Shown here one piece after another: positions 1 to 64,000 of a stretch of DNA of 64,000 nt. The position numbers and the translations under genes were made by a program. Position 1 is the first letter of the stretch. Every line of letters starts with the position of its first letter. The notes below the pieces were generated by a model. The model was not told the origin of the DNA, did not search any database, and saw only the letters and a program-made list of their open reading frames with translations. The stretch is from Isurus oxyrinchus. Lineage: Eukaryota. The stretch spans positions 2,728,001 through 2,792,000 of the forward strand of contig JANJGN010000052.1 of NCBI GenBank assembly GCA_026770705.1, read 5' to 3'.

Positions 1-618
1 AGTACTGAGGGAGTGATGCACTGTCACAGGGTCAGTACTGAGGGAGAGCTGCACTGTCATAGGGTCAGTACTGAGTGAGTGCTGCACTGTCAGATGGTCC
101 GTACTGAGAGAGTGCTGCACTGTCAGAGGTCAATGCTGAGGGAGTGCTGCACTGTGGGAGAGTCAGTACTGAGGGAGTGCTGCACTGTCGGAGGGTCAGT
201 ACTGAGGCAGAGCTGCACTGTCAGAGGGTCAGTACTGAGGGAGTGCTGCACTGTCAGAGAGTCAGTACTGAGTGAGTGCTGTACTAATGGTGGGTCAGTA
301 CTGAGGGAGTGCTGCACTGCCAGAAGTTCAGTACTGAGGGAATGCTGCATTATCGGTGGGTCAGTACTGAGGGAGTGCTGCACTGTCAGAGGGTCAGTAC
401 TGAGGTAGTGTTGCACTGTCAGAGGGTCAGTACTGAGGGAGTGCTAAACTGTCAGAGGGTCAGTACTGAGGGAGTGCTGCACTGTCAGAGGGTGAGTACT
501 GAGGGAGTGCTGCACTGTCAGAGATTCAGTACTGAGGGAGTGCTGCACTGTCAGGGGGTCAGTACTGAGGGAGTGCTGCACTGTCAGAGGGTCAGTACTG
601 AGGGAGTGCTGCACTGTG
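1..618 (+). repeat. 33-bp minisatellite (CAGTACTGAGGGAGTGCTGCACTGTCAGAGGGT)n
   Basis: Direct tandem units. The same unit recurs at 6690-7285, 13130-13478, 30135-30380, 33020-33250, 45690-45978, 48660-48960, 56250-56530 and 58570-58670. Confidence 0.95.
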
Positions 619-619
619 A

Positions 620-885
620 ATTATTGGAATCTCTCTTTATAAAGTCACAACATCAACAAAGGACGGTGTTGGTGGTGGAAGTGAATTCCAATCGTTCCGT
701 TACTTACCCAGGACCTGTCCAACTGCTCGCCTGGGGAGGAACTGCCCACACGCTCTGCTTGGGCTGAATGACCTCTTCCTGTGCTGCTCCCGCTGTGTAT
801 TTAATGAGAAAGGGTGGATGTGTCACTGTGAGACAAAGTGGGAGGTGGTTGCTGTCAAAGTATGAAAGCAAACTGTTAACCCTTG
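620..885 (-). promoter_or_regulatory. 5' non-coding exon/promoter of a third Siglec-like paralog (gene C), running off the left of the window
   Basis: Reverse complement closely matches 7460-7740 and 38340-38565, including the donor GG|GTAAGT (exon ends at 708) and TTAAATA at 798-804. Confidence 0.8.
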
Positions 886-927
886 GAGTGCCAAGGCTGT
901 GTCCGAATGTGATTAAACTTTTTCCCA

Positions 928-1975
928 TGTAACAGGCTTGAGGGGCTGAATGGCCTGCTCTTGTTCCTGTGTAATGGGATTGAGGGGGCTGAATGGGCCC
1001 CTCATGTTCATGTGTAACAGGCTCAAGGGGTTGAACGGCCTCCTCCTTTTCTTTTCTTACAAGCTCGAGGCGCTGAATGGGCCTCCTCCTGTTCCTGTGT
1101 AACAGGCTCGAGGGGCTGAATGGGCCTCCTCCTGTTCCTGTGTCATAGGCTCGATGGGCTGAATGGGCCTCCTCCTGTTCCTGTGTCACAGGCTCGATGG
1201 GCTGAATGGGCCTCCTCCTGTTCCTGTGTCACAGGCTCGATGGGCTGAATGGGCCTCCTCCTGTTCCTGTGTCACAGGCTTGAGGGGGCTGAATGGGCCT
1301 CCTCCTGTTCCTGTGTAACAGGCTCAAGGGGGCTGAATGGGCCTCCTCCTGTTCCTGCATAACAGGCTCGAGGGGGCTGAATGGGCCTCCTCCTGTTACT
1401 GTGTAACAGGCTCAAGGGGCTGAATGGGCCTCCTCCTGTTCCTGTGTAGCAGGCTCGAGGGGGCTGAGTGGGCCTCCTCCTGTTCCTGTGTAACAGGCTC
1501 GAGGGGGCTGAGTGGGCCTCCTCCTGTTGCTGTGTAACAGGCTCAAGGGGCTGAATGGGCCTCCTCCTGTTCCTGTGTAACAGGCTCAAAGGGCTGAATG
1601 GCCTCCTCCTTTCTTCTGTGTAACAGACTCGAGGCGACTGAATGGGTCTCCTCCTGTTCCTGTGTAACAGGCTCGAGGGGGCTGAATGGCCCTCCTCCTG
1701 TTACTGTGTAACAGGCTCAAGGGGCTGAATGGGCCTCCTCCTGTTCCTGTGTAACAGTCTCGAGGGGCTGAATGGGCCTCCTCCTGTTCCTGTGTAACAG
1801 GCTTGAGGGGCTGAATGGGCCTCCTCCTTTCTTCTGTGTAACAGGCTCGAGGGGCTGAATGGGCCTCCTCCTGTTCCTGTGTAACAGGCTTGAGGGGCTG
1901 AATGGGCCTCCTCCTGTTCCTGTGTAACAGGCTCGAGGGGCTGAATGGGCCTCCTCCTTTCTTCTGTGTAAATGG
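928..1975 (+). repeat. ~41-42-bp minisatellite (TGTAACAGGCTCGAGGGGCTGAATGGGCCTCCTCCTGTTCCTG)n
   Basis: About 25 tandem units. The unit resembles the CR1 3'-terminal motif also seen at 23090-23130 and 26400-26450. Confidence 0.95.
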
Positions 1976-3049
1976 CCAGTCCAAAGGATCTGTTTGATGC
2001 TGGGGTTAATGGCCTCCAACACAATCCTGTCCTCACATGATTAACTTAGTTAGTGACTGGTTACTGGTTAATGCAGGAGGATTATTTATTTTCCCAATCT
2101 TTTATCCATGTGTCTGGTTAGGATCTTTTCATCAAACACAGAGCGGAACCAGGATCGAGGATGTTGGTGTCTGAAATCTGTAACACATCGCACAGGCCGC
2201 CCATTCACTCAGCCTTCAGGATGGAGGCTAATTGTTCTTTCAAAAACTGAAAGACTGAAATGGTTGTAAGTTGTAGCTTTAGCTCATTCTGTTGTCCAAG
2301 CTGTTTCAGCCATCCAGGATACAGTGAAAAACGTACATTTGCAAGCAACTTTTCACATCATAGCTCCCTCTGTTCACAATGACATTGGCAACATCAATGT
2401 AAACATGTCACGCTGTAATGACATCCTCCCACCAGTGCTGGCACCGTAGCACACCTGTTTTCCTCTGTGTTGTCGGAAGTCTACCAATTCCCCAATCAAA
2501 TTGTTTCCCTTTCCCAGGCTGCGATTAGTCTAATATTAAACAATAACTCATAAAATACACATGTTCTCTGAACATATGTTTGACTGCAAAATGGTGAATA
2601 AATTATAGGGATTTGCTCTGGTCCAATTATCCACTGATCCTGCATTTCCTGAAGTCTACACTGGCTGATGAATATTCTGTAAACACTGACAGACAGGAAG
2701 GTGAATAACAGAATGAAAATTAACTCTTAATCACGGACACGGGATTGAATTTGTCCGTTCTGTCCTGGTACATCATCGAACGATATCTAAAGACATTTAC
2801 AATCAGAATGGAGAGAAGGATTTTTCCAACAGTGAGGGACAATTCTGAAGGAGGATGTTCAAATTGAAACCCACAGACAATCATCCTGGATAGATCATTC
2901 CAAAGAAATTCCATCAGATTGTAACAAGAGGTTTAAATCTATTTCCTGGGAGTGAGTTCCTGTGGATATTAGGAAGGTAAACTGGAGTTTTGAATGATTC
3001 TCCCGTTCTGTATTCTCCCCACACTGTGTGTGTCTCATTCTTGCTCAGT

Positions 3050-3166
3050 TTATAAATTCCCATAAACAGAATCCTCAGCAAATTCACAGTTTGCGTAAAG
3101 ATCATCATCTGTATCAGGATTGACTCCGCGGTTAGATTTCATTTCCAGATCCTTCTCATCTTTCTT
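3050..3166 (-). CDS. Orphan terminal coding exon of an immunoreceptor-like cytoplasmic tail (KKDEKDLEMKSNRGVNPDTDDDLYANCEFAEDSVYGNL*)
   Basis: Acceptor tgtttctattacag, phase-0 ORF ending in TAA, two acidic-preceded YxN motifs (DLYANC, SVYGNL). Minus-strand AATAAA at 2085-2090. Confidence 0.65.
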   Translation of the reverse strand, partial: KKDEKDLEMKSNRGVNPDTDDDLYANCEFAEDSVYGNL

Positions 3167-3279
3167 CTGTAATAGAAACAGAAATGATCAGAGTGACAAT
3201 CAGAGTGATCAGTGTTTAGTATTATTGATCCAAATCGAAAATTCCACCCACAATAGAGACATTAATTATTGATACTGTT

Positions 3280-6200
3280 GGATGCTGCTCACGAGTTTGT
3301 TGGGACTTATGGATCCAGGCTTGTTTTGGAGAGGCTGAGTAGATACAATAGACAGAGTAGATCAGCAGACAGTTCTTAGATGAAACACATTCTGCTTATT
3401 TACAAAGGAACTCAGCAGCTACACTTGTGTGCTTTCAACTCAAGCCTAGTCTCCGCATTACAGGCTCTAACCAAAGGTGACCGACTACTGAGGTACCTGC
3501 GCCACTCGGCTGTTGGACACTGATATAAGAGTTAAACAGGGACTTCTATTAGTGAAAACCAAAGGTCAGCAGAATTCTCCAGGTGAATCTTGTGCACCAT
3601 GGGGCTGACATCAGCAGAACTCTCCAGAAAGGCCTTGAAGATCACGAGGGATTAACTCGAGAAGAGACATAAAGAGATGCTGAGGGTAAACAGATCAGGT
3701 AAAGGCAAACAGCACCAGGCTAGAACGAGATAAACAGTTCTTGCTTGGGTAAGGAGCAGATATGTACCTGGGACTGGGAACAACTGCTTATTATGTGATT
3801 ATGTACTGACAAGATTTGAATTTAAATAACCCAATGTGTACGTGACTAACTCTGTGAACAAAAAAGATGGTTTCCCTGTAATGGGTAGAGTTCTGTTTTT
3901 AGCCAGGCCTGAGGTTGATTCTGAGAACACACCACAACACTGAGCTCATGTTATCTTCCATTGTAACCTTCTTCTTAAAGGTATATCACACATCAGATTA
4001 CCACCACCCTCCCCCTTTACTCAGAAATACATTTTACACTTACTTTTACCATTTTCTCAAAGTATCAGATGATTTACACAGATCAGTAATTTACAAATTC
4101 AGTCTTTCTGGGGGGTTTCCTTATGCGTCTGGAACGTCTCAGATCCACAGCTTCAGATGCTTTGTCAGGAGTCTCCTTTTCTGATGTTGTCCCAACACCA
4201 GCTTCTTCGGTGGACACCTGCAAACCTGTTTCCTCAACTCTTGCAGGTCCAACGGACCCTTCAGACACATCTGTTCTCAGCTGAGTTCTTTCAACAGGAG
4301 ACATAGACGCAGCCGTGAAGACTGGTGGGGTTGTTTCTTGGTACTTTGTTTCTCTCCTCCTTATATGACCCACATGTCTCCATATGACTCGGTCTTCCAC
4401 TTTCACATGGTGAGAAAGAGTTCCAATCGCTGCATTTATTTCACCCGGTGACCACTTTGGCCCTTCTATAAAATCCTTCACATATACCGTCTCTCCTACG
4501 GTCAGCTTCCTGTCATGACTATGCCAGTCATGTCCAGTTTCCTGTCTTCCTGGCCTCCTTTCCACCTTCCCGCTGACATTTAGCATGACTGATGTTGCAA
4601 ATGTGACGTGAGAAAAAACTTTTTCACACAACTAAGTTTTGGGCCTGGAATGCACGGCCTGGAAGTGTTGTGGAGGCAGGTTCAATCGAGGCATTCAGGA
4701 GGGCATTAGATGGTTATTTGGATAGAGAAAAGGTGCAGGGGCATGGGGAAAGGCAGGGCAATGACACTAGGTCATGATGCTCATTTGGAGAGCTGGGATA
4801 GACACGATGGGCTGAATGGCCTCCTGCTGTGCCATTAAGACTCTGTGATCCTGCAGAGGAGACTCTGAAAGGCAAACCGGTTTATTGATACAACCCTTTG
4901 TGTGTATTAATTGTGACAAACTTCTGGGAGGCCTTCTCGAACTCCAATTGTTGATAAGCATGGCTCATATCAGCTCCGTGTAGGCCGTTCCAGTCAATTC
5001 TTGTCATCTCCACAAACACTTTGGCCAGGCTCAGGTCCAGGGACTATTGGTGCTGCCCATTCTGAGGACAGCACAGATTGTATCACTCCCAGTTTCTAGA
5101 ACCTGCCCAATTCAGCATCTGCCTTTTCCCACATTGCATAAGGTACTGGCCGTGCCTTCATAAATCAGAGGGGTAGAGTCTGGATCCACATGAATTTTTG
5201 CTTGCAGCCCCTGGATCTCCCCGAGTTCATCTTGGAAAACTGAGATGTATTTTTGTAGTAGCTCAGGTAGCCCACTGGCTCTCAGTTGGAAGATCTCAGA
5301 CCAATCCAGTTTAATATCTTTCAGCCAGTTTCGTCCAAGGAGGCTTGGTCCCTCACCAGCTCCCATCATCAAGGGTCATTTTACTGATTGACTTCCATAC
5401 TGTATAATAACCCTGCTTATGTCTTTGGCTTGAATGTCTTCTCCCGTGTAAGTTTTCAATTAGTCATCTGTTTCTTCCAAATTTAATTGACTTTCCCCAT
5501 GATTCCAGTATTTGAAAGTATGCTCACCAATTAGCGTAATGTTAGCTCCTGTGTCCACCCCCATTCTGAGAGCTCTATCATTCACCCTCACTGTTACATA
5601 GATTGGCTCTGTTCTTCCTACCTTTAAATTATACAATGAATAACTATCTGAATCTGTTACTTCAGGCTCTTCTATGTTATGGATCTCACAGGGTTTTCTC
5701 TCTTGGTTGAAACTCTGCCTGATTCTATCCTTGCAATCTCTCATGGGCTCTCTGTTTCGATGACAGTAAAAACAATTGATTTTTTTAAAGTTCCATTCAC
5801 TACGATGTTGTCTGCTTCACCTCTGTTCACATTATTCCATGTTTTCTCTGCAAAGTCATTCCTTTTTATTTGCTGCTAGTGGTGGAGGTTTCCTGCTTCT
5901 CATCAGAGCTGTACATTTTCCCGCACTTCTTGGCTGAGGCTCCTCACCCAACATGAGGACGGTGACATTTTGTACTCTCCATATGTTTTTCGAGTCCCTC
6001 ACTGCTCTTTCCATAGCCAGCGCTATTCCCAGAGCCTTCTGAATATCCAAATCTGTTTCAGACAGTAATCTCTTCTGAATCGAATCTTCATTTATACTGC
6101 ACACCAGTCGATCTCTCAGCATATCATTTATAGATTTATCAAACTCACAATGTCCTGTTAACTGTTTCAGACTTTCCACATAACATGCAACTGCCTCCCC

Positions 6201-6640
6201 TGGGACTCTATTTCTTGAGTTAAATTTGGACCGTTGCATCGTTACCGAGGGCTGGGGCTGGGAAGGAATCTTCACAAGGTTCACTATATCATCTAAACTT
6301 TTTGAATCCATGGCACCGGGTGGCATTAAAGTTCGCATCAATCCCTAAGTCTTACTCCCACACGTGGATAAGAGGGTTGCTCGCCTCTTCTCCTCCCCAT
6401 CAATGTCTTTCACTTGGAAAAAGAATGCGAGAAGTTCACCATAATGAGACCAATCACCCACCGTTGGGTCGAAAGGATCAACTCTTCCAAACTACAGCAT
6501 TCTTTGAGGGGACTGCTTCAGTTATTAGGATGGAAATTATATTTATAATCACTGTGCGAGGCACGGCCAGATTTCAATTTGCTTGCTTTCATTCCTTGCT
6601 TTTTCTTCCTTGTTTTTCACCTCATTACCAGTTTATTCAA
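3280..6640 (-). mobile_element. Degenerate Gypsy/Ty3-type LTR retrotransposon with internal deletion
   Basis: Gag-like ORF 5856-6341 (CEF..MLRDRLVC..IQKRLL), protease VDTGA (5460-5744), GPSLLGRNWL (5112-5372), integrase C-terminus LRRSRRIRKPP (4083-4560), PPT-like purine run near 4005-4017. Boundaries approximate. Confidence 0.85.
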
Positions 6641-6689
6641 CCCTTGTCACTATTTTAGTTGACCAATGGGTGCGGTTTACATTCCCTCG

Positions 6690-7285
6690 GTACTGAGCCT
6701 GCGACAGTGCAGCATTCCCTTGGTACTTACCCTCCAGCAGTGCAGCACTCCCTCAGTACTGACACTCCGACGGTGCAGCATTCCCTCGGTACTGACTCTC
6801 CAACAGTGCAGCATTCCCTCAGTACTGACCCTCCGAAAGTGCAGCTCTCCCGCAGTACTGACCCTCCGACAGTGCAGCACTCCCTCAGTACTGACCATCT
6901 GACAGTGCAGCTCTGTCTCAGTACTGACCCTCTGACAGTGCAGCACTCCCTCAGTACTGACCCTCTGACAGTGCAGCTCTACCTCTGTACTGACCCTCTC
7001 ACAGTGCAACAGTCCCTCAGTACTGACCCTCCAACAGTGCAGTACTCCCTCAGTACTGACCCTCTGACAGTGCAGCACTCCTTCAGTACTGACGCTCCGA
7101 TTGTGCAGCACTCCCTCTGTACTGACCCTCTGACAGTGCAGTTCTCTATTAGCACTGACCCTCTGACCTTGCAGCACTCCCTCAGTACTGACCCTCTGAC
7201 TATGCAGCACTCCCTCAATACTCACCCTCCAACAGTGCAGCTCTCTCTCAGTACTGACCCTCCGATTGTGCAGGACTCTCAGTCC
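6690..7285 (-). repeat. 33-bp minisatellite, reverse orientation
   Basis: (CAGTACTGACCCTCTGACAGTGCAGCACTCCCT)n. Confidence 0.95.
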
Positions 7286-7499
7286 TGACACTGAGTGCTG
7301 ATCTGGTTTGCCAGCCTGAATTTTGCCAAATGAATCTTGAACAGGTGACCATCCACTCAGAGAGCGAGAGAGGGTTCGAAACCCAGTGACCCACAGGAGA
7401 AATTCCTGGTCAATGACTTTCCACTTTTGAGCAGAAATATCATCACAAGTCCAGAACGCAAAGGGTTAACAGCTTCAAAAAACTCAAAACATCAGCTGC

Positions 7500-7656
7500 T
7501 CTGTCACTTTGATCTGACTTCCTCATTTTGTCTCACAGAGACACATCAACCCTTTCTAATTAAATACACAGAGGGATCAGCACAGGAAGAGGTCATTCAG
7601 CCCAAGCAGAGCGTGTGGGCAGTTCCTCCCCAGGCAAGCAGTCGGACAGGTACTGG
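7500..7656 (+). promoter_or_regulatory. Gene A promoter/5' non-coding exon
   Basis: PU.1/Ets-type ACTTCCTC 7517-7524, TATA-like TTAAATA 7560-7566, donor G|GTAAGT at 7657, block conserved in three paralogs. Could instead be an internal UTR exon using acceptor ttttgtctcacag (7538). Confidence 0.65.
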
Positions 7657-8100
7657 GTAAGTAACGGAACGATTGGAATTCACTTCCACCACCAACACCG
7701 TCCTTTGTTGATGTTGTGACTTTATAAAGACAGATTCCAATGATTGATGCCTTTGAAAGATTTCTACTGATTATTGAGATCCGAGTGTGAGGCTCAAGTC
7801 TGTTGTACAGAACATCTTTCTAGCTCAAGGGATGAGGGAAGTGCAGGGACATGAGCTTTGGGACATCCTGAGGTGGTGAAAGGTGCTATAGAAATGCAAG
7901 TTCATCGTTGTTTTTCTTCCTTAAAGCCTTGTAACTCTCTACAGAGCACCTATCATCCCACAGAGAATCAAATTAGGTCTGTGAAGACATAGTCTAAAAG
8001 CAGTTCTGATCTCTCGAGAGCTGTCGGACAAGAGGTGAGGTCTCATTAACTCCTTTCTCTTTCACAGTTTGAGAGCGTATGAAATACCTGAGAGTGGACG

Positions 8101-8140
8101 ATGATCGGGAAATCTTACTTCCTCCTGTCACTTCTCCAAG
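8101..8140 (+). CDS. Gene A leader exon (MIGKSYFLLSLLQ)
   Basis: Acceptor ends 8067, ATG at 8101, phase-1 donor AAG|GTAATA. Same peptide in gene B. Confidence 0.85.
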
Positions 8141-11100
8141 GTAATATCATCGTCAGCTTGGACAGATTTATGGTTAATAGTGTTTGTATAAGACCATTCT
8201 TATTGAGCTCTGATAGGGAACCGATTCAGCAGTGAGCCAGTGTACAAACTCAGACCAAGTCCCATTCACCCATCACCCCTGTGCTCACTGATATACACTG
8301 ACTCCCTGTCTGACAGCAGAATTGGAGGAGAGCAGAGATCACAGAGGGTTGTAGGTTTGGAGGGGGTTACAGAGACAGGGAGTGGAGCGGAGTGATGGAG
8401 GGATTGGAAATCAAGTGTGAAAATAATCACATCGAGGTGTTGCTGGACGGGGAGCCAGTGTAGGTCAGCGAGTGACTTGTGGGGTCGGGGTGGAGGTTTG
8501 GGGAGGTGAAAGTTTGAGTAGAAAATCAAACACAAAATTCAGGGGATGAAGTCTAACTTGATGCTGAGAGTCTGACAGCAATGGCCTGAAATTAGTGTCT
8601 TTTGCTGATTTTAGTCAGAATTTCCCATGAAGACAACACAGCAGCTCCTAGAATAGACAGGCTGTTCAGTGTCACACTTCCTGTCCATTCTCACCTTGCT
8701 AGATACTTCAATAAGGGAGCAAGATAACTGAAAGAGAGAAGGAAGGTAAAGCTGTCCGTGTGTAAAGGTGTCAATATTCAGTTTGTATATTTGTCTTTCT
8801 CTCGACACATGCAGAGCTCAGGCTAGAGGCACTTTGTTAGTGTGTTTCACAGTGTCTGCTGGAGTAGGGTCAGTGCTGAGCTTGGGGACAAGTCAGTCTA
8901 CAATGCTGCATCGGAATCAACAATACAACAATATGGGGTTTGGATCAGAAATAATCCCTTAGACAATGAGGATCCAAAGAGATTCCTTAGACAATGAAGT
9001 GACAATGAAGATTCAGTTGACATTGAGGATCCAGAATTAAATATAGATATTTCTCTCCCCAGTTGGACTGTCACAAGAGTGGAAAGGTGACACTCCACGA
9101 GAGGTGACAGTGCAGGAAGGTTTGTGTGTACAGATTCCATGTCATTACAGTTATCCATCACATTTGGAAAACCAACCGCGAGGTGGAGTCTGGTTTAATA
9201 ATGAGAAACAGATTCCCTGGGCTCCCATTGCCTTTCACTCCAAGGATCACAGTCACGAGTTACCACGGTTCCACAATCGGACCCGGCTGTCTGGAGACCT
9301 GAAAGATGGCGACTGTTCCCTGATTATAAACAACATCAGACGGGAAGATGCAGGACCTTATTTTTTCAAGATAGAATTTGACAATGGTCCGAGCCATAAC
9401 TATTACCCTGTAACCCAGCTTCACGTTTCTGGTAAGTGCTGTGTTATAATTACTCAACAATTCACATTCAACACTCAATGGGAAATAACACAATCTGTGA
9501 TGTTTACATATTAACACAAAACACAGCTTATTATAACACACTGTCTGATTCTCAATAACCTAGTGATAGCTTCCAGTTCAGTCCTAAAGCAACCTCTAAT
9601 ACTCACTTTAATATCAATGATTAAATAGATTGAGTGTGTCCATCAGTGTTATCAGGTTATCCAATCTTATCAAGCTGTCTAATCCTGTTTTAAATTCCCA
9701 CAAATTGACAACAGAATGAGTTGCATTCCTATAGCGCCTTTCACCACCTCAGGACGATCCTAAATCAATTCACAGTCAATGAAGTGATTCTTGAAGCACA
9801 CATTCTCCCCACTCTCTGGGTAAAGAAGTTTCTCCTGAATTCCCCATTGGATTTATTAGTGAGGATCTTATATTGTCAGCCTCTGGTTTTGTTCATTGTG
9901 AGGAGTGGAAACATTCTCTCCATGTCTACTCGATCAAAACCTTTCACTACTTCAAAGGTCAAATGAGGTCACCCTTCAACCTTCTCTGTTCAAGAGAACA
10001 GAGACCCAGCCTGTACACCCTCTCCTGATAGGTAAAGCCTCACATTGCTGAGATCATCCTTGTGAAGCTTTTTACCACCCTCTCCAGTGTCTCTATATCC
10101 TTTTCCAAATGCTGAGTCTGTTCTCCCCGAGCTGTGAGCTGTTCCTCCACCCTCACCCAATCTGGTCAAATCAAGGGTCACTGAGTGAGAGTGTATTAAT
10201 CTGAGTGACAGAGATTCAACAAGTGTAAAAATAGACAATTCTAAAATGATCATTGTAACCTCTCAGTTCTGATATCATCCTTGTAAAAGTGCTTTCTCTT
10301 GTGGGACTGTGGTTTCTATTTGAACTGATGCTTCGCGTTATATTTCTCTAAAAGGATCCATTCTCTGTCTGTTAGATTTCACAGATAAACCCACGATATT
10401 CCCTGCTGAAATTATTGCAGGAAAGCATGTGGATGTAAGCTGCACCTTCAACACAACGTGCAATGGAACAGCAGCACCTGTCTTAACCTGGGACACTCCC
10501 ACTGACGTACCTGGATCAGTCTCAAACACTGTAACTCAGCATGGTGTCACTCTGACCCATACTTCTGTTCTGACCCTGATCCCATCACTCAAACACCACG
10601 GACACACTCTCAGCTGCAGAGTGAGATATCCATCTGTTTCATCGGAGCGGACCCTCGTACTGACTGTGCTATGTAAGTACAAACACCCTTCTTTCTACAT
10701 TAGCTGGAATAGTATCAAATGTGCACAGCAAGCTCCCACATACTGCACTTTGTTTACCAACAAACCATTGGTGTTTAACTGGTAAAAAGTGAGCCCTGAC
10801 AGGCAGTACATCCTTACTACTGACTCTCCGACAGTGCATCATGGACTCATAGACTCATAGACACATAGACAGAAGGAGGCCATTTAGCCCATCATGTCCA
10901 TGCTGGTCAGCAACTCCCTCCCCAAGTGCATCACCTCACATATTTCCAGGTTGAATTCCATTTGCGTCTTGATCATTCCTCCTTTATATAAGTCCAATTC
11001 ATTTATATACACCACAAACAGCAAGTGCCCCAGCACTGAGCCCTGTGGAACCCCACTGGAAACAGACATCCAGTCACAGAAACATCCCTCCACCATCACC

Positions 11101-14100
11101 CTCTGCTTCCTGCCTCAGCCAATATTGGATCCAACGTGCCACTTTGCCTTGGATCCCATGGGCTCTTACTTTCTTGGCCTCTCTGCCAAGAGGCACCTTA
11201 TCAAAAGCCTTCCTCAGCCCATGTCGACCACAACAAAGGCATTACTCTCATCAACACTCCTGGTTACCTCCTCAAAAGATTTGATCAGGTTTGTCAAACA
11301 TGACCTTCCCTTAACAAATCCAACTGAATATCCCAGATTAATCCTTGTCTCTCCCAGTGCAGATTCATTCTGTCCTTCAGAATTCTTACTAGTAACTTCC
11401 CCACCACCGAGGTTAGACTGACTGGCCTGTAATTTCCTGATCTATCCCTTCCTCCCTTTTTTAATAATGGGACAACATTAGCCATCCTCCAGTCCTCTGG
11501 CACCTCACCTGTGGCCAGAGAGGATTTGAAAATTACTGCCAGGGCCCCTGATATCTCTTCCCTTTCCTCCCTCAACAGCTTTGGATTCATCTCATCTGGG
11601 CTTGTGGATTTATCCACTTTTCAGGCCACTAAACCCACTAGTACCTCCTCTCTCTGTGTTAATTTCATCTCATATTTCACAGTCCTCCACCCTGATGTTA
11701 TACCTGCATCATCCTTTTCCATTGTGAAGACAGATGCAAAGTATTCATTGAGGACTGTACCCACGTCTTCCAGGTCCACACACACATCACCTCTATGGCC
11801 CCTAATCGGCCCCACTCTTTCCCGAGTTATTCTGCTGCTTTTTACATATTTAAAAAACCCCTCTGGGTTTTGCTTTATTCTACCCACCAGTGCTTTCTCA
11901 TGCACTCTCTTATCTTTCCTCATGTCCTTTTTCAGTTCCCCTCTGCACTATTTGTACTCCTCTAGGGACTCTGCTGTATTGAGCCCTCAGTATCTGCCAT
12001 AAGCTTCTTTTTTTTCTCAGTCCTAACCTTTATGTTCCTTGTCTTCCAGGGTTCTCCAGACTTGGTCTCCCTCTTTGTCTTTACAGGAAGATATCTGCTC
12101 TGTACTCTCGCTATTCCCTCCTTGAATGCCTCCCACTGCTCTGACACAGTTTTATCTGCAAAGAGCTTCTCCCAGTCCACTTGGGCCAAATCATATCTCA
12201 TCTTAGTAAAATTAGCCTTTCCCCAGTTTAGAATTTTTATTCCCAGCACAAACTTATCCTTCTCCATAACTGTCCTAAATCCAATTGAGTTACAGTCACC
12301 ATCTCCCCTACTGATACGCTTTCCAACTTCCCCGGCGCTTTTCCATATATTAGGTCCAGAACAAGGTCCCCTCCCTTGTTGAGCTTTCTATGCACAGACT
12401 AAAAATCTTCTCCTGGATGCAACTTCAGAATTTTTCTCCCTCCCTACCTTGCTCACTAAAGCTGTCCCAGTTAATATTTGGGTAGTTAAAATCCCTGAGT
12501 ATTACTGCTTTATTATTCTTACACATCTCTGAAATGTGATCACATGTTGGATTGTCCATCTCTCCCTGACTGTTTGTTGGTTTTATATCTTGAGTCTATG
12601 AGTTCACTGGTTGAGTAAACTCGAATTGCATTCCTTCATATACACTTGTTAGTTGATAAAAACAAAAAAACTGCGGATGCTGGAAATCCAAAACAAAAAC
12701 AGAATTACCTGGAAAAACTCAGCAGGTCTGGCAGCATCGGCGGAGAAGAAAAGTGTTGACGGTTCGAGTCCTCATGACCTCAGTTCTGTCGAAGGGTCAT
12801 GAGGACTCGAAACATCAACTCTTTTCTTCTCCCCCGATGCTGCCAGACCTGTTGAGTTATTCTTAGCTGATGCTCGCTATCAATAACCAAGAGAGACCGA
12901 CATTAGAACAAGCTGATTATTTATTGTAACAGAGGGCAGAGCACTAAATCCTTGCCTGCTCCCACAACCACCTCCAGCTCTGGACTTACAGTTAACCAGT
13001 GGCCCACACTGTCCAGTTATTGGTCAGTACTGTCACATGGTTTATCCACTTGTATTCTCTTAAAAGTACCTGGCACTCCACATTATCACAGGAGGCCTAT
13101 AGTACACACATAACAGCATGTTTGCCTCCTCAGCACTGACCCTTCTACAGTGCAGCACTCCCTCATTACTGTCTCTCTAATAGTGTAATGATCCCTCAGT
13201 AGTGCTCCTCCAACATTGCACTGGTCAATCAGAACTGATGCTCTGACTGTGCAGTTTTATCTCAGCAGTAACCCTCCTACAGTGCAGTGCTCCCACAGTA
13301 CTGTCCCTCCTACAGTGCAGCACTGACTGCACCCTCTGAGGACTGACCCTCTGACAGTGCAGCACTCCCTCAGTACTGAACCTCTGGCAGTGCAGCACTC
13401 CCTCAGTACTGACTCTCTGACAGTGCAGCACTCCCTCAGTACTGACCCTCTGACAGTGCAGCACGCCCTCAATACTGAACTGAAGTGTCTGCCAGGATTA
13501 CGGACTATGTGGTGAAAGAACCTACATTGACATCACACCTTTCACATTCTCAGTGTCTTTCAAAGTGCTTCACAGTCAGTGTAAGTTAACTGATCTGTAT
13601 TTGTTTTTAGACGCACCACGGAATCTCTCAATTACTTCTCTTGATATGATTAACGCTTCATCGATCAATATAATTGAGGGGAATTCTGCAGTGATAATCT
13701 GCTCTGTCGAGAGCTTCCCAGCTTCTAACCTGACGTGGCGACATCTTAATGTCCCAATGAACAGAACAAGTTCCAACAATGAGCTGTGGTTGGTGATTCC
13801 TCACGTTACATCCAGGGACACTGGAGACTATCAGTGTGTGGCAGAGAATGAACATGGAGCAGTGGAGGGGTTCATAACCATCACTGTGGAACGTGAGTTA
13901 CACAGACTTCAACATCTCTCTCAGATTCGAACACTACACAAACACCATCGAACATACACACCTAAATAGACACGTGCAGACACACATATATGACCACACA
14001 CAAAGACACACTCACACACAAACACTAACACTCACTCCCTCATGGGTTACCTGACCTCCCTCACTACCGCACTGGAGAGTTAGCCTGAATTCTGGGATTT

Positions 14101-17100
14101 GTGTTCCCATTCATATTTATGGAAGAATATGGAAATTACTATTACAGACACTCAGATGCTTAGAGGCTCTCACAGATACTCTCTGCGTCTCCAACTCTCT
14201 CTCTCCCTTTAAGAAGCTTCCTGAAACCTAACCCTTTGACGAATCACCAACCCAACTCCTCCTTATCTGATTCTGTGTGATTTTCTTTGTGTATCTGAGA
14301 GTAAGAGAGAGTTGGAGAGGTTTAGGAAGAGAATTCCTGCTGGTGAAAAGCTTACATAATGTTCTCACTATTTCCGTGCACATAATTCCCAGTATGTCCA
14401 AAGCCCCTGTTTATAATGATGACTGCCTATGTAAACGTCACGCTGTAGTTACAGCCTCTCACCAGTGGTGGCATTGTAGCCCTTAATCCTTGTGTTTCCC
14501 AGCTTTCCCAGCAACTCTACTTCCCAGTTTGCTACACAAGCTGTGAGTTCTTCGGAATTCAATTGTTTCTCAAACGGTGGATTTGATGTCATTTTATTGA
14601 AAACTTCCTCAGTGCCTCCCTGAAGGGTTTACACTCTCCGGGAAGCAGGAATAGGCTGGATGTTGGGGAGTTCATCTTTTCCCAGAGAGTAGTGATCCTC
14701 GGGAATGTGCTGTCAGTGGGTGTGGTCGTTGCTGTTTCTCTGTCACCTTCAAGAGGGATCTGGAGTGGTTACTGACTGGGGGAGAGATCATGGAAGCGGA
14801 GAATGATACAGCACAGGAGGAGGCCATTCAGCCCATTGTGCCTGTGCCAGGTCTTTCAATGTTCTATCCAATCAGATCCACTAACCACCACTCCACTTTG
14901 CCCCCATCTTCCTCCTTCAAGTGTTTATCCAATTTCCCTTTTGAAAGTTCTTATTGGATCTGCTTCCACCTCCCTTTCAGGCAGCACCTTCCAGATCACA
15001 ACAACTCGCTCTGTCAAAACAAATTCCCCATCCAGTTCGTCAATCTGTGTCCCTCTGGTTACCGACCCTCATGCCCCTTAAATACATCGATACTGTTCAC
15101 CTCAACCACTCCCTGTGGGAGCGAGTTCCACATTCTCCCCTCTCTCTGGGTAAAGATTGGAACTGTTTAGTAAGCGGGGGGTGTAAGTCCGTGGGGGAGT
15201 CCATCTCAATCCTGCCCGATTGAGCCAGTGAGCCAGTGTACAAACTCACACCAAGTCCCATTCACCCATCACCCCTGTGCTTACTGATACACACTGACCT
15301 CCTGTCTGACAGCAGAATTGGAGGAGAGCAGAGATCTCAGAGGTTTTTAGGGTTGGAGGAGGTTACAGTGATAGAGAGTGTAGAGGGGGGATGGTGGGGT
15401 AAGAAATCAATGATGAGAATTTGAAATTTGAGTCATTGCTGGACTGAGAGTTAGTGTAGGTCAGCCAGTGACAGGGCAGCGATCGGCTGAATAGAGAATC
15501 AGGGATAAAAACTGGGGGATGAAGTCTATCCTGATGTGAGGTCTCCGATAGCAATGACCTGAAATTTGTGTCCTTTGCTGCCTTTATTCAAAATTGCCCA
15601 TGAAGACAACACAGCAGCTCCTAGAATAGACAGGCTGTTCAGTGTCACACTTCCTGTCCATTCTCACCTTGCTAGATACTTCAATAAGGGAGCAAGATAA
15701 CTGACAGAGACAAGGGAGGCAAAGCTGTCTGTGTGTAGAACTGTCAAATATTCTGAGTTATCATGAGTGTCTCTGACCTGCTGCAGAGTTCAAATTTCAC
15801 AGAATCTGAGCACTTTGCAGCTCAGAGAGAGACCATTGACTCACTGCCTGAAAGGCCGGTGGAAGCAGATTCAACAGGAACTTTCAGAAGGGGAACTGGA
15901 TAAATACTTGAAGGTGACATTTTGCAGGGCTGTGGAGGAGAGAGCAGAGGTGAGAGTGGGACTAATTGGACAGATCTTTCAAAAGCCCAGCACAGGCTCG
16001 ATGGGCCAAATGGCTTCCTTTTGTTCCCGATCATTCTACAATCTGATAAATTAAGACCCACATCAATAACTCTTAAGGCTCCAGCTGCAGGGATGGATCT
16101 TTGAGAAGGACAGGGAACAAGAGGTTTCTGGTATCATTTTCAATTTTATTGACAATTACATAACAGTATAGATTTGTTGAATATTTGAGTGTCTAAAGAG
16201 TAGAGGTAATCTGCACTTACGCCCAGATCTTGTGTTGGTAACCTTGTCTGGAGGTGTCTTTAAATGCTCACAGTGATCTGTGGGATTGTCATTCTTGGAT
16301 GTTGTCCCTGGTTTCAATTGGCATTTTACCCTTGATGCAATTGGGGAGGCTTTAAACTAACATGGCAGGGGATGGGATCCAGAGAGGAGGTTCAGCAGAG
16401 GGAGATGCACAGCCAAAATTAGAAGAGAGAGCAAGTGAACCTGGAAGGCAGAGAAATTATTGGCCAGTTAAGGCACAAGATAGCGTGGCAAAGTTGGATT
16501 ATATTTACTTTAATGCAAGGAGTCTGACGAATAAAGCAGATGAGTTGAGGGCACAAATAACACATGGATGTATGATGTCATTGCTGTCACAGACATGGAT
16601 TAGAGAGGGGCAGGATTGGCCGCTCAATATTACAGGATACAGGGTCTTCTGGCAAGACAGGGAAGGAGGTAAAAGAGGAGGGGGTATTGCAAGATTGATC
16701 AAGGAATCAGTTATTGCAGTGAGGAGGGAAGACACCTTAGGGGGCTCCTCAAATGAAGCCATATGGGTAGAACCTAAAAACAAATAAGGAGCAATCAGCT
16801 TGCTGAGAGTGTTCTACAGGCCCAATGACACTCAGAGAAATAGAATTGCAGATACAAAGGCAAAATTCAGAGAAGTATAAAAATAATCGGGTTGTAATGG
16901 TGGGGCTTTTCACCTTCCCCAACAATAACTGGGTTAGTCATAGTGTGATAGTTTTAGAGGGGGCAGAATTGTTAAAATGCATCCAGGAGAGATTTTTAAG
17001 CCAGTACATAGAAAATCCTACAAGAGAGGGGTCGGTCCTGGAGTAAATTTTAAGGAATGTAACCAGGCAAGTTGTAGACGTATCAGTGGGGGAGCATTGT

Positions 17101-20100
17101 GCAGATAGTGATCATCATTCCATTAGATTCTAGGTTGTTATGGAAAAGAACAAGGATGGGCCAGAAATCTGAGTTCTCAATTGGTGGAAGGCTGATTTTA
17201 ATAAGATCAAATATGATTTGGCCAGAGTGGAACTGGGAGCAGCTACCTTTAGGGAAATCTGCGTCAGAGCAATGGGACTCATTCAGGAAGGAAGTGGGGA
17301 GAGTACAGGGCCAACATATTCCAGTAAAGGCAAATGGTGGGACCAACAAATCCAGGGAATCCTGGATGTCGAGAGATTTACAGGATTGGATAAAGAGAAA
17401 AAGGGAGGCTTATGGCAGATACCGAGGGCTCAAAACAGTGGAAGCCTTAGAAGAGTGCAGAATGTGTAGGGGGGACCTTAAAAAGAAAATTAGTAGAGCA
17501 AAAAGGGGGCATGAAGAAACATTAGCAGGAAAAATGAAGGAAAATCCAAAGTTATTTTACAAGTACATTAAGAGTAAGAGGATAACTAGGGAAAGATTAA
17601 GGCCCATTAAGGACCATATTGGTAGTTTGTGTGTGGAGCCGGAAGATGTAGGTAGGGTGCTAAATGAACACTTTGTGTCAGTGTTCACAAGTGAGAGGGG
17701 CAATGTGGGTTTGGAAATCAGGCAGAAGGACTGTGATATAGTTAAAGAAATTAGAATAGAAAGGAATGAGGTTCTAAGTGGTCTGGCAGTCTCAAACGTA
17801 GATATATCTGCAGGCCCGGATGAAATGTATCTCAGGCTGTTGAGTGAGGCAAGGGAGGAGATAGCAGGGGTGCTGGCAATAATTTTCAATACATCTCTGG
17901 CCAGAGGAGAGGTACCCGAGGACTGGAGGACAGCCAATGTGGTACCGTTATTCAAGAAGGGAGGAAGGGATAAACCAGGGAACAACAGGCCAGTCAGTCT
18001 AACCTCAGTGGTGGGGAAACTATTGGAAGCAATTCTGAGGGACAGAATTAATCTACACTTGGAGAGGCAGGGATTAATCAAGGACAAGCAGCATGGTTTT
18101 GTTAAAGGGAGGTCATGTCTGACCAGTTTGATTGAATTTTTTGAAGAGGTGACCAATTGTGTAGATGAGGGCAATGAATCTGACATCGTCAACTTGGACT
18201 TCAGCAAGGCTTTTGATAAGGTCCCGCATGGGAGACTGTAAACGAAAGTAAGAGCACATGGGATCCAAGGGAATTTGGCAAATTGGATCAAGAATTGGCT
18301 GAGTGCCAGGAAATAGAGGGTGATGGTCAAGGGGTGTTTTTGTGACTGGATGCCTGTGACCAGTGGGGTTCCACAGGGATCGGTGCTGGGTCCCTTGCTG
18401 TTTGTGGTATATATAAACGGTCTAAACTTGAATGTAGGAAGGTTGATCAGTGACTTTGCGGATGATATGGAAATTGATGGGGTGGTAAATAATGAGGAGG
18501 ATAGCCTTAGATTACAGGGGGATATAGACGGGCTGGTCAGATGGGCTGATCAGTGCCAAATGGAATTTAACCTGGATAAGTGTGAGGTGATGCACTTGGG
18601 CAGGATAAACAAGGCACAGGAATAGACAATGAATGGTAGGACCCTGGAAAGTAACAAGGATCAGAGTAACCTTGGTGTGCATGTCCACCGTTCCCTTAAA
18701 GTAGTGGGACAGGTGGATAAGGTGGTTAAGAAGGCATATGGAATACTTGCCTTTATTAGCCGAGAGATAGAATATAAGAGCAGGGAGGTTATGCTGGAAC
18801 TGTATAGAACACTGGTTAGGCCACAGCTAGAATATTGCGTGCAGTTCTGGAACCCGCATTATAGAAAGGATGTGATTGTCCAAGAGAGGGTGCAGAACCC
18901 ACTTGAAACAAATGCTATGTCTCCCTCCTCATCTGACCCCAGACGCTTGTTACACTGTGAGCCAACCAGTCTCACTGAACTGAGATATCCATATGAGGGT
19001 TTCCAATCTCCACTTTCCAAGAACACGCTTTGGAATCTTCTCCAACATGACACTTTCACTCAGACACCTTCCACAAGGGTCCATTTTCACTATTTCAAAC
19101 TCTCCTTCCCATGTTCCTGTCCCCTGGATCGCCACGTGCATTCAGCCTTCCTTCCACGCCCTGTCTCTCCAATGCTCAGCCGTGTCAATGGAACACCATG
19201 GCTTCACATGGCCGTAGTAATGAGTCACCAACCTGTGGTGTCTCCTAGGATCTTCTGGCTTCTCACAAGCCTATTTTGCTTTAGGCCTGTGTCCTGCTGC
19301 TTTCTCCCTTTATGTTTGGAGCCTTCTTCTGCTCCTCACTCTTAACTTCACTTAACAGGGCCTTTCCCAGATTTGACGAGAAGGTTTTCTTGGGCCCTTT
19401 CTCCTGTTCCACTCGATGGTTTTTGCTTCATCTTTACTTTGGGACTGACTATCTGTCCCGCTCCTTTGCTGCTTCTCCTGGCAACTCCTTTCAACAGAAC
19501 TGAAAGTACTTTTCTGTTTTTCTCGGTCTCTGTGGGTCCTTCCCTCTGCATCACTGTTACTAGGCAACAGAACAGTTTCGTCTACTTTCTGTTTGTTTTG
19601 ACTTCCAATCAAGAGTCATAAAACTCATTAGATATGTGGCTTCATTTGAAGTAAAACCAAAAGTCAAGTTCCCCCTTTTCTAAACACCCAAATACAGAAA
19701 TACAAACTCAACTTGAACTTAAAGATAGACCTTATGCCTAACACACACAAATACACAGAGAACTTCCTTAAGCCAACCCCAGTTCCTAAAAATCACATGA
19801 CACACTTCCCCTCGAGAGATGTCATGCTGCTGTCCCTGAAAGGCATATTACAACAGTGTTATCACTTGGCAGGTGATGTGTGCCAGGCAGACCAAGTCCA
19901 TGAGAGAAAGGTGGTCACATGATCGTAATGACTTTTGATGTTTTTATTTATTATGAGATGTGTGCACTGAATTCAGAAGCAATAAGTCCACAAAGATCTT
20001 CAGAGATTTAAAAAAATAAATTAAAATATTTATCATCAAAATAAAAGATTTCAAGCACATACATAAGACTACAATGACTGCTATAATAACTCCTAAAATT

Positions 20101-23100
20101 CCTAATTAACCTGACTCCCAGTTACACTCCCTTTAAGGCAACAGACCAAAAATAGATGTTAGATTTAAAACAAACTCAGCAAGTTAACACAATGCCCTGG
20201 ACAGTGGAATTCCAAATCGATTTTCCCCAACTTCAGTTCTGTTGGATAGCAGGCTTGTGCACAAACAGGGTCCTGAGGACCATGAGCCAATGTAGAATGA
20301 CCTTTCCAGTCCTGTGTCCAGGATTCTCCTCTATCCATTGTGAAACCTTGGGGAGTTCCATGTGTGTCCTGTAGATGGTCCACACTGCAGACACTGTGCC
20401 CCAGTGATGGAGGGGGTGGATATCGAGTCTAGTGGATCGACTAAACATCCAGAGTTAAATACTGATATTTCTCTCCCCAGTCGTATTGTCACAAGAGTGG
20501 AAAGGTGACACTCCACGAGGGGTGACAGCGCAGGAAGGTTTGTGTGTACAGATTCCGTGTCATTACAGTTATCTAGCAAGTGTGGTAGGGAGCGCATGTG
20601 TCGGAATCTGGTATGTGAAATGGTACACATGGAATACATGGTCTAGAGTGACCATAGCCTTTCACTCCAAGGATCACAGTCACGAGTTACCACGGTACCA
20701 CCATCGGACCCGGTTGTCTGGAGACCTGAATGATGGCGACTGTTCCCTGATTATAAACAACATCAGACGGGAAGATGCAGGATATTATTATTTCAGAATA
20801 GAATTTGACAATGGTCCGAGCCATAACTATTACCCTGTAACCCAGCTTCACGTTTCTGGTAAGTGCTGTGTTATAATTACTCAACAATTCACATCCAACA
20901 CTCAATGGGAAATAATAGTGTTTGATTTGCTTGTTTTTTGGCCATGTTAACCAGCGTCACTATTTTTAATGATTTGTCTATTTCTGCTCCCAGATCCATG
21001 AGCTTATTGTGTGTGATTGAATCCACATCATAGCTGTAACGTAAACCGAGCTGAGGGATGATGACACCTCCCCCCTGAGTGAAGTATCTCCTCCCCACTA
21101 TACCTTCCACCCCTCACACTGTCCGTGTAAAACCCCGTCCCATCTCCAGCCTCTCTTTCACCTCCAAAGTCCTAGAACGTGTTTCCATCTCCCGAATCCA
21201 TTCCCATCTTTCCCGGAACTCCATGTGTGAATCCCTCCAATCAGGTTCCCACCCCAGCCACTGTGCTGAAACAGCTCTTATCAAGGTCACAAATGGCATC
21301 CTGTGTGACTGTGACAAAGGTCAACTTTCCCTCCTCGTCCTTCTCGATCTGTCTGCAGCCTTTGACACGCTCGACCACACCATCCTCCTCCAACACCTCT
21401 CCACTGTCGTCCAGCTGGGTGGGACTGCTCTCCCCTGGCTCCATTCTTATCCATCACATCGTAGCCAGAGAATCACTTGCAATGGCTTTGCAGCATCATC
21501 TGAACAGTGTTAGTTTTCACCTGTCCACTGAGGATGCCCAGCTCTACCTCACCACCACCTCTCTCGACTCCTCCACTGCTGCTAACTTATCAGGCTGCTT
21601 ATCCGACATCCAGTACTGGATGGACAGAAATTCCCTCCAATTAAATATTGGAAAGACTGAAGCCATTGTCTTCATTCCCCGCTCCAAACTCTGTTCCCTC
21701 GCTACCAACTCCATTCCTCTCCCTGGCAGCTCTCTGAGATTGAAGCCAATCTGTTCACAGCTTTGTTGTCCCATTTGATCCTGAGATGAGCTTCCGGCCT
21801 CATATCTGCGCCCTCACTAACACCGTCTATTTCCACCTCCGTAACATCACACGACATCACCCTGTCTCAGCTCATCTGCTGCTGAAACCCTCATCCATGC
21901 CTTCATTACCTCCAGACTCGACTGTTCCAACACACGCTCTACACTCCATAAACTTGAGGCCATCCAAAACTGCTGACCACGTCCTTACTCACACCAAGTC
22001 CCATTCCCTCATCACCCGCTCTGCTCGATGACCGAGACTGGCTCCTGGTCAAGCAAAGTCTCAATGTCCAAATTTTCATCTTTGATTCCTCACTATCCCT
22101 GTAATCTCCTGTTCCACCTCCAGTATCTACAACCATCCCATTCTTTGTAACCTCTTCAAGCCTTTACCACTTCACTATATCTGTAAATTCATCCTGCCCA
22201 ACAAACCTACCAATCTCTGCAACCTCCTCCAGCCACTACAAACCTCCCTATTTCTGTAACTTCCTCCTGCCCCTAAAAGCTTCCCTATCTCTGTAGCCTG
22301 CTCCAGTCCTGACAACTTTCCCTGCCCCTGTAACCTGCCCCAGTCACTACAACCCTCCCTACCTCTGCAAACTCCTCCAGACCCTACACTCTCCCAATCT
22401 CTCTTAACTTTTTCAGCCCCTACAACCCTTCCTATCTCTGTAACCTCCTCCAGTCACTCCAATCCTCTGAGGTCTCTGCGCTCCTCCAATTCCAGCCTCT
22501 TGACCATCCCCCGATCCCATCACTCCAACATAGGCAGCTGTGCCTTCAGCCTTGAGTCTTATTTTTGAGGGAATGTACAACCTCCTTAGATTTCTGACCA
22601 AAATGTATTTTGATTATTTTTATTGAGCGAATGCCAAGCCCCGATACCGAGCGAGAGCCTCCTCATTTGCTGAGTTTAAGGTGATGGGTCAGCCCCTTAG
22701 TCTGTAGAGGGGATTCTCCTCGGTAATGTGCAGCCTTGTTTGTGTCTCTCCACAAGCGCATGAGGGGTTTGTACAGAGGCTGCAGCGCTGGAGGGGGTCT
22801 GCACAGGGGTCCTGGCCTGTCCTGAGCCGGTTTTAGCAAGGACCACTCTGGCCTTGGCAGCTGAAAGCCAGCCATTGGACAGACGGGGCCTGTCACAAGG
22901 AGCCTGTTAGTGACTCCCCACCGTGTCTCCTGTGCTCGGATCCAGACCATGTTGGCTGGTGGATCTGGCTCAGGAAGGGTCCTCCCCATGGGACCCCCAG
23001 ATGGAAGGTGGGTCGAGCGGGTCAGTCACTTGCATGTTTATTCTGCAGCTTTAATATTTTAAGATGGTAAGAATGTAGGAACATAAGAAATAGGAACAGG

Positions 23101-26093
23101 AGCAGGCCATTCGGCCCCTCCAGCCTGCTCTCACTGATCTGGTTGTGGCCTTAACTCCATTTTCCTGCCTGTCCCCCAAACCCTTGACTCCCTTGTCGAT
23201 CAAAAACCTGCCTCACTCAGCCTTGAATCTATTCAATGGCCCAGCTTCCACTGCTCTCTGGGGAAGAGAATTCCACAGGCTAGCGTCCCTCTGAGAGAGG
23301 AAATTCCTCCTCATCTCAGTCTTAAATGGGAGAGCACTCATTCCTAAACTGTGCTCCCTGGTTCTAGATTCCCCCACGAGGGGGAAACATCCTCCCAGCA
23401 TCCACCCTGTCAAGCCCCCTCGGAATCGGATATGTTTCAATAAGGTCACCCCTCATTCTTCTAAACTCCAATGGATACAGGCCCAACCTGCTCAACATTT
23501 CCTCACAGGACAAACCCTTTAATCCCAGGAATCAGCCCAGTGAACCTCCTCTGAACTGCCTTCAATGCAAGTCTATCCCTCCCTAAGTAAGGAGACCAGA
23601 ACTGTACACACTGCTCCTGATACAATCTCAACCTGTGCAGCTGTTGCAGGACTTCCCTCCTTTTATACTCCATCCCTTTGCAATAAAGGCCAACATTCCA
23701 CGTGCCTTCCTCATTCCGTGGTGTTCCTGAATGCTGACTTTCTGTGATTCATGTACAAGGACACCCAGATCCCTCTGTACTGCATTCCGCAGCCTGTATC
23801 CATTTAAATAATATCCTGTTTTTCTATTCTTCCTGCCAAAATAATTTGTTGTCATTCTCCTCAGTATTGACCATCCCCCCAATTCAGCCTCATCTGTAAA
23901 TATCGGGTTCAGTGGATCCACAAACCATCCAGAGTTAAATATTGAGATTTCTCTCCCCAGTTGGACTGTCACAAGAGTGGAAAGGTGACACTCCACGAGA
24001 GGTGACAGCGCAGGAAGGTTCGTGTGTACAGATTCCGTGTCATTACAGTTATCCATCGTGTCTGGAAAACCAAACGCGAGGTGGAGTCTGGTTTAATAAT
24101 GAGAAACAGATTCCCTGGGCTCCCATTGCCTTTCACTCCAAGGATCACAGTCACGAGTTACCACGGTTCCGCCATCGGACCCGGCTGTCTGGAGACCTGA
24201 AAGATGGTGACTGTTCCCTGATTATAAACAACATCAGACGGGAAGATGCAGGACCTTATTTTTTCAGAATAAAATTTGACAATGGTCCGAGCCATAACTA
24301 TTACCCTGTAACCCAGCTTCACGTTTCTGGTAAGTGCTGTGTTATAATTACTCAACAATTCACATTCAACACTCAATGGGAAATAACACAAACTGTGACG
24401 TTTACATATTAACACAAAACACAGCTTATTATAACACACTGTCTGATTCTCAATAACCTGGTGATAGCTTCCAGTTCAGTCCTAAAGCAACCTCTAATAC
24501 TCACTTTAATATCAATGATTAAATATATTGACTGTGTCCATCAATGTTATCAGGTTATCCACTCCCATCGATCTCTCTAATCCTTTCTCGAAGTCTGACA
24601 TATCGACAGAAGAAAGATTCACATTTCTATAGCGCCTTTCACCACCTCAGAACGTACCAAATCACTTCACAGTCAATGAGCTGATTCCTGAATTGTAGTT
24701 ACTGTTGTAATGTGAGAAACACAGCAGCCAATTTGCGCACAGCAAGCTCCCACAAATTGCAAAGTAATAAATGGCCCAGATCGCTGAGTGAATGATGGGG
24801 TAGCGCACTCCAAACTCTGGTCTGCTCCTCCACACTCACCCACTATTATCAGTTCAAGTTTTTTGGAGTGAACATGTATTAACATGTACGGACATCCTGC
24901 ATTGGCCATTATAGTCTACATGTTACACAGCAAAAACCCATAAACTACAGTTTGTTTAACAACAGATCATCTGCTTTTATTGATAAAAATTCACCTCTGA
25001 CATTGCAGAGCAACTTCCTACTGACCCCCCGACAGCANNNNNNNNNNNNNNNNNNNNNNNNNNNNNNNNNNNNNNNNNNNNNNNNNNNNNNNNNNNNNNN
25101 NNNNNNNNNNNNNNNNNNNNNNNNNNNNNNNNNNNNNNNNNNNNNNNNNNNNNNNNNNNNNNNNNNNNNNNNNNNNNNNNNNNNNNNNNNNNNNNNNNNN
25201 NNNNNNNNNNNNNNNNNNNNNNNNNNNNNNNNNNNNNNNNNNNNNNNNNNAGANNNNNNNNNNNNNNNNNNNNNNNNNNNNNNNNNNNNNNNNNNNNNNN
25301 NNNNNNNNNNNNNNNNNNNNNNNNNNNNNNNNNNNNNNNNNNNNNNNNNNNNNNNNNNNNNNNNNNNNNNNNNNNNNNNNNNNNNNNNNNNNNNNNNNNN
25401 NNNNNNNNNNNNNNNNNNNNNNNNNNNNNNNNNNNNNNNCTGACCCACACACACACTGACCCACACANNNNNNNNNNNNNNNNNNNNNNNNNNNNNNNNN
25501 NNNNNNNNNNNNNNNNNNNNNNNNNNNNNNNNNNNNNNNNNNNNNNNNNNNNNNNNNNNNNNNNNNNNNNNNNNNNNNNNNNNNNNNNNNNNNNNNNNNN
25601 NNNNNNNNNNNNNNNNNNNNNNNNNNNNNNNNNNNNNNNNNNNNNNNNNNNNNNNNNNNNNNNNNNNNNNNNNNNNNNNNNNNNNNNNNNNNNNNNNNNN
25701 NNNNNNNNNNNNNNNNNNNNNNNNNNNNNNNNNNNNNNNNNNNNNNNNNNNNNNNNNNNNNNNNNNNNNNNNNNNNNNNNNNNNNNNNNNNNNNNNNNNN
25801 NNNNNNNNNNNNNNNNNNNNNNNNNNNNNNNNNNNNNNNNNNNNNNNNNNNNNNNNNNNNNNNNNNNNNNNNNNNNNNNNNNNNNNNNNNNNNNNNNNNN
25901 NNNNNNNNNNNNNNNNNNNNNNNNNNNNNNNNNNNNNNNNNNNNNNNNNNNNNNNNNNNNNNNNNNNNNNNNNNNNNNNNNNNNNNNNNNNNNNNNNNNN
26001 NNNNNNNNNNNNNNNNNNNNNNNNNNNNNNNNNNNNNNNNNNNNNNNNNNNNNNNNNNNNNNNNNNNNNNNNNNNNNNNAAACACAGACGCGC

Positions 26094-26129
<36 letters not shown>

Positions 26130-29100
26130 GCACACACACACATACACACTGANNNNNNNNNNNNNNNNNNNNNNNNNNNNNNNNNNNNNNNNNNNNNNNN
26201 NNNNNNNNNNNNNNNNNNNNNNNNNNNNNNNNNNNNNNNNNNNNNNNNNNNNNNNNNNNNNNNNNNNNNNNNNNNNNNNNNNNNNNNCACTGGATCACTC
26301 TGGATCACTGGCCTGGTTTTTGGGCTGTGTTGAAACATTCTGTTTAGATGCTCCTTTAAACCGATCTCTTTGACAAAGCTTTTGGTGAAACAAACATACG
26401 AACACAGGAATGAGGGGCAGGAGGAGGCCACTCAGCCCCTCGAGCCTGTTCCGCCTTTCCATAAGGTCATGGATGACCTGATTGTAACCTCCACCCCACA
26501 TTCCCTGCTCACCCCTGATGACCTTTCACCCCTTTGTGAATCAAGAACCTATCGAGCTGCGCCTTAAAAATATTCAAAGACTCTGTTTCCTGCCTTTTCA
26601 GGAAGAGTTCCAAAGCCTCACGACCCTCTGAGAGGAAACATTTTCTCCTCATCTCTGTCATAAATGATCAAACCCTTATTTTTAATCAGTGACGCCTAGT
26701 TCTAGCTTCTTCCACAAGAGGAAACATCCTCCCGACATCCACCCTGTCAAGGCCCCTCAGGATCTTAAATCTCTCAATCAGGTCTCCCCTTCCTCTTCTA
26801 AATTCCAGTGGATACAAGTCTAACTTGTCCAGCCCGTCCTCATAAGACAACCCGCCCATTCCTGGTGTTGGTCCAATAAACCTTCTCTGAACTGCTCCTG
26901 ATGCATTTACACCTTTCCCTAAATAAGGAGGCCAATACTGAACACAAAGCTCCAGATGTGGTCTCCCCAGCCCCCTGTATAACTGAAGTGTAACCTCCCT
27001 ACGTTTGGATTCAATGCCCCTCACAGTAAATCATAACATTCTATTCGCTTTCCGAATTACCTGCTGTTCCTGCACACTAACCTTTTGCGATTCATGCACT
27101 AGGACACCCAGATCCCTCTGAATCTCAGAGCTCTGCAATCTCTCACCATTGAGATAATAAGCTACTTTTTTATTCTCCCTGTCAAAATGGACAATGTCAC
27201 ATTTCCCCACATTGTGCAATATTTGCCCATTCACTTAACCTCTCTCTGTCAATTTGTAGCCTCCTTACACCCTCTTCACAAGGTCATCTGTCCTTAACAT
27301 CACCTCATGTGACTCAGGGTCTTGACAGGTTTTAGTCAACAGTAAACAGGCAGAAATTGGAGTTTGATTAATATTCATATATTTCATTGATCAAATTATC
27401 AATAAATGATACATTGAAAAGGGTGACCTGTATTTATTGAATGACCAGATCGTCACGAAACACTTTACAGTCAACGATATATGTTTGAAGCAATGTCATG
27501 TTGTAATGTAGGAAACACGGCACCAACCTGTGCACAGCAAGATCCCACAAAGCAAGGTGACAGTGATCTGATAATGTATTATTTTAATGAGGTTGTTTGA
27601 TACGTATATAGAGATCACATGTATAGGGTAGGTCACTAATGTCCATTTAGTGAGGAAAACCTGTCCATTTTAACAGGTCTGGGTGTGTATGTGACTCCAG
27701 TCTGTAACACCAACATGGTTAACTCTTACCTGCCCTCTGAACTGGTCTCCCAGTTTGGGACAAACCAGTGGTTCAGGAGGAAGACCCCCCACCACCTTCT
27801 CAAGGGGAAACTAGGGATGGACAATAAATGTCAGCATTGCCCGAGAATGAGTATTTAAACACTGAGTGAGTGTATCGCTTCTCGAGATACATCGGAGCAT
27901 CATTGTAAACCTGTAGTGCAGTAATTAATGGCTGTTTTTACAGGTAGAGACTCCAGTAAATGGACAGTAGGATTGTTCACGGCTGGGATCATGTTGAGTG
28001 TTTTCCTGGCTGGAATCTTCATCTTCATCTGTGTGAGAAAGTAAGTCTGAAGATTTAACTTGATTTTAATTTAAATATTTACTTCAAAGTTCTTTCCTTA
28101 AGTTGGTGATTGTTTCCCTTGGGATCAGCACCAGGTCCCTCTCTGTAAGTGATCCCTGTGTCCACTCTTATCCGGAGAGAACCTTTCATTGTCCTGTATC
28201 CAGGTAAACGATCACGAGACCCAGAGATTCCTCACTCTGCACGATTACTCCTGGATTGTATCAGGTCACCTTGTGATTCCACACAACCGGAGTGGTGGTT
28301 ATAACCATCAGGAACGATTGAACAGTCTGGGTATTGGGACTAATTGGACAGTTTTTTCAAAGGGCCAGCACAGGCACGATGGGCTGAGTGGCTTCCTCCT
28401 GAGCTGTGAGATTTTTAATTCTTACATCGAATGTGGCTGTCACTGGTGAGGCCGCTATTAATTGCCCATCTCTAATTGCCCCTTGAGAAGGAGGTAGTGA
28501 GCTGCCTTCTTGACCCACTACAGTCTATGTGGTGTAGGTACACCCACAGTGCTGTTAGAGAGGGAATTCCAGGATGTTAACCCAGCGACAGTGAAGGAAC
28601 GGTGATATATTTCCAAGTCAGGATGGTAAGTGACTTGGAGGGGAACTTCCAGGTGGTGGTGTTCCCATGTGTCTGCTGCCCTTGTCCTTCTAGATGGTAG
28701 AGGTCGTGGGTTTGGAAGGTGCTGTTGAAGGAGCCTTGCTGAGTTGCTGCAGTGCATCTTGTAGATGGTACACACACTGCTGCCACTGTGTGTTCATGGT
28801 GGAGGGAGTGAATGTTTAATGTGGGGGATGGGGTGTGGATCAATCGAGCTGCTTTGTTGTGGATGGTGTCAAGCTTCTTGATTCTGTGCTTTGTGCAGAA
28901 GTGATTTAAAGAGACAGTCCAGTCGTTGGTGTAAGGTTTTAGTGGGCTCTGTATCTGTGGTGCACTGACTCTCTGCTATATGATAACCACAGTGTGATAT
29001 TGTGTTATTGCAGGAGAAAGACAGCGATGGAGGAGAGAGTTTCAGGGACCAGTGACATTGCATTGAGCCCCAGTCCACTCTCTGTGAATCACCAGGTACA

Positions 29101-30773
29101 GGAGCTGTTTACACACTCCAAAGCTTCAATCTCAGTGTGTAGACAACATATGTCCTAGATTCCCTGCCCAGTTACCCACTGATTTGTACCTGTGGAGTCA
29201 GCAATGGTTCAGTATCATGCTGTCTCTCTGTTATGACACAGCAACTGGTAAAGGCTGTTGTTTAAAATCCCAGAAGGAAACTTTAAACAACTGTCATAAC
29301 CTATATTTCCCAGTGGAATGTTTGAGATGCAGCTTTAAATTCAGGAATAAGACCACCAGTTCTCGAGATGGGTTTATATCAAACTACATAAGCCATTTAT
29401 TAATTAACACAAGTTAAACATTTGCACATGGCTACAAGCTAGTATTATCATGGCTTTTTAACAAATTCCCAAACTAATCTCCTCTAACACAACCCATAGA
29501 CTTTAGGCAGATTCCAAGCAAAGCATTTTCACCTCACAAATTCCAAATGAGGTTCCTTTCACTTTGGTTCCTTTGCAGACAGGTGTAGGCTTACAGCTGC
29601 TTTGATGTTACAAGCCTCTGCTCTGCACACACAAAACTGCTCAAGTTATACCCAGCACTTTTCTTTGAATGTAAATTCTCATTGTATCATCAGGACCTTT
29701 GATCTCCATCTCTTCTAACTATAAATCCCCTTTCATTGTCTCAATTTTATTAGTAATATAAATGTTGATTGTTTTAAGATTTCGATCTCAGGCACTGAAT
29801 GCGCTGTTTAAAAATGCAAATTACCTCTTTGCCTCCCTGTTTACATCTCAAAACTACTATACATCAAAGTACCCAGACTGGCTGGCTTTAATCTAATTTA
29901 TACACACACAGACACACCCACAGAATAAACCTCTATTTTAATAAAAATAATTTCCAATAACATGATATTCATTAATCGCATCATGTCAGTCTCTCTCTCT
30001 ATCCCTACCTCTCTTTCTTTCTCTCTCTCTCTCACTCTCATTCTCTCTCTGATTACAAGGTTCATGTTAATGAGCCTCAGATCAGACACTTGAGTGCAGA
30101 ATCCAAACCAGCTCTCGCCAGAGCCATTACCGAGGGATTGCTGCACTGTCAGAGGGTCAGTACTGAGGGAGTGCTGCATTGTCGGACGGTCAGTACTGAG
30201 GAAGTGCTGCACTGTCGGAGGATCAGTGCAGAGGGAGTGCTGCACTGTTGGTGGGTCAGTACTGAGGGAGTGCTGCACTGTCGGAGGGTCAGTACTGAGG
30301 GAGTGCTGCACTGTCAGAGGGTCAGGACTGAGGGAGCGCTGCATTGTCGGATGGTCAGAACTGAGGGAGTGCTGCACTGTCACATGTGGTTTCTATCATA
30401 TGACATGAGAGAGAGCGTTAAACCTACTGAGACACGACCGACACTAGCGAGGCTGCACAATAATTTAACCCTATCAGTGCCAGTAAATGATGTGAGGATG
30501 TCTTCTGTTTCCATTTCTCTGTAGGGTAAACAGAACGTGCTGATTACTGAGCCCCGGAACACAACCAGAGACACAACTAGTGAGGGGGAGACCCCATCTC
30601 CCCGGGGTCTCTCTGAAGGTCCAGTGGGAGGCGATGCTGGACATGGGAACGCCGACAATCCCGCCGAGCTTCTCTACGCCAATCCCCAAGTCTTGAGGGT
30701 TTCCAGTGGTGATGGGTCTGTCCACAGGGAAGAGGAGACGGAATACGCACAGATTAGGTTCGAGCATAACTGA
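8101..30773 (+). CDS. Siglec-like receptor gene A (spliced: 8101-8140, 9063-9431, 10376-10672, 13611-13892, [20481-20858, 23961-24329], 27944-28040, 29014-29095, 30525-30773); 720 aa with all exons, 471 aa without V2/V3
   Basis: All exons have AG/GT borders and compatible phases (1-1 Ig exons, TM 1-2, cyto1 2-0), with no internal stops. Siglec V-set signature VTVQEGLCVQIPC...CSL..I...D.G.YFF. Confidence 0.75.
9063..9431 (+). CDS. Siglec-type Ig V-set exon V1
   Basis: ctccccag acceptor, G|GTAAGT donor, 369 nt. VTVQEGLCVQIPCHYSYP...GDCSLIINNIRREDAGPYFFKIE. Confidence 0.92.
10376..10672 (+). CDS. Siglec-type Ig C2-set exon (domain 2) of gene A
   Basis: 297 nt, phase 1-1. FTDKPTIFP..SCTFNTTCNG..PVLTW..SVLTLIP..HHGHTLSCRV, with the extra B-C loop Cys typical of Siglec domain 2. 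Confidence 0.92.
10845..12580 (-). mobile_element. CR1 LINE fragment (internally deleted)
   Basis: RT fragments VPEDWRMANVVPLLKKG..NYRPVSLTSVVGKLL and SGVPQGSVLG, plus a short-repeat 3' tail at ~10845-10870. Confidence 0.9.
12658..12860. mobile_element. Palindromic short element (Penelope-terminus/MITE-like)
   Basis: Arms 12716-12780 and 12794-12858 are inverted complements. A related one-armed copy lies at 44260-44392. Family assignment is from memory. Confidence 0.55.
13611..13892 (+). CDS. Ig C2/I-set exon (domain 3) of gene A
   Basis: 282 nt, phase 1-1. EGNSAVIICSVESFPASNLTW..DTGDYQCVAENEHG, several NxS/T sites. Confidence 0.92.
16330..18895 (+). mobile_element. CR1 LINE ORF2 (endonuclease + RT), degenerate, 3'-truncated
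   Basis: YFNARSL..ETW-like endonuclease start, RT motifs QHGFVKGRSCLT, LDFSKAFDKVPH, FADD, LVRPQLEYC, with stops and frameshifts. Confidence 0.92.
18896..20260 (-). mobile_element. LTR-element fragments
   Basis: 19950-20230 is the reverse complement of part of the solo LTR at 50036-50930. Abrupt junction with the CR1. Confidence 0.55.
20481..20858 (+). CDS. Siglec-type V-set exon V2 (divergent B-C/C-C' patch)
   Basis: 378 nt, intact splice sites, open frame, YYFR Arg retained. Confidence 0.85.
21095..22560 (+). mobile_element. L2-clade LINE 3' fragment with amplified pyrimidine-rich tail
   Basis: RPISSLSFTSKVLER..ETALIKVTN..LLDLSAAFDTLDH, LQLNIGKTE. Degenerate CCCTATCTCTGTAACCTCCTCCAG repeats at 22100-22480. 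Confidence 0.8.
22620..23020 (-). mobile_element. Ingi/Vingi-like non-LTR retroelement 3' fragment
   Basis: Translation GFQLPRPEWSLL followed by a frameshifted RTG..C and C.CG/H zinc-knuckle-like tail. Recognised from family motifs. Confidence 0.5.
23075..23850 (-). mobile_element. CR1 LINE 3' fragment
   Basis: QRDLGVLVHESQKV, RRNFLSQR..LWNSLPQRAVEA, CR1 3' UTR. Confidence 0.88.
23961..24329 (+). CDS. Siglec-type V-set exon V3
   Basis: 369 nt, intact splice sites, YPSCLENQ, YFFR. Confidence 0.87.
25038..26287. other. N runs flanked by CA repeats (gap or masked simple repeat)
   Basis: Directly visible. Further N runs at 53287-53536, 54458-54760, 55841-55983 and 57248-57434. Confidence 0.95.
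26395..27280 (-). mobile_element. CR1 LINE 3' fragment
   Basis: QRDLGVLVHESQKV, RPHLELCVQYWPP, RGDLIERFKILRG. Confidence 0.9.
27944..28040 (+). CDS. Gene A transmembrane exon (RDSSKWTVGLFTAGIMLSVFLAGIFIFICVRK)
   Basis: tttttacag acceptor, AA|GTAAGT donor. Uncharged 24-aa hydrophobic span followed by a basic stop-transfer. Confidence 0.9.
28420..28880 (-). mobile_element. LINE 3' end (CR1/L2 group); copies at 31340-31800 (-), 35270-36003 (+), 49935-51997 (+)
   Basis: Shared HHHLLKG / WNSLS..VGVPTP tail. RT motifs (SVLGPTIFSCFIND, ADD) in the 51 kb copy. Confidence 0.8.
29014..29095 (+). CDS. Gene A cytoplasmic exon 1 (RKTAMEERVSGTSDIALSPSPLSVNHQ)
   Basis: ttattgcag acceptor, CAG|GTACAG donor, phase 2-0. 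Three paralogous copies. Confidence 0.85.
30525..30773 (+). CDS. Gene A terminal exon, tail 1 (LLYANP...TEYAQI)
   Basis: ttctctgtag acceptor, ITSM TEYAQI, stop TGA, AATAAA at 31307. Confidence 0.88.
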   Translation, partial: GKQNVLITEPRNTTRDTTSEGETPSPRGLSEGPVGGDAGHGNADNPAELLYANPQVLRVSSGDGSVHREEETEYAQIRFEHN

Positions 30774-31931
30774 ATGAGAAATGGGGAGAGGGAGTGAGGA
30801 GGTGTGGGTGTGGGGGTAGGGATTGAGATTCCTGGGAACAGGAAACAACCCACCGGGGGACAGGGGGAGAGAGGGAGGAAGGGATGGGATTGGGCTGCAG
30901 TTGGTGTGGTTTGGAATGAAATGCTTCTCCAGAGAGGACTGGATGCTGAGCCATTGGGGACCGAGATTCACTGTCTCTCTCTGTCTCTCTCCCTCTCTCT
31001 CTCTCTCTCTGTCTCTGTCTTTCTTTCTGTGTCTGTCTCTCATTCTTTATCTCCAGCTCCTCCTTTAAGATGCCCGTTAATAACCTACTTTGTTAACTCA
31101 GCTGTTGGTCTCCTGTCCCTAATATCTCCTCATGTGCCTCAGAGTCAGGTGAAGATGTGACTAACAATCCCCGGATGAGCCTTGGGACGTTTTGCTACAT
31201 TGAAGGTGCTAAAGAAATGCAAGTTGTTGTAGTAACTCTGATCTGCTTCGATTAACAATGGAACCACAAAGGCTCCTTTGACAGGGCGTGTGTGCAGCAG
31301 GATCACAATAAATACATTGATCTGTGAGATTTTTAAATTCTTTCATCGAATGTGGCTGTCACTGGTGATGTCAGCATTAACGCCCATCCCTAATTGCCCT
31401 TGAGAAGGTGGTGGTGAGCTGCCTTCTTGACCCGCTGCGGTCCATGTGGTGTAGGTACACCCAAAGTGCTTTTAGAGAGGGAGTTCCAGGATTTTGACCC
31501 AGCGACAGTGAAGGAACGGTGATATATTTCCAAGTCAGGATGGTGAGTGACTTGGAGGGGAACTTCCAGGTGGTGGTGTTCCCATGTGTCTGCTGCCCTT
31601 GTCCTTCTAGATGGTAGAGGTCGTGGGTTTGGAAGGTGCTGTTGAAGGAGCCTTGCTGAGTTGCTGCAGTGCATCTTGTAGATGGTACACACACTGCTGC
31701 CACTGTGTGTTCGTGGTGGAGGGATTGAATGTTTAATGTGGTGGATGGGGTGTGGATCAATCGGGCTGCTTTGTTGTGGATGGTGTCAAGCTTCTTGATT
31801 CTGTGCTTTGTGCAGAAGTGATTTAAAGAGACAGTCCCATTCGTTGGTGTAAGGTTACAGTGTGCTCTGTGTCTGTGCTGCACTGACTCTCTGCTATATG
31901 ATAACCACAGTGTGATATTGTGTTATTGCAG

Positions 31932-32013
31932 GAGAAAGACAGCGATGGAGGAGAGAGTTTCAGGGACCAGAGACATTGCATTGAACCCCAGTTCACTCTC
32001 TGTGAAACACCAG
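31932..32013 (+). CDS. Duplicated cytoplasmic exon 1' (RKTAMEERVSGTRDIALNPSSLSVKHQ)
   Basis: Intact splice sites, 82 nt, same phases as 29014-29095. Confidence 0.75.
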
Positions 32014-33393
32014 GTACAGGAACTGTTTACCCTCACTCCAAAGCTTCACTCTCAGTGTGTAGACAACACATGTCCCAGATCCCCACTGATTTGTACCTGT
32101 GGAGTCAGCAATGGTTCAGTATCATGCTGTCTCTCTGTTATGACACAGCAACTGGTAAAGGCTGTTGTTTAAAATCCCAGAGGGAAACTTGAAACAACTG
32201 TCATAACCTATATTTCCCAGTGGAATGTTTGAGATGCATCTTTAAATTCAGGAATAAGACCATCAGTTCTTGAGATGGGTGTATATAAAACTACATGAGA
32301 CATTTATTAATTTACACAAGTTAAACATATGCATGTGGCTACAAACTAGTATTATCATAACTTTATAACAAATTCCCAAACTAATCTCCTCTAAGACAAC
32401 CCATAGACTTTAAGCAGATTCCAAGCAAAGCATTTTCAGCTCACAAATTCCAAATGAGGTTCTTTTCACTTTGGTTCCTTTGCAGACAGGTGAAGGCTTA
32501 CAGCTGCTTTGATGTTACAAGCCTCTGCTCTGCACACACAAAACTGCTCAAGTTATACCCAGTGCTTCTCTTTGAATGTAAATTCTCATTGTATCATCAG
32601 GACCTTTGAACTCCATCTCTTCTAACAATAAATCCCGTTTCATAGTATCAATTTTATTAGTAATATAAACATTGATTGGTTTAAGAATTCACTCCCAGGC
32701 TTTGAATCCTCCTTTTAAAAATGCAATATGCCTCTTTACCTCTTTGTTTACATCTCAAAACTACTATACATCAAAGTACCCAGACCGGCTGGCTTTAATC
32801 CAATTAAAACACACACACACACACCCACAGACTAAACCTCTGTTTAAAAAGACAATTTCCAATTACAGTACATACATGAATAGATTCAAAATCCTTCCTC
32901 TCTCTTTCTCATCATTTCTCTGATTACAAGTTTCATGTTATTGAGCCTCACACCAGGCACCTGAGTGCAGAATCTGAGCCAGCAGTCGCCAGAGACATTT
33001 CAGAGGGATTGCGAAACTGACAGAGGGTCAGTACTGAGGGAGTGCTGCACTGTCTGAGGGTCAGTACTGAGCGAGTGCTGCACTGTCGGAGGGTCAGTAC
33101 TGAGGGAGTGCTGCACTGTCGGAGGGTCAGTATTGAGGGAGTGCTGCACTGTCAGAGGGTCTGTACTGAGGGAGTGCTGCACTGTCGGATGGTCAGTATT
33201 GAGGGAGTGCTGCACTGTCAGAGGGTCAGTACTGAGGGAGTGCTGCATTGCCATAGGTGGTGACTTTTATATGATATGAGAGAAATTTAAACCCACCGAG
33301 ACATGACTGACACTAACGAGGCTGCACAATAATTTAACCCTATCAGTGCCAGTAAATGATGTGTGGATGCCTTCTGTTTCCATTTCTCTGTAG

Positions 33394-33642
33394 GGTAAAC
33401 AGAACGTGCTGATTACTGAGCCCCAGAACACAACCAGAGACACAACTAGTGAGGGGGAGACCCCAGCTCCCCGGGGTCTCTCTGAAGGTCCAGTGGGAGG
33501 TGATGCTGGACATGGAATCCTTGACAATCCCAACGACCTTCTCTACGCCAATCCCCAAGTCTTCAGGGTGCCCAGTGGTGATGGGTCTGTCCACAGGGAA
33601 GAGGAGACGGAATACGCACAGATCAGATTCAAGCGAAACTGA
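33394..33642 (+). CDS. Duplicated terminal exon, tail 2 (LLYANP...TEYAQI)
   Basis: Intact acceptor and ORF, AATAAA at 34242. Confidence 0.75.
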   Translation, partial: GKQNVLITEPQNTTRDTTSEGETPAPRGLSEGPVGGDAGHGILDNPNDLLYANPQVFRVPSGDGSVHREEETEYAQIRFKRN

Positions 33643-36029
33643 GTGTGAAACGGGGAGAGGGGGTGAGGATGTTTGTGGGTGGGGGCAGGGCTTAAGATTC
33701 CATGGAACATGAGACAACCCACTGGGGGACAGGGGGAGAGAGGGAGGAAGGGACTGAATGGATCTGTGGTTGGTGTGGTTTGGAATGAAATGTTTCCCCA
33801 GTGACGACTTGATGCTGAGTCATTGGGGACAGAGATTTAGTGTCACTCTCTCTCCTTCTCTGTCTCTCTATCTCTCTCTCCTTCTCTGTCTCTCTCTCTC
33901 TCTGTCTCTCTATCTCTCTTTCCTTCTCTGTCTGTCCCTCTCTCTCTATCTCTCTATCTCTCTCCCTCTGCTTCTCTATCTCTCTGTCTCTCTCTTCCTT
34001 TAACGTGGTCCTTATTAACTGCCTTTGTTAACTCAGCTTTTTGTCACCTGTCCCTAATATCTCATTATGTGTCTCAGAGATGGATTTATATGTGGTTAAC
34101 AATCCCCTGAAGAGCTTTGGGATAGTTTGCTACATTATGGCTGCTATATAAATGCAAGTTGTTGTAGTAATATTGATCTGCCTCGATTCAGAATGGAAAC
34201 ACGGAGGCTCCTTCGACAGGGCATGTGTGCAACAGGCTCGCAATAAATGCATTGCACAGCAACAACTAAGCATGTCCTTTGATGCTGATGCATCCCAGTC
34301 CAGCTGTGTGGACACATCACAACCGAGGGACTGCCTGACTGCGTGCAGCCAACATGGCCGAATAGTAATTAGCAGAAATGTGACGTCACTGAACCTTGTT
34401 AACATTTCAGAAAGTGCTTTCTGAATTCTGCAACTTGTTTATTCTGTGATAGATTACAAGAAGCCTTTGCATTTTCTATAATATTACATTTATTGTCACA
34501 AGGGATTGAAATGCCCAGACAACTCTGTACAGATATATTTTTATTAAACATCTTTCTCCAGGACAACCTTCCTGCTCCAATCTGTTATTTCATATCATTG
34601 CATTTCCCCACCAAATTATCAAAAATTCCTGTGTCCACATTTATCATGAAAATTTCCCATGTAAACATGTCACACTGTACTTACACTCTCTTGCCAGTGG
34701 TGGTGCTGTAGGTGCACCAAATTCTTTCTCAGAGACTGCAGGACACCTCCCAGTTATCTTTACAATATTATTAAGATACAGGAAATGGGGACAATCTTCA
34801 CCCTGTGTTTACGATATTGTTAAGACAGAGAGCTGGTGAAACCTCCCCCCCTCCACAGAGTTAAGGGCAGGGTCATTTCTGGCTGTGAGACCCCCACACT
34901 CATTCCATGCCCCCTGTTCATTTCTCCATCCCTGGTCTAACTTAGCGCTTTTACACATGAAGTGCGGGGCCCACAGGCAAGTGTGGAAGGGCTGCCCATC
35001 GCAGCTGGAACAAGGATCCTGGCGGGTCTCCCAGGAAAGAATGGCGGAGTGGGGGAGGGGGAGCAGTGGGGTCAATATCCACACCCTCCTCAACACCCCT
35101 ATCACTGTCACTACCAAGAGGGAACATCAGTCTCGAGACAGAGGCCAGAGCGTGACCAACTGAGACAAACTGAGACTGAAACCAGCATCAACCAGTGTCC
35201 CAGCAAATAAGGTCAGAGTAGGGGAAATGGGGTAAAGACAGATAGGTTCTTAATCTGAATGCACGCAAGAGGGAATCTAACCATCTATCCTTGATATTCA
35301 ATGGCAGCACCATCACTGAATCTCCCAGTGGTAACAGCCTGGGGGTTTCCATTGACGAGAATCTGAACTGGGTCAGCCACATAAACATTGTGGCTACAAG
35401 AGCAGTTCAGAGGCTGGGAATCCTGCGGTGAGTAACTCACCTCCTGACTCCTCAAATCCTGTCCATCATCAACATAGCACAAGGCAGGAGCGTGAATGGA
35501 ATACTCTCCACTTGCCTGGATGAGTGCAGCTCCAACAACACTCAAGAAGCTTGACACCACCCTGGACAAAGCAGCCCCGCTTGATTGTCTCCCCCTCAAC
35601 CACAGCAACACTCACTCCCTCCATCGTCAATGCACAGTGGCAGCAGTGTGTCCCATCTACAACATGAACTTCAGCAACTCAGCAAGGTTCCTTCAACAGC
35701 ACCTTCCAATCCCACAACCTCTACCATTGAGAAGGACAAGGGCAGCAGGCATAGGGGAACACCACCACCTGGAAGTTCCCCTCCAAGACACACATCATCC
35801 TGATTTTGAAATATATCGCCGTCCCTTCACTGCCACTTGGTCAAAATCTTGGACTTCCTTCTCTAACAGCATTGTGGGTGTACCTACACCACATGGAGTG
35901 CAGAGGTTCAGGAAGGCAGCTCACCACCACCTTCTCAAGGTAATTAGGGATGGGCCATAAATGCTGGCCTAGCCAGTGATGCCCACTTCCCATGGAAGAA
36001 TGAATATATAAAATATAAACTTGGAACAA

Positions 36030-37685
36030 AATGAATTAAGTCATAGCACAAATAGAGATTAATGGGTACGATAAGATGGACACTGCAGAGAGTTGGTTGC
36101 AAGGTGACCAAGGTTGGAAATTGAAAATTGAAGGATATTTGGAATCTTTGAAAGGATAGGAAAAATGAAAAGGAGGTGGGGTAGCTCTCTCAATAAAAGA
36201 TGAGACCTCTGAAGTAGTGAGAAATGATTTTGGCTCAGATGTCAAGATGCACAGTCAGTTTGGGTGAATATAAGGAATTGCAAGGGAAAGAAATCTCTGA
36301 TGGGTTGGTTTATACTCCCCCCTGACAGTGGTTACACTGCAGGGATAGATTATAAATCAATACATGAGGAGGTCTGTGAGAAAGGCACCACATTAATCAT
36401 GGGAGTTTTCAATCGTCATATCGATTAGACAAATCAGATTAGCAAATGTAGCTTTCAGCGAGGTTATACAGATTGTATTCAGGACAGTATTTGAGAACAA
36501 TCCAACATAGAACCAACCAGGGAAGAGGCTGTTTTAGACCTGGCAATGTTTAACGAGACAAGACTAATTACCATCTCATTGTAAAGGATCCTCAAGGGAA
36601 GAGTAATCATACGGTGTTGAAATTTAATATTCAAATTAGAAACTTGGGTCTGAAGCTAGTGTCATAAACTTAACTAAAGGCAATTACAAGGGTTAAAAGT
36701 AGAGTCAGCCCAAGTAGGGTGGGACAGCAGGTTAAAGGGGGGGGGGGGGGGGTAGATGAGGAGTAACAGGCGTCTAAAGAGATGTTTCATAAATGCCAAT
36801 GAAGATATTTTCCAGTAAGAAAGAAAGAATCTATAAGAAGGATGGAGCATCGGCGGCTAACTCAGGAAGCTAAGGACGGTATCCAGTTGTGAGATAAAGC
36901 CGGCAATGTTGGGATGCTTAGTGATAGGCTGGAGATTGGGAATATTTGAGAAACCAGAAAAGTGAGGGAAGAAATATAAGGAGGCAGAAATGATGATATG
37001 AGAGTAACCTAGCAAGAACCATAAACAATGACAGTGAGATGTTGTACATTAAAATAAGAGAGAAGCTACAGTAATAATGGGACACATAGAAAATCAGACT
37101 GGGGAATTAATAATGGGAAACAAGGAAATGACAGAGACTTTCAACAAGAATTTTGTGTCTGTCTTCACAGTAAAAATCTCTAAAACCATCCCAATAGCAG
37201 GAGAAAGTCACGGTGCAACAAGGAGGGAGGAACATAAAACAATCACTATCACCAGAGAAAAAGTATTAAGAAAACTAATGAGACAAATGCTGACAAGTCC
37301 CATGGAGCAGACGGCCTGAATGTGAGGGTCTGAAAGGAAATGGCTGCAGAGACGGTGGATGCATTGGTTGTAATCTTCCAGAATTCCTTAGATTATGGGA
37401 AGGTCCCAGCGGATTGGAAAAACATAAATGAAACATTTCTGTTCAATAAAGGGGGGAGGTAGAAAGCAAGAAACTACAGGTCAGTTAGTCTAACATCTGT
37501 CATTGGGAAAATACCAGAATTCATTATGAAGGAGGGAGCAGCAGGACATTTAGAAATCCATAATTCAATCAGACAGAGTCAACATGGGTTTGTGAAAGGG
37601 ATATCATGTTTGAAAAAATAATTAGATTTCCTCGAGGATGTAACAAGTGGATTGGATAAAGGGGAACCTGTAGACGTGGTGTATT
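36030..37685 (+). mobile_element. Old degenerate CR1 LINE fragment
   Basis: Fragmentary endonuclease/RT similarity (ELIMGNKEMTETFNKNFVSVFT; NYRSVSLTSVIGK). Confidence 0.75.
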
Positions 37686-37689
37686 AGGG

Positions 37690-38285
37690 ACTATGACACA
37701 GCCAAGGGTAAAGGCTGAGTTGTTCAAATCCCAGAGGGAAAATTGAAACAACTGTCATAACCCAATTTTGCTGATTGTAATTTTGAGATGAAGACTTTGA
37801 ATTCAGCAGGAATAAGACGACCGAGGCTTTTGAGTTTTTTTATATAAAACTAAATAAACCATTTATTAATTTAACAACAAATTTAACACATACACATTGG
37901 CTACAAGTAACTACTATAATAAATTTTTAACAAATCCCCAATTAATCACCCCGACGTAAATCTCTACTAAGGCAACAATGAACCATTGACATAATATAGA
38001 CACCAGGCAAAGCACATTTGACAATACGAGTTCTGAATGAGGTTCCTTTGCTAGTTGGTTGGAGGCTACAGGCTGGTTAGGTCTGAAATGCTCCTGCCTC
38101 ACACACACAAGCTCCTTCCTTTATATAGCTAGCTTTCCCTTTGAATGTAAATTTTCCATTGTATCACTCGGACTTCTGAACTCCAGCTCTTCGAACAATA
38201 AAAGCCCCTTTCATTGCACCAATTTCATTAGTAAGTTCAAGAAAAAAACACATCCTACTTGTAATGTTCTTATATTCTTATACAG
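37690..38285 (-). mobile_element. LTR-like repeat fragment (related to 29230-29980, 32137-32880, 54760-55065)
   Basis: Shared TATGACACAGC...AAATCCCAGAGGGAAA..AACAACTGTCATAAC terminus. Confidence 0.55.
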
Positions 38286-38319
38286 ACACAAGGTTTACTG
38301 TCAGTGCACAGCAAAGTGC

Positions 38320-38479
38320 TGTTCTGTCACTTTGTTCCAACTTCCTCATTTTGTCTCACAGAGATACATCAGCTCTTTCTAATTAAATACACAGAGGGAG
38401 CAGCACAGGAAGAGGTCATTCAGCCCAAGCAGAGCGTGTGGGCAGTTCCTCCCCAGGCGAGCAGTCGGACAGGTCCTGG
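38320..38479 (+). promoter_or_regulatory. Gene B promoter/5' non-coding exon
   Basis: ACTTCCTC 38340-38347, TTAAATA 38383-38389, donor at 38480. Paralogous to 7500-7656. Confidence 0.65.
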
Positions 38480-38912
38480 GTAAGTAACGGAACGATTGGA
38501 ATTCACTTCCACCACCAACACCGTCCTTTGTTGATGTTGTGACTTTATAAAGACAGATTCCAATGATTGATGCCTTTGAAAGATTTCTACTGATTATTGA
38601 GATCTGGGTGTGAGGCTCAAGTCAGTTGTACAAAACATCTTTCTAGCTCAAGGGACATGAGCTTGGGGACATCCTGAGGTGGTGAAAGGTGCTATAGAAA
38701 TGCAAGTCCTTCATTGTTTTTCTTTCTGAAAGCCTTGTACCTCTCTGCAGAGCACCTATCATCCCACAAAGAATCAAATTAGTCTGTGAAGATATTGTCT
38801 AAAAGCAGTTCTGATCTCTCGAGAGCATTCGGACAAGAGGTGAAGTCTCATTAACTCCTTTCTCTTTCAGAACTTCAGAGTTATAAGCTGAGGAAATATC
38901 TGGGAGTGGACA

Positions 38913-38952
38913 ATGATCGGTAAATCATACTTCCTCCTGTCACTTCTCCAAG
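38913..38952 (+). CDS. Gene B leader exon (MIGKSYFLLSLLQ)
   Basis: Acceptor ends 38870, ATG at 38913, donor at 38953. Confidence 0.85.
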
Positions 38953-41900
38953 GTAATACCATTGTCAGCTCGGACAGATTTATGGTTAATAGTCTTTGTA
39001 AAAGATCATTCTTATTGAGCTCTGATAGGGAACCGATTCAGCAGTGAGCCAGTGTACATACTCACACCATGTCCCATTCACCCATCAGCCCTGTGCTCAC
39101 TGATGTACACTGACTCCCTGTCTGACAGCAGAATTGGAGGAGAGCAGAGGCCTTGGAGGGTTGTAGGGGCTGGAGGAGTGTACAGGGATAGGCAGGTTTG
39201 TAGCAGCGAGAGCAGAATCTTAAAATTCAGGTGCTGTCAGACGTTGGTCAGTGAGCGATGGGGATTGATGTGTTGAGTAGAGAAGCAGGGATAAAACCTT
39301 GGGGGTGAAGCCTATCCTAATGTTAGGTCTCCGATAGCAATGACCTGAAATTTGTGTCCTTTGCTGCCTTTATTCAAAATTGCCCATGAAGACAGCACAG
39401 CAGCTCCTAGAATAGACAGGCTGTTCAGTGTCACACTTCCTGTCCATTCTCACCTTGCTAGATACTTCAATAAGGGAGCAAGATAACTGAAAGAGAGAAG
39501 AAAGGCAAAGCTGTCCGTGTGTAAAACTGTCAAATATTCTGAGTTATCATGATTGTCTCTGACCTGCTGCAGAGTTTAAATTTCACAGAATCTGGGCACT
39601 TTGCAGCTCAGAGAGAGACCATTGACTCACTGCCTGAAAGGGCGGTGGAAGCAGATTCAACAGGAACTTTCAGAAGGGGAACTGGATAAATACTTGAAGG
39701 GAAATTTGCAGGGCTGTGTGAAAGGTGCTGGAGAGGAATTGGGAAAGAGCCAGCACATGCATGATGGGTCAAATTAGCTCCTCCTATGTTGTTTCATTCA
39801 ACAATCAGACAATTTAAGACCCTTGTCAGCAAATCTTCAGAATCCTGCTGAATCACAGCTGTTTCAGAAGGACAGGGAACAAGAGGTTTCTGGTATCAGC
39901 GTTTCATGTGGGGCCAGTTCAGTTTGAACAAAAAAAATGACAACAGCGCCTTTGAAAGTCATGAACCCACCACAGCGGCACCTCCGACACATGCAGAGCT
40001 CAGGCTAGAGGCGCTTTGTTAGTGTGTTTCACAGTGTCTGCTGGAGTAGGGTCAGTGCTGAGCTTGGGGACAAGTCAGTCTACAATGCTGCATCGGAATC
40101 AACAATACAACAATATGGGGTTTGGATCAGAAATAATCCCTTAGACAATGAGGATCCAAAGAGATTCCTCAGACAATGAGGATCCAAAGAGATTCCTTAT
40201 TCCATTGGTTGTCTAACTGGGGTCCATGATTTTCCAAGGGGTCCTTGGCAGAATCAAATTATCGAGCAATAGTGTGTAAAATACCGGAGAGAACGGGAAA
40301 GGTGGGATCAATGGAAAACTGTTCACTCTGTTTACACTAATGGGAGTTAGTCTCAGTAATGGAGACCATGAAACTATCATCGATTGTCATACACACCCAT
40401 CTGGTTCACTAATGGCCTTTAGGGAAGGAAATCTGCCGTCTATATCTGGTCTGGCCTACATGTGACTCCAGACTCATAGCAACGTGGTTCCTCTGAAATG
40501 TCCGAGCAAACCATCCAGTTCTCACCATGCTAGAAACTTCAATAAGGGAGTAAGATAACTGAAAGAGAGAAGGAAGGTAAAGCTGCTCATGTGGATAGAT
40601 GTCAAATATCCTGAGTGATCATGATTGTCTCTACTCTGCTACAGAGATTATGTCACGGGACATTAGAGATGGGCAGCAAATGCTGGCCTTGGCAGCGACG
40701 CCCACATCCCATGAATGAATACATTTACAAAATCTTATTACTTGGAAGGTGCAAGTGCAGGTTGTTATGATCCTTGAGCAGACCCTCTCAGCACTGACCC
40801 TACTCCAGCAGACCCTGTGAAACACACTAACAAAGCGCCTCTCGCCTGAGCTCTGCATGTGTCGGAGGTGCCGCTGTGGTGGGTTCATGACTTTCAAAGA
40901 TGGTGTTGTTTATTTGTTCAAACTGAACTGGGCCCCACATGAAACGCTGCTACCAGAAACCTCTTGTTCCCTGTCCTTCTGAAATATCCGTGACTTCAGC
41001 AGGATTCTGAAGAGTTGCTGATGGAGGAACAGAAACCAATTTTTTTTGGTAATTTACAGTTAGGAACAAGTAATGTTTTGTTTCAAGGAGACGAGGTTTG
41101 AGATTTAAGACGCCTGCGAAGAGAATAAAGCTACAAGATTCCTGTGAGGTGGAACGTCACTGAGGCCATCCGAGTTGAAGCGACTTTTGGAGAGAATTCC
41201 AAGGCAGGATGTACGAAGTTGAAGATTGGAATCCCTCATGAGAGAAACAGAGTTTCCATGGCTTTTAAACAAACAAAAATAAACTTTACTGCACCAGCTC
41301 AGAAAGATAAAATAATTCACAATATCCACCTTATACCCTAACATTCTGGATTAATATGAGCTCATGTGAATTAACAGACAAACTGTGGTCTCACAGCCAC
41401 ACTACTCATTAAATTGTAAACGCGACCAAGACAGATCCCATGGATTTCACAACAACCCACCCGGACATCAGTGAACACTGTCAGTCAACCAATCTCACTG
41501 AAACTCTATTCTCTCATGAGGGATTCCAATCTTCAACTTCGTACATCCTGCCTTGGAATTCTCTCCAAAAGTCGCTTCAACTCGGATGGCCTCAGTGACG
41601 TTCCACCTCACAGGGTTTCCATCTCTTCTCCTGAGGCTCCATTGCCCTGGATTCCCGACTATATACTCAAGCACCTCTAGGATTAGATGAAAGGTTTTGA
41701 TTGACTGGGGAGACAAAGAATTTTCACTCTTGTGGGCAGGAGAATAACTAGAGGCCGAGTGATTGGTGATTCCTTAAACATTGAAGAGGGAATGAACACC
41801 AAAGAGATTGAATCAGATTAGCCAATCAGCTGTGTTGAAGAGCAGACAGGAATGTTAGGCTAATTAGTGATTCATGACGGTGATAATGAGGGGAGTTCTG

Positions 41901-44900
41901 AGGGCTCCTAATCCATTGTCCTGTCTTGTAAATCAGCACTGAATGGATCTCAATTGGTGGGTCTTGTAGACACTGTGTTGGGTGGAAGACTGGCTTCACT
42001 AAGGGGAAGCGGTAGCAGAGAGGTATTGTCACTGGGCTAGTATTCCAGAGGCCCAGGGTGATGCTCTGGGGCCCTGGGTGTAAATCCCATCACAGCAGAT
42101 GAATGGGATTAAAAAGCCTGGTTCACTGATCACCTATAGGGAAGGAAATCTGCCACCCTTACCCAGTCTGGCCGACATGTCACTCCAAACCCACAGCAAT
42201 TTGGTTGAATCTTAAATACCTCTGATGGACATGGGATGGGTAATAAATGCTATGAATGAATAATTTGAAAAAACTAAACAGGGTCCTGAGGACCATGAGC
42301 CAATGTAGAATCAACTAGTCCACTCCTGTGTCCAGGATTCTCTTCCATCCATTGTGAAACCTTGGGGATTTCCTTGTGTGTCCTGTAGATGGTCCACACT
42401 GCAGCCACTGTGCCCTAGTGATGGAGGGAGTAGATATCAAGTCTAGTGGATCGAAAAAAGATCCAGAGTTAAATATTGATATTTCTCTCCCCAGTTGGAC
42501 TGTCACAAGAGTGGAAAGGTGACACTCCACGAGAGGTGACAGCTCATGAAAGTTCGTGTGTACAGATTCCATGTCATTACAGTTATCCATCACATTTGGA
42601 AAACCAACCGCGAGGTGGAGTCTGGTTTAATAATGAGAAACAGATTCCCTGGGCTCCCATTGCCTTTCACTCCAAGGATCACAGTCACGAGTTACCACGG
42701 TTCCGCCATCGGACCCGGCTGTCTGGAGACCTGAAAGATGGCGACTGTTCCCTGATTATAAACAACATCAGACGGGAAGATGCAGGACCTTATTTTTTCA
42801 GAATAGAATTTGACAATGGTCCGAGCCATAACTATTACCCTGTAACCCAGCTTCACGTTTCTGGTAAGTGCTGTGTTATAATTACTCAACAATTCACATC
42901 CAACACTCAATGGGAAATAACACAAACTGTGACGTTTACCTATTAACACAAAACACAGCTTATTATAACACACCGTCTGATTCTCAATAACCTGGTGATC
43001 GCTTCCAGTTCAGTCCTAAAGCAACCTCTAATATTCTTTAATATCAATGATTAAATGTGTTGACTGTGTCCATCAATGTTATCAGGTTATACACTCCCAT
43101 CAATCTCTCTAATCCTGTTTAAAAGTCTGACAAATCGACAAAGTAAAGACTTGCATTCCTATAGCGTCTTTCACCACCTCACCACGTACCAAATCACTTC
43201 ACAGACAATGAAGAAATTCTTGAAGTATAGTCACTGTCTAACGTGGCAGTGAGTTTGTTCACAGGAAGCTCCCACAGAGAGCAATGGGATCAGTGACCCA
43301 GATCTCTGAGAGAATGATGAGCCAGGGTTCCATGAGCTGTGGGCTGCTCCATCACCCACACCCCAGTGTTGGCAATTCAAGGGTCTGGGAGTGAAAGTGT
43401 ATTCAGCTCAGTGACACGTTCCCCACCAAGTTTGAAAATAGGAAAGTTGCTGCTGATTGTTGTGACCTCTCAGTTCCCATCTCATTCTTGGAAACCTGCT
43501 TTCAAAATACAAAAGTAAGTCTCACATTTCCATAGCGCCTTTTACCACCTCAGGACGATCCTAAACTGATTCACAGCCAATGAAGTGATTCTTGAAGTAC
43601 ACGTTCTCCCCAGTCTCTGGGTAAAGAAGTTTCTCCTGAATTCCCCATTGGATTTATTAGTGAGGATGTTATATTGTCAGCCTCTAGTTTTGTTCATTGT
43701 GAGGAGTGGAAACACTCTCTCCATGTCTACTCGATCAAAACCTTTCATTACTTCAAAGATCAAATGAGGTCACCCCTCAACCTTCTCTGTTCAAGAGAAC
43801 AGAGACCCATCCTCTACATCCTCTCCTGATAGGTAAAGCCTCACGTTGCTGTGATCATCCTTGTGAAGCTTTTTACCACGCTCTCCAGTGTCTCCATATC
43901 CTTTTTACAATATGGGGACCGGAACTGCACACGTAACTCCAGCTGCAGTCAGACCAAGGTACAGAACAAGTTTCACATCACTTCTCTACTTTTCAATTCA
44001 ATCCCTGGAGAAATAATCTCGAGTGTTTAGTTTGTATGTTTAATCCCCTTGTTAACCTGTGTCCCCACGTTTACTGATTCCTGTATTTCTGCCCCAGATC
44101 ACGTTGTTCCTCTACCCCAATTAGATTCTTATTTTCGAGGTAAGATTCAAGCTCCTCATTTTCCTGAACAAAATGTAATGCCTCAAATTTATTAACGTAG
44201 AAACTCATTTGTCAATGACCTGCCCATTCTGCAAGTTTATTAATATCTTTCTATAATGTAAAAGCAAAATTCTCCAGATGCTGGAAATCTGTAACTAAAA
44301 CAAAAATTGCTGGAAAAACTCAGCAGGTCTGACAGTATCTGTGGAGAGGAAGACAGAGTTAATGTTTCGAGTCCGTATGATTCTTCATCAGAATGTATAT
44401 CTTCCTGTAATTTGTTCCAGTCCTCCTCAGTATTGACCATCCCCCCAATTCAGCCTCATCTGTAAATATCGGGTTCAGTGGATCCACAAACCTTCCAGAG
44501 ATAAATATTGAGATTTCTCTCCCCAGCTGAACCCTCACAAGAGTGGAAAGGTGACACTCCACGAGAGGTGACAGCGCAGGAAGGTTCGTGTGTACAGATT
44601 CCATGTCATTACAGTTATCCATCGTGTCTGGAAAACCAACCGCGAGGTGGAGTCTGGTTTAATAATGAGAAACAGATTCCCTGGTCTCCCATTGCCTTTC
44701 ACTCCAAGGATCACAGTCACGAGTTACCACGGTTCCACAATCGGACCCGGCTGTCTGGAGACCTGAAAGATGGCGACTGTTCCCTGATTATAAACAACAT
44801 CAGACGGGAAGATGAAGGACCTTATTTTTTCAGAATAGAATTTGGCAATGGTCCGGGCCATAACTATTACCCTGTAACCCAGCTTCACGTTTCTGGTAAG

Positions 44901-47900
44901 TGCTGTGTTATAAATACTCAACAATTCACATCCAACACTCAATGGGAAATAACACAAACTGTGACGTTTACATATTAACACAAAACACAGCTTATTATAA
45001 CACACTGTCTGATTCTCAATAACCTGGTGATAGCTTCCAGTTCTGTCCTAAAGCAACCTTTAATACTCACTTTAATATCAATGATTAAATGTATTCCACT
45101 CCCATCGATCTCTCTAATCGTGTCTAACAGTCTATCAGGATCGTTAAAACATCTCAGTTCTGATATCATCCTCATAAAAATGCTTTCTCTTGTGGGACTG
45201 TGATTTCTATTTGAACTGATGCTTCACGTTATATTTCTCTAAAAGGATCCATTCTCTGTCTGTTAGATTTCACAGATAAACCCACGATATTCCCTGCTGA
45301 AATTATTGCAGGAAAGCGTGTGGATGTAAGCTGCACCTTCAACACAACGTGCAATGGAACAGCAGCACCTGTCTTAACCTGGGACACTCCCACTGACGTA
45401 CCTGGATCAGTCTCAAACACTGTAACTCAGCATGGTGTCTCTCTGACCTATACTTCTGTTCTGACCCTGATCCCATCACTCAAACACCATGGATACACTC
45501 TCAGCTGCAGAGTGAGATATCCATCTGTTTCATCGGAGCGGACCCTCGTACTAACTGTGCAAGGTAAGTACATACACCTTTCATTCTATATTAGCTAGAG
45601 AGCTCCACATAGTACACTGCAAGATGCCACAAATTCATTGTGTTTAGCTACAAATCAATCGTCTTTAACTGATACAAATTCACCTCTGACACTGCAGCAG
45701 TCTCTCAGTACTGAACCTCTGACAGTGCAACACTCCCTCAGTACTGATCCACTGACAGTGCAGCACTCCCTCAGTACTGACCCTTCGACAGTGCGGCACT
45801 CCCTCAGTACTGACCCTTCGACAGTGCAGCACTCCCTCAGTACTGAACCTGTGACAGTGCAACACTCCCTCAGTACTGATCCACTGACAGTGCAGCACTA
45901 CGTCAGTACTGACCCTTCGACAGTGCAGCACTCCCTCAGTACTAACCCTCCGACAATGCAGCACTCCCTCAGTACTGAACTGAGGTGTCTGCCTGGATTA
46001 TGGGCTTTGTGGTGAAAGAACCTATATTGATATCACACCTTTCACATTCTCAGTGTCTCTCAAAGTGCTTCACAGTCAGTGTAAGTTAATTGATGTTTAT
46101 TTGTTTTTAGATGCACCACAGAATCTCTCATTTACTTCTCTTGAAATGATTAACGCTTCATCGATCAATATAATTGAGGGGAATTCTACAGTGATAATCT
46201 GCTCTGTCGAGAGCTTCCCAGCTTCTAACCTGACGTGGCAACATCTTAATGTCCCAATGAACAGAACAAGTTCCAACAATGAGCTGTGGTTGGTGATTCC
46301 TCACGTTACATCCAGGGACACTGGAGACTATCAGTGTGTGGCAGAGAATGAACATGGAGCAGTGGAGGGATTCATAACCATCACTGTGGAATGTGAGTGT
46401 GGAGATACATTTGTTTGTTTGTTGTCTCCGTGGTCTCCGTGGAGCCATTGGGATCGTGTTGTTTTTAATCCAGTTTTCTTCAATCCTCGCTCAGTCCACG
46501 TTATCCACACACCCAATTTTTCCTCTCCCTTTCTGTTTTTGCTCTCAGTTTCTCCTTCAATGGTTGTGAGGACAAGGCTGTCAGGTCTTCGTTTCCAATC
46601 TCCATACTTGACGACCTTTCTCTCTCTAACTGTCCTGAACAACCCTTTTAAATGCTGAACTTCTCATTCTTTAATTGATAAATATATATAAATGTTACAT
46701 GGATTACTTTGAAATGCAACACTTGTATTCATAAATTGCTTAGAAATTACTAAACATTCAACAGCCAATGAAGCATTATCGAAGTGAGCACACTTTTGTA
46801 ATGAAGGAAACACAGGTACTGATTTGTGCACAGCAAGATCCCGCAAATCACCGTGTGATAATGACCTGATAGTCGATTATTTCAGTGAGGTTGGTTGTTA
46901 CATGTGTAGAGACTACATACCCTTTAGGGAGGGAAGCATGTCTCGATGTGGATGTGACTCCAGTCTCAGACACCAACATGGTTAACTCTTACCTGCCCTC
47001 TGAACTGGTCTCCCAGTTTGGGACAAACCAGTGGTTCAGGAGGAAGACTCCCCACCACCTTCTCAAGGGGAAACTAGGGATGGACAATAAATGTCAGCAT
47101 TGCCCGAGAATGAGTATTTAAACACTGAGTGAGTGTATCGCTTCTCGAGATACATCGGAGCATCATTGTAAACCTGTAGTGCAGTAATTAATGGCTGTTT
47201 TTACAGGTAGAGACTCCAGTAAATGGACAGTAGGATTGTTCACGGCTGGGATCATGTTGAGTGTTTTCCTGGCTGGAATCTTCATCTTCATCTGTGTGAG
47301 AAAGTAAGTCTGAAGATTTAACTTGATTTTAATATAAACATTTGCTTCAATGTTCTTTCCTGAAGTCGGTGATTGTTTCCCTTGGGATCAGCACCAGGTC
47401 CCTCTCTGTAAGTGATCCCTGTGTCCACTCTGATCCGGAGAGAACCTTTCATTGTCCTGTATCCAGGTAAACAATCACGAGACCCAGAGATTCCTCACTC
47501 TGCACGATTACTCCGGGATAAATATTTGCTTCAATGTTCTTTCCTTAAGTCGGTGATTGTTTCCCTTGGGATCAGCACCAGGTCCCTCTCCGTAACTGGT
47601 CCCTGTGTCCACTCTGATCCGGAGAGAACCTTTCATTGTCCTGTATCCAGTAAACAATCACGAGACCCAGAGATTCCTCACTCTGCACGATTACTCCTGG
47701 ATAAATATTTGCTTCAATGTTCTTTCCTGAAGTCGGTGATTGTTTCCCTTGTGTTAAGCGCTAGATGCCTCTCTGTAACTGGTCTCTTTTGTCCCTTACG
47801 ATCCAGACAGTGTTTTTCATTGCCCGTTATCCAGATGAATAATAATCAGTTGCTGTGATCTGGAAGGTGCTGCCTGAAAGGGCGCTGGAAGCAGATTTAA

Positions 47901-49744
47901 TAGGATCTTTCAAAAGGGGAATTGGATAAATACTTGAAGGTGGAACATTTGAAGGGCTATGGGGGGAAGAGCAGGGGTGGAGGGGGGGGTCAAAGATATG
48001 GCGTGTCATTATAATGATATTATACCTTAGGCTTATTTATTGTACAAGAAACAAAGCACCAATCGCTCACAGGGATTGGGTGAGAATGTTAATGATTTGT
48101 TTATCAAGACTCGGCACGAGAACAGTTATACATATGGAGAAAGATTGAAGGCATCAGAGCTGTGAGTGTGTGTTCTGCTCAAAGCAAAAGTCAAACTAAG
48201 ATTGGATCACATGACACACTTCCATTATAGTGATGTCACGCTGATACCCCTTATTGGAACTAGAGACAGTCCAGTCGTTGGTGTAAGGTTACACTGGGCT
48301 CTGTGTCTGTGCTGCACTGACTCTCTGCTATATGATAACCACAGTGTGATATTGTGTTATTGCAGGAGAAAGACAGCGATAGAGGAGAGAGTTTCAGGGA
48401 CCAGTGACATTGTATTGACCCCCAGTCCACTCTCTGTGAAGCATCAGGTACAGGAGCTGTTTACACTCACTCCAAAGCTTCTATCTCAGTGTGTAGACAA
48501 CACATGTCCCAGATTCCCAGCCAGGTTACCCACAGATATCTACCTGTGGAGTCAGATATGGCTCAGTAGGTAGCATTGTCTCTCGCTCCCTCCCCCTCTT
48601 CCCTCCATCACTTGCTCTTTGACCAGAAACCTGAACGCAATAATGACAAGGCACCTGATGTCAGTAGTGAGGGAGTGCTGCACTGTCCTAGGGTCTGTGC
48701 TGAGGGAGTGCTGGAGTGTCAGAAGGTCAGTACTGAGGGAGTGTTGCACTGTCAGAAGGTCTGTACTGAGGGAGAGCTAGACTGTCAGAGGGTCAGTACT
48801 GAGGGAGTGCTGCGCTGTCATAGGGTCAGTACTGAGGGAGTGCTAGACTGTTGGACGGTCAGTACTGAGGGAGTGCTGCACTGTCGGAGGGTCAGTACTG
48901 AGGGAGTGCTGCACTGTCGGATGGTCAGTACTGAGGACAGTACTGAGTGAGTGCTGCACTGTCAAAGAGTCCATTTTCAAGGGGCGCTGCCCTCTTGAAG
49001 GGGCAGTTCCGAGGGAGTGCTGCACTGTCAGGAGTCAGCACTGAGAGAACATTGCAGTGTTCGAGGTGCCTCTTTCAGAATAGTTGTATAATGCTGACCA
49101 TGTTTACCATCTTATCTGGTCCCATGGCCACATTTCCAACACTGTAGCAGTGTCGCCCTTCAATAAAATTCCTTCATTGGCGTGAGGTTCTTTGTGTGTC
49201 TGTGTTTGTGAATAATGGGGCACAAATCTCATGATTGGGATGGTAACATAGGACTTCAAGACTCAGGTCTGCGATAGCGAGAGAGATTAAATGATAAGTA
49301 GAGAGAGAAAACAAGAGAGAGAGAGAGAAAGAGAGACAGAGAAAGAGATTGAAAAAAAGGAGACAGAGAAAGAGAGTGAAAAAGAGGGTTAAACCCATTG
49401 AGACATGACTGACAGTAACGAGGCTGCAGAATAACTTAACCCTATCAGTGCCAGTAAATGATGTGAGGATGTCTTCTGTTTCTATTTCTCTGTAGGGTAA
49501 ACAGAACATGCTGATTACTGAGCCCCGGAACACAACCAGAGACACAACTAGTGAGGGGGAGACCCCAGCTCCCCGGGGTCTCTCTGAAGGTCCAGTGGGA
49601 GGCGATGTTGGACATGGGAACTCCGACAAACCCGACGAGCTTTTCTACGCCAACATCAACTTTTCAAAGCTGCCCAGCGGTGACAGGACTGTGCACAGGA
49701 GCGAGGACACGGAATATGCACAGATCAGGTTCCAGAAAAACTGA
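38913..49744 (+). CDS. Siglec-like inhibitory receptor gene B, V-V-C2-C2-TM-ITIM-ITSM, 594 aa (38913-38952, 42495-42863, 44527-44895, 45267-45563, 46111-46392, 47207-47303, 48366-48447, 49496-49744)
   Basis: Eight coding exons with canonical splice sites sum to 1785 nt with an open frame. Both V domains keep YFFR. Confidence 0.85.
42005..42262 (+). mobile_element. tRNA-derived SINE (related piece at 40350-40510)
   Basis: A/B-box-like head. The 3' tail GGGATGGG.AATAAATGCT..ATGAATGAA is shared with the LINE 3' ends. Confidence 0.6.
42495..42863 (+). CDS. V-set exon V4 (gene B domain 1)
   Basis: 369 nt, begins with leader remnant VGLSQEW, YFFR. Confidence 0.92.
44527..44895 (+). CDS. V-set exon V5 (gene B domain 2)
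   Basis: 369 nt, begins AEPSQEW, YPSCLENQ, YFFR. Confidence 0.92.
45267..45563 (+). CDS. C2-set exon of gene B
   Basis: 297 nt, near-identical to 10376-10672. Confidence 0.92.
46111..46392 (+). CDS. Membrane-proximal Ig exon of gene B
   Basis: 282 nt, near-identical to 13611-13892. Confidence 0.92.
47207..47303 (+). CDS. Gene B transmembrane exon
   Basis: Identical by eye to 27944-28040. Confidence 0.9.
47335..47835 (+). repeat. ~182-bp intronic tandem triplication
   Basis: Units start near 47338, 47520 and 47702 (ATTTGCTTCAATGTTCTTTCC). Single copy in gene A at 28075-28255. Confidence 0.85.
48366..48447 (+). CDS. Gene B cytoplasmic exon 1
   Basis: 82 nt, RKTAIEERVSGTSDIVLTPSPLSVKHQ. Confidence 0.85.
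49496..49744 (+). CDS. Gene B terminal exon with ITIM LFYANI and ITSM TEYAQI
   Basis: Acceptor ttctctgtag. Motif order matches the CD33-related Siglec tail arrangement. Confidence 0.9.
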   Translation, partial: GKQNMLITEPRNTTRDTTSEGETPAPRGLSEGPVGGDVGHGNSDKPDELFYANINFSKLPSGDRTVHRSEDTEYAQIRFQKN

Positions 49745-50035
49745 GTGTGAAACAGGGAGCGGGGCTGTGGGGTGTGTGCAGCCAACATGGCCAAATAGTA
49801 ATGAACACAAATATGATGTTGCTCAACTTTTTTTTATTGGTTATAACTGAGCTTTCTGAATGCTGCACCTTTTTCCATGCTGTAAAAGATTGTGAGAAGC
49901 TTATGTATTATGTATAATTTAACATCTGTTAATACAAGGTGAGGTGAGAGTGACTGCCTTTGACATCAAGGCTGCATTTGACCGAGTGTGGCATCTAGGA
50001 GCCCGAGTAAAACTGGAGTCAATGGGAATCAGGGG

Positions 50036-50930
50036 TGGTACGAAAGTATAATAATTTGCTTAATATTTTCCTGGTTTGTTGTAAACTAGGTTTATGGGTG
50101 TGAGTGTAGATGGGTCTGTCTGTGTAGTTTAATTACATCTGGAGACAGGTAGACTGCAAGTTTGAGATTATCAAAAGAAGCTAGGTGTAGAAATGTACTT
50201 GAAATGCTAATGAGAACACATGGAGGCTGCCTTAGCATGTAAGGTGTGAAGGGGCTGTTTAGATTTCAAAGGGATGTTGGTCTGTTTAGGACAAGCCCAA
50301 TAAGCAAAGCTAAGGAGTTTTTTTTTAATTTTACCCAAACTTCATTGACAATATTGGCAACATGAAAGTTTATATTATGGGAAAGGTACAGTTCCAAAGA
50401 ATTTACACATCAAAGAGAGAGAAACATGTATAAAGGAGAATGAAAGGCTATGTTGGGGGCCATGTAAGATCTAACAGGAGTGTGTGAAACAGGCTTGAAG
50501 AAGCCTCCAAGCATTTGTGCATTAGTCTGTTATGTTCAGTAAATAAAGTTGGAGAAATCCATTTAGAATTCCAGTGTCAAGTGTGTGCTGTGTTAACTCG
50601 CTGGGTTTGTTTTTAATCTAAAATCTTATTTTGGACTGTTGCCTTAAACAGGCTCTGTAACTGGGAGTCAGGTTAATTAGGAATTTGAGAATATATTTTA
50701 GCTGTAACTAACCGTGGTATTATGTCTGTGCTTGAAATCTTTTATTTTGTTAATAAATATCTTAATTGAATTTTTAAAATCTCTAAAGGTTGTGGTCAAC
50801 TCATTACTCCTGAATTCAGTGCACGCTTCTTGTAATAAATACAAATTGCAAAACTATTGTGATAGCGTGACCAATTTTCCCTTGTGGATTTGGAGCACCA
50901 AGTACACATCATCTGCCATGTCATGTCACA
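50036..50930 (+). mobile_element. Solo LTR inserted in a LINE
   Basis: TG...CA ends, GGGG/GGGA flanks. LINE sequence is continuous across the insertion. Internal AATAAA. Confidence 0.7.
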
Positions 50931-53664
50931 GGGAAAACTCTCCACTCGTTGGATTCATACCAAGTACAAAGGAAGGTGGTTGTGGTTGTTGGAGGTCAGT
51001 CATCTCAGTTCCAGGACATCACTGCAGGAGTTGCTCAGTGTAGTGTCCTAGGCCCAACCATCTTCAGCTGCTTCATCAATGACATTCATTCTATCAGATG
51101 GTCAGAATTATGGAAGGTCGCTGATGATTGCACAACGTTCAACATCATTCATGACTCATCAGATGCTGAAGCAGTCCATGTCCAAATGCAGCAAGACCTG
51201 GACAATATCCAGGCTTGGCCTGACAAGTGGCAAGTAACATTCATGCCACACAAGTGCCAGGCAATGACCATTTCCAACCAGAGAGAATATATCCATCTCC
51301 CCTTAATGTCCAATAGCATCACCATTGCTGAATCCCACACTATCAACACTCTGGGGGTTACCAATGACTAGAAACTGAACTGTACTAGCCATATAAACAC
51401 TGTGACTATAAGAGCAGACCAGAGCCTGGGAATCCTGTGGTGAGTAACTCACCTCCTGACTCCCCAAAGCCTGTCCACCAACCTCAAGGCACAGGTCAGA
51501 AGTGATGGAATACTCTCCACTTTCCTAGATGAGTGCAGCTCCAACAACACTCAAGAAGCTCGACACCGTCCAGGACAAAGCAGCCCCGTTTGATTTGCGC
51601 CCCGTCCACAAACATTCTCTCCCTCTACAACTGACGCACAGTGGCAGCAGTGTGTGTACCATCTACAAGATGCAATGCAGGGAGTCACCAAGCCTCCTTA
51701 GACAGCACCTTCCAAACACATGATCACTAACATCTAGAAGGACAAGGGCAGCAGACACATGGGAACACCACCACCTGGAAGTTCCCCTCCAAGTCACTCA
51801 CCATCCTGACTTGGAAATATATCACCGTTCCTTCACTGTCGCTGGGTCAGAATCCTGCAACACCCTCCCAAACAGTTCTGTGGGTGTACATACACCACAG
51901 GGACTGCAGCAGCTCAAGAAGACAGCTCACCCCCATATTCTCAAGGACAATTAGGGATGGGCAATAAATTCTGGCCTAGCCAGTGACAGTGAATGAATAC
52001 AAAAAAGAAGCAATTAAAATGCCCTGACATTTCTGTACAGTTTTATCAAATTAAATACGTACTCTAGTGAATAATTTCATTCTCCAAGGCACCACTTCCT
52101 GTTGTCACATGTCCTTCTGATTATTTAAATTCCTGTGTCATTGGTAATGGAACATTCCCATGTAAACATGTCACACTGTAATTACAGCCTCCTGCCAGTG
52201 GTGGTGCTTTAGTGTCCTAGTTTTGCTTCTCAGAGACTGGACGAGCTGGAAACGTTGTGTTTACAATATAAGTAACACTCAGGAGTGACCAGGGGGATTC
52301 TTTTGGCCAAGTTTACGATGTTGCTAAGATACAATGGCCCCGTAGGATTTTTCCTACTGCGTTTACAAGGTTGAATTGAAGAGATTTTTGAAGTGTCTGG
52401 CACAGTTTTATTAAGGTCCCCTCACATCCAATCTGGAGTCACTGAGTTCAGTTCTGGGTCCAGCAGCTTAGGAAGGATATATTGTCCTCGGAGGGGGTGC
52501 TGTGCAGAGTCACCAGAACGATCCCGGGGCTGAAAGGGTTAAATCCCGAGGACAGGTTGCACAGACCAGGCTTGTGTTCCCTCGAGTCTCGAAGATTAAG
52601 GGGTGATCGAATCGAGGGGTTTAAGATGAGCCGTCTCTGTGACCTGCTTCAACCCTGTTGGTCAGCAATGACAACATGAGTTGATGTTAGCCTGATATGT
52701 AGTGCATGGAGGGATATTACTCTCCAGGGTGTGTGTGCATCACAGTGCTCATTCACATGTGTTCCATGTGCACCTACATCAGCTGTGTAGACATACAAGC
52801 CTCAATACTGCATCCGGGGAATGTACCATGTCTCACACCTTAGCTGCAGCACGACCCTTCCCTTGGAGCTCTGTGTGCTCGAGACATATTTTGTTATTTT
52901 TTCCTGCCGTCTCTGTGTCCCCCGACCCGGGAGTGAAAATCCGGCCTTAACTTCCACTTTCTAGTGTCTGAGACAAGAGGCAATGAGTGAGTGGGCTGAC
53001 GGTCAGGATTAATGCTGTTAATCTGTGTTTGAGGGGCTGTGAATTCTCGGGGGACTAGTTACTCTCTGAGCAGCAGCTTCCAAATCCTTATTTGATGCCG
53101 TGCATATGGGGTTGGAAGATTTTTTTTTAAAACCACAGGCAGTTCACAGAAACCCACAGGAAACCCACAGAGAGACAGTCACTGAGAAAGTCACTCACTC
53201 CTTGTGGTTTCACCTTTTAACCACATCCTGTCTGTGTGGCTTAAATGTTAAACACAGTGGCCAGACTCAAGGAGGTTTCACTCTGTNNNNNNNNNNNNNN
53301 NNNNNNNNNNNNNNNNNNNNNNNNNNNNNNNNNNNNNNNNNNNNNNNNNNNNNNNNNNNNNNNNNNNNNNNNNNNNNNNNNNNNNNNNNNNNNNNNNNNN
53401 NNNNNNNNNNNNNNNNNNNNNNNNNNNNNNNNNNNNNNNNNNNNNNNNNNNNNNNNNNNNNNNNNNNNNNNNNNNNNNNNNNNNNNNNNNNNNNNNNNNN
53501 NNNNNNNNNNNNNNNNNNNNNNNNNNNNNNNNNNNNCAGACAGACACAAACACACACATTCACACACACACACACATTCACTCACACACACACATTCACT
53601 CACACACTCACTCACACACACAAACACACACACAAAGACAATATCCCAATGACAACAAACTGCG

Positions 53665-55840
53665 ATTAAGAGCTTCCTACAACTTAACTAAGAGACCAAA
53701 GACATATTGAACTGTCTAAAAGCGACCTGTTTTTCAAAGAAATACAAGATTGTACACAGATCAAAAATGGCTGACACAAGTCACCTGATTGCTGATACTG
53801 TGAAGTTGATCACTTCTCTGGAAAGGTTCAAATGAATTGCACTGCAGACCTGTTGCATGGAAGTTCACGCCTGGGGTGTGTCAGGGTCCACTTCAAATAG
53901 AGACACTCTTAAAAGGAAGGCATTAAAATGTAAAGTGCTGGACTTTGATCAGCTGTAGTTCAATCAAAACATTGGGAACTGCTCACCAAGCGGATAATCA
54001 TCAACCATTCAAAACCCCCTGTGGAGGATACAATACCCCCGTCTCCTGTTGATTTATATCTTGAAATGCATCAAAGGTTTCAGAGATGCAAAGATAAAAA
54101 AATGGGAATACTTGGTCTATAACAATGAATGCAAAACATGCTGATCGAATTGACTTCAGGGATATACAGACAGGAGTTTAACAAATGGTTCTGCCAAGCA
54201 GATATAAGAGAAAGGAGGGGAAAAAGAAATATGGCAGTCTTCCACAAACACTGCTGGAAAAGAGCAGAAATGATTTCTCCCTCTCTCTCTCTCTGTCTGA
54301 AGCTAACAGAATGTCTTCAACAATGTGCAAGTCTGAGCCAGATAAAATACAGGAATCTACAGAAAACCAACTAATTTAAAACAGCTTCAAACTTCACAGC
54401 CTACGCTGTAGTACAAGCAAACGACTCTTTTAATTTTTTATTGGACTCTATAATTATNNNNNNNNNNNNNNNNNNNNNNNNNNNNNNNNNNNNNNNNNNN
54501 NNNNNNNNNNNNNNNNNNNNNNNNNNNNNNNNNNNNNNNNNNNNNNNNNNNNNNNNNNNNNNNNNNNNNNNNNNNNNNNNNNNNNNNNNNNNNNNNNNNN
54601 NNNNNNNNNNNNNNNNNNNNNNNNNNNNNNNNNNNNNNNNNNNNNNNNNNNNNNNNNNNNNNNNNNNNNNNNNNNNNNNNNNNNNNNNNNNNNNNNNNNN
54701 NNNNNNNNNNNNNNNNNNNNNNNNNNNNNNNNNNNNNNNNNNNNNNNNNNNNNNNNNNNNATTATTTTTCCTCCAGTTAGGTAACTAATAAACTTACTCT
54801 TTCTTTGACTCCACCATACGTGGTTTAATTGGTTCATTCTTAACAATCAAAGAGACTTGCTTTGGAAATTGCATTTGGGGGAAAATATATTTTAAACCCT
54901 TTTTTTCAACCAACCATAATTACCTCTTAAACATCTTAATCTCATTACTACTGAATTCAAAGCCCACATCTCAAAACATACAAGTTGGAAATTAGTTGTG
55001 ACAGTTGTTTCAAGTTTCCCTCCAGGATTTGAACAGCTCAGCATTTACCATCTGTTATGTCATAACAGAGCTTCCTTCAACTTAACCAACGAGCCAAAAA
55101 CGTATTGAACTGTTTAAAGGAGACCTGTTTTTCAAAAGTACAAGATTAGGCATTGATCAAAAATGGCTGTCACGAGTCACCTGATTGCTGATACTGCAAA
55201 CTTGATCACTTCTCTGGAAAGCTTCAAATGAATTGCACTACAGACATGTTGCATGAAAGTTCTCACTGAGGTGTGTCAGGGTCCACTTGAAACAGGGGCT
55301 CCATTAAAAATGCAAAGCGCTGGACTCTGATCACTGTAGGTCTATCAAGCTAATGGGAACTGCTCACCATGCAGATATTCATCAGTCATTCAAAACCCCT
55401 TGTGGAGGATGAAAAGCCTCCATCTCCTGTTGATTTATATCTTGAAATGCATCAAATGTTTCAGAGATGCAAAGATCAAAAAAGGGATTACTTGGTCTGC
55501 GACAATGAATGCAAGACATGCTGATCGAATTCCCTTTGGGAATATACAGACAGGAGTTTAACAACAGGTTCTGTCAAGCAGATATAAGAGAAAGTAGGAG
55601 GAAAAAGAAAGATGGCAGTCACTCAAAAACACTGCTGGAAAAGAGCAGAAATTCTCTCTCTCTCTCTCTTTCTGAAGCTAACAGAGCATCTTCAACAAAG
55701 TGCAAATCTGAATCAAATCACCACCAGGATGCCACAGGAAACCAATTAACCTTGAACAGCTGCAAACGTCAACAATCTACACCTCAAAGACAAGCAATTG
55801 TATTAATCATATATTCTTTTAAATTTTTATTGGACTCTAA
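53665..55840 (+). repeat. Two diverged ~780-bp direct copies (53665-54457, 55066-55840) of an LTR-like repeat
   Basis: Aligned by eye throughout (GAGCTTCCT.CAACTTAAC...TTGGACTCTA). Confidence 0.75.
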
Positions 55841-56594
55841 NNNNNNNNNNNNNNNNNNNNNNNNNNNNNNNNNNNNNNNNNNNNNNNNNNNNNNNNNNNN
55901 NNNNNNNNNNNNNNNNNNNNNNNNNNNNNNNNNNNNNNNNNNNNNNNNNNNNNNNNNNNNNNNNNNNNNNNNNNNNNNNNNNNGTGAGTGTGTGTCTGTC
56001 TATGTACCCTTGTGAGTGAGTGTGTGTGTGTGTGTACATGTGTGCGTGTGGATTGTTGCATCTTTATTATTAACGTTATTTAAAAATAGTGATCACACAA
56101 GCCTGGTTTCTAAGGAAATGAAACTGCAAACAATTTACAGTAAAGTGAAACGTACAGGAATAATCTATTTATTTTGAGCTGATGATATATAATTATACAT
56201 GAGGCATGTTGCTAATTTCAAATGTCATCTGAAATATGGCAGGTCTGACAGAGCAGCATTCCCTCAGTGCCCACCCTCTGACAGTGCAGCACTCCCTCAG
56301 CATTGACCCTTTGAGAGTGCAGCACTCCTTCAGTATTGACCCTCTGGGAGTGCAGCACTCCCTCAGCACTGACCCTCTGGGAGTGCAGCTCTCCCTCAGT
56401 ACCGACCCTCTGGAAGTGCAGCACTCCCTCAGTGCTAACCCTCCAACAGTGCAGCACTCTCTCAGTACTGACCCTCTGACAGTGCAGCACTCCCTCAGTA
56501 CTGACCCTCCAACAGTGCAGCACTCCCTCACTGGGAAGAGTCCGTCCGCATTTTAAGCTGAAACCTTGAGACGGTCTCAAAATCCCAACCTTCC

Positions 56595-57247
56595 ATCTCA
56601 GAGAGAGAGTGCGTTTATGTGAGAGAGAGAGACAATGTATGTGTGAGAGACTGAGAGTGTGTATGTGTGAGAGAGCAAAAGAGAGGTAGAGTTTGTGTGC
56701 ATGAGAGAGGGAGGTAGCTTGTGTGTGTGAGAGAGAGAGTGTGTGTGAGAGAAAGAGAACGTCTGTGAGAGTGAGAGAGAATTTATGTGTGAGAGAGAAA
56801 GATAGAGAGAATGTACGTGTGAGATAGTGTGTGTGCAAAAGAGAGTGTGTGTCTGTGAGAGAGTGTTTGTGTATGTGAGAGTGTGTGTGTGAGATCATGT
56901 GTGTGTGTGTGTTTGAGAAAGAGGGTGTGTGTGTTTGAGAGAGGGAGTGTGCGAGAAAGAGATGGTGTGAGTGTTTGAGGGAGGGGGAGATTGTGTGTTT
57001 GAGACAGGGAGTGAGAGAGAACATGTGTGTGAGAGAGAGAGTGTGTGTGTATGTGTGTGTGTGAAAGAGAAAGTGTTTGTGCAAAACAGTGTGTGTTTGA
57101 GAGTATGTGTGCATGTGTGAGTGTGTGTGTGTGTGCGCTAATGTTTGTGTCTGTGTGTGTGTGAGGGTTTGTGTGAGTGAGTTTGTGCGTTTGTGTGCGT
57201 GTGTGTGTGCATGTGTGTGCGTGAAAGAGTGTTTGTGCAAAAGAGTG
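56595..57247. repeat. GT/GA low-complexity tract
   Basis: Directly visible. Confidence 0.9.
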
Positions 57248-57894
57248 NNNNNNNNNNNNNNNNNNNNNNNNNNNNNNNNNNNNNNNNNNNNNNNNNNNNN
57301 NNNNNNNNNNNNNNNNNNNNNNNNNNNNNNNNNNNNNNNNNNNNNNNNNNNNNNNNNNNNNNNNNNNNNNNNNNNNNNNNNNNNNNNNNNNNNNNNNNNN
57401 NNNNNNNNNNNNNNNNNNNNNNNNNNNNNNNNNNTCACAGTTTCACACGTTGCTAGGGACCACTTTTCCGCCTCTCTGTCAGACTGTGTGTATCTGACAG
57501 CAGGTCAGGCAGGAATAGTCCAGAATGCGCTGTGGTTTTGTGGCATTGAAACAATGACATGAACTAAATGAGTGCTGCACCAAATAAAGACATGGAGTGA
57601 CCACACCAAAAAACCACGTGACTTCCCCAGTTTCACATCTCCCTCAAACACAGAAAAACTGGGTTAACACTGACCCTCCTCCCAGAGCCAGTTCACCTCG
57701 TGTCCGATGCAGTCAGGAGAGGAAGATCATCTCTCCTCCGATCCTGGTAAACTGAACATTTCCAGAATTAGATCAGCTCCCTGAAGTGTCTCCAGTTAGA
57801 CATTCATCTGACAGGATTGACTCTACAACCCTGGGGACTCATTCTCCTGTAAGTAAAACACTTGCTGCTCCTGTCAAATCTCTTCTGTACAGCA

Positions 57895-58170
57895 TGGTCT
57901 CTGGATGTCCCAGAACACTTTACAGTTGAGTTCACCCTTTTTTCGAAGTGTGGTTACTGTTGTAATGTAGGAAACGCAGCAGCCAATTAGCGCACAGCAA
58001 GCTCCCACAAACAGCAATGTGATCATCTGTTTTTGGTGATGTTGGTTGAGGGATAAATATTGGTCCCAGGACACCGGGGAGATCTCCCCCCTGCTCTTCC
58101 TCCAAATAGTGGCTGTGGGATCTTTCACACCCGCCCGAGAGGGCAGACGGGGGACTCGGTTTAGTGTCTA
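57895..58170 (-). mobile_element. DeuSINE (SacSINE1/AmnSINE-like) 3' part
   Basis: Reverse complement contains AATATTTATCCCTCAACCAACATCAC...TTGCTGTTTGTGGGAGCTTGCTGTGCGC..TTGGCTGC, recognised from memory. Related pieces at 24610-24790, 27450-27600 and 46770-46900. Confidence 0.7.
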
Positions 58171-58744
58171 ATATTGGACTAATCTCCAGGCGAGGTTGGC
58201 TGGATGGATTATTGACAAGGTCCATTCACCCTGTAAAGAGTTTCTCTGGTTTGAAATACCCAATCAAACATCGAGTTCTGTGTCTAAACCTTGTGTTGAA
58301 AAGACACCTTTCCAGCTCTTCACCTGCCATTAGCTTGTTGAGTCTTCACACGCTCCGTCTGTCCGTGACCAACCCCTCTTAGCTCATCCTTTCCTTGTCG
58401 TACATGCTGTTCATCCTGACGGGTTCCCTCCTTCCCAGTAACACTCCATCTCCGACATCAAACTAACTCCCAACACGTTGATGAATTGTATGGATTCCAG
58501 CGTCAGTTGGTTCTGTCTGAGGCTGTTTCTCTGATCGGGGACCGAGCTGTTCTGAATGGACATTGTGTTCAGTACTGATCCTCCGACAGTGCAGCACTCC
58601 CTCAGTACTTACCCTCTGACAGTGCAGCACGCCCTCAGTACTGATCCTCTGACAGTGCAGCACTCCCTCACCACTCCCTCACTGGGGAGAATCAACCTGG
58701 GTTTTGAGCTGAAATCATGAGCAGGTATTAAAACATTCTGTATC

Positions 58745-61700
58745 AGAGAGAGAGAGAGTGTCTGAGAGAGAGAGAGAGACAGAGAGACTGTGTGAGAGAG
58801 AAAAAGAGATAGAGAGTGTGCATGTGTGAGGGAGAGTGTTTGTATATGAGGGAGAGAGTGTGCATGTGAGAGTGTGTGAGAGAGAGTGTGTGGGAGAGAG
58901 AGTGTGTTTGTGACAGAGAGTGTGTGTGTGTGCGAGGGAGAGAAAAAGAGAGACAGCAGAAGATCGAGATGAAGAGAAATGTTAAATGTTTGAGAGAGAG
59001 AGAATGTGTGTGTCTGAGAGAGAGAGTGTGTGTGTGTGAGAGAGAGTGTGTGCTTGACAGAAAGAGAGATTGTGTTAGTTTTAGGGAAAGTGTGTGAGTG
59101 TGTGAGAGAGTGTTTGTGTCTGAGAGAGAGAGAGAATGTATTTGAGGGAGGGAGACAGAGAGAATGTGTGTGTGAGAGAAAGAGAGCAGAAGAGTGCGAT
59201 AGAGAGAGATTGTGAGTGCTGACAGAGAGAATGTGTGTGTGTGAGAGAGAGAGAGAGCAGAAGAGTGCGATAGAGAGAGATTGTGTTTGTTAGAGAGAGA
59301 ATGTGTGTGTGTGAGAGAGAGAGATAGAGCAGAGGAGTGTGATAGAGAGAGATTGTGAGTGTTAGAGAGAGAATGTGTGTGTCATAGAGAGAGAGATAGA
59401 GCACAGGAGTGTGATAGAGAGAGATTGTGAGTGTTAGAGAGAGAATGTGTGTTTGTGAGAGAGAGAGAGAGCAGAAGAGTGCGATAGAGAGAGATTGTGT
59501 TTGTGAGAGAGAGAGAGAGCAGTAGAGTGCGATAGAGAGAGATTGTGAGTGTTAGAGAGAGAATGTGTGTGTGTGTGAGACAGAGATAGAGCAGAAGAGT
59601 GAGATAGAGAGAGATTGTTTTTGTTAGAGAGAGAAGGTGTGTGTGTGTGAGAGAGATAGAGCAGAGGAGTGTATTAGAGAGAGATTGTGAGTGTTAGAGA
59701 GAGAATGTGTGTGTGTGAGAGAGAGAGATAGAGCAGAAGAGTGTGATAGAGAGAGATTGTGAGTGTTAGAGAGAGAATGTTTGTGTGTGAGAGAGAGAGA
59801 TAGAGCAGAAGAGTGTGATAGAGAGAGATTGTGAGTGTTAGAGAGAGAATGTTTGTGTGTGTGAGAGAGAGAGATAGAGCAGAAGAGTGCGATAGAGAGA
59901 GATTGGGAGTGTTAGAGAGAGAATGTGTGTGTGTGAGAGAGAGAGAGATAGAGCAGAAGAGTGCGATAGAGAGAGATTGTGAGTGTTAGAGAGAGAATGT
60001 GTGCGTGTGAGAGAGAGAGATAGAGCAGAGGAGTGTGATAGAGAGAGATTGTGAGTGTTAGAGAGAGAATGTGTGTGTGTGTGAGAGATAGAGCAGAAGA
60101 GTGTGTTAGAGAGAGATTGTGAGTGTTAGAGAGAGAATGTGTGTGTGAGAGAGAGAGATAGAGCAGAAGAGTGCGATAGAGAGAGATTGTGAGTGTTAGA
60201 GAGAGAATGTGTGTGTGTGAGAGAGAGAGATAGAGCAGAAGAGTGCGATAGAGAGAGATTGTGAGTGTTAGAGAGAGAGAGAGAGCAGTAGAGTGCGATA
60301 GAGAGAGATTGTGTTTGTTAGAGAGAGGTGTGTGTGTGAGAGAGAGAGAGATAGAGCAGAAGAGTGCGAAAGAGAGAGATTGTGAGTGTTAGAGAGAGAA
60401 TGTGTGTGTGTGAGAGAGAGAGAGAGCACAACAGTGTGATAGAGATTTTGAGTGTTAGAGAGAGAATCTGTGTTTGTGTGAGAGAGAGAGAGCAGAAGAG
60501 TGTGATAGAGAAGATTGTGAGCTTTAGAGAGAGAATGTGTGTGTGTGAGAGAGAGAGAGAGACAGAGCAGAAGAGTGCGATAGAGAGAGATTGTGAGTGT
60601 TAGAGCGAGAATGTGTGTGTGAGAGAGAGAGATAGAGCAGAAGAGTGTGATAGAGAGAGATTGTGAGTGTTAGAGAGAGAATGTGTGTGTGTGAGAGAGA
60701 GAGATAGAGCAGAAGAGTGCGATAGAGAGAGATTGTGTTTGTGAGAGAGAGAGAGAGAGCAGTAGAGTGCGATAGAGAGAGATTGTGTTTGTTAGAGAGA
60801 GAATGTGTGTGTGAGAGAGAGAGATAGAGCAGAAGAGTGCAATAGAGAGAGATTGTGAGTGTTAGAGAGAGAATGTGTGTGTGTGAGAGAGAGATAGAGC
60901 AGAAGAGTGTGATAGAGAGAGATTGTGAGTGTTACAGAGAGAATGTGTGTGTGTGAGAGAGAGATAGAGCAGAAGAGTGTGATAGAGAGAGATTGTGAGT
61001 GTTAGAGAGAGAATGTGTGTGTGTGAGAGAGAGAGAGATAGAGCAGAAGAGTATGATAGAGAGAGATTGTGAGTGTTAGAGAGAGAATGTGTGTGTGTGA
61101 GAGAGAGAGAGAGAGCAGAAGAGTGTGATAGAGAGAGATTGTGAGTGTTAGAGAGAGAATGTGTGTGTGTGTGTGAGAGAGAGAGAGATCGAGCAGAAGA
61201 GTGTGATAGAGAGAGATTGTGAGTGTTAGAGAGAGAATGTGTGTGTGTGAGAGAGAGAGATAGAGCAGAAGAGTGTGATAGAGAGAGATTGTGAGTGTTA
61301 GAGAGAGAATGTGTGTGTGTGAGAGAGAGATAGAGCAGAAGAGTGCGATAGAGAGAGATTGTGAGTGTTAGAGAGAGAATGTGTGTGTGTGAGAGAGAGA
61401 GATAGAGCAGAAGAGTGCGATAGAGAGAGATTGTGAGTGTTAGAGAGAGAATGTGTGTGTGTGTGAGAGAGAGAGATAGAGCAGAAGAGTGTGATAGAGA
61501 TTGTGAGTGTTAGAGAGAGAATGTGTGTGTGTGTGAGAGAGAGATAGAGCACAGGAGTGTGATAGAGATTGTGAGTGTTAGAGAGAGAATGTGTGTGTGT
61601 GTGTGTGAGAGAGAGAGATAGAGCAGAAGAGTGTGATAGAGAGAGATTGTGAGTGTTAGAGAGAGAATGTGTGTGTGTGAGAGAGATAGAGCAGAAGAGT

Positions 61701-62549
61701 GTGATAGAGAGAGATTTTGAGTGTTAGAGAGAGAATTTGTGTGTGTGAGAGAAAGAGAGAGAGAGAGAGCAGAAGAGTGTGATAGAGAGAGATTGTGAGT
61801 GTTAGAAAGAGAATGTGTGTGTGATAGAGAGAGAGAGCAGTAGAGTGTGATAGAGAGAGATTGTGTTTGTTAGAGAGAGAAGGTGTGTGTGTGAGAGAGA
61901 GAGAGAGATAGAGCAGAAGAGTGTGATAGAGAGAGATTGTGAGTGTTAGAGAGAGAATGTGTGTGTGTGAGAGAGAGAGAGAGCAGAAGAGTGCGATAGA
62001 GAGAGATTGTGTTTCTGAGAGAGAGAGAGAGAGCAGTAGAGTGCGATAGAGAGAGATTGTAAATGTTAGAGAGAAAATGTGTGTGTGAGAGAGAGAGATA
62101 GAGCAGAAGAGTGTGATAGAGAGAGATTGTGAGTGTTAGAGAGAGAATGTGTGTGTGTGAGAGAGAGAGATAGAGCAGAAGAGTGCGATAGAGAGAGATT
62201 GTGTTTGTGAGAGAGAGAGAGAGAGCAGTAGAGTGCGATAGAGATTGTGTTTGTTAGAGAGAGAATGTGTGTGTGAGAGAGAGAGATAGAGCAGAAGAGT
62301 GCGATAGAGAGAGATTGTGAGTGTTAGAGAGAGAATGTGTGTGTGTGAGAGAGAGATAGAGCAGAAGAGTGTGATAGAGAGAGATTGTGAGTGTTACAGA
62401 GGGAATGTGTGTGTGTGAGAGAGAGATAGAGCAGAAGAGTGTGATAGAGAGAGATTGTGAGTGTTAGAGAGAGAATGTGTGTGTGTGAGAGAGAGAGAGA
62501 TAGAGCAGAAGAGTGTGATAGAGAGAGATTGTGAGTGTTAGAGAGAGAA

Positions 62550-62581
<32 letters not shown>

Positions 62582-64000
62582 CAGAAGAGTGTGATAGAGA
62601 GAGATTGTGAGTGTTAGAGAGAGAATGTGTGTGTGTGAGAGAAAGAGAGATAGAGCAGAAGAGTGTGATAGAGAGAGATTGTGAGTGTTAGAGAGAGAAT
62701 GTGTGTGTGTGTGAGAGAGAGAGAGATAGAGCAGAAGAGTGTGATAGAGAGAGATTGTGAGTGTTAGAGAGAGAATGTGTGTGTGAGAGAGAGAGATAGA
62801 GCAGAAGAGTGTGATAGAGAGAGATTGTGTTTGTGAGAGAGAGAGAGAGAGAGCAGTAGAGTGCGATAGAGAGAGACTGTGTTTGTTAGAGAGAGAATGT
62901 GTGCGTGAGAGAGAGAGATAGAGCAGAAGAGTGCGATAGAGAGAGATTGTGAGTGTTAGAGAGAGAATGTGTGTGTGTGAGAGAGAGATAGAGCAGAAGA
63001 GTGTGATAGAGAGAGATTGTGAGTGTTACAGAGAGAATGTGTGTGTGTGAGAGAGAGATAGAGCAGAAGAGTGTGATAGAGAGAGATTGTGAGTGTTAGA
63101 GAGAGAATGTGTGTGTGAGAGAGAGAGAGAGATAGAGCAGAATAGTGTGATAGAGAGAGATTGTGAGTGTTAGAGAGAAAATGTGTGTGTGTGTGAGAGA
63201 GAGAGATAGAGCAGAGGAGTGTGATAGAGAGAGATTGTGAGTGTTAGAGAGAGAATGTGTGTGTGTGAGAGAGAGAGATAGAGCAGAAGAGTGTGATAGA
63301 GAGAGATTGTGAGTATTAGAGAGAGAATGTGTGTGTGTGTGTGAGAGAGATAGAGCAGAAGAGTGTGATAGAGAGAGATTGTGAGTGTTAGAGAGAGAAT
63401 GTGTGTGTGATAGAGAGAGAGATAGAGCACAGGAGTGTGATAGAGAGAGATTGTGAGTGTTAGAGAGAGAATGTGTGTGTGTGAGAGAGAGAGATAGAGC
63501 AGAAGAGTGCGATAGAGAGAGATTGTGAGTGTTAGAGAGAGAATGTGTGTGTGTGAGAGAGATAGAGCAGAAGAGTGTGATAGAGAGAGATTGTGAGTGT
63601 TAGAGAGAGAATGTGTGTGTGAGAGAGAGAGAGATAGAGCAGTAGAGTGCGATAGAGAGAGATTGTGAGTGTTCGAGAGAAAATGTATGTGTGTGCGAGA
63701 GAGAGATCGAGCAGAAGAGTGTGATAGAGAGAGATTGTGTTTGTTAGAGAGAGAATGTGTGTGTGAGAGAGAGAGAGAGAGCAGTAGAGTGCGATAGAGA
63801 CAGATTGTGAGTGTTAGAGAGAGATTGTGTGTGTGTGTGAGAGAGAGATAGAGCAGAAGAGTGTGATAGAGAGAGATTGTGAGTGTTAGAGAGAGAATGT
63901 GTGTGTGTGTGAGGGAGAGATAGAGCAGAAGAGTGTGATAGAGAGAGATTGTGAGTGTTAGAGAGAGAATGTGTGTGTGTGTGAGAGAGAGATAGAGCAG
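58745..64000. repeat. ~60-66-bp compound GA/GT satellite (GATAGAGCAGAAGAGTGTGATAGAGAGAGATTGTGAGTGTTAGAGAGAGAATGTGTGTGTGTGAGAGAGA)n
   Basis: More than 70 tandem units with variable (GT)n and (GA)n lengths, running to the window end. Confidence 0.97.

Follow-up and report, generated by a model that had tools for sequence, protein, structure and literature searches.

Two truncated Siglec-type genes placed end to end beside a complete paralog in a lamniform shark

In a 64,000-nucleotide stretch of Isurus oxyrinchus DNA (contig JANJGN010000052.1, positions 2,728,001 to 2,792,000; the window is the whole of this stretch), two Siglec-type V exons stand between C2 exons and a transmembrane (TM) exon. 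This raises the question of whether one receptor carries V domains beside the membrane, or whether separate tandem genes give that impression. We found three tandem Siglec-type units, A, M and B, of which A and M are truncated copies set end to end (Table 1). As read from the DNA, this adjacency makes A and M look like a single receptor with V domains at the membrane. Our best explanation, held as a whole with moderate confidence, is that the window, from a lamniform shark closely related to the great white, carries three + strand units of a tandem family of CD33-like inhibitory Siglec genes that is very large and evolves fast.

The window was searched exon by exon, with no spliced model, using a mismatch-tolerant scan and tblastn with the proteins of five relatives; the anatomy, homologies and phase compatibility given here are direct observations. 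The + strand holds five V, two leader, two C2a, two C2b and two TM exons in readable sequence, and the five intact V exons, two leaders and two TM exons are exactly those tallied in the original prediction. Neither method found a second leader, an extra TM exon or hidden Ig exons in 13.9-20.4 kb or 24.6-27.9 kb. The exon lengths (369, 378, 369, 369 and 369 nt for the V exons, 297 nt for C2a and 282 nt for C2b), together with the 40-nt leader, bear out the phase 1-1 stated earlier for every Ig exon. Each V exon is open, with the acceptor TTTCTCTCCCCAG/ and the donor G/GTAAGT, and the splice sites of the Ig exons are strong and nearly identical. Values of dN/dS among the V exons were 0.3-1.0 with few changes, which does not discriminate use from decay.

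Each of the five V exons has matches to Pfam V-set (E 1e-10 to 1e-12) and Ig_CD22. Among solved structures, Siglec-5, CD33, Siglec-8 and Siglec-7 are the best relatives, with MAG next. The essential arginine of strand F (YFFR.E) is present in V2, V3, V4 and V5 and is replaced by Lys in V1 (YFFKIE); the arginine of V5 aligns with that of the Siglec-5 and CD33 structures. The cysteines typical of Siglecs (C..PC on strand B and DCS on strand E) are also recognizable at the sequence level, with EG[LS]CVQIPC and GDCSLII aligning with the Siglec-5 and CD33 positions. A and B have C2-set domains (C2-set_2 and Ig_3 matches), and the readable sequence of M yields no C2 exon. The TM is free of charged residues, and the tail pairs an ITIM with a distal ITIM-like or ITSM motif. 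Best-hit ranking makes orthology with mammalian CD33-related Siglecs, as against the MAG or CD22 lineages, a candidate reading; a study of teleosts reports that fish lack CD33-related Siglecs (PMC7226832).

Table 1. Features of units A, M and B, with positions in the window (a slash marks the splice junction)
Feature	Position	Strand	Evidence or remark
Gene A leader exon	8101..8140	+	MIGKSYFLLSLLQ, phase 1 end; scan
V1, Siglec V-set exon	9063..9431	+	Pfam V-set and Ig_CD22 matches
Gene A C2a exon	10376..10672	+	297 nt, phase 1-1; domain match, scan, tblastn
Gene A C2b exon	13611..13892	+	282 nt, phase 1-1, donor AAC/GTGAGT; domain match, scan, tblastn
Spacer past gene A's final exon	13893..15215	.	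dispersed repeat fragments only
Intron 1 copy of unit M, 5'-truncated	15216..16136	+	self-comparison; leader and first ~80 bp of intron missing
LINE-type element	16362..19345	+	sense-oriented, reverse-transcriptase ORFs; inside M's intron 1
V2	20481..20858	+	378 nt, W/Y-rich C-C' patch; first-V lineage of V-V genes
V3	23961..24329	+	second-V (C2a-adjacent) lineage; 96% like V5, flanks included
Remnant of post-C2a intron of genes A and B	24893..25037	+	ends in first unit of 33-bp satellite
N runs with three short islands, two CA-rich	25038..26287	.	within intron of M
TM exon of unit M	27944..28040	+	uncharged TM; phase 1 in, phase 2 out
Cytoplasmic exon, tail cassette 1	29014..29095	+	tblastn
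Terminal exon, cassette 1	30525..30773	+	LLYANP ... TEYAQI; internal AG/GT at 30757/30758
Cytoplasmic exon, tail cassette 2	31932..32013	+	tblastn, self-comparison
Terminal exon, cassette 2	33394..33642	+	LLYANP ... TEYAQI; without internal donor
Gene B leader exon	38913..38952	+	scan
V4, gene B's first V	42495..42863	+	Pfam match, tree
V5, gene B's second V	44527..44895	+	Pfam match, tree, alignment to solved Siglec structures
Gene B C2a exon	45267..45563	+	domain match, scan
Gene B C2b exon	46111..46392	+	domain match, scan
Gene B TM exon	47207..47303	+	scan
Gene B cytoplasmic exon	48366..48447	+	tblastn
Gene B terminal exon	49496..49744	+	ITIM LFYANI, then TEYAQI

Gene B is predicted to encode a complete inhibitory receptor of the order leader-V4-V5-C2a-C2b-TM-tail, with the motifs LFYANI and TEYAQI. 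Siglec models from the great white and the basking shark have leaders 100% identical to that of gene A, and V1 is closest to V4, with 9 differences. In self-comparison, the V1-C2a intron of A is a composite of segments from B's V4-V5 intron and from what follows V5. Homology between A and B ends 6 bp past the C2b donor. The spacer that follows contains no TM or tail exon by scan or tblastn, no remnant of A's own C2b-TM intron, and no homology to the C2b-TM intron of gene B. Gene A would descend from a B-type gene whose second V was removed by a deletion from one intron to another; it now ends after C2b.

Unit M is colinear with B in self-comparison. V2 corresponds to V4, with the 218 bp upstream of the two exons 92% alike, V3 corresponds to V5 (96%), and the TM regions match at 97%. 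The intron 1 copy of M matches intron 1 of gene B (39033-39898) at 82% and that of gene A (8221-8820) at 79%. A leader-less copy of the leader-to-V intron had been proposed at 15215-16140, and this was confirmed; the copy begins about 80 bp past the leader's place, and no leader-like sequence was found upstream of it. V2 and V3 do follow gene A's C2b exon and precede the first TM exon, as described earlier, and have no leader of their own. The tree places V2 in a clade (support 100/98) solely of first Vs from V-V genes, on a long terminal branch, and groups V1, V3, V4 and V5 with C2a-adjacent Vs. A C2a exon is absent from its colinear place in M, and the M tails carry LLYANP, which is non-canonical at +3, and TEYAQI. 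M is probably a conserved V-V-type gene from which three parts have gone, namely the leader, about 80 bp at the start of intron 1 and the C2a exon; two tail cassettes and the exons for V2, V3 and the TM would remain. The intactness of V2 and V3 and the strength of their splice sites are compatible both with use and with recent decay.

The gene models of relatives show what an M-type gene usually looks like. In great white and basking shark these genes are annotated as leader-V-V-C2a-TM-tail with no C2b, a leader is present in each M-type relative whose N-terminus is complete, and all M-type relatives carry C2a in one isoform or more. Four lamniform models resemble M: Cetorhinus maximus Siglec-12 isoforms X3 (XP_078389734, P0006; leader-V-V-TM-tail) and X6 (P0204; leader-V-V-C2a), and Carcharodon carcharias LOC121274079 (XP_041037157, P0209; V-V-C2a-TM-tail-tail, with the V2-type patch KWYTWNTWS and no leader) and XP_041037160 (P0285; leader-V2-like-V-C2a). 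Their first V shares the W/Y-rich C-C' patch of V2, the PSCLENQ motif of V3 recurs in their second V, their TMs are 90-97% identical, and they have the same tail types, with tail cassettes in series and one V-V-TM isoform. Unlike M, they have a C2a exon and, in P0006, P0204 and P0285, their own leader; none has C2 domains before the V pair. Two points of the original prediction change in this light. Its two tails were taken as alternatives, and the great white models carry such cassettes in series; it knew of no membrane-proximal V domains, and basking shark isoform X3 is annotated as leader-V-V-TM. Elasmobranch RefSeq models often carry an N-terminal array of one to four Vs, so V-V tandems are a family-wide, already annotated feature and not special to this locus. 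A V domain after C2 was found in none of about 190 mapped close elasmobranch models, in which V arrays are N-terminal only. A search for spliced fragments among short proteins matching V2 returned three annotated shark proteins only and no junction fragment, and our literature search found no paper on shark multi-V Siglecs. The shark Siglec family is labelled automatically in databases.

Since the gap in M sits in an intron, the reading frame across it is not at issue; hidden exons are. The N runs could hide one or two C2 exons, which would make M a V-V-C2-TM gene with V3 away from the membrane. This reading is compatible with the others, and we consider it unlikely. In its favor, the gap begins at the satellite that precedes C2b in gene B, the next detectable homology is to the C2b-TM intron, and M-type relatives carry C2a. 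However, a remnant of the post-C2a intron precedes the gap with no C2a exon before it, M-type relatives have no C2b, and two of the three gap islands are CA-rich simple sequence. Left of the gap, 24893-25037 matches the gene B intron just after C2a at 72%. On the right flank no homology to gene B was detectable before 27375; its identification as the start of gene B's C2b-TM intron was rejected, as the scores were at the level of shuffled sequence.

Near-identical tandem copies may also have been collapsed or mis-joined in the assembly, so that the real A has a TM and tail and the real M a leader and possibly C2a. There are dozens of copies in this family, 88-97% identical, in the great white the family occupies many small unplaced contigs, and the N runs inside M are irregular. 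The leaders and C2a of M-type relatives point the same way, as does a related shark contig (X5 record 24) that joins a V3-like exon to C2a. Against this, positions 1 to 25037 are continuous with no N at the A-M junction, whose flanks are unique and share no repeat, and the A-M stretch crosses a 3-kb LINE, which short-read assemblies with collapsed copies would seldom bridge. In place of C2a stands a piece whose similarity to its paralog is just about 80%, which makes it old and not a recent mis-fill, and the great white V2-type model P0209 likewise begins without a leader. We regard such an artefact as rather unlikely.

The original prediction treated A and M as one working fusion gene with a single promoter and the isoforms V1-C2-C2-TM, V2-V3-TM and V1-C2-C2-V2-V3-TM, forming a splice-diversified glycan receptor. 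The uniform phase 1-1 of the Ig exons, their strong and near-identical splice sites, the lack of any other leader or TM exon in our searches and the intact state of V2 and V3 are consistent with such a gene. So is the annotated V-V-TM isoform P0006, which means that skipping of C2a has been modelled in a relative. We compared these isoforms with RNA contigs from four runs of related sharks, about 2% divergent from the window, over one 5-kb stretch that takes in neither the A-M junction (at 13.9-15.2 kb) nor the region of the TM exon. In these contigs a V exon was joined to a V3-type exon with GT..AG ends (20857>23960), and some loose ends agreed with leader>V and V>C2a. Neither C2b>V2 nor V3>TM occurred among the listed joints and loose ends of this stretch, which also lacks the gene A region. 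Further evidence against a working fusion is the absence of a V after C2 in close relatives, the 3-kb sense-oriented LINE and AATAAA signals between C2b and V2, the depth of the V2-specific patch at 20573-20656 in run X1, which was just 2-4 times intron depth, and the long terminal branch of V2. We judge a working fusion quite improbable. The joints in relatives' RNA and models are the canonical leader>V, V>V, V>C2a and, in one isoform, V>TM, which does not support five interchangeable V exons, and no listed junction supports a V-C2-C2-V-V product.

The fusion claim nevertheless stands at the DNA level, where two gene types lie end to end in one orientation and compatible phase with no second leader or TM between them; its combinatorial isoforms are the part that junctions do not support. 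By sequence, A and M could pass for a single gene, with one leader upstream, none before V2, intact exons and compatible phases throughout. We infer that a deletion or unequal crossing-over between tandem paralogs brought them together end to end, with the usual birth-and-death dynamics of such clusters as the probable source. Lacking a signal peptide of their own, V2 and V3 could reach a protein only via transcripts from A's promoter. That either exon enters mature mRNA in I. oxyrinchus is doubtful. If they do, leader-V2-V3-TM, the basking shark form, would be as likely a product as the long V-C2-C2-V-V; otherwise A and M would be decaying fragments beside a working gene B. Very improbable, in our estimate, is the full scenario in which the juxtaposition is real, A's promoter transcribes both units, A's leader rescues a leaderless V-V-TM and some products are V-C2-C2-V-V. 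If true, a receptor with lectin-type Vs at both tip and membrane would have no annotated precedent among the relatives examined. An expressed chimera would also imply that phase 1-1 Ig exons let tandem receptor genes swap whole lectin domains, and would place a glycan-binding V at the membrane, with a bearing on cis versus trans ligand recognition.

Primate paired-receptor clusters offer parallels. The SIGLEC14/SIGLEC5 fusion allele and the KIR and LILR hybrids arose by unequal crossing-over, an intronic recombination of near-identical tandem paralogs in which Ig exons of compatible phase form in-frame chimeras, as A-M might. The primate hybrids keep the canonical domain order, whereas that of A-M, if expressed, would become V-C2-C2-V-V. 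Primate Siglec-12, whose tail is inhibitory, has a copy without the essential Arg, a loss that V1 shares. Siglec-12 (Siglec-XII in humans) is CD33-related and, like the shark genes, has two N-terminal V-set domains (PMC6288428). Its tandem arose independently of the shark arrays, which range from one to four Vs and are family-wide, and the V2-V3 pair differs in having no leader or C2 domain in readable sequence. Whatever its products, the locus clearly illustrates birth-and-death evolution in a shark Siglec family, with losses of a V exon, a C2 exon and a leader and a duplication of the tail, all with intronic breakpoints.

Six-frame ORFs searched against Pfam identified five V-set exons in the window, each also matching Ig_CD22, together with two C2-set_2 and two Ig_3/I-set exons. 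Exon borders were set by eye from the sequence. All Ig exons are divisible by three in length and are entered in phase 1, and the TM exons exit in phase 2, with the frame restored by the next exon. Neither a scan that tolerated mismatches nor tblastn with proteins of relatives detected an additional leader, TM, V or C2 exon in the window. Given this and the uniform Ig phases, the exon count and phasing in the original prediction were therefore correct. The best solved relatives of the V exons are Siglec-5, CD33, Siglec-8 and Siglec-7, with which their essential Arg (YFFRIE) and Siglec cysteines align; V1 has Lys in place of this Arg. The TM of the locus is uncharged.

Exons, remnants and repeats of the locus, in window coordinates
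Feature	Positions	Remarks
Leader exons	8101-8140, 38913-38952	borders by eye
V1	9063-9431	borders by eye
V2	20481-20858	borders by eye
V3	23961-24329	borders by eye
V4	42495-42863	borders by eye
V5	44527-44895	borders by eye
First C2 exons (C2a)	10376-10672, 45267-45563	borders by eye
Second C2 exons (C2b)	13611-13892, 46111-46392	borders by eye
TM exons	27944-28040, 47207-47303	borders by eye
Cytoplasmic exons	29014-29095, 31932-32013, 48366-48447	borders by eye
Terminal exons	30525-30773, 33394-33642, 49496-49744	borders by eye
Cytoplasmic-exon remnants, other tail type	7579-7656 (+), 38387-38479 (+), 788-708 (-), 3166-3053 (-)	as in great white P0016, ending ...PVYVNV
33-bp satellite arrays	1-617, 6683-7289, 13128-13478, 30128-30381, 33016-33247, 45682-45980, 48660-48936, 56244-56530, 58569-58670	both orientations
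LINE-type element	16362-19345 (+), 11002-12442 (-)	reverse-transcriptase ORFs; about 75% alike
Dispersed repeat, ~190 bp	14800-14984 (-), 15844-16037 (+), 39630-39799, 47848-47948, 4621-4832	
184-bp unit x2.5	47334-47784	94% matches; gene B TM-cytoplasmic intron; absent from unit M
43-bp unit x24	928-1971	satellite block
GA/GT-rich repeats, 72-bp unit	58736-64000	satellite block, >5 kb, window end

Self-comparison resolved three units: gene A (leader-V1-C2a-C2b), unit M (V2-V3-TM with two tail cassettes) and the complete gene B (leader-V4-V5-C2a-C2b-TM-tail). Unit M, at 15216-33900, is colinear with gene B: 15216-16136 resembles gene B intron 1 (82%) from about 80 bp past the leader position, 20263-20480 is 92% like the 218 bp preceding V4, V3 and its flanks resemble V5 (96%), and the TM regions are 97% identical. 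Alignment of the three leader regions revealed no leader-like sequence ahead of 15216. Homology between A and B ends 6 bp past the C2b donor, and the following 1.3 kb contains dispersed repeat fragments only. The V1-C2a intron of gene A consists of a piece of the gene B V4-V5 intron (9726-10104, resembling 43528-43905) followed by the sequence preceding the gene B C2a; gene A looks like a B-type gene minus its second V.

We mapped the exon peptides of the window onto about 300 proteins. The closest, from Carcharodon carcharias and Cetorhinus maximus, reached 100% identity for the leader, up to 98% for C2a and 97% for TM, and none was identical, which points to the window coming from a close lamniform relative or from a copy that lacks annotation. 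At 50% identity or more, about 190 elasmobranch models have one to four V domains at the N-terminal end, then C2a, C2b and TM, and none of these has a V after C2; such orders were confined to distantly related proteins (25-40% identity) from other vertebrates. The basking shark Siglec-12 isoform X3 (P0006, XP_078389734) is leader-V-V-TM-tail, and its sister isoform X6 (P0204) includes C2a; in both, the first V contains YWETWSTWS, a W/Y-rich patch resembling WYTWNTWS of V2. In great white shark, P0285 (XP_041037160) is leader-V2-like (84%)-V-C2a, and P0209 (XP_041037157) starts at an internal Met within a V2-type domain (KWYTWNTWS), followed by V-C2a-TM-tail-tail. V-V tandems are already annotated family-wide, and a V next to the membrane, of which the original prediction knew no example, is annotated in basking shark. 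Two V-set domains have also been described in Siglec-12 (PMC6288428). CD33-related Siglecs are absent from fish genomes according to a teleost study (PMC7226832), and the whale shark genome paper mentions Siglecs only in its list of jawed-vertebrate Ig families (PMC8455134). Our literature search turned up no publication on shark Siglecs with multiple V domains.

When 46 lamniform V domains were placed in a tree, V2 fell in a clade of first Vs of V-V genes only (support 100/98), and V1, V3, V4 and V5 grouped with C2a-adjacent Vs. Because V2 closely resembles the other Vs except in its central patch, its placement depends largely on that patch. Together with the models of M-type relatives, this clade points to unit M being a gene of the conserved V-V type that has lost its leader and C2a exon. 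V2 differs from other Vs mainly at 20573-20656, and the V4 region (42276-42863, compared with 20263-20858) combines an upstream intron of first-V type, 92% like that of V2, with an exon body of C2a-adjacent type. The V exons look mosaic, consistent with gene conversion of exon body or patch.

The window contains eight N runs, four of them within 25038-26287, split by three short islands of which two are CA-rich; 1-25037 is continuous sequence. Misassembly we regard as rather unlikely. After V3, unit M has 200 bp like the sequence downstream of V5 (97.5%), then sequence like the V4-V5 intron (about 80%). The next segment, 24893-25037, has its sole match in the window in the intron directly after the gene B C2a (72%, E 1e-17). 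In A and B, C2a is followed by the 33-bp satellite, and the segment stops in the first unit of that array. Because this post-C2a remnant comes after V5-like and V4-V5-intron-like sequence, C2a is missing from its colinear place, with the N runs starting inside the satellite. Beyond the gap lies a repeat also present upstream of V3. Homology to the gene B C2b-TM intron begins only at 27375, and in local alignment the right flank scored no better against the start of that intron than shuffles did. A C2 exon hidden by the gap, which would be compatible with any other reading, is somewhat unlikely, and C2b is the exon that may lie there. Since the gap is within an intron, it does not affect the reading frame.

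No run recorded as RNA contained the stretch; we compared, over 20000-25030 only, contigs of related-shark runs presumed, not recorded, to be RNA. Fitting contigs are about 2% divergent from the window, and so derive from related organisms. One contig of run X7, with 24 nt on its shorter side, joins 20857>23960 with GT..AG ends; the junction is of V>V3 type, given that V3 and V5 differ in their first bases. In X1, loose ends at 23959 continue into leader sequence (leader>V), and loose ends at 20858 (X1) and 24329 (X5) continue into the beginning of C2a (V>C2a), the last comprising 158 nt (2 mismatches) followed by 100 nt. Neither C2b ahead of 20481 nor a TM exon after 24329 was among the loose ends listed. 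The V2-specific patch had 2-4x the depth of unique intron parts in X1, faint coverage in X7 and none in X4 or X5. Contig depth cannot rank expression.

The original prediction held that A and M form one fusion gene that could yield splice-diversified isoforms. Two gene types do lie end to end with compatible phases at the DNA level, but the functional part does not follow. A sense-oriented 3-kb LINE and several AATAAA signals separate C2b from V2, and we consider a working splice-diversified fusion improbable. The reading in which two truncated paralogs truly lie side by side, and yield hardly any chimeric product or none, has in our estimate an even chance of being correct.

The gene B tail ends LFYANI ... 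TEYAQI, and both tails downstream of the first TM end LLYANP ... TEYAQI. These two had been proposed as alternatives, yet great white models string tail cassettes in series: P0209 and P0194 join TEYAQIR to the RKTA... exon of the next cassette. In cassette 1, an AG/GT inside the terminal exon (30757-30758), directly after TEYAQI(R), matches this joint; cassette 2 (31932, 33394-33642) has no internal donor. Both cassettes may therefore be used in series, yielding four tyrosine motifs. Two P0016-type remnants lie ~450-520 bp upstream of the A and B leaders, within a duplicated block (7495-8379, resembling 38318-39192).

The nine 33-bp satellite arrays lie across the cluster: within the introns between C2a and C2b, ahead of gene A, and both inside and close to the tail cassettes. 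At 25038 the N runs start in its first unit, and this satellite could be a substrate for rearrangements of the locus. The LINE copy inverted relative to that in the C2b-V2 interval lies in the gene A C2a-C2b intron. Of the ~190-bp repeat copies, one sits ~230 bp ahead of the A-M breakpoint and another, in inverted orientation, within the intron-1 copy.
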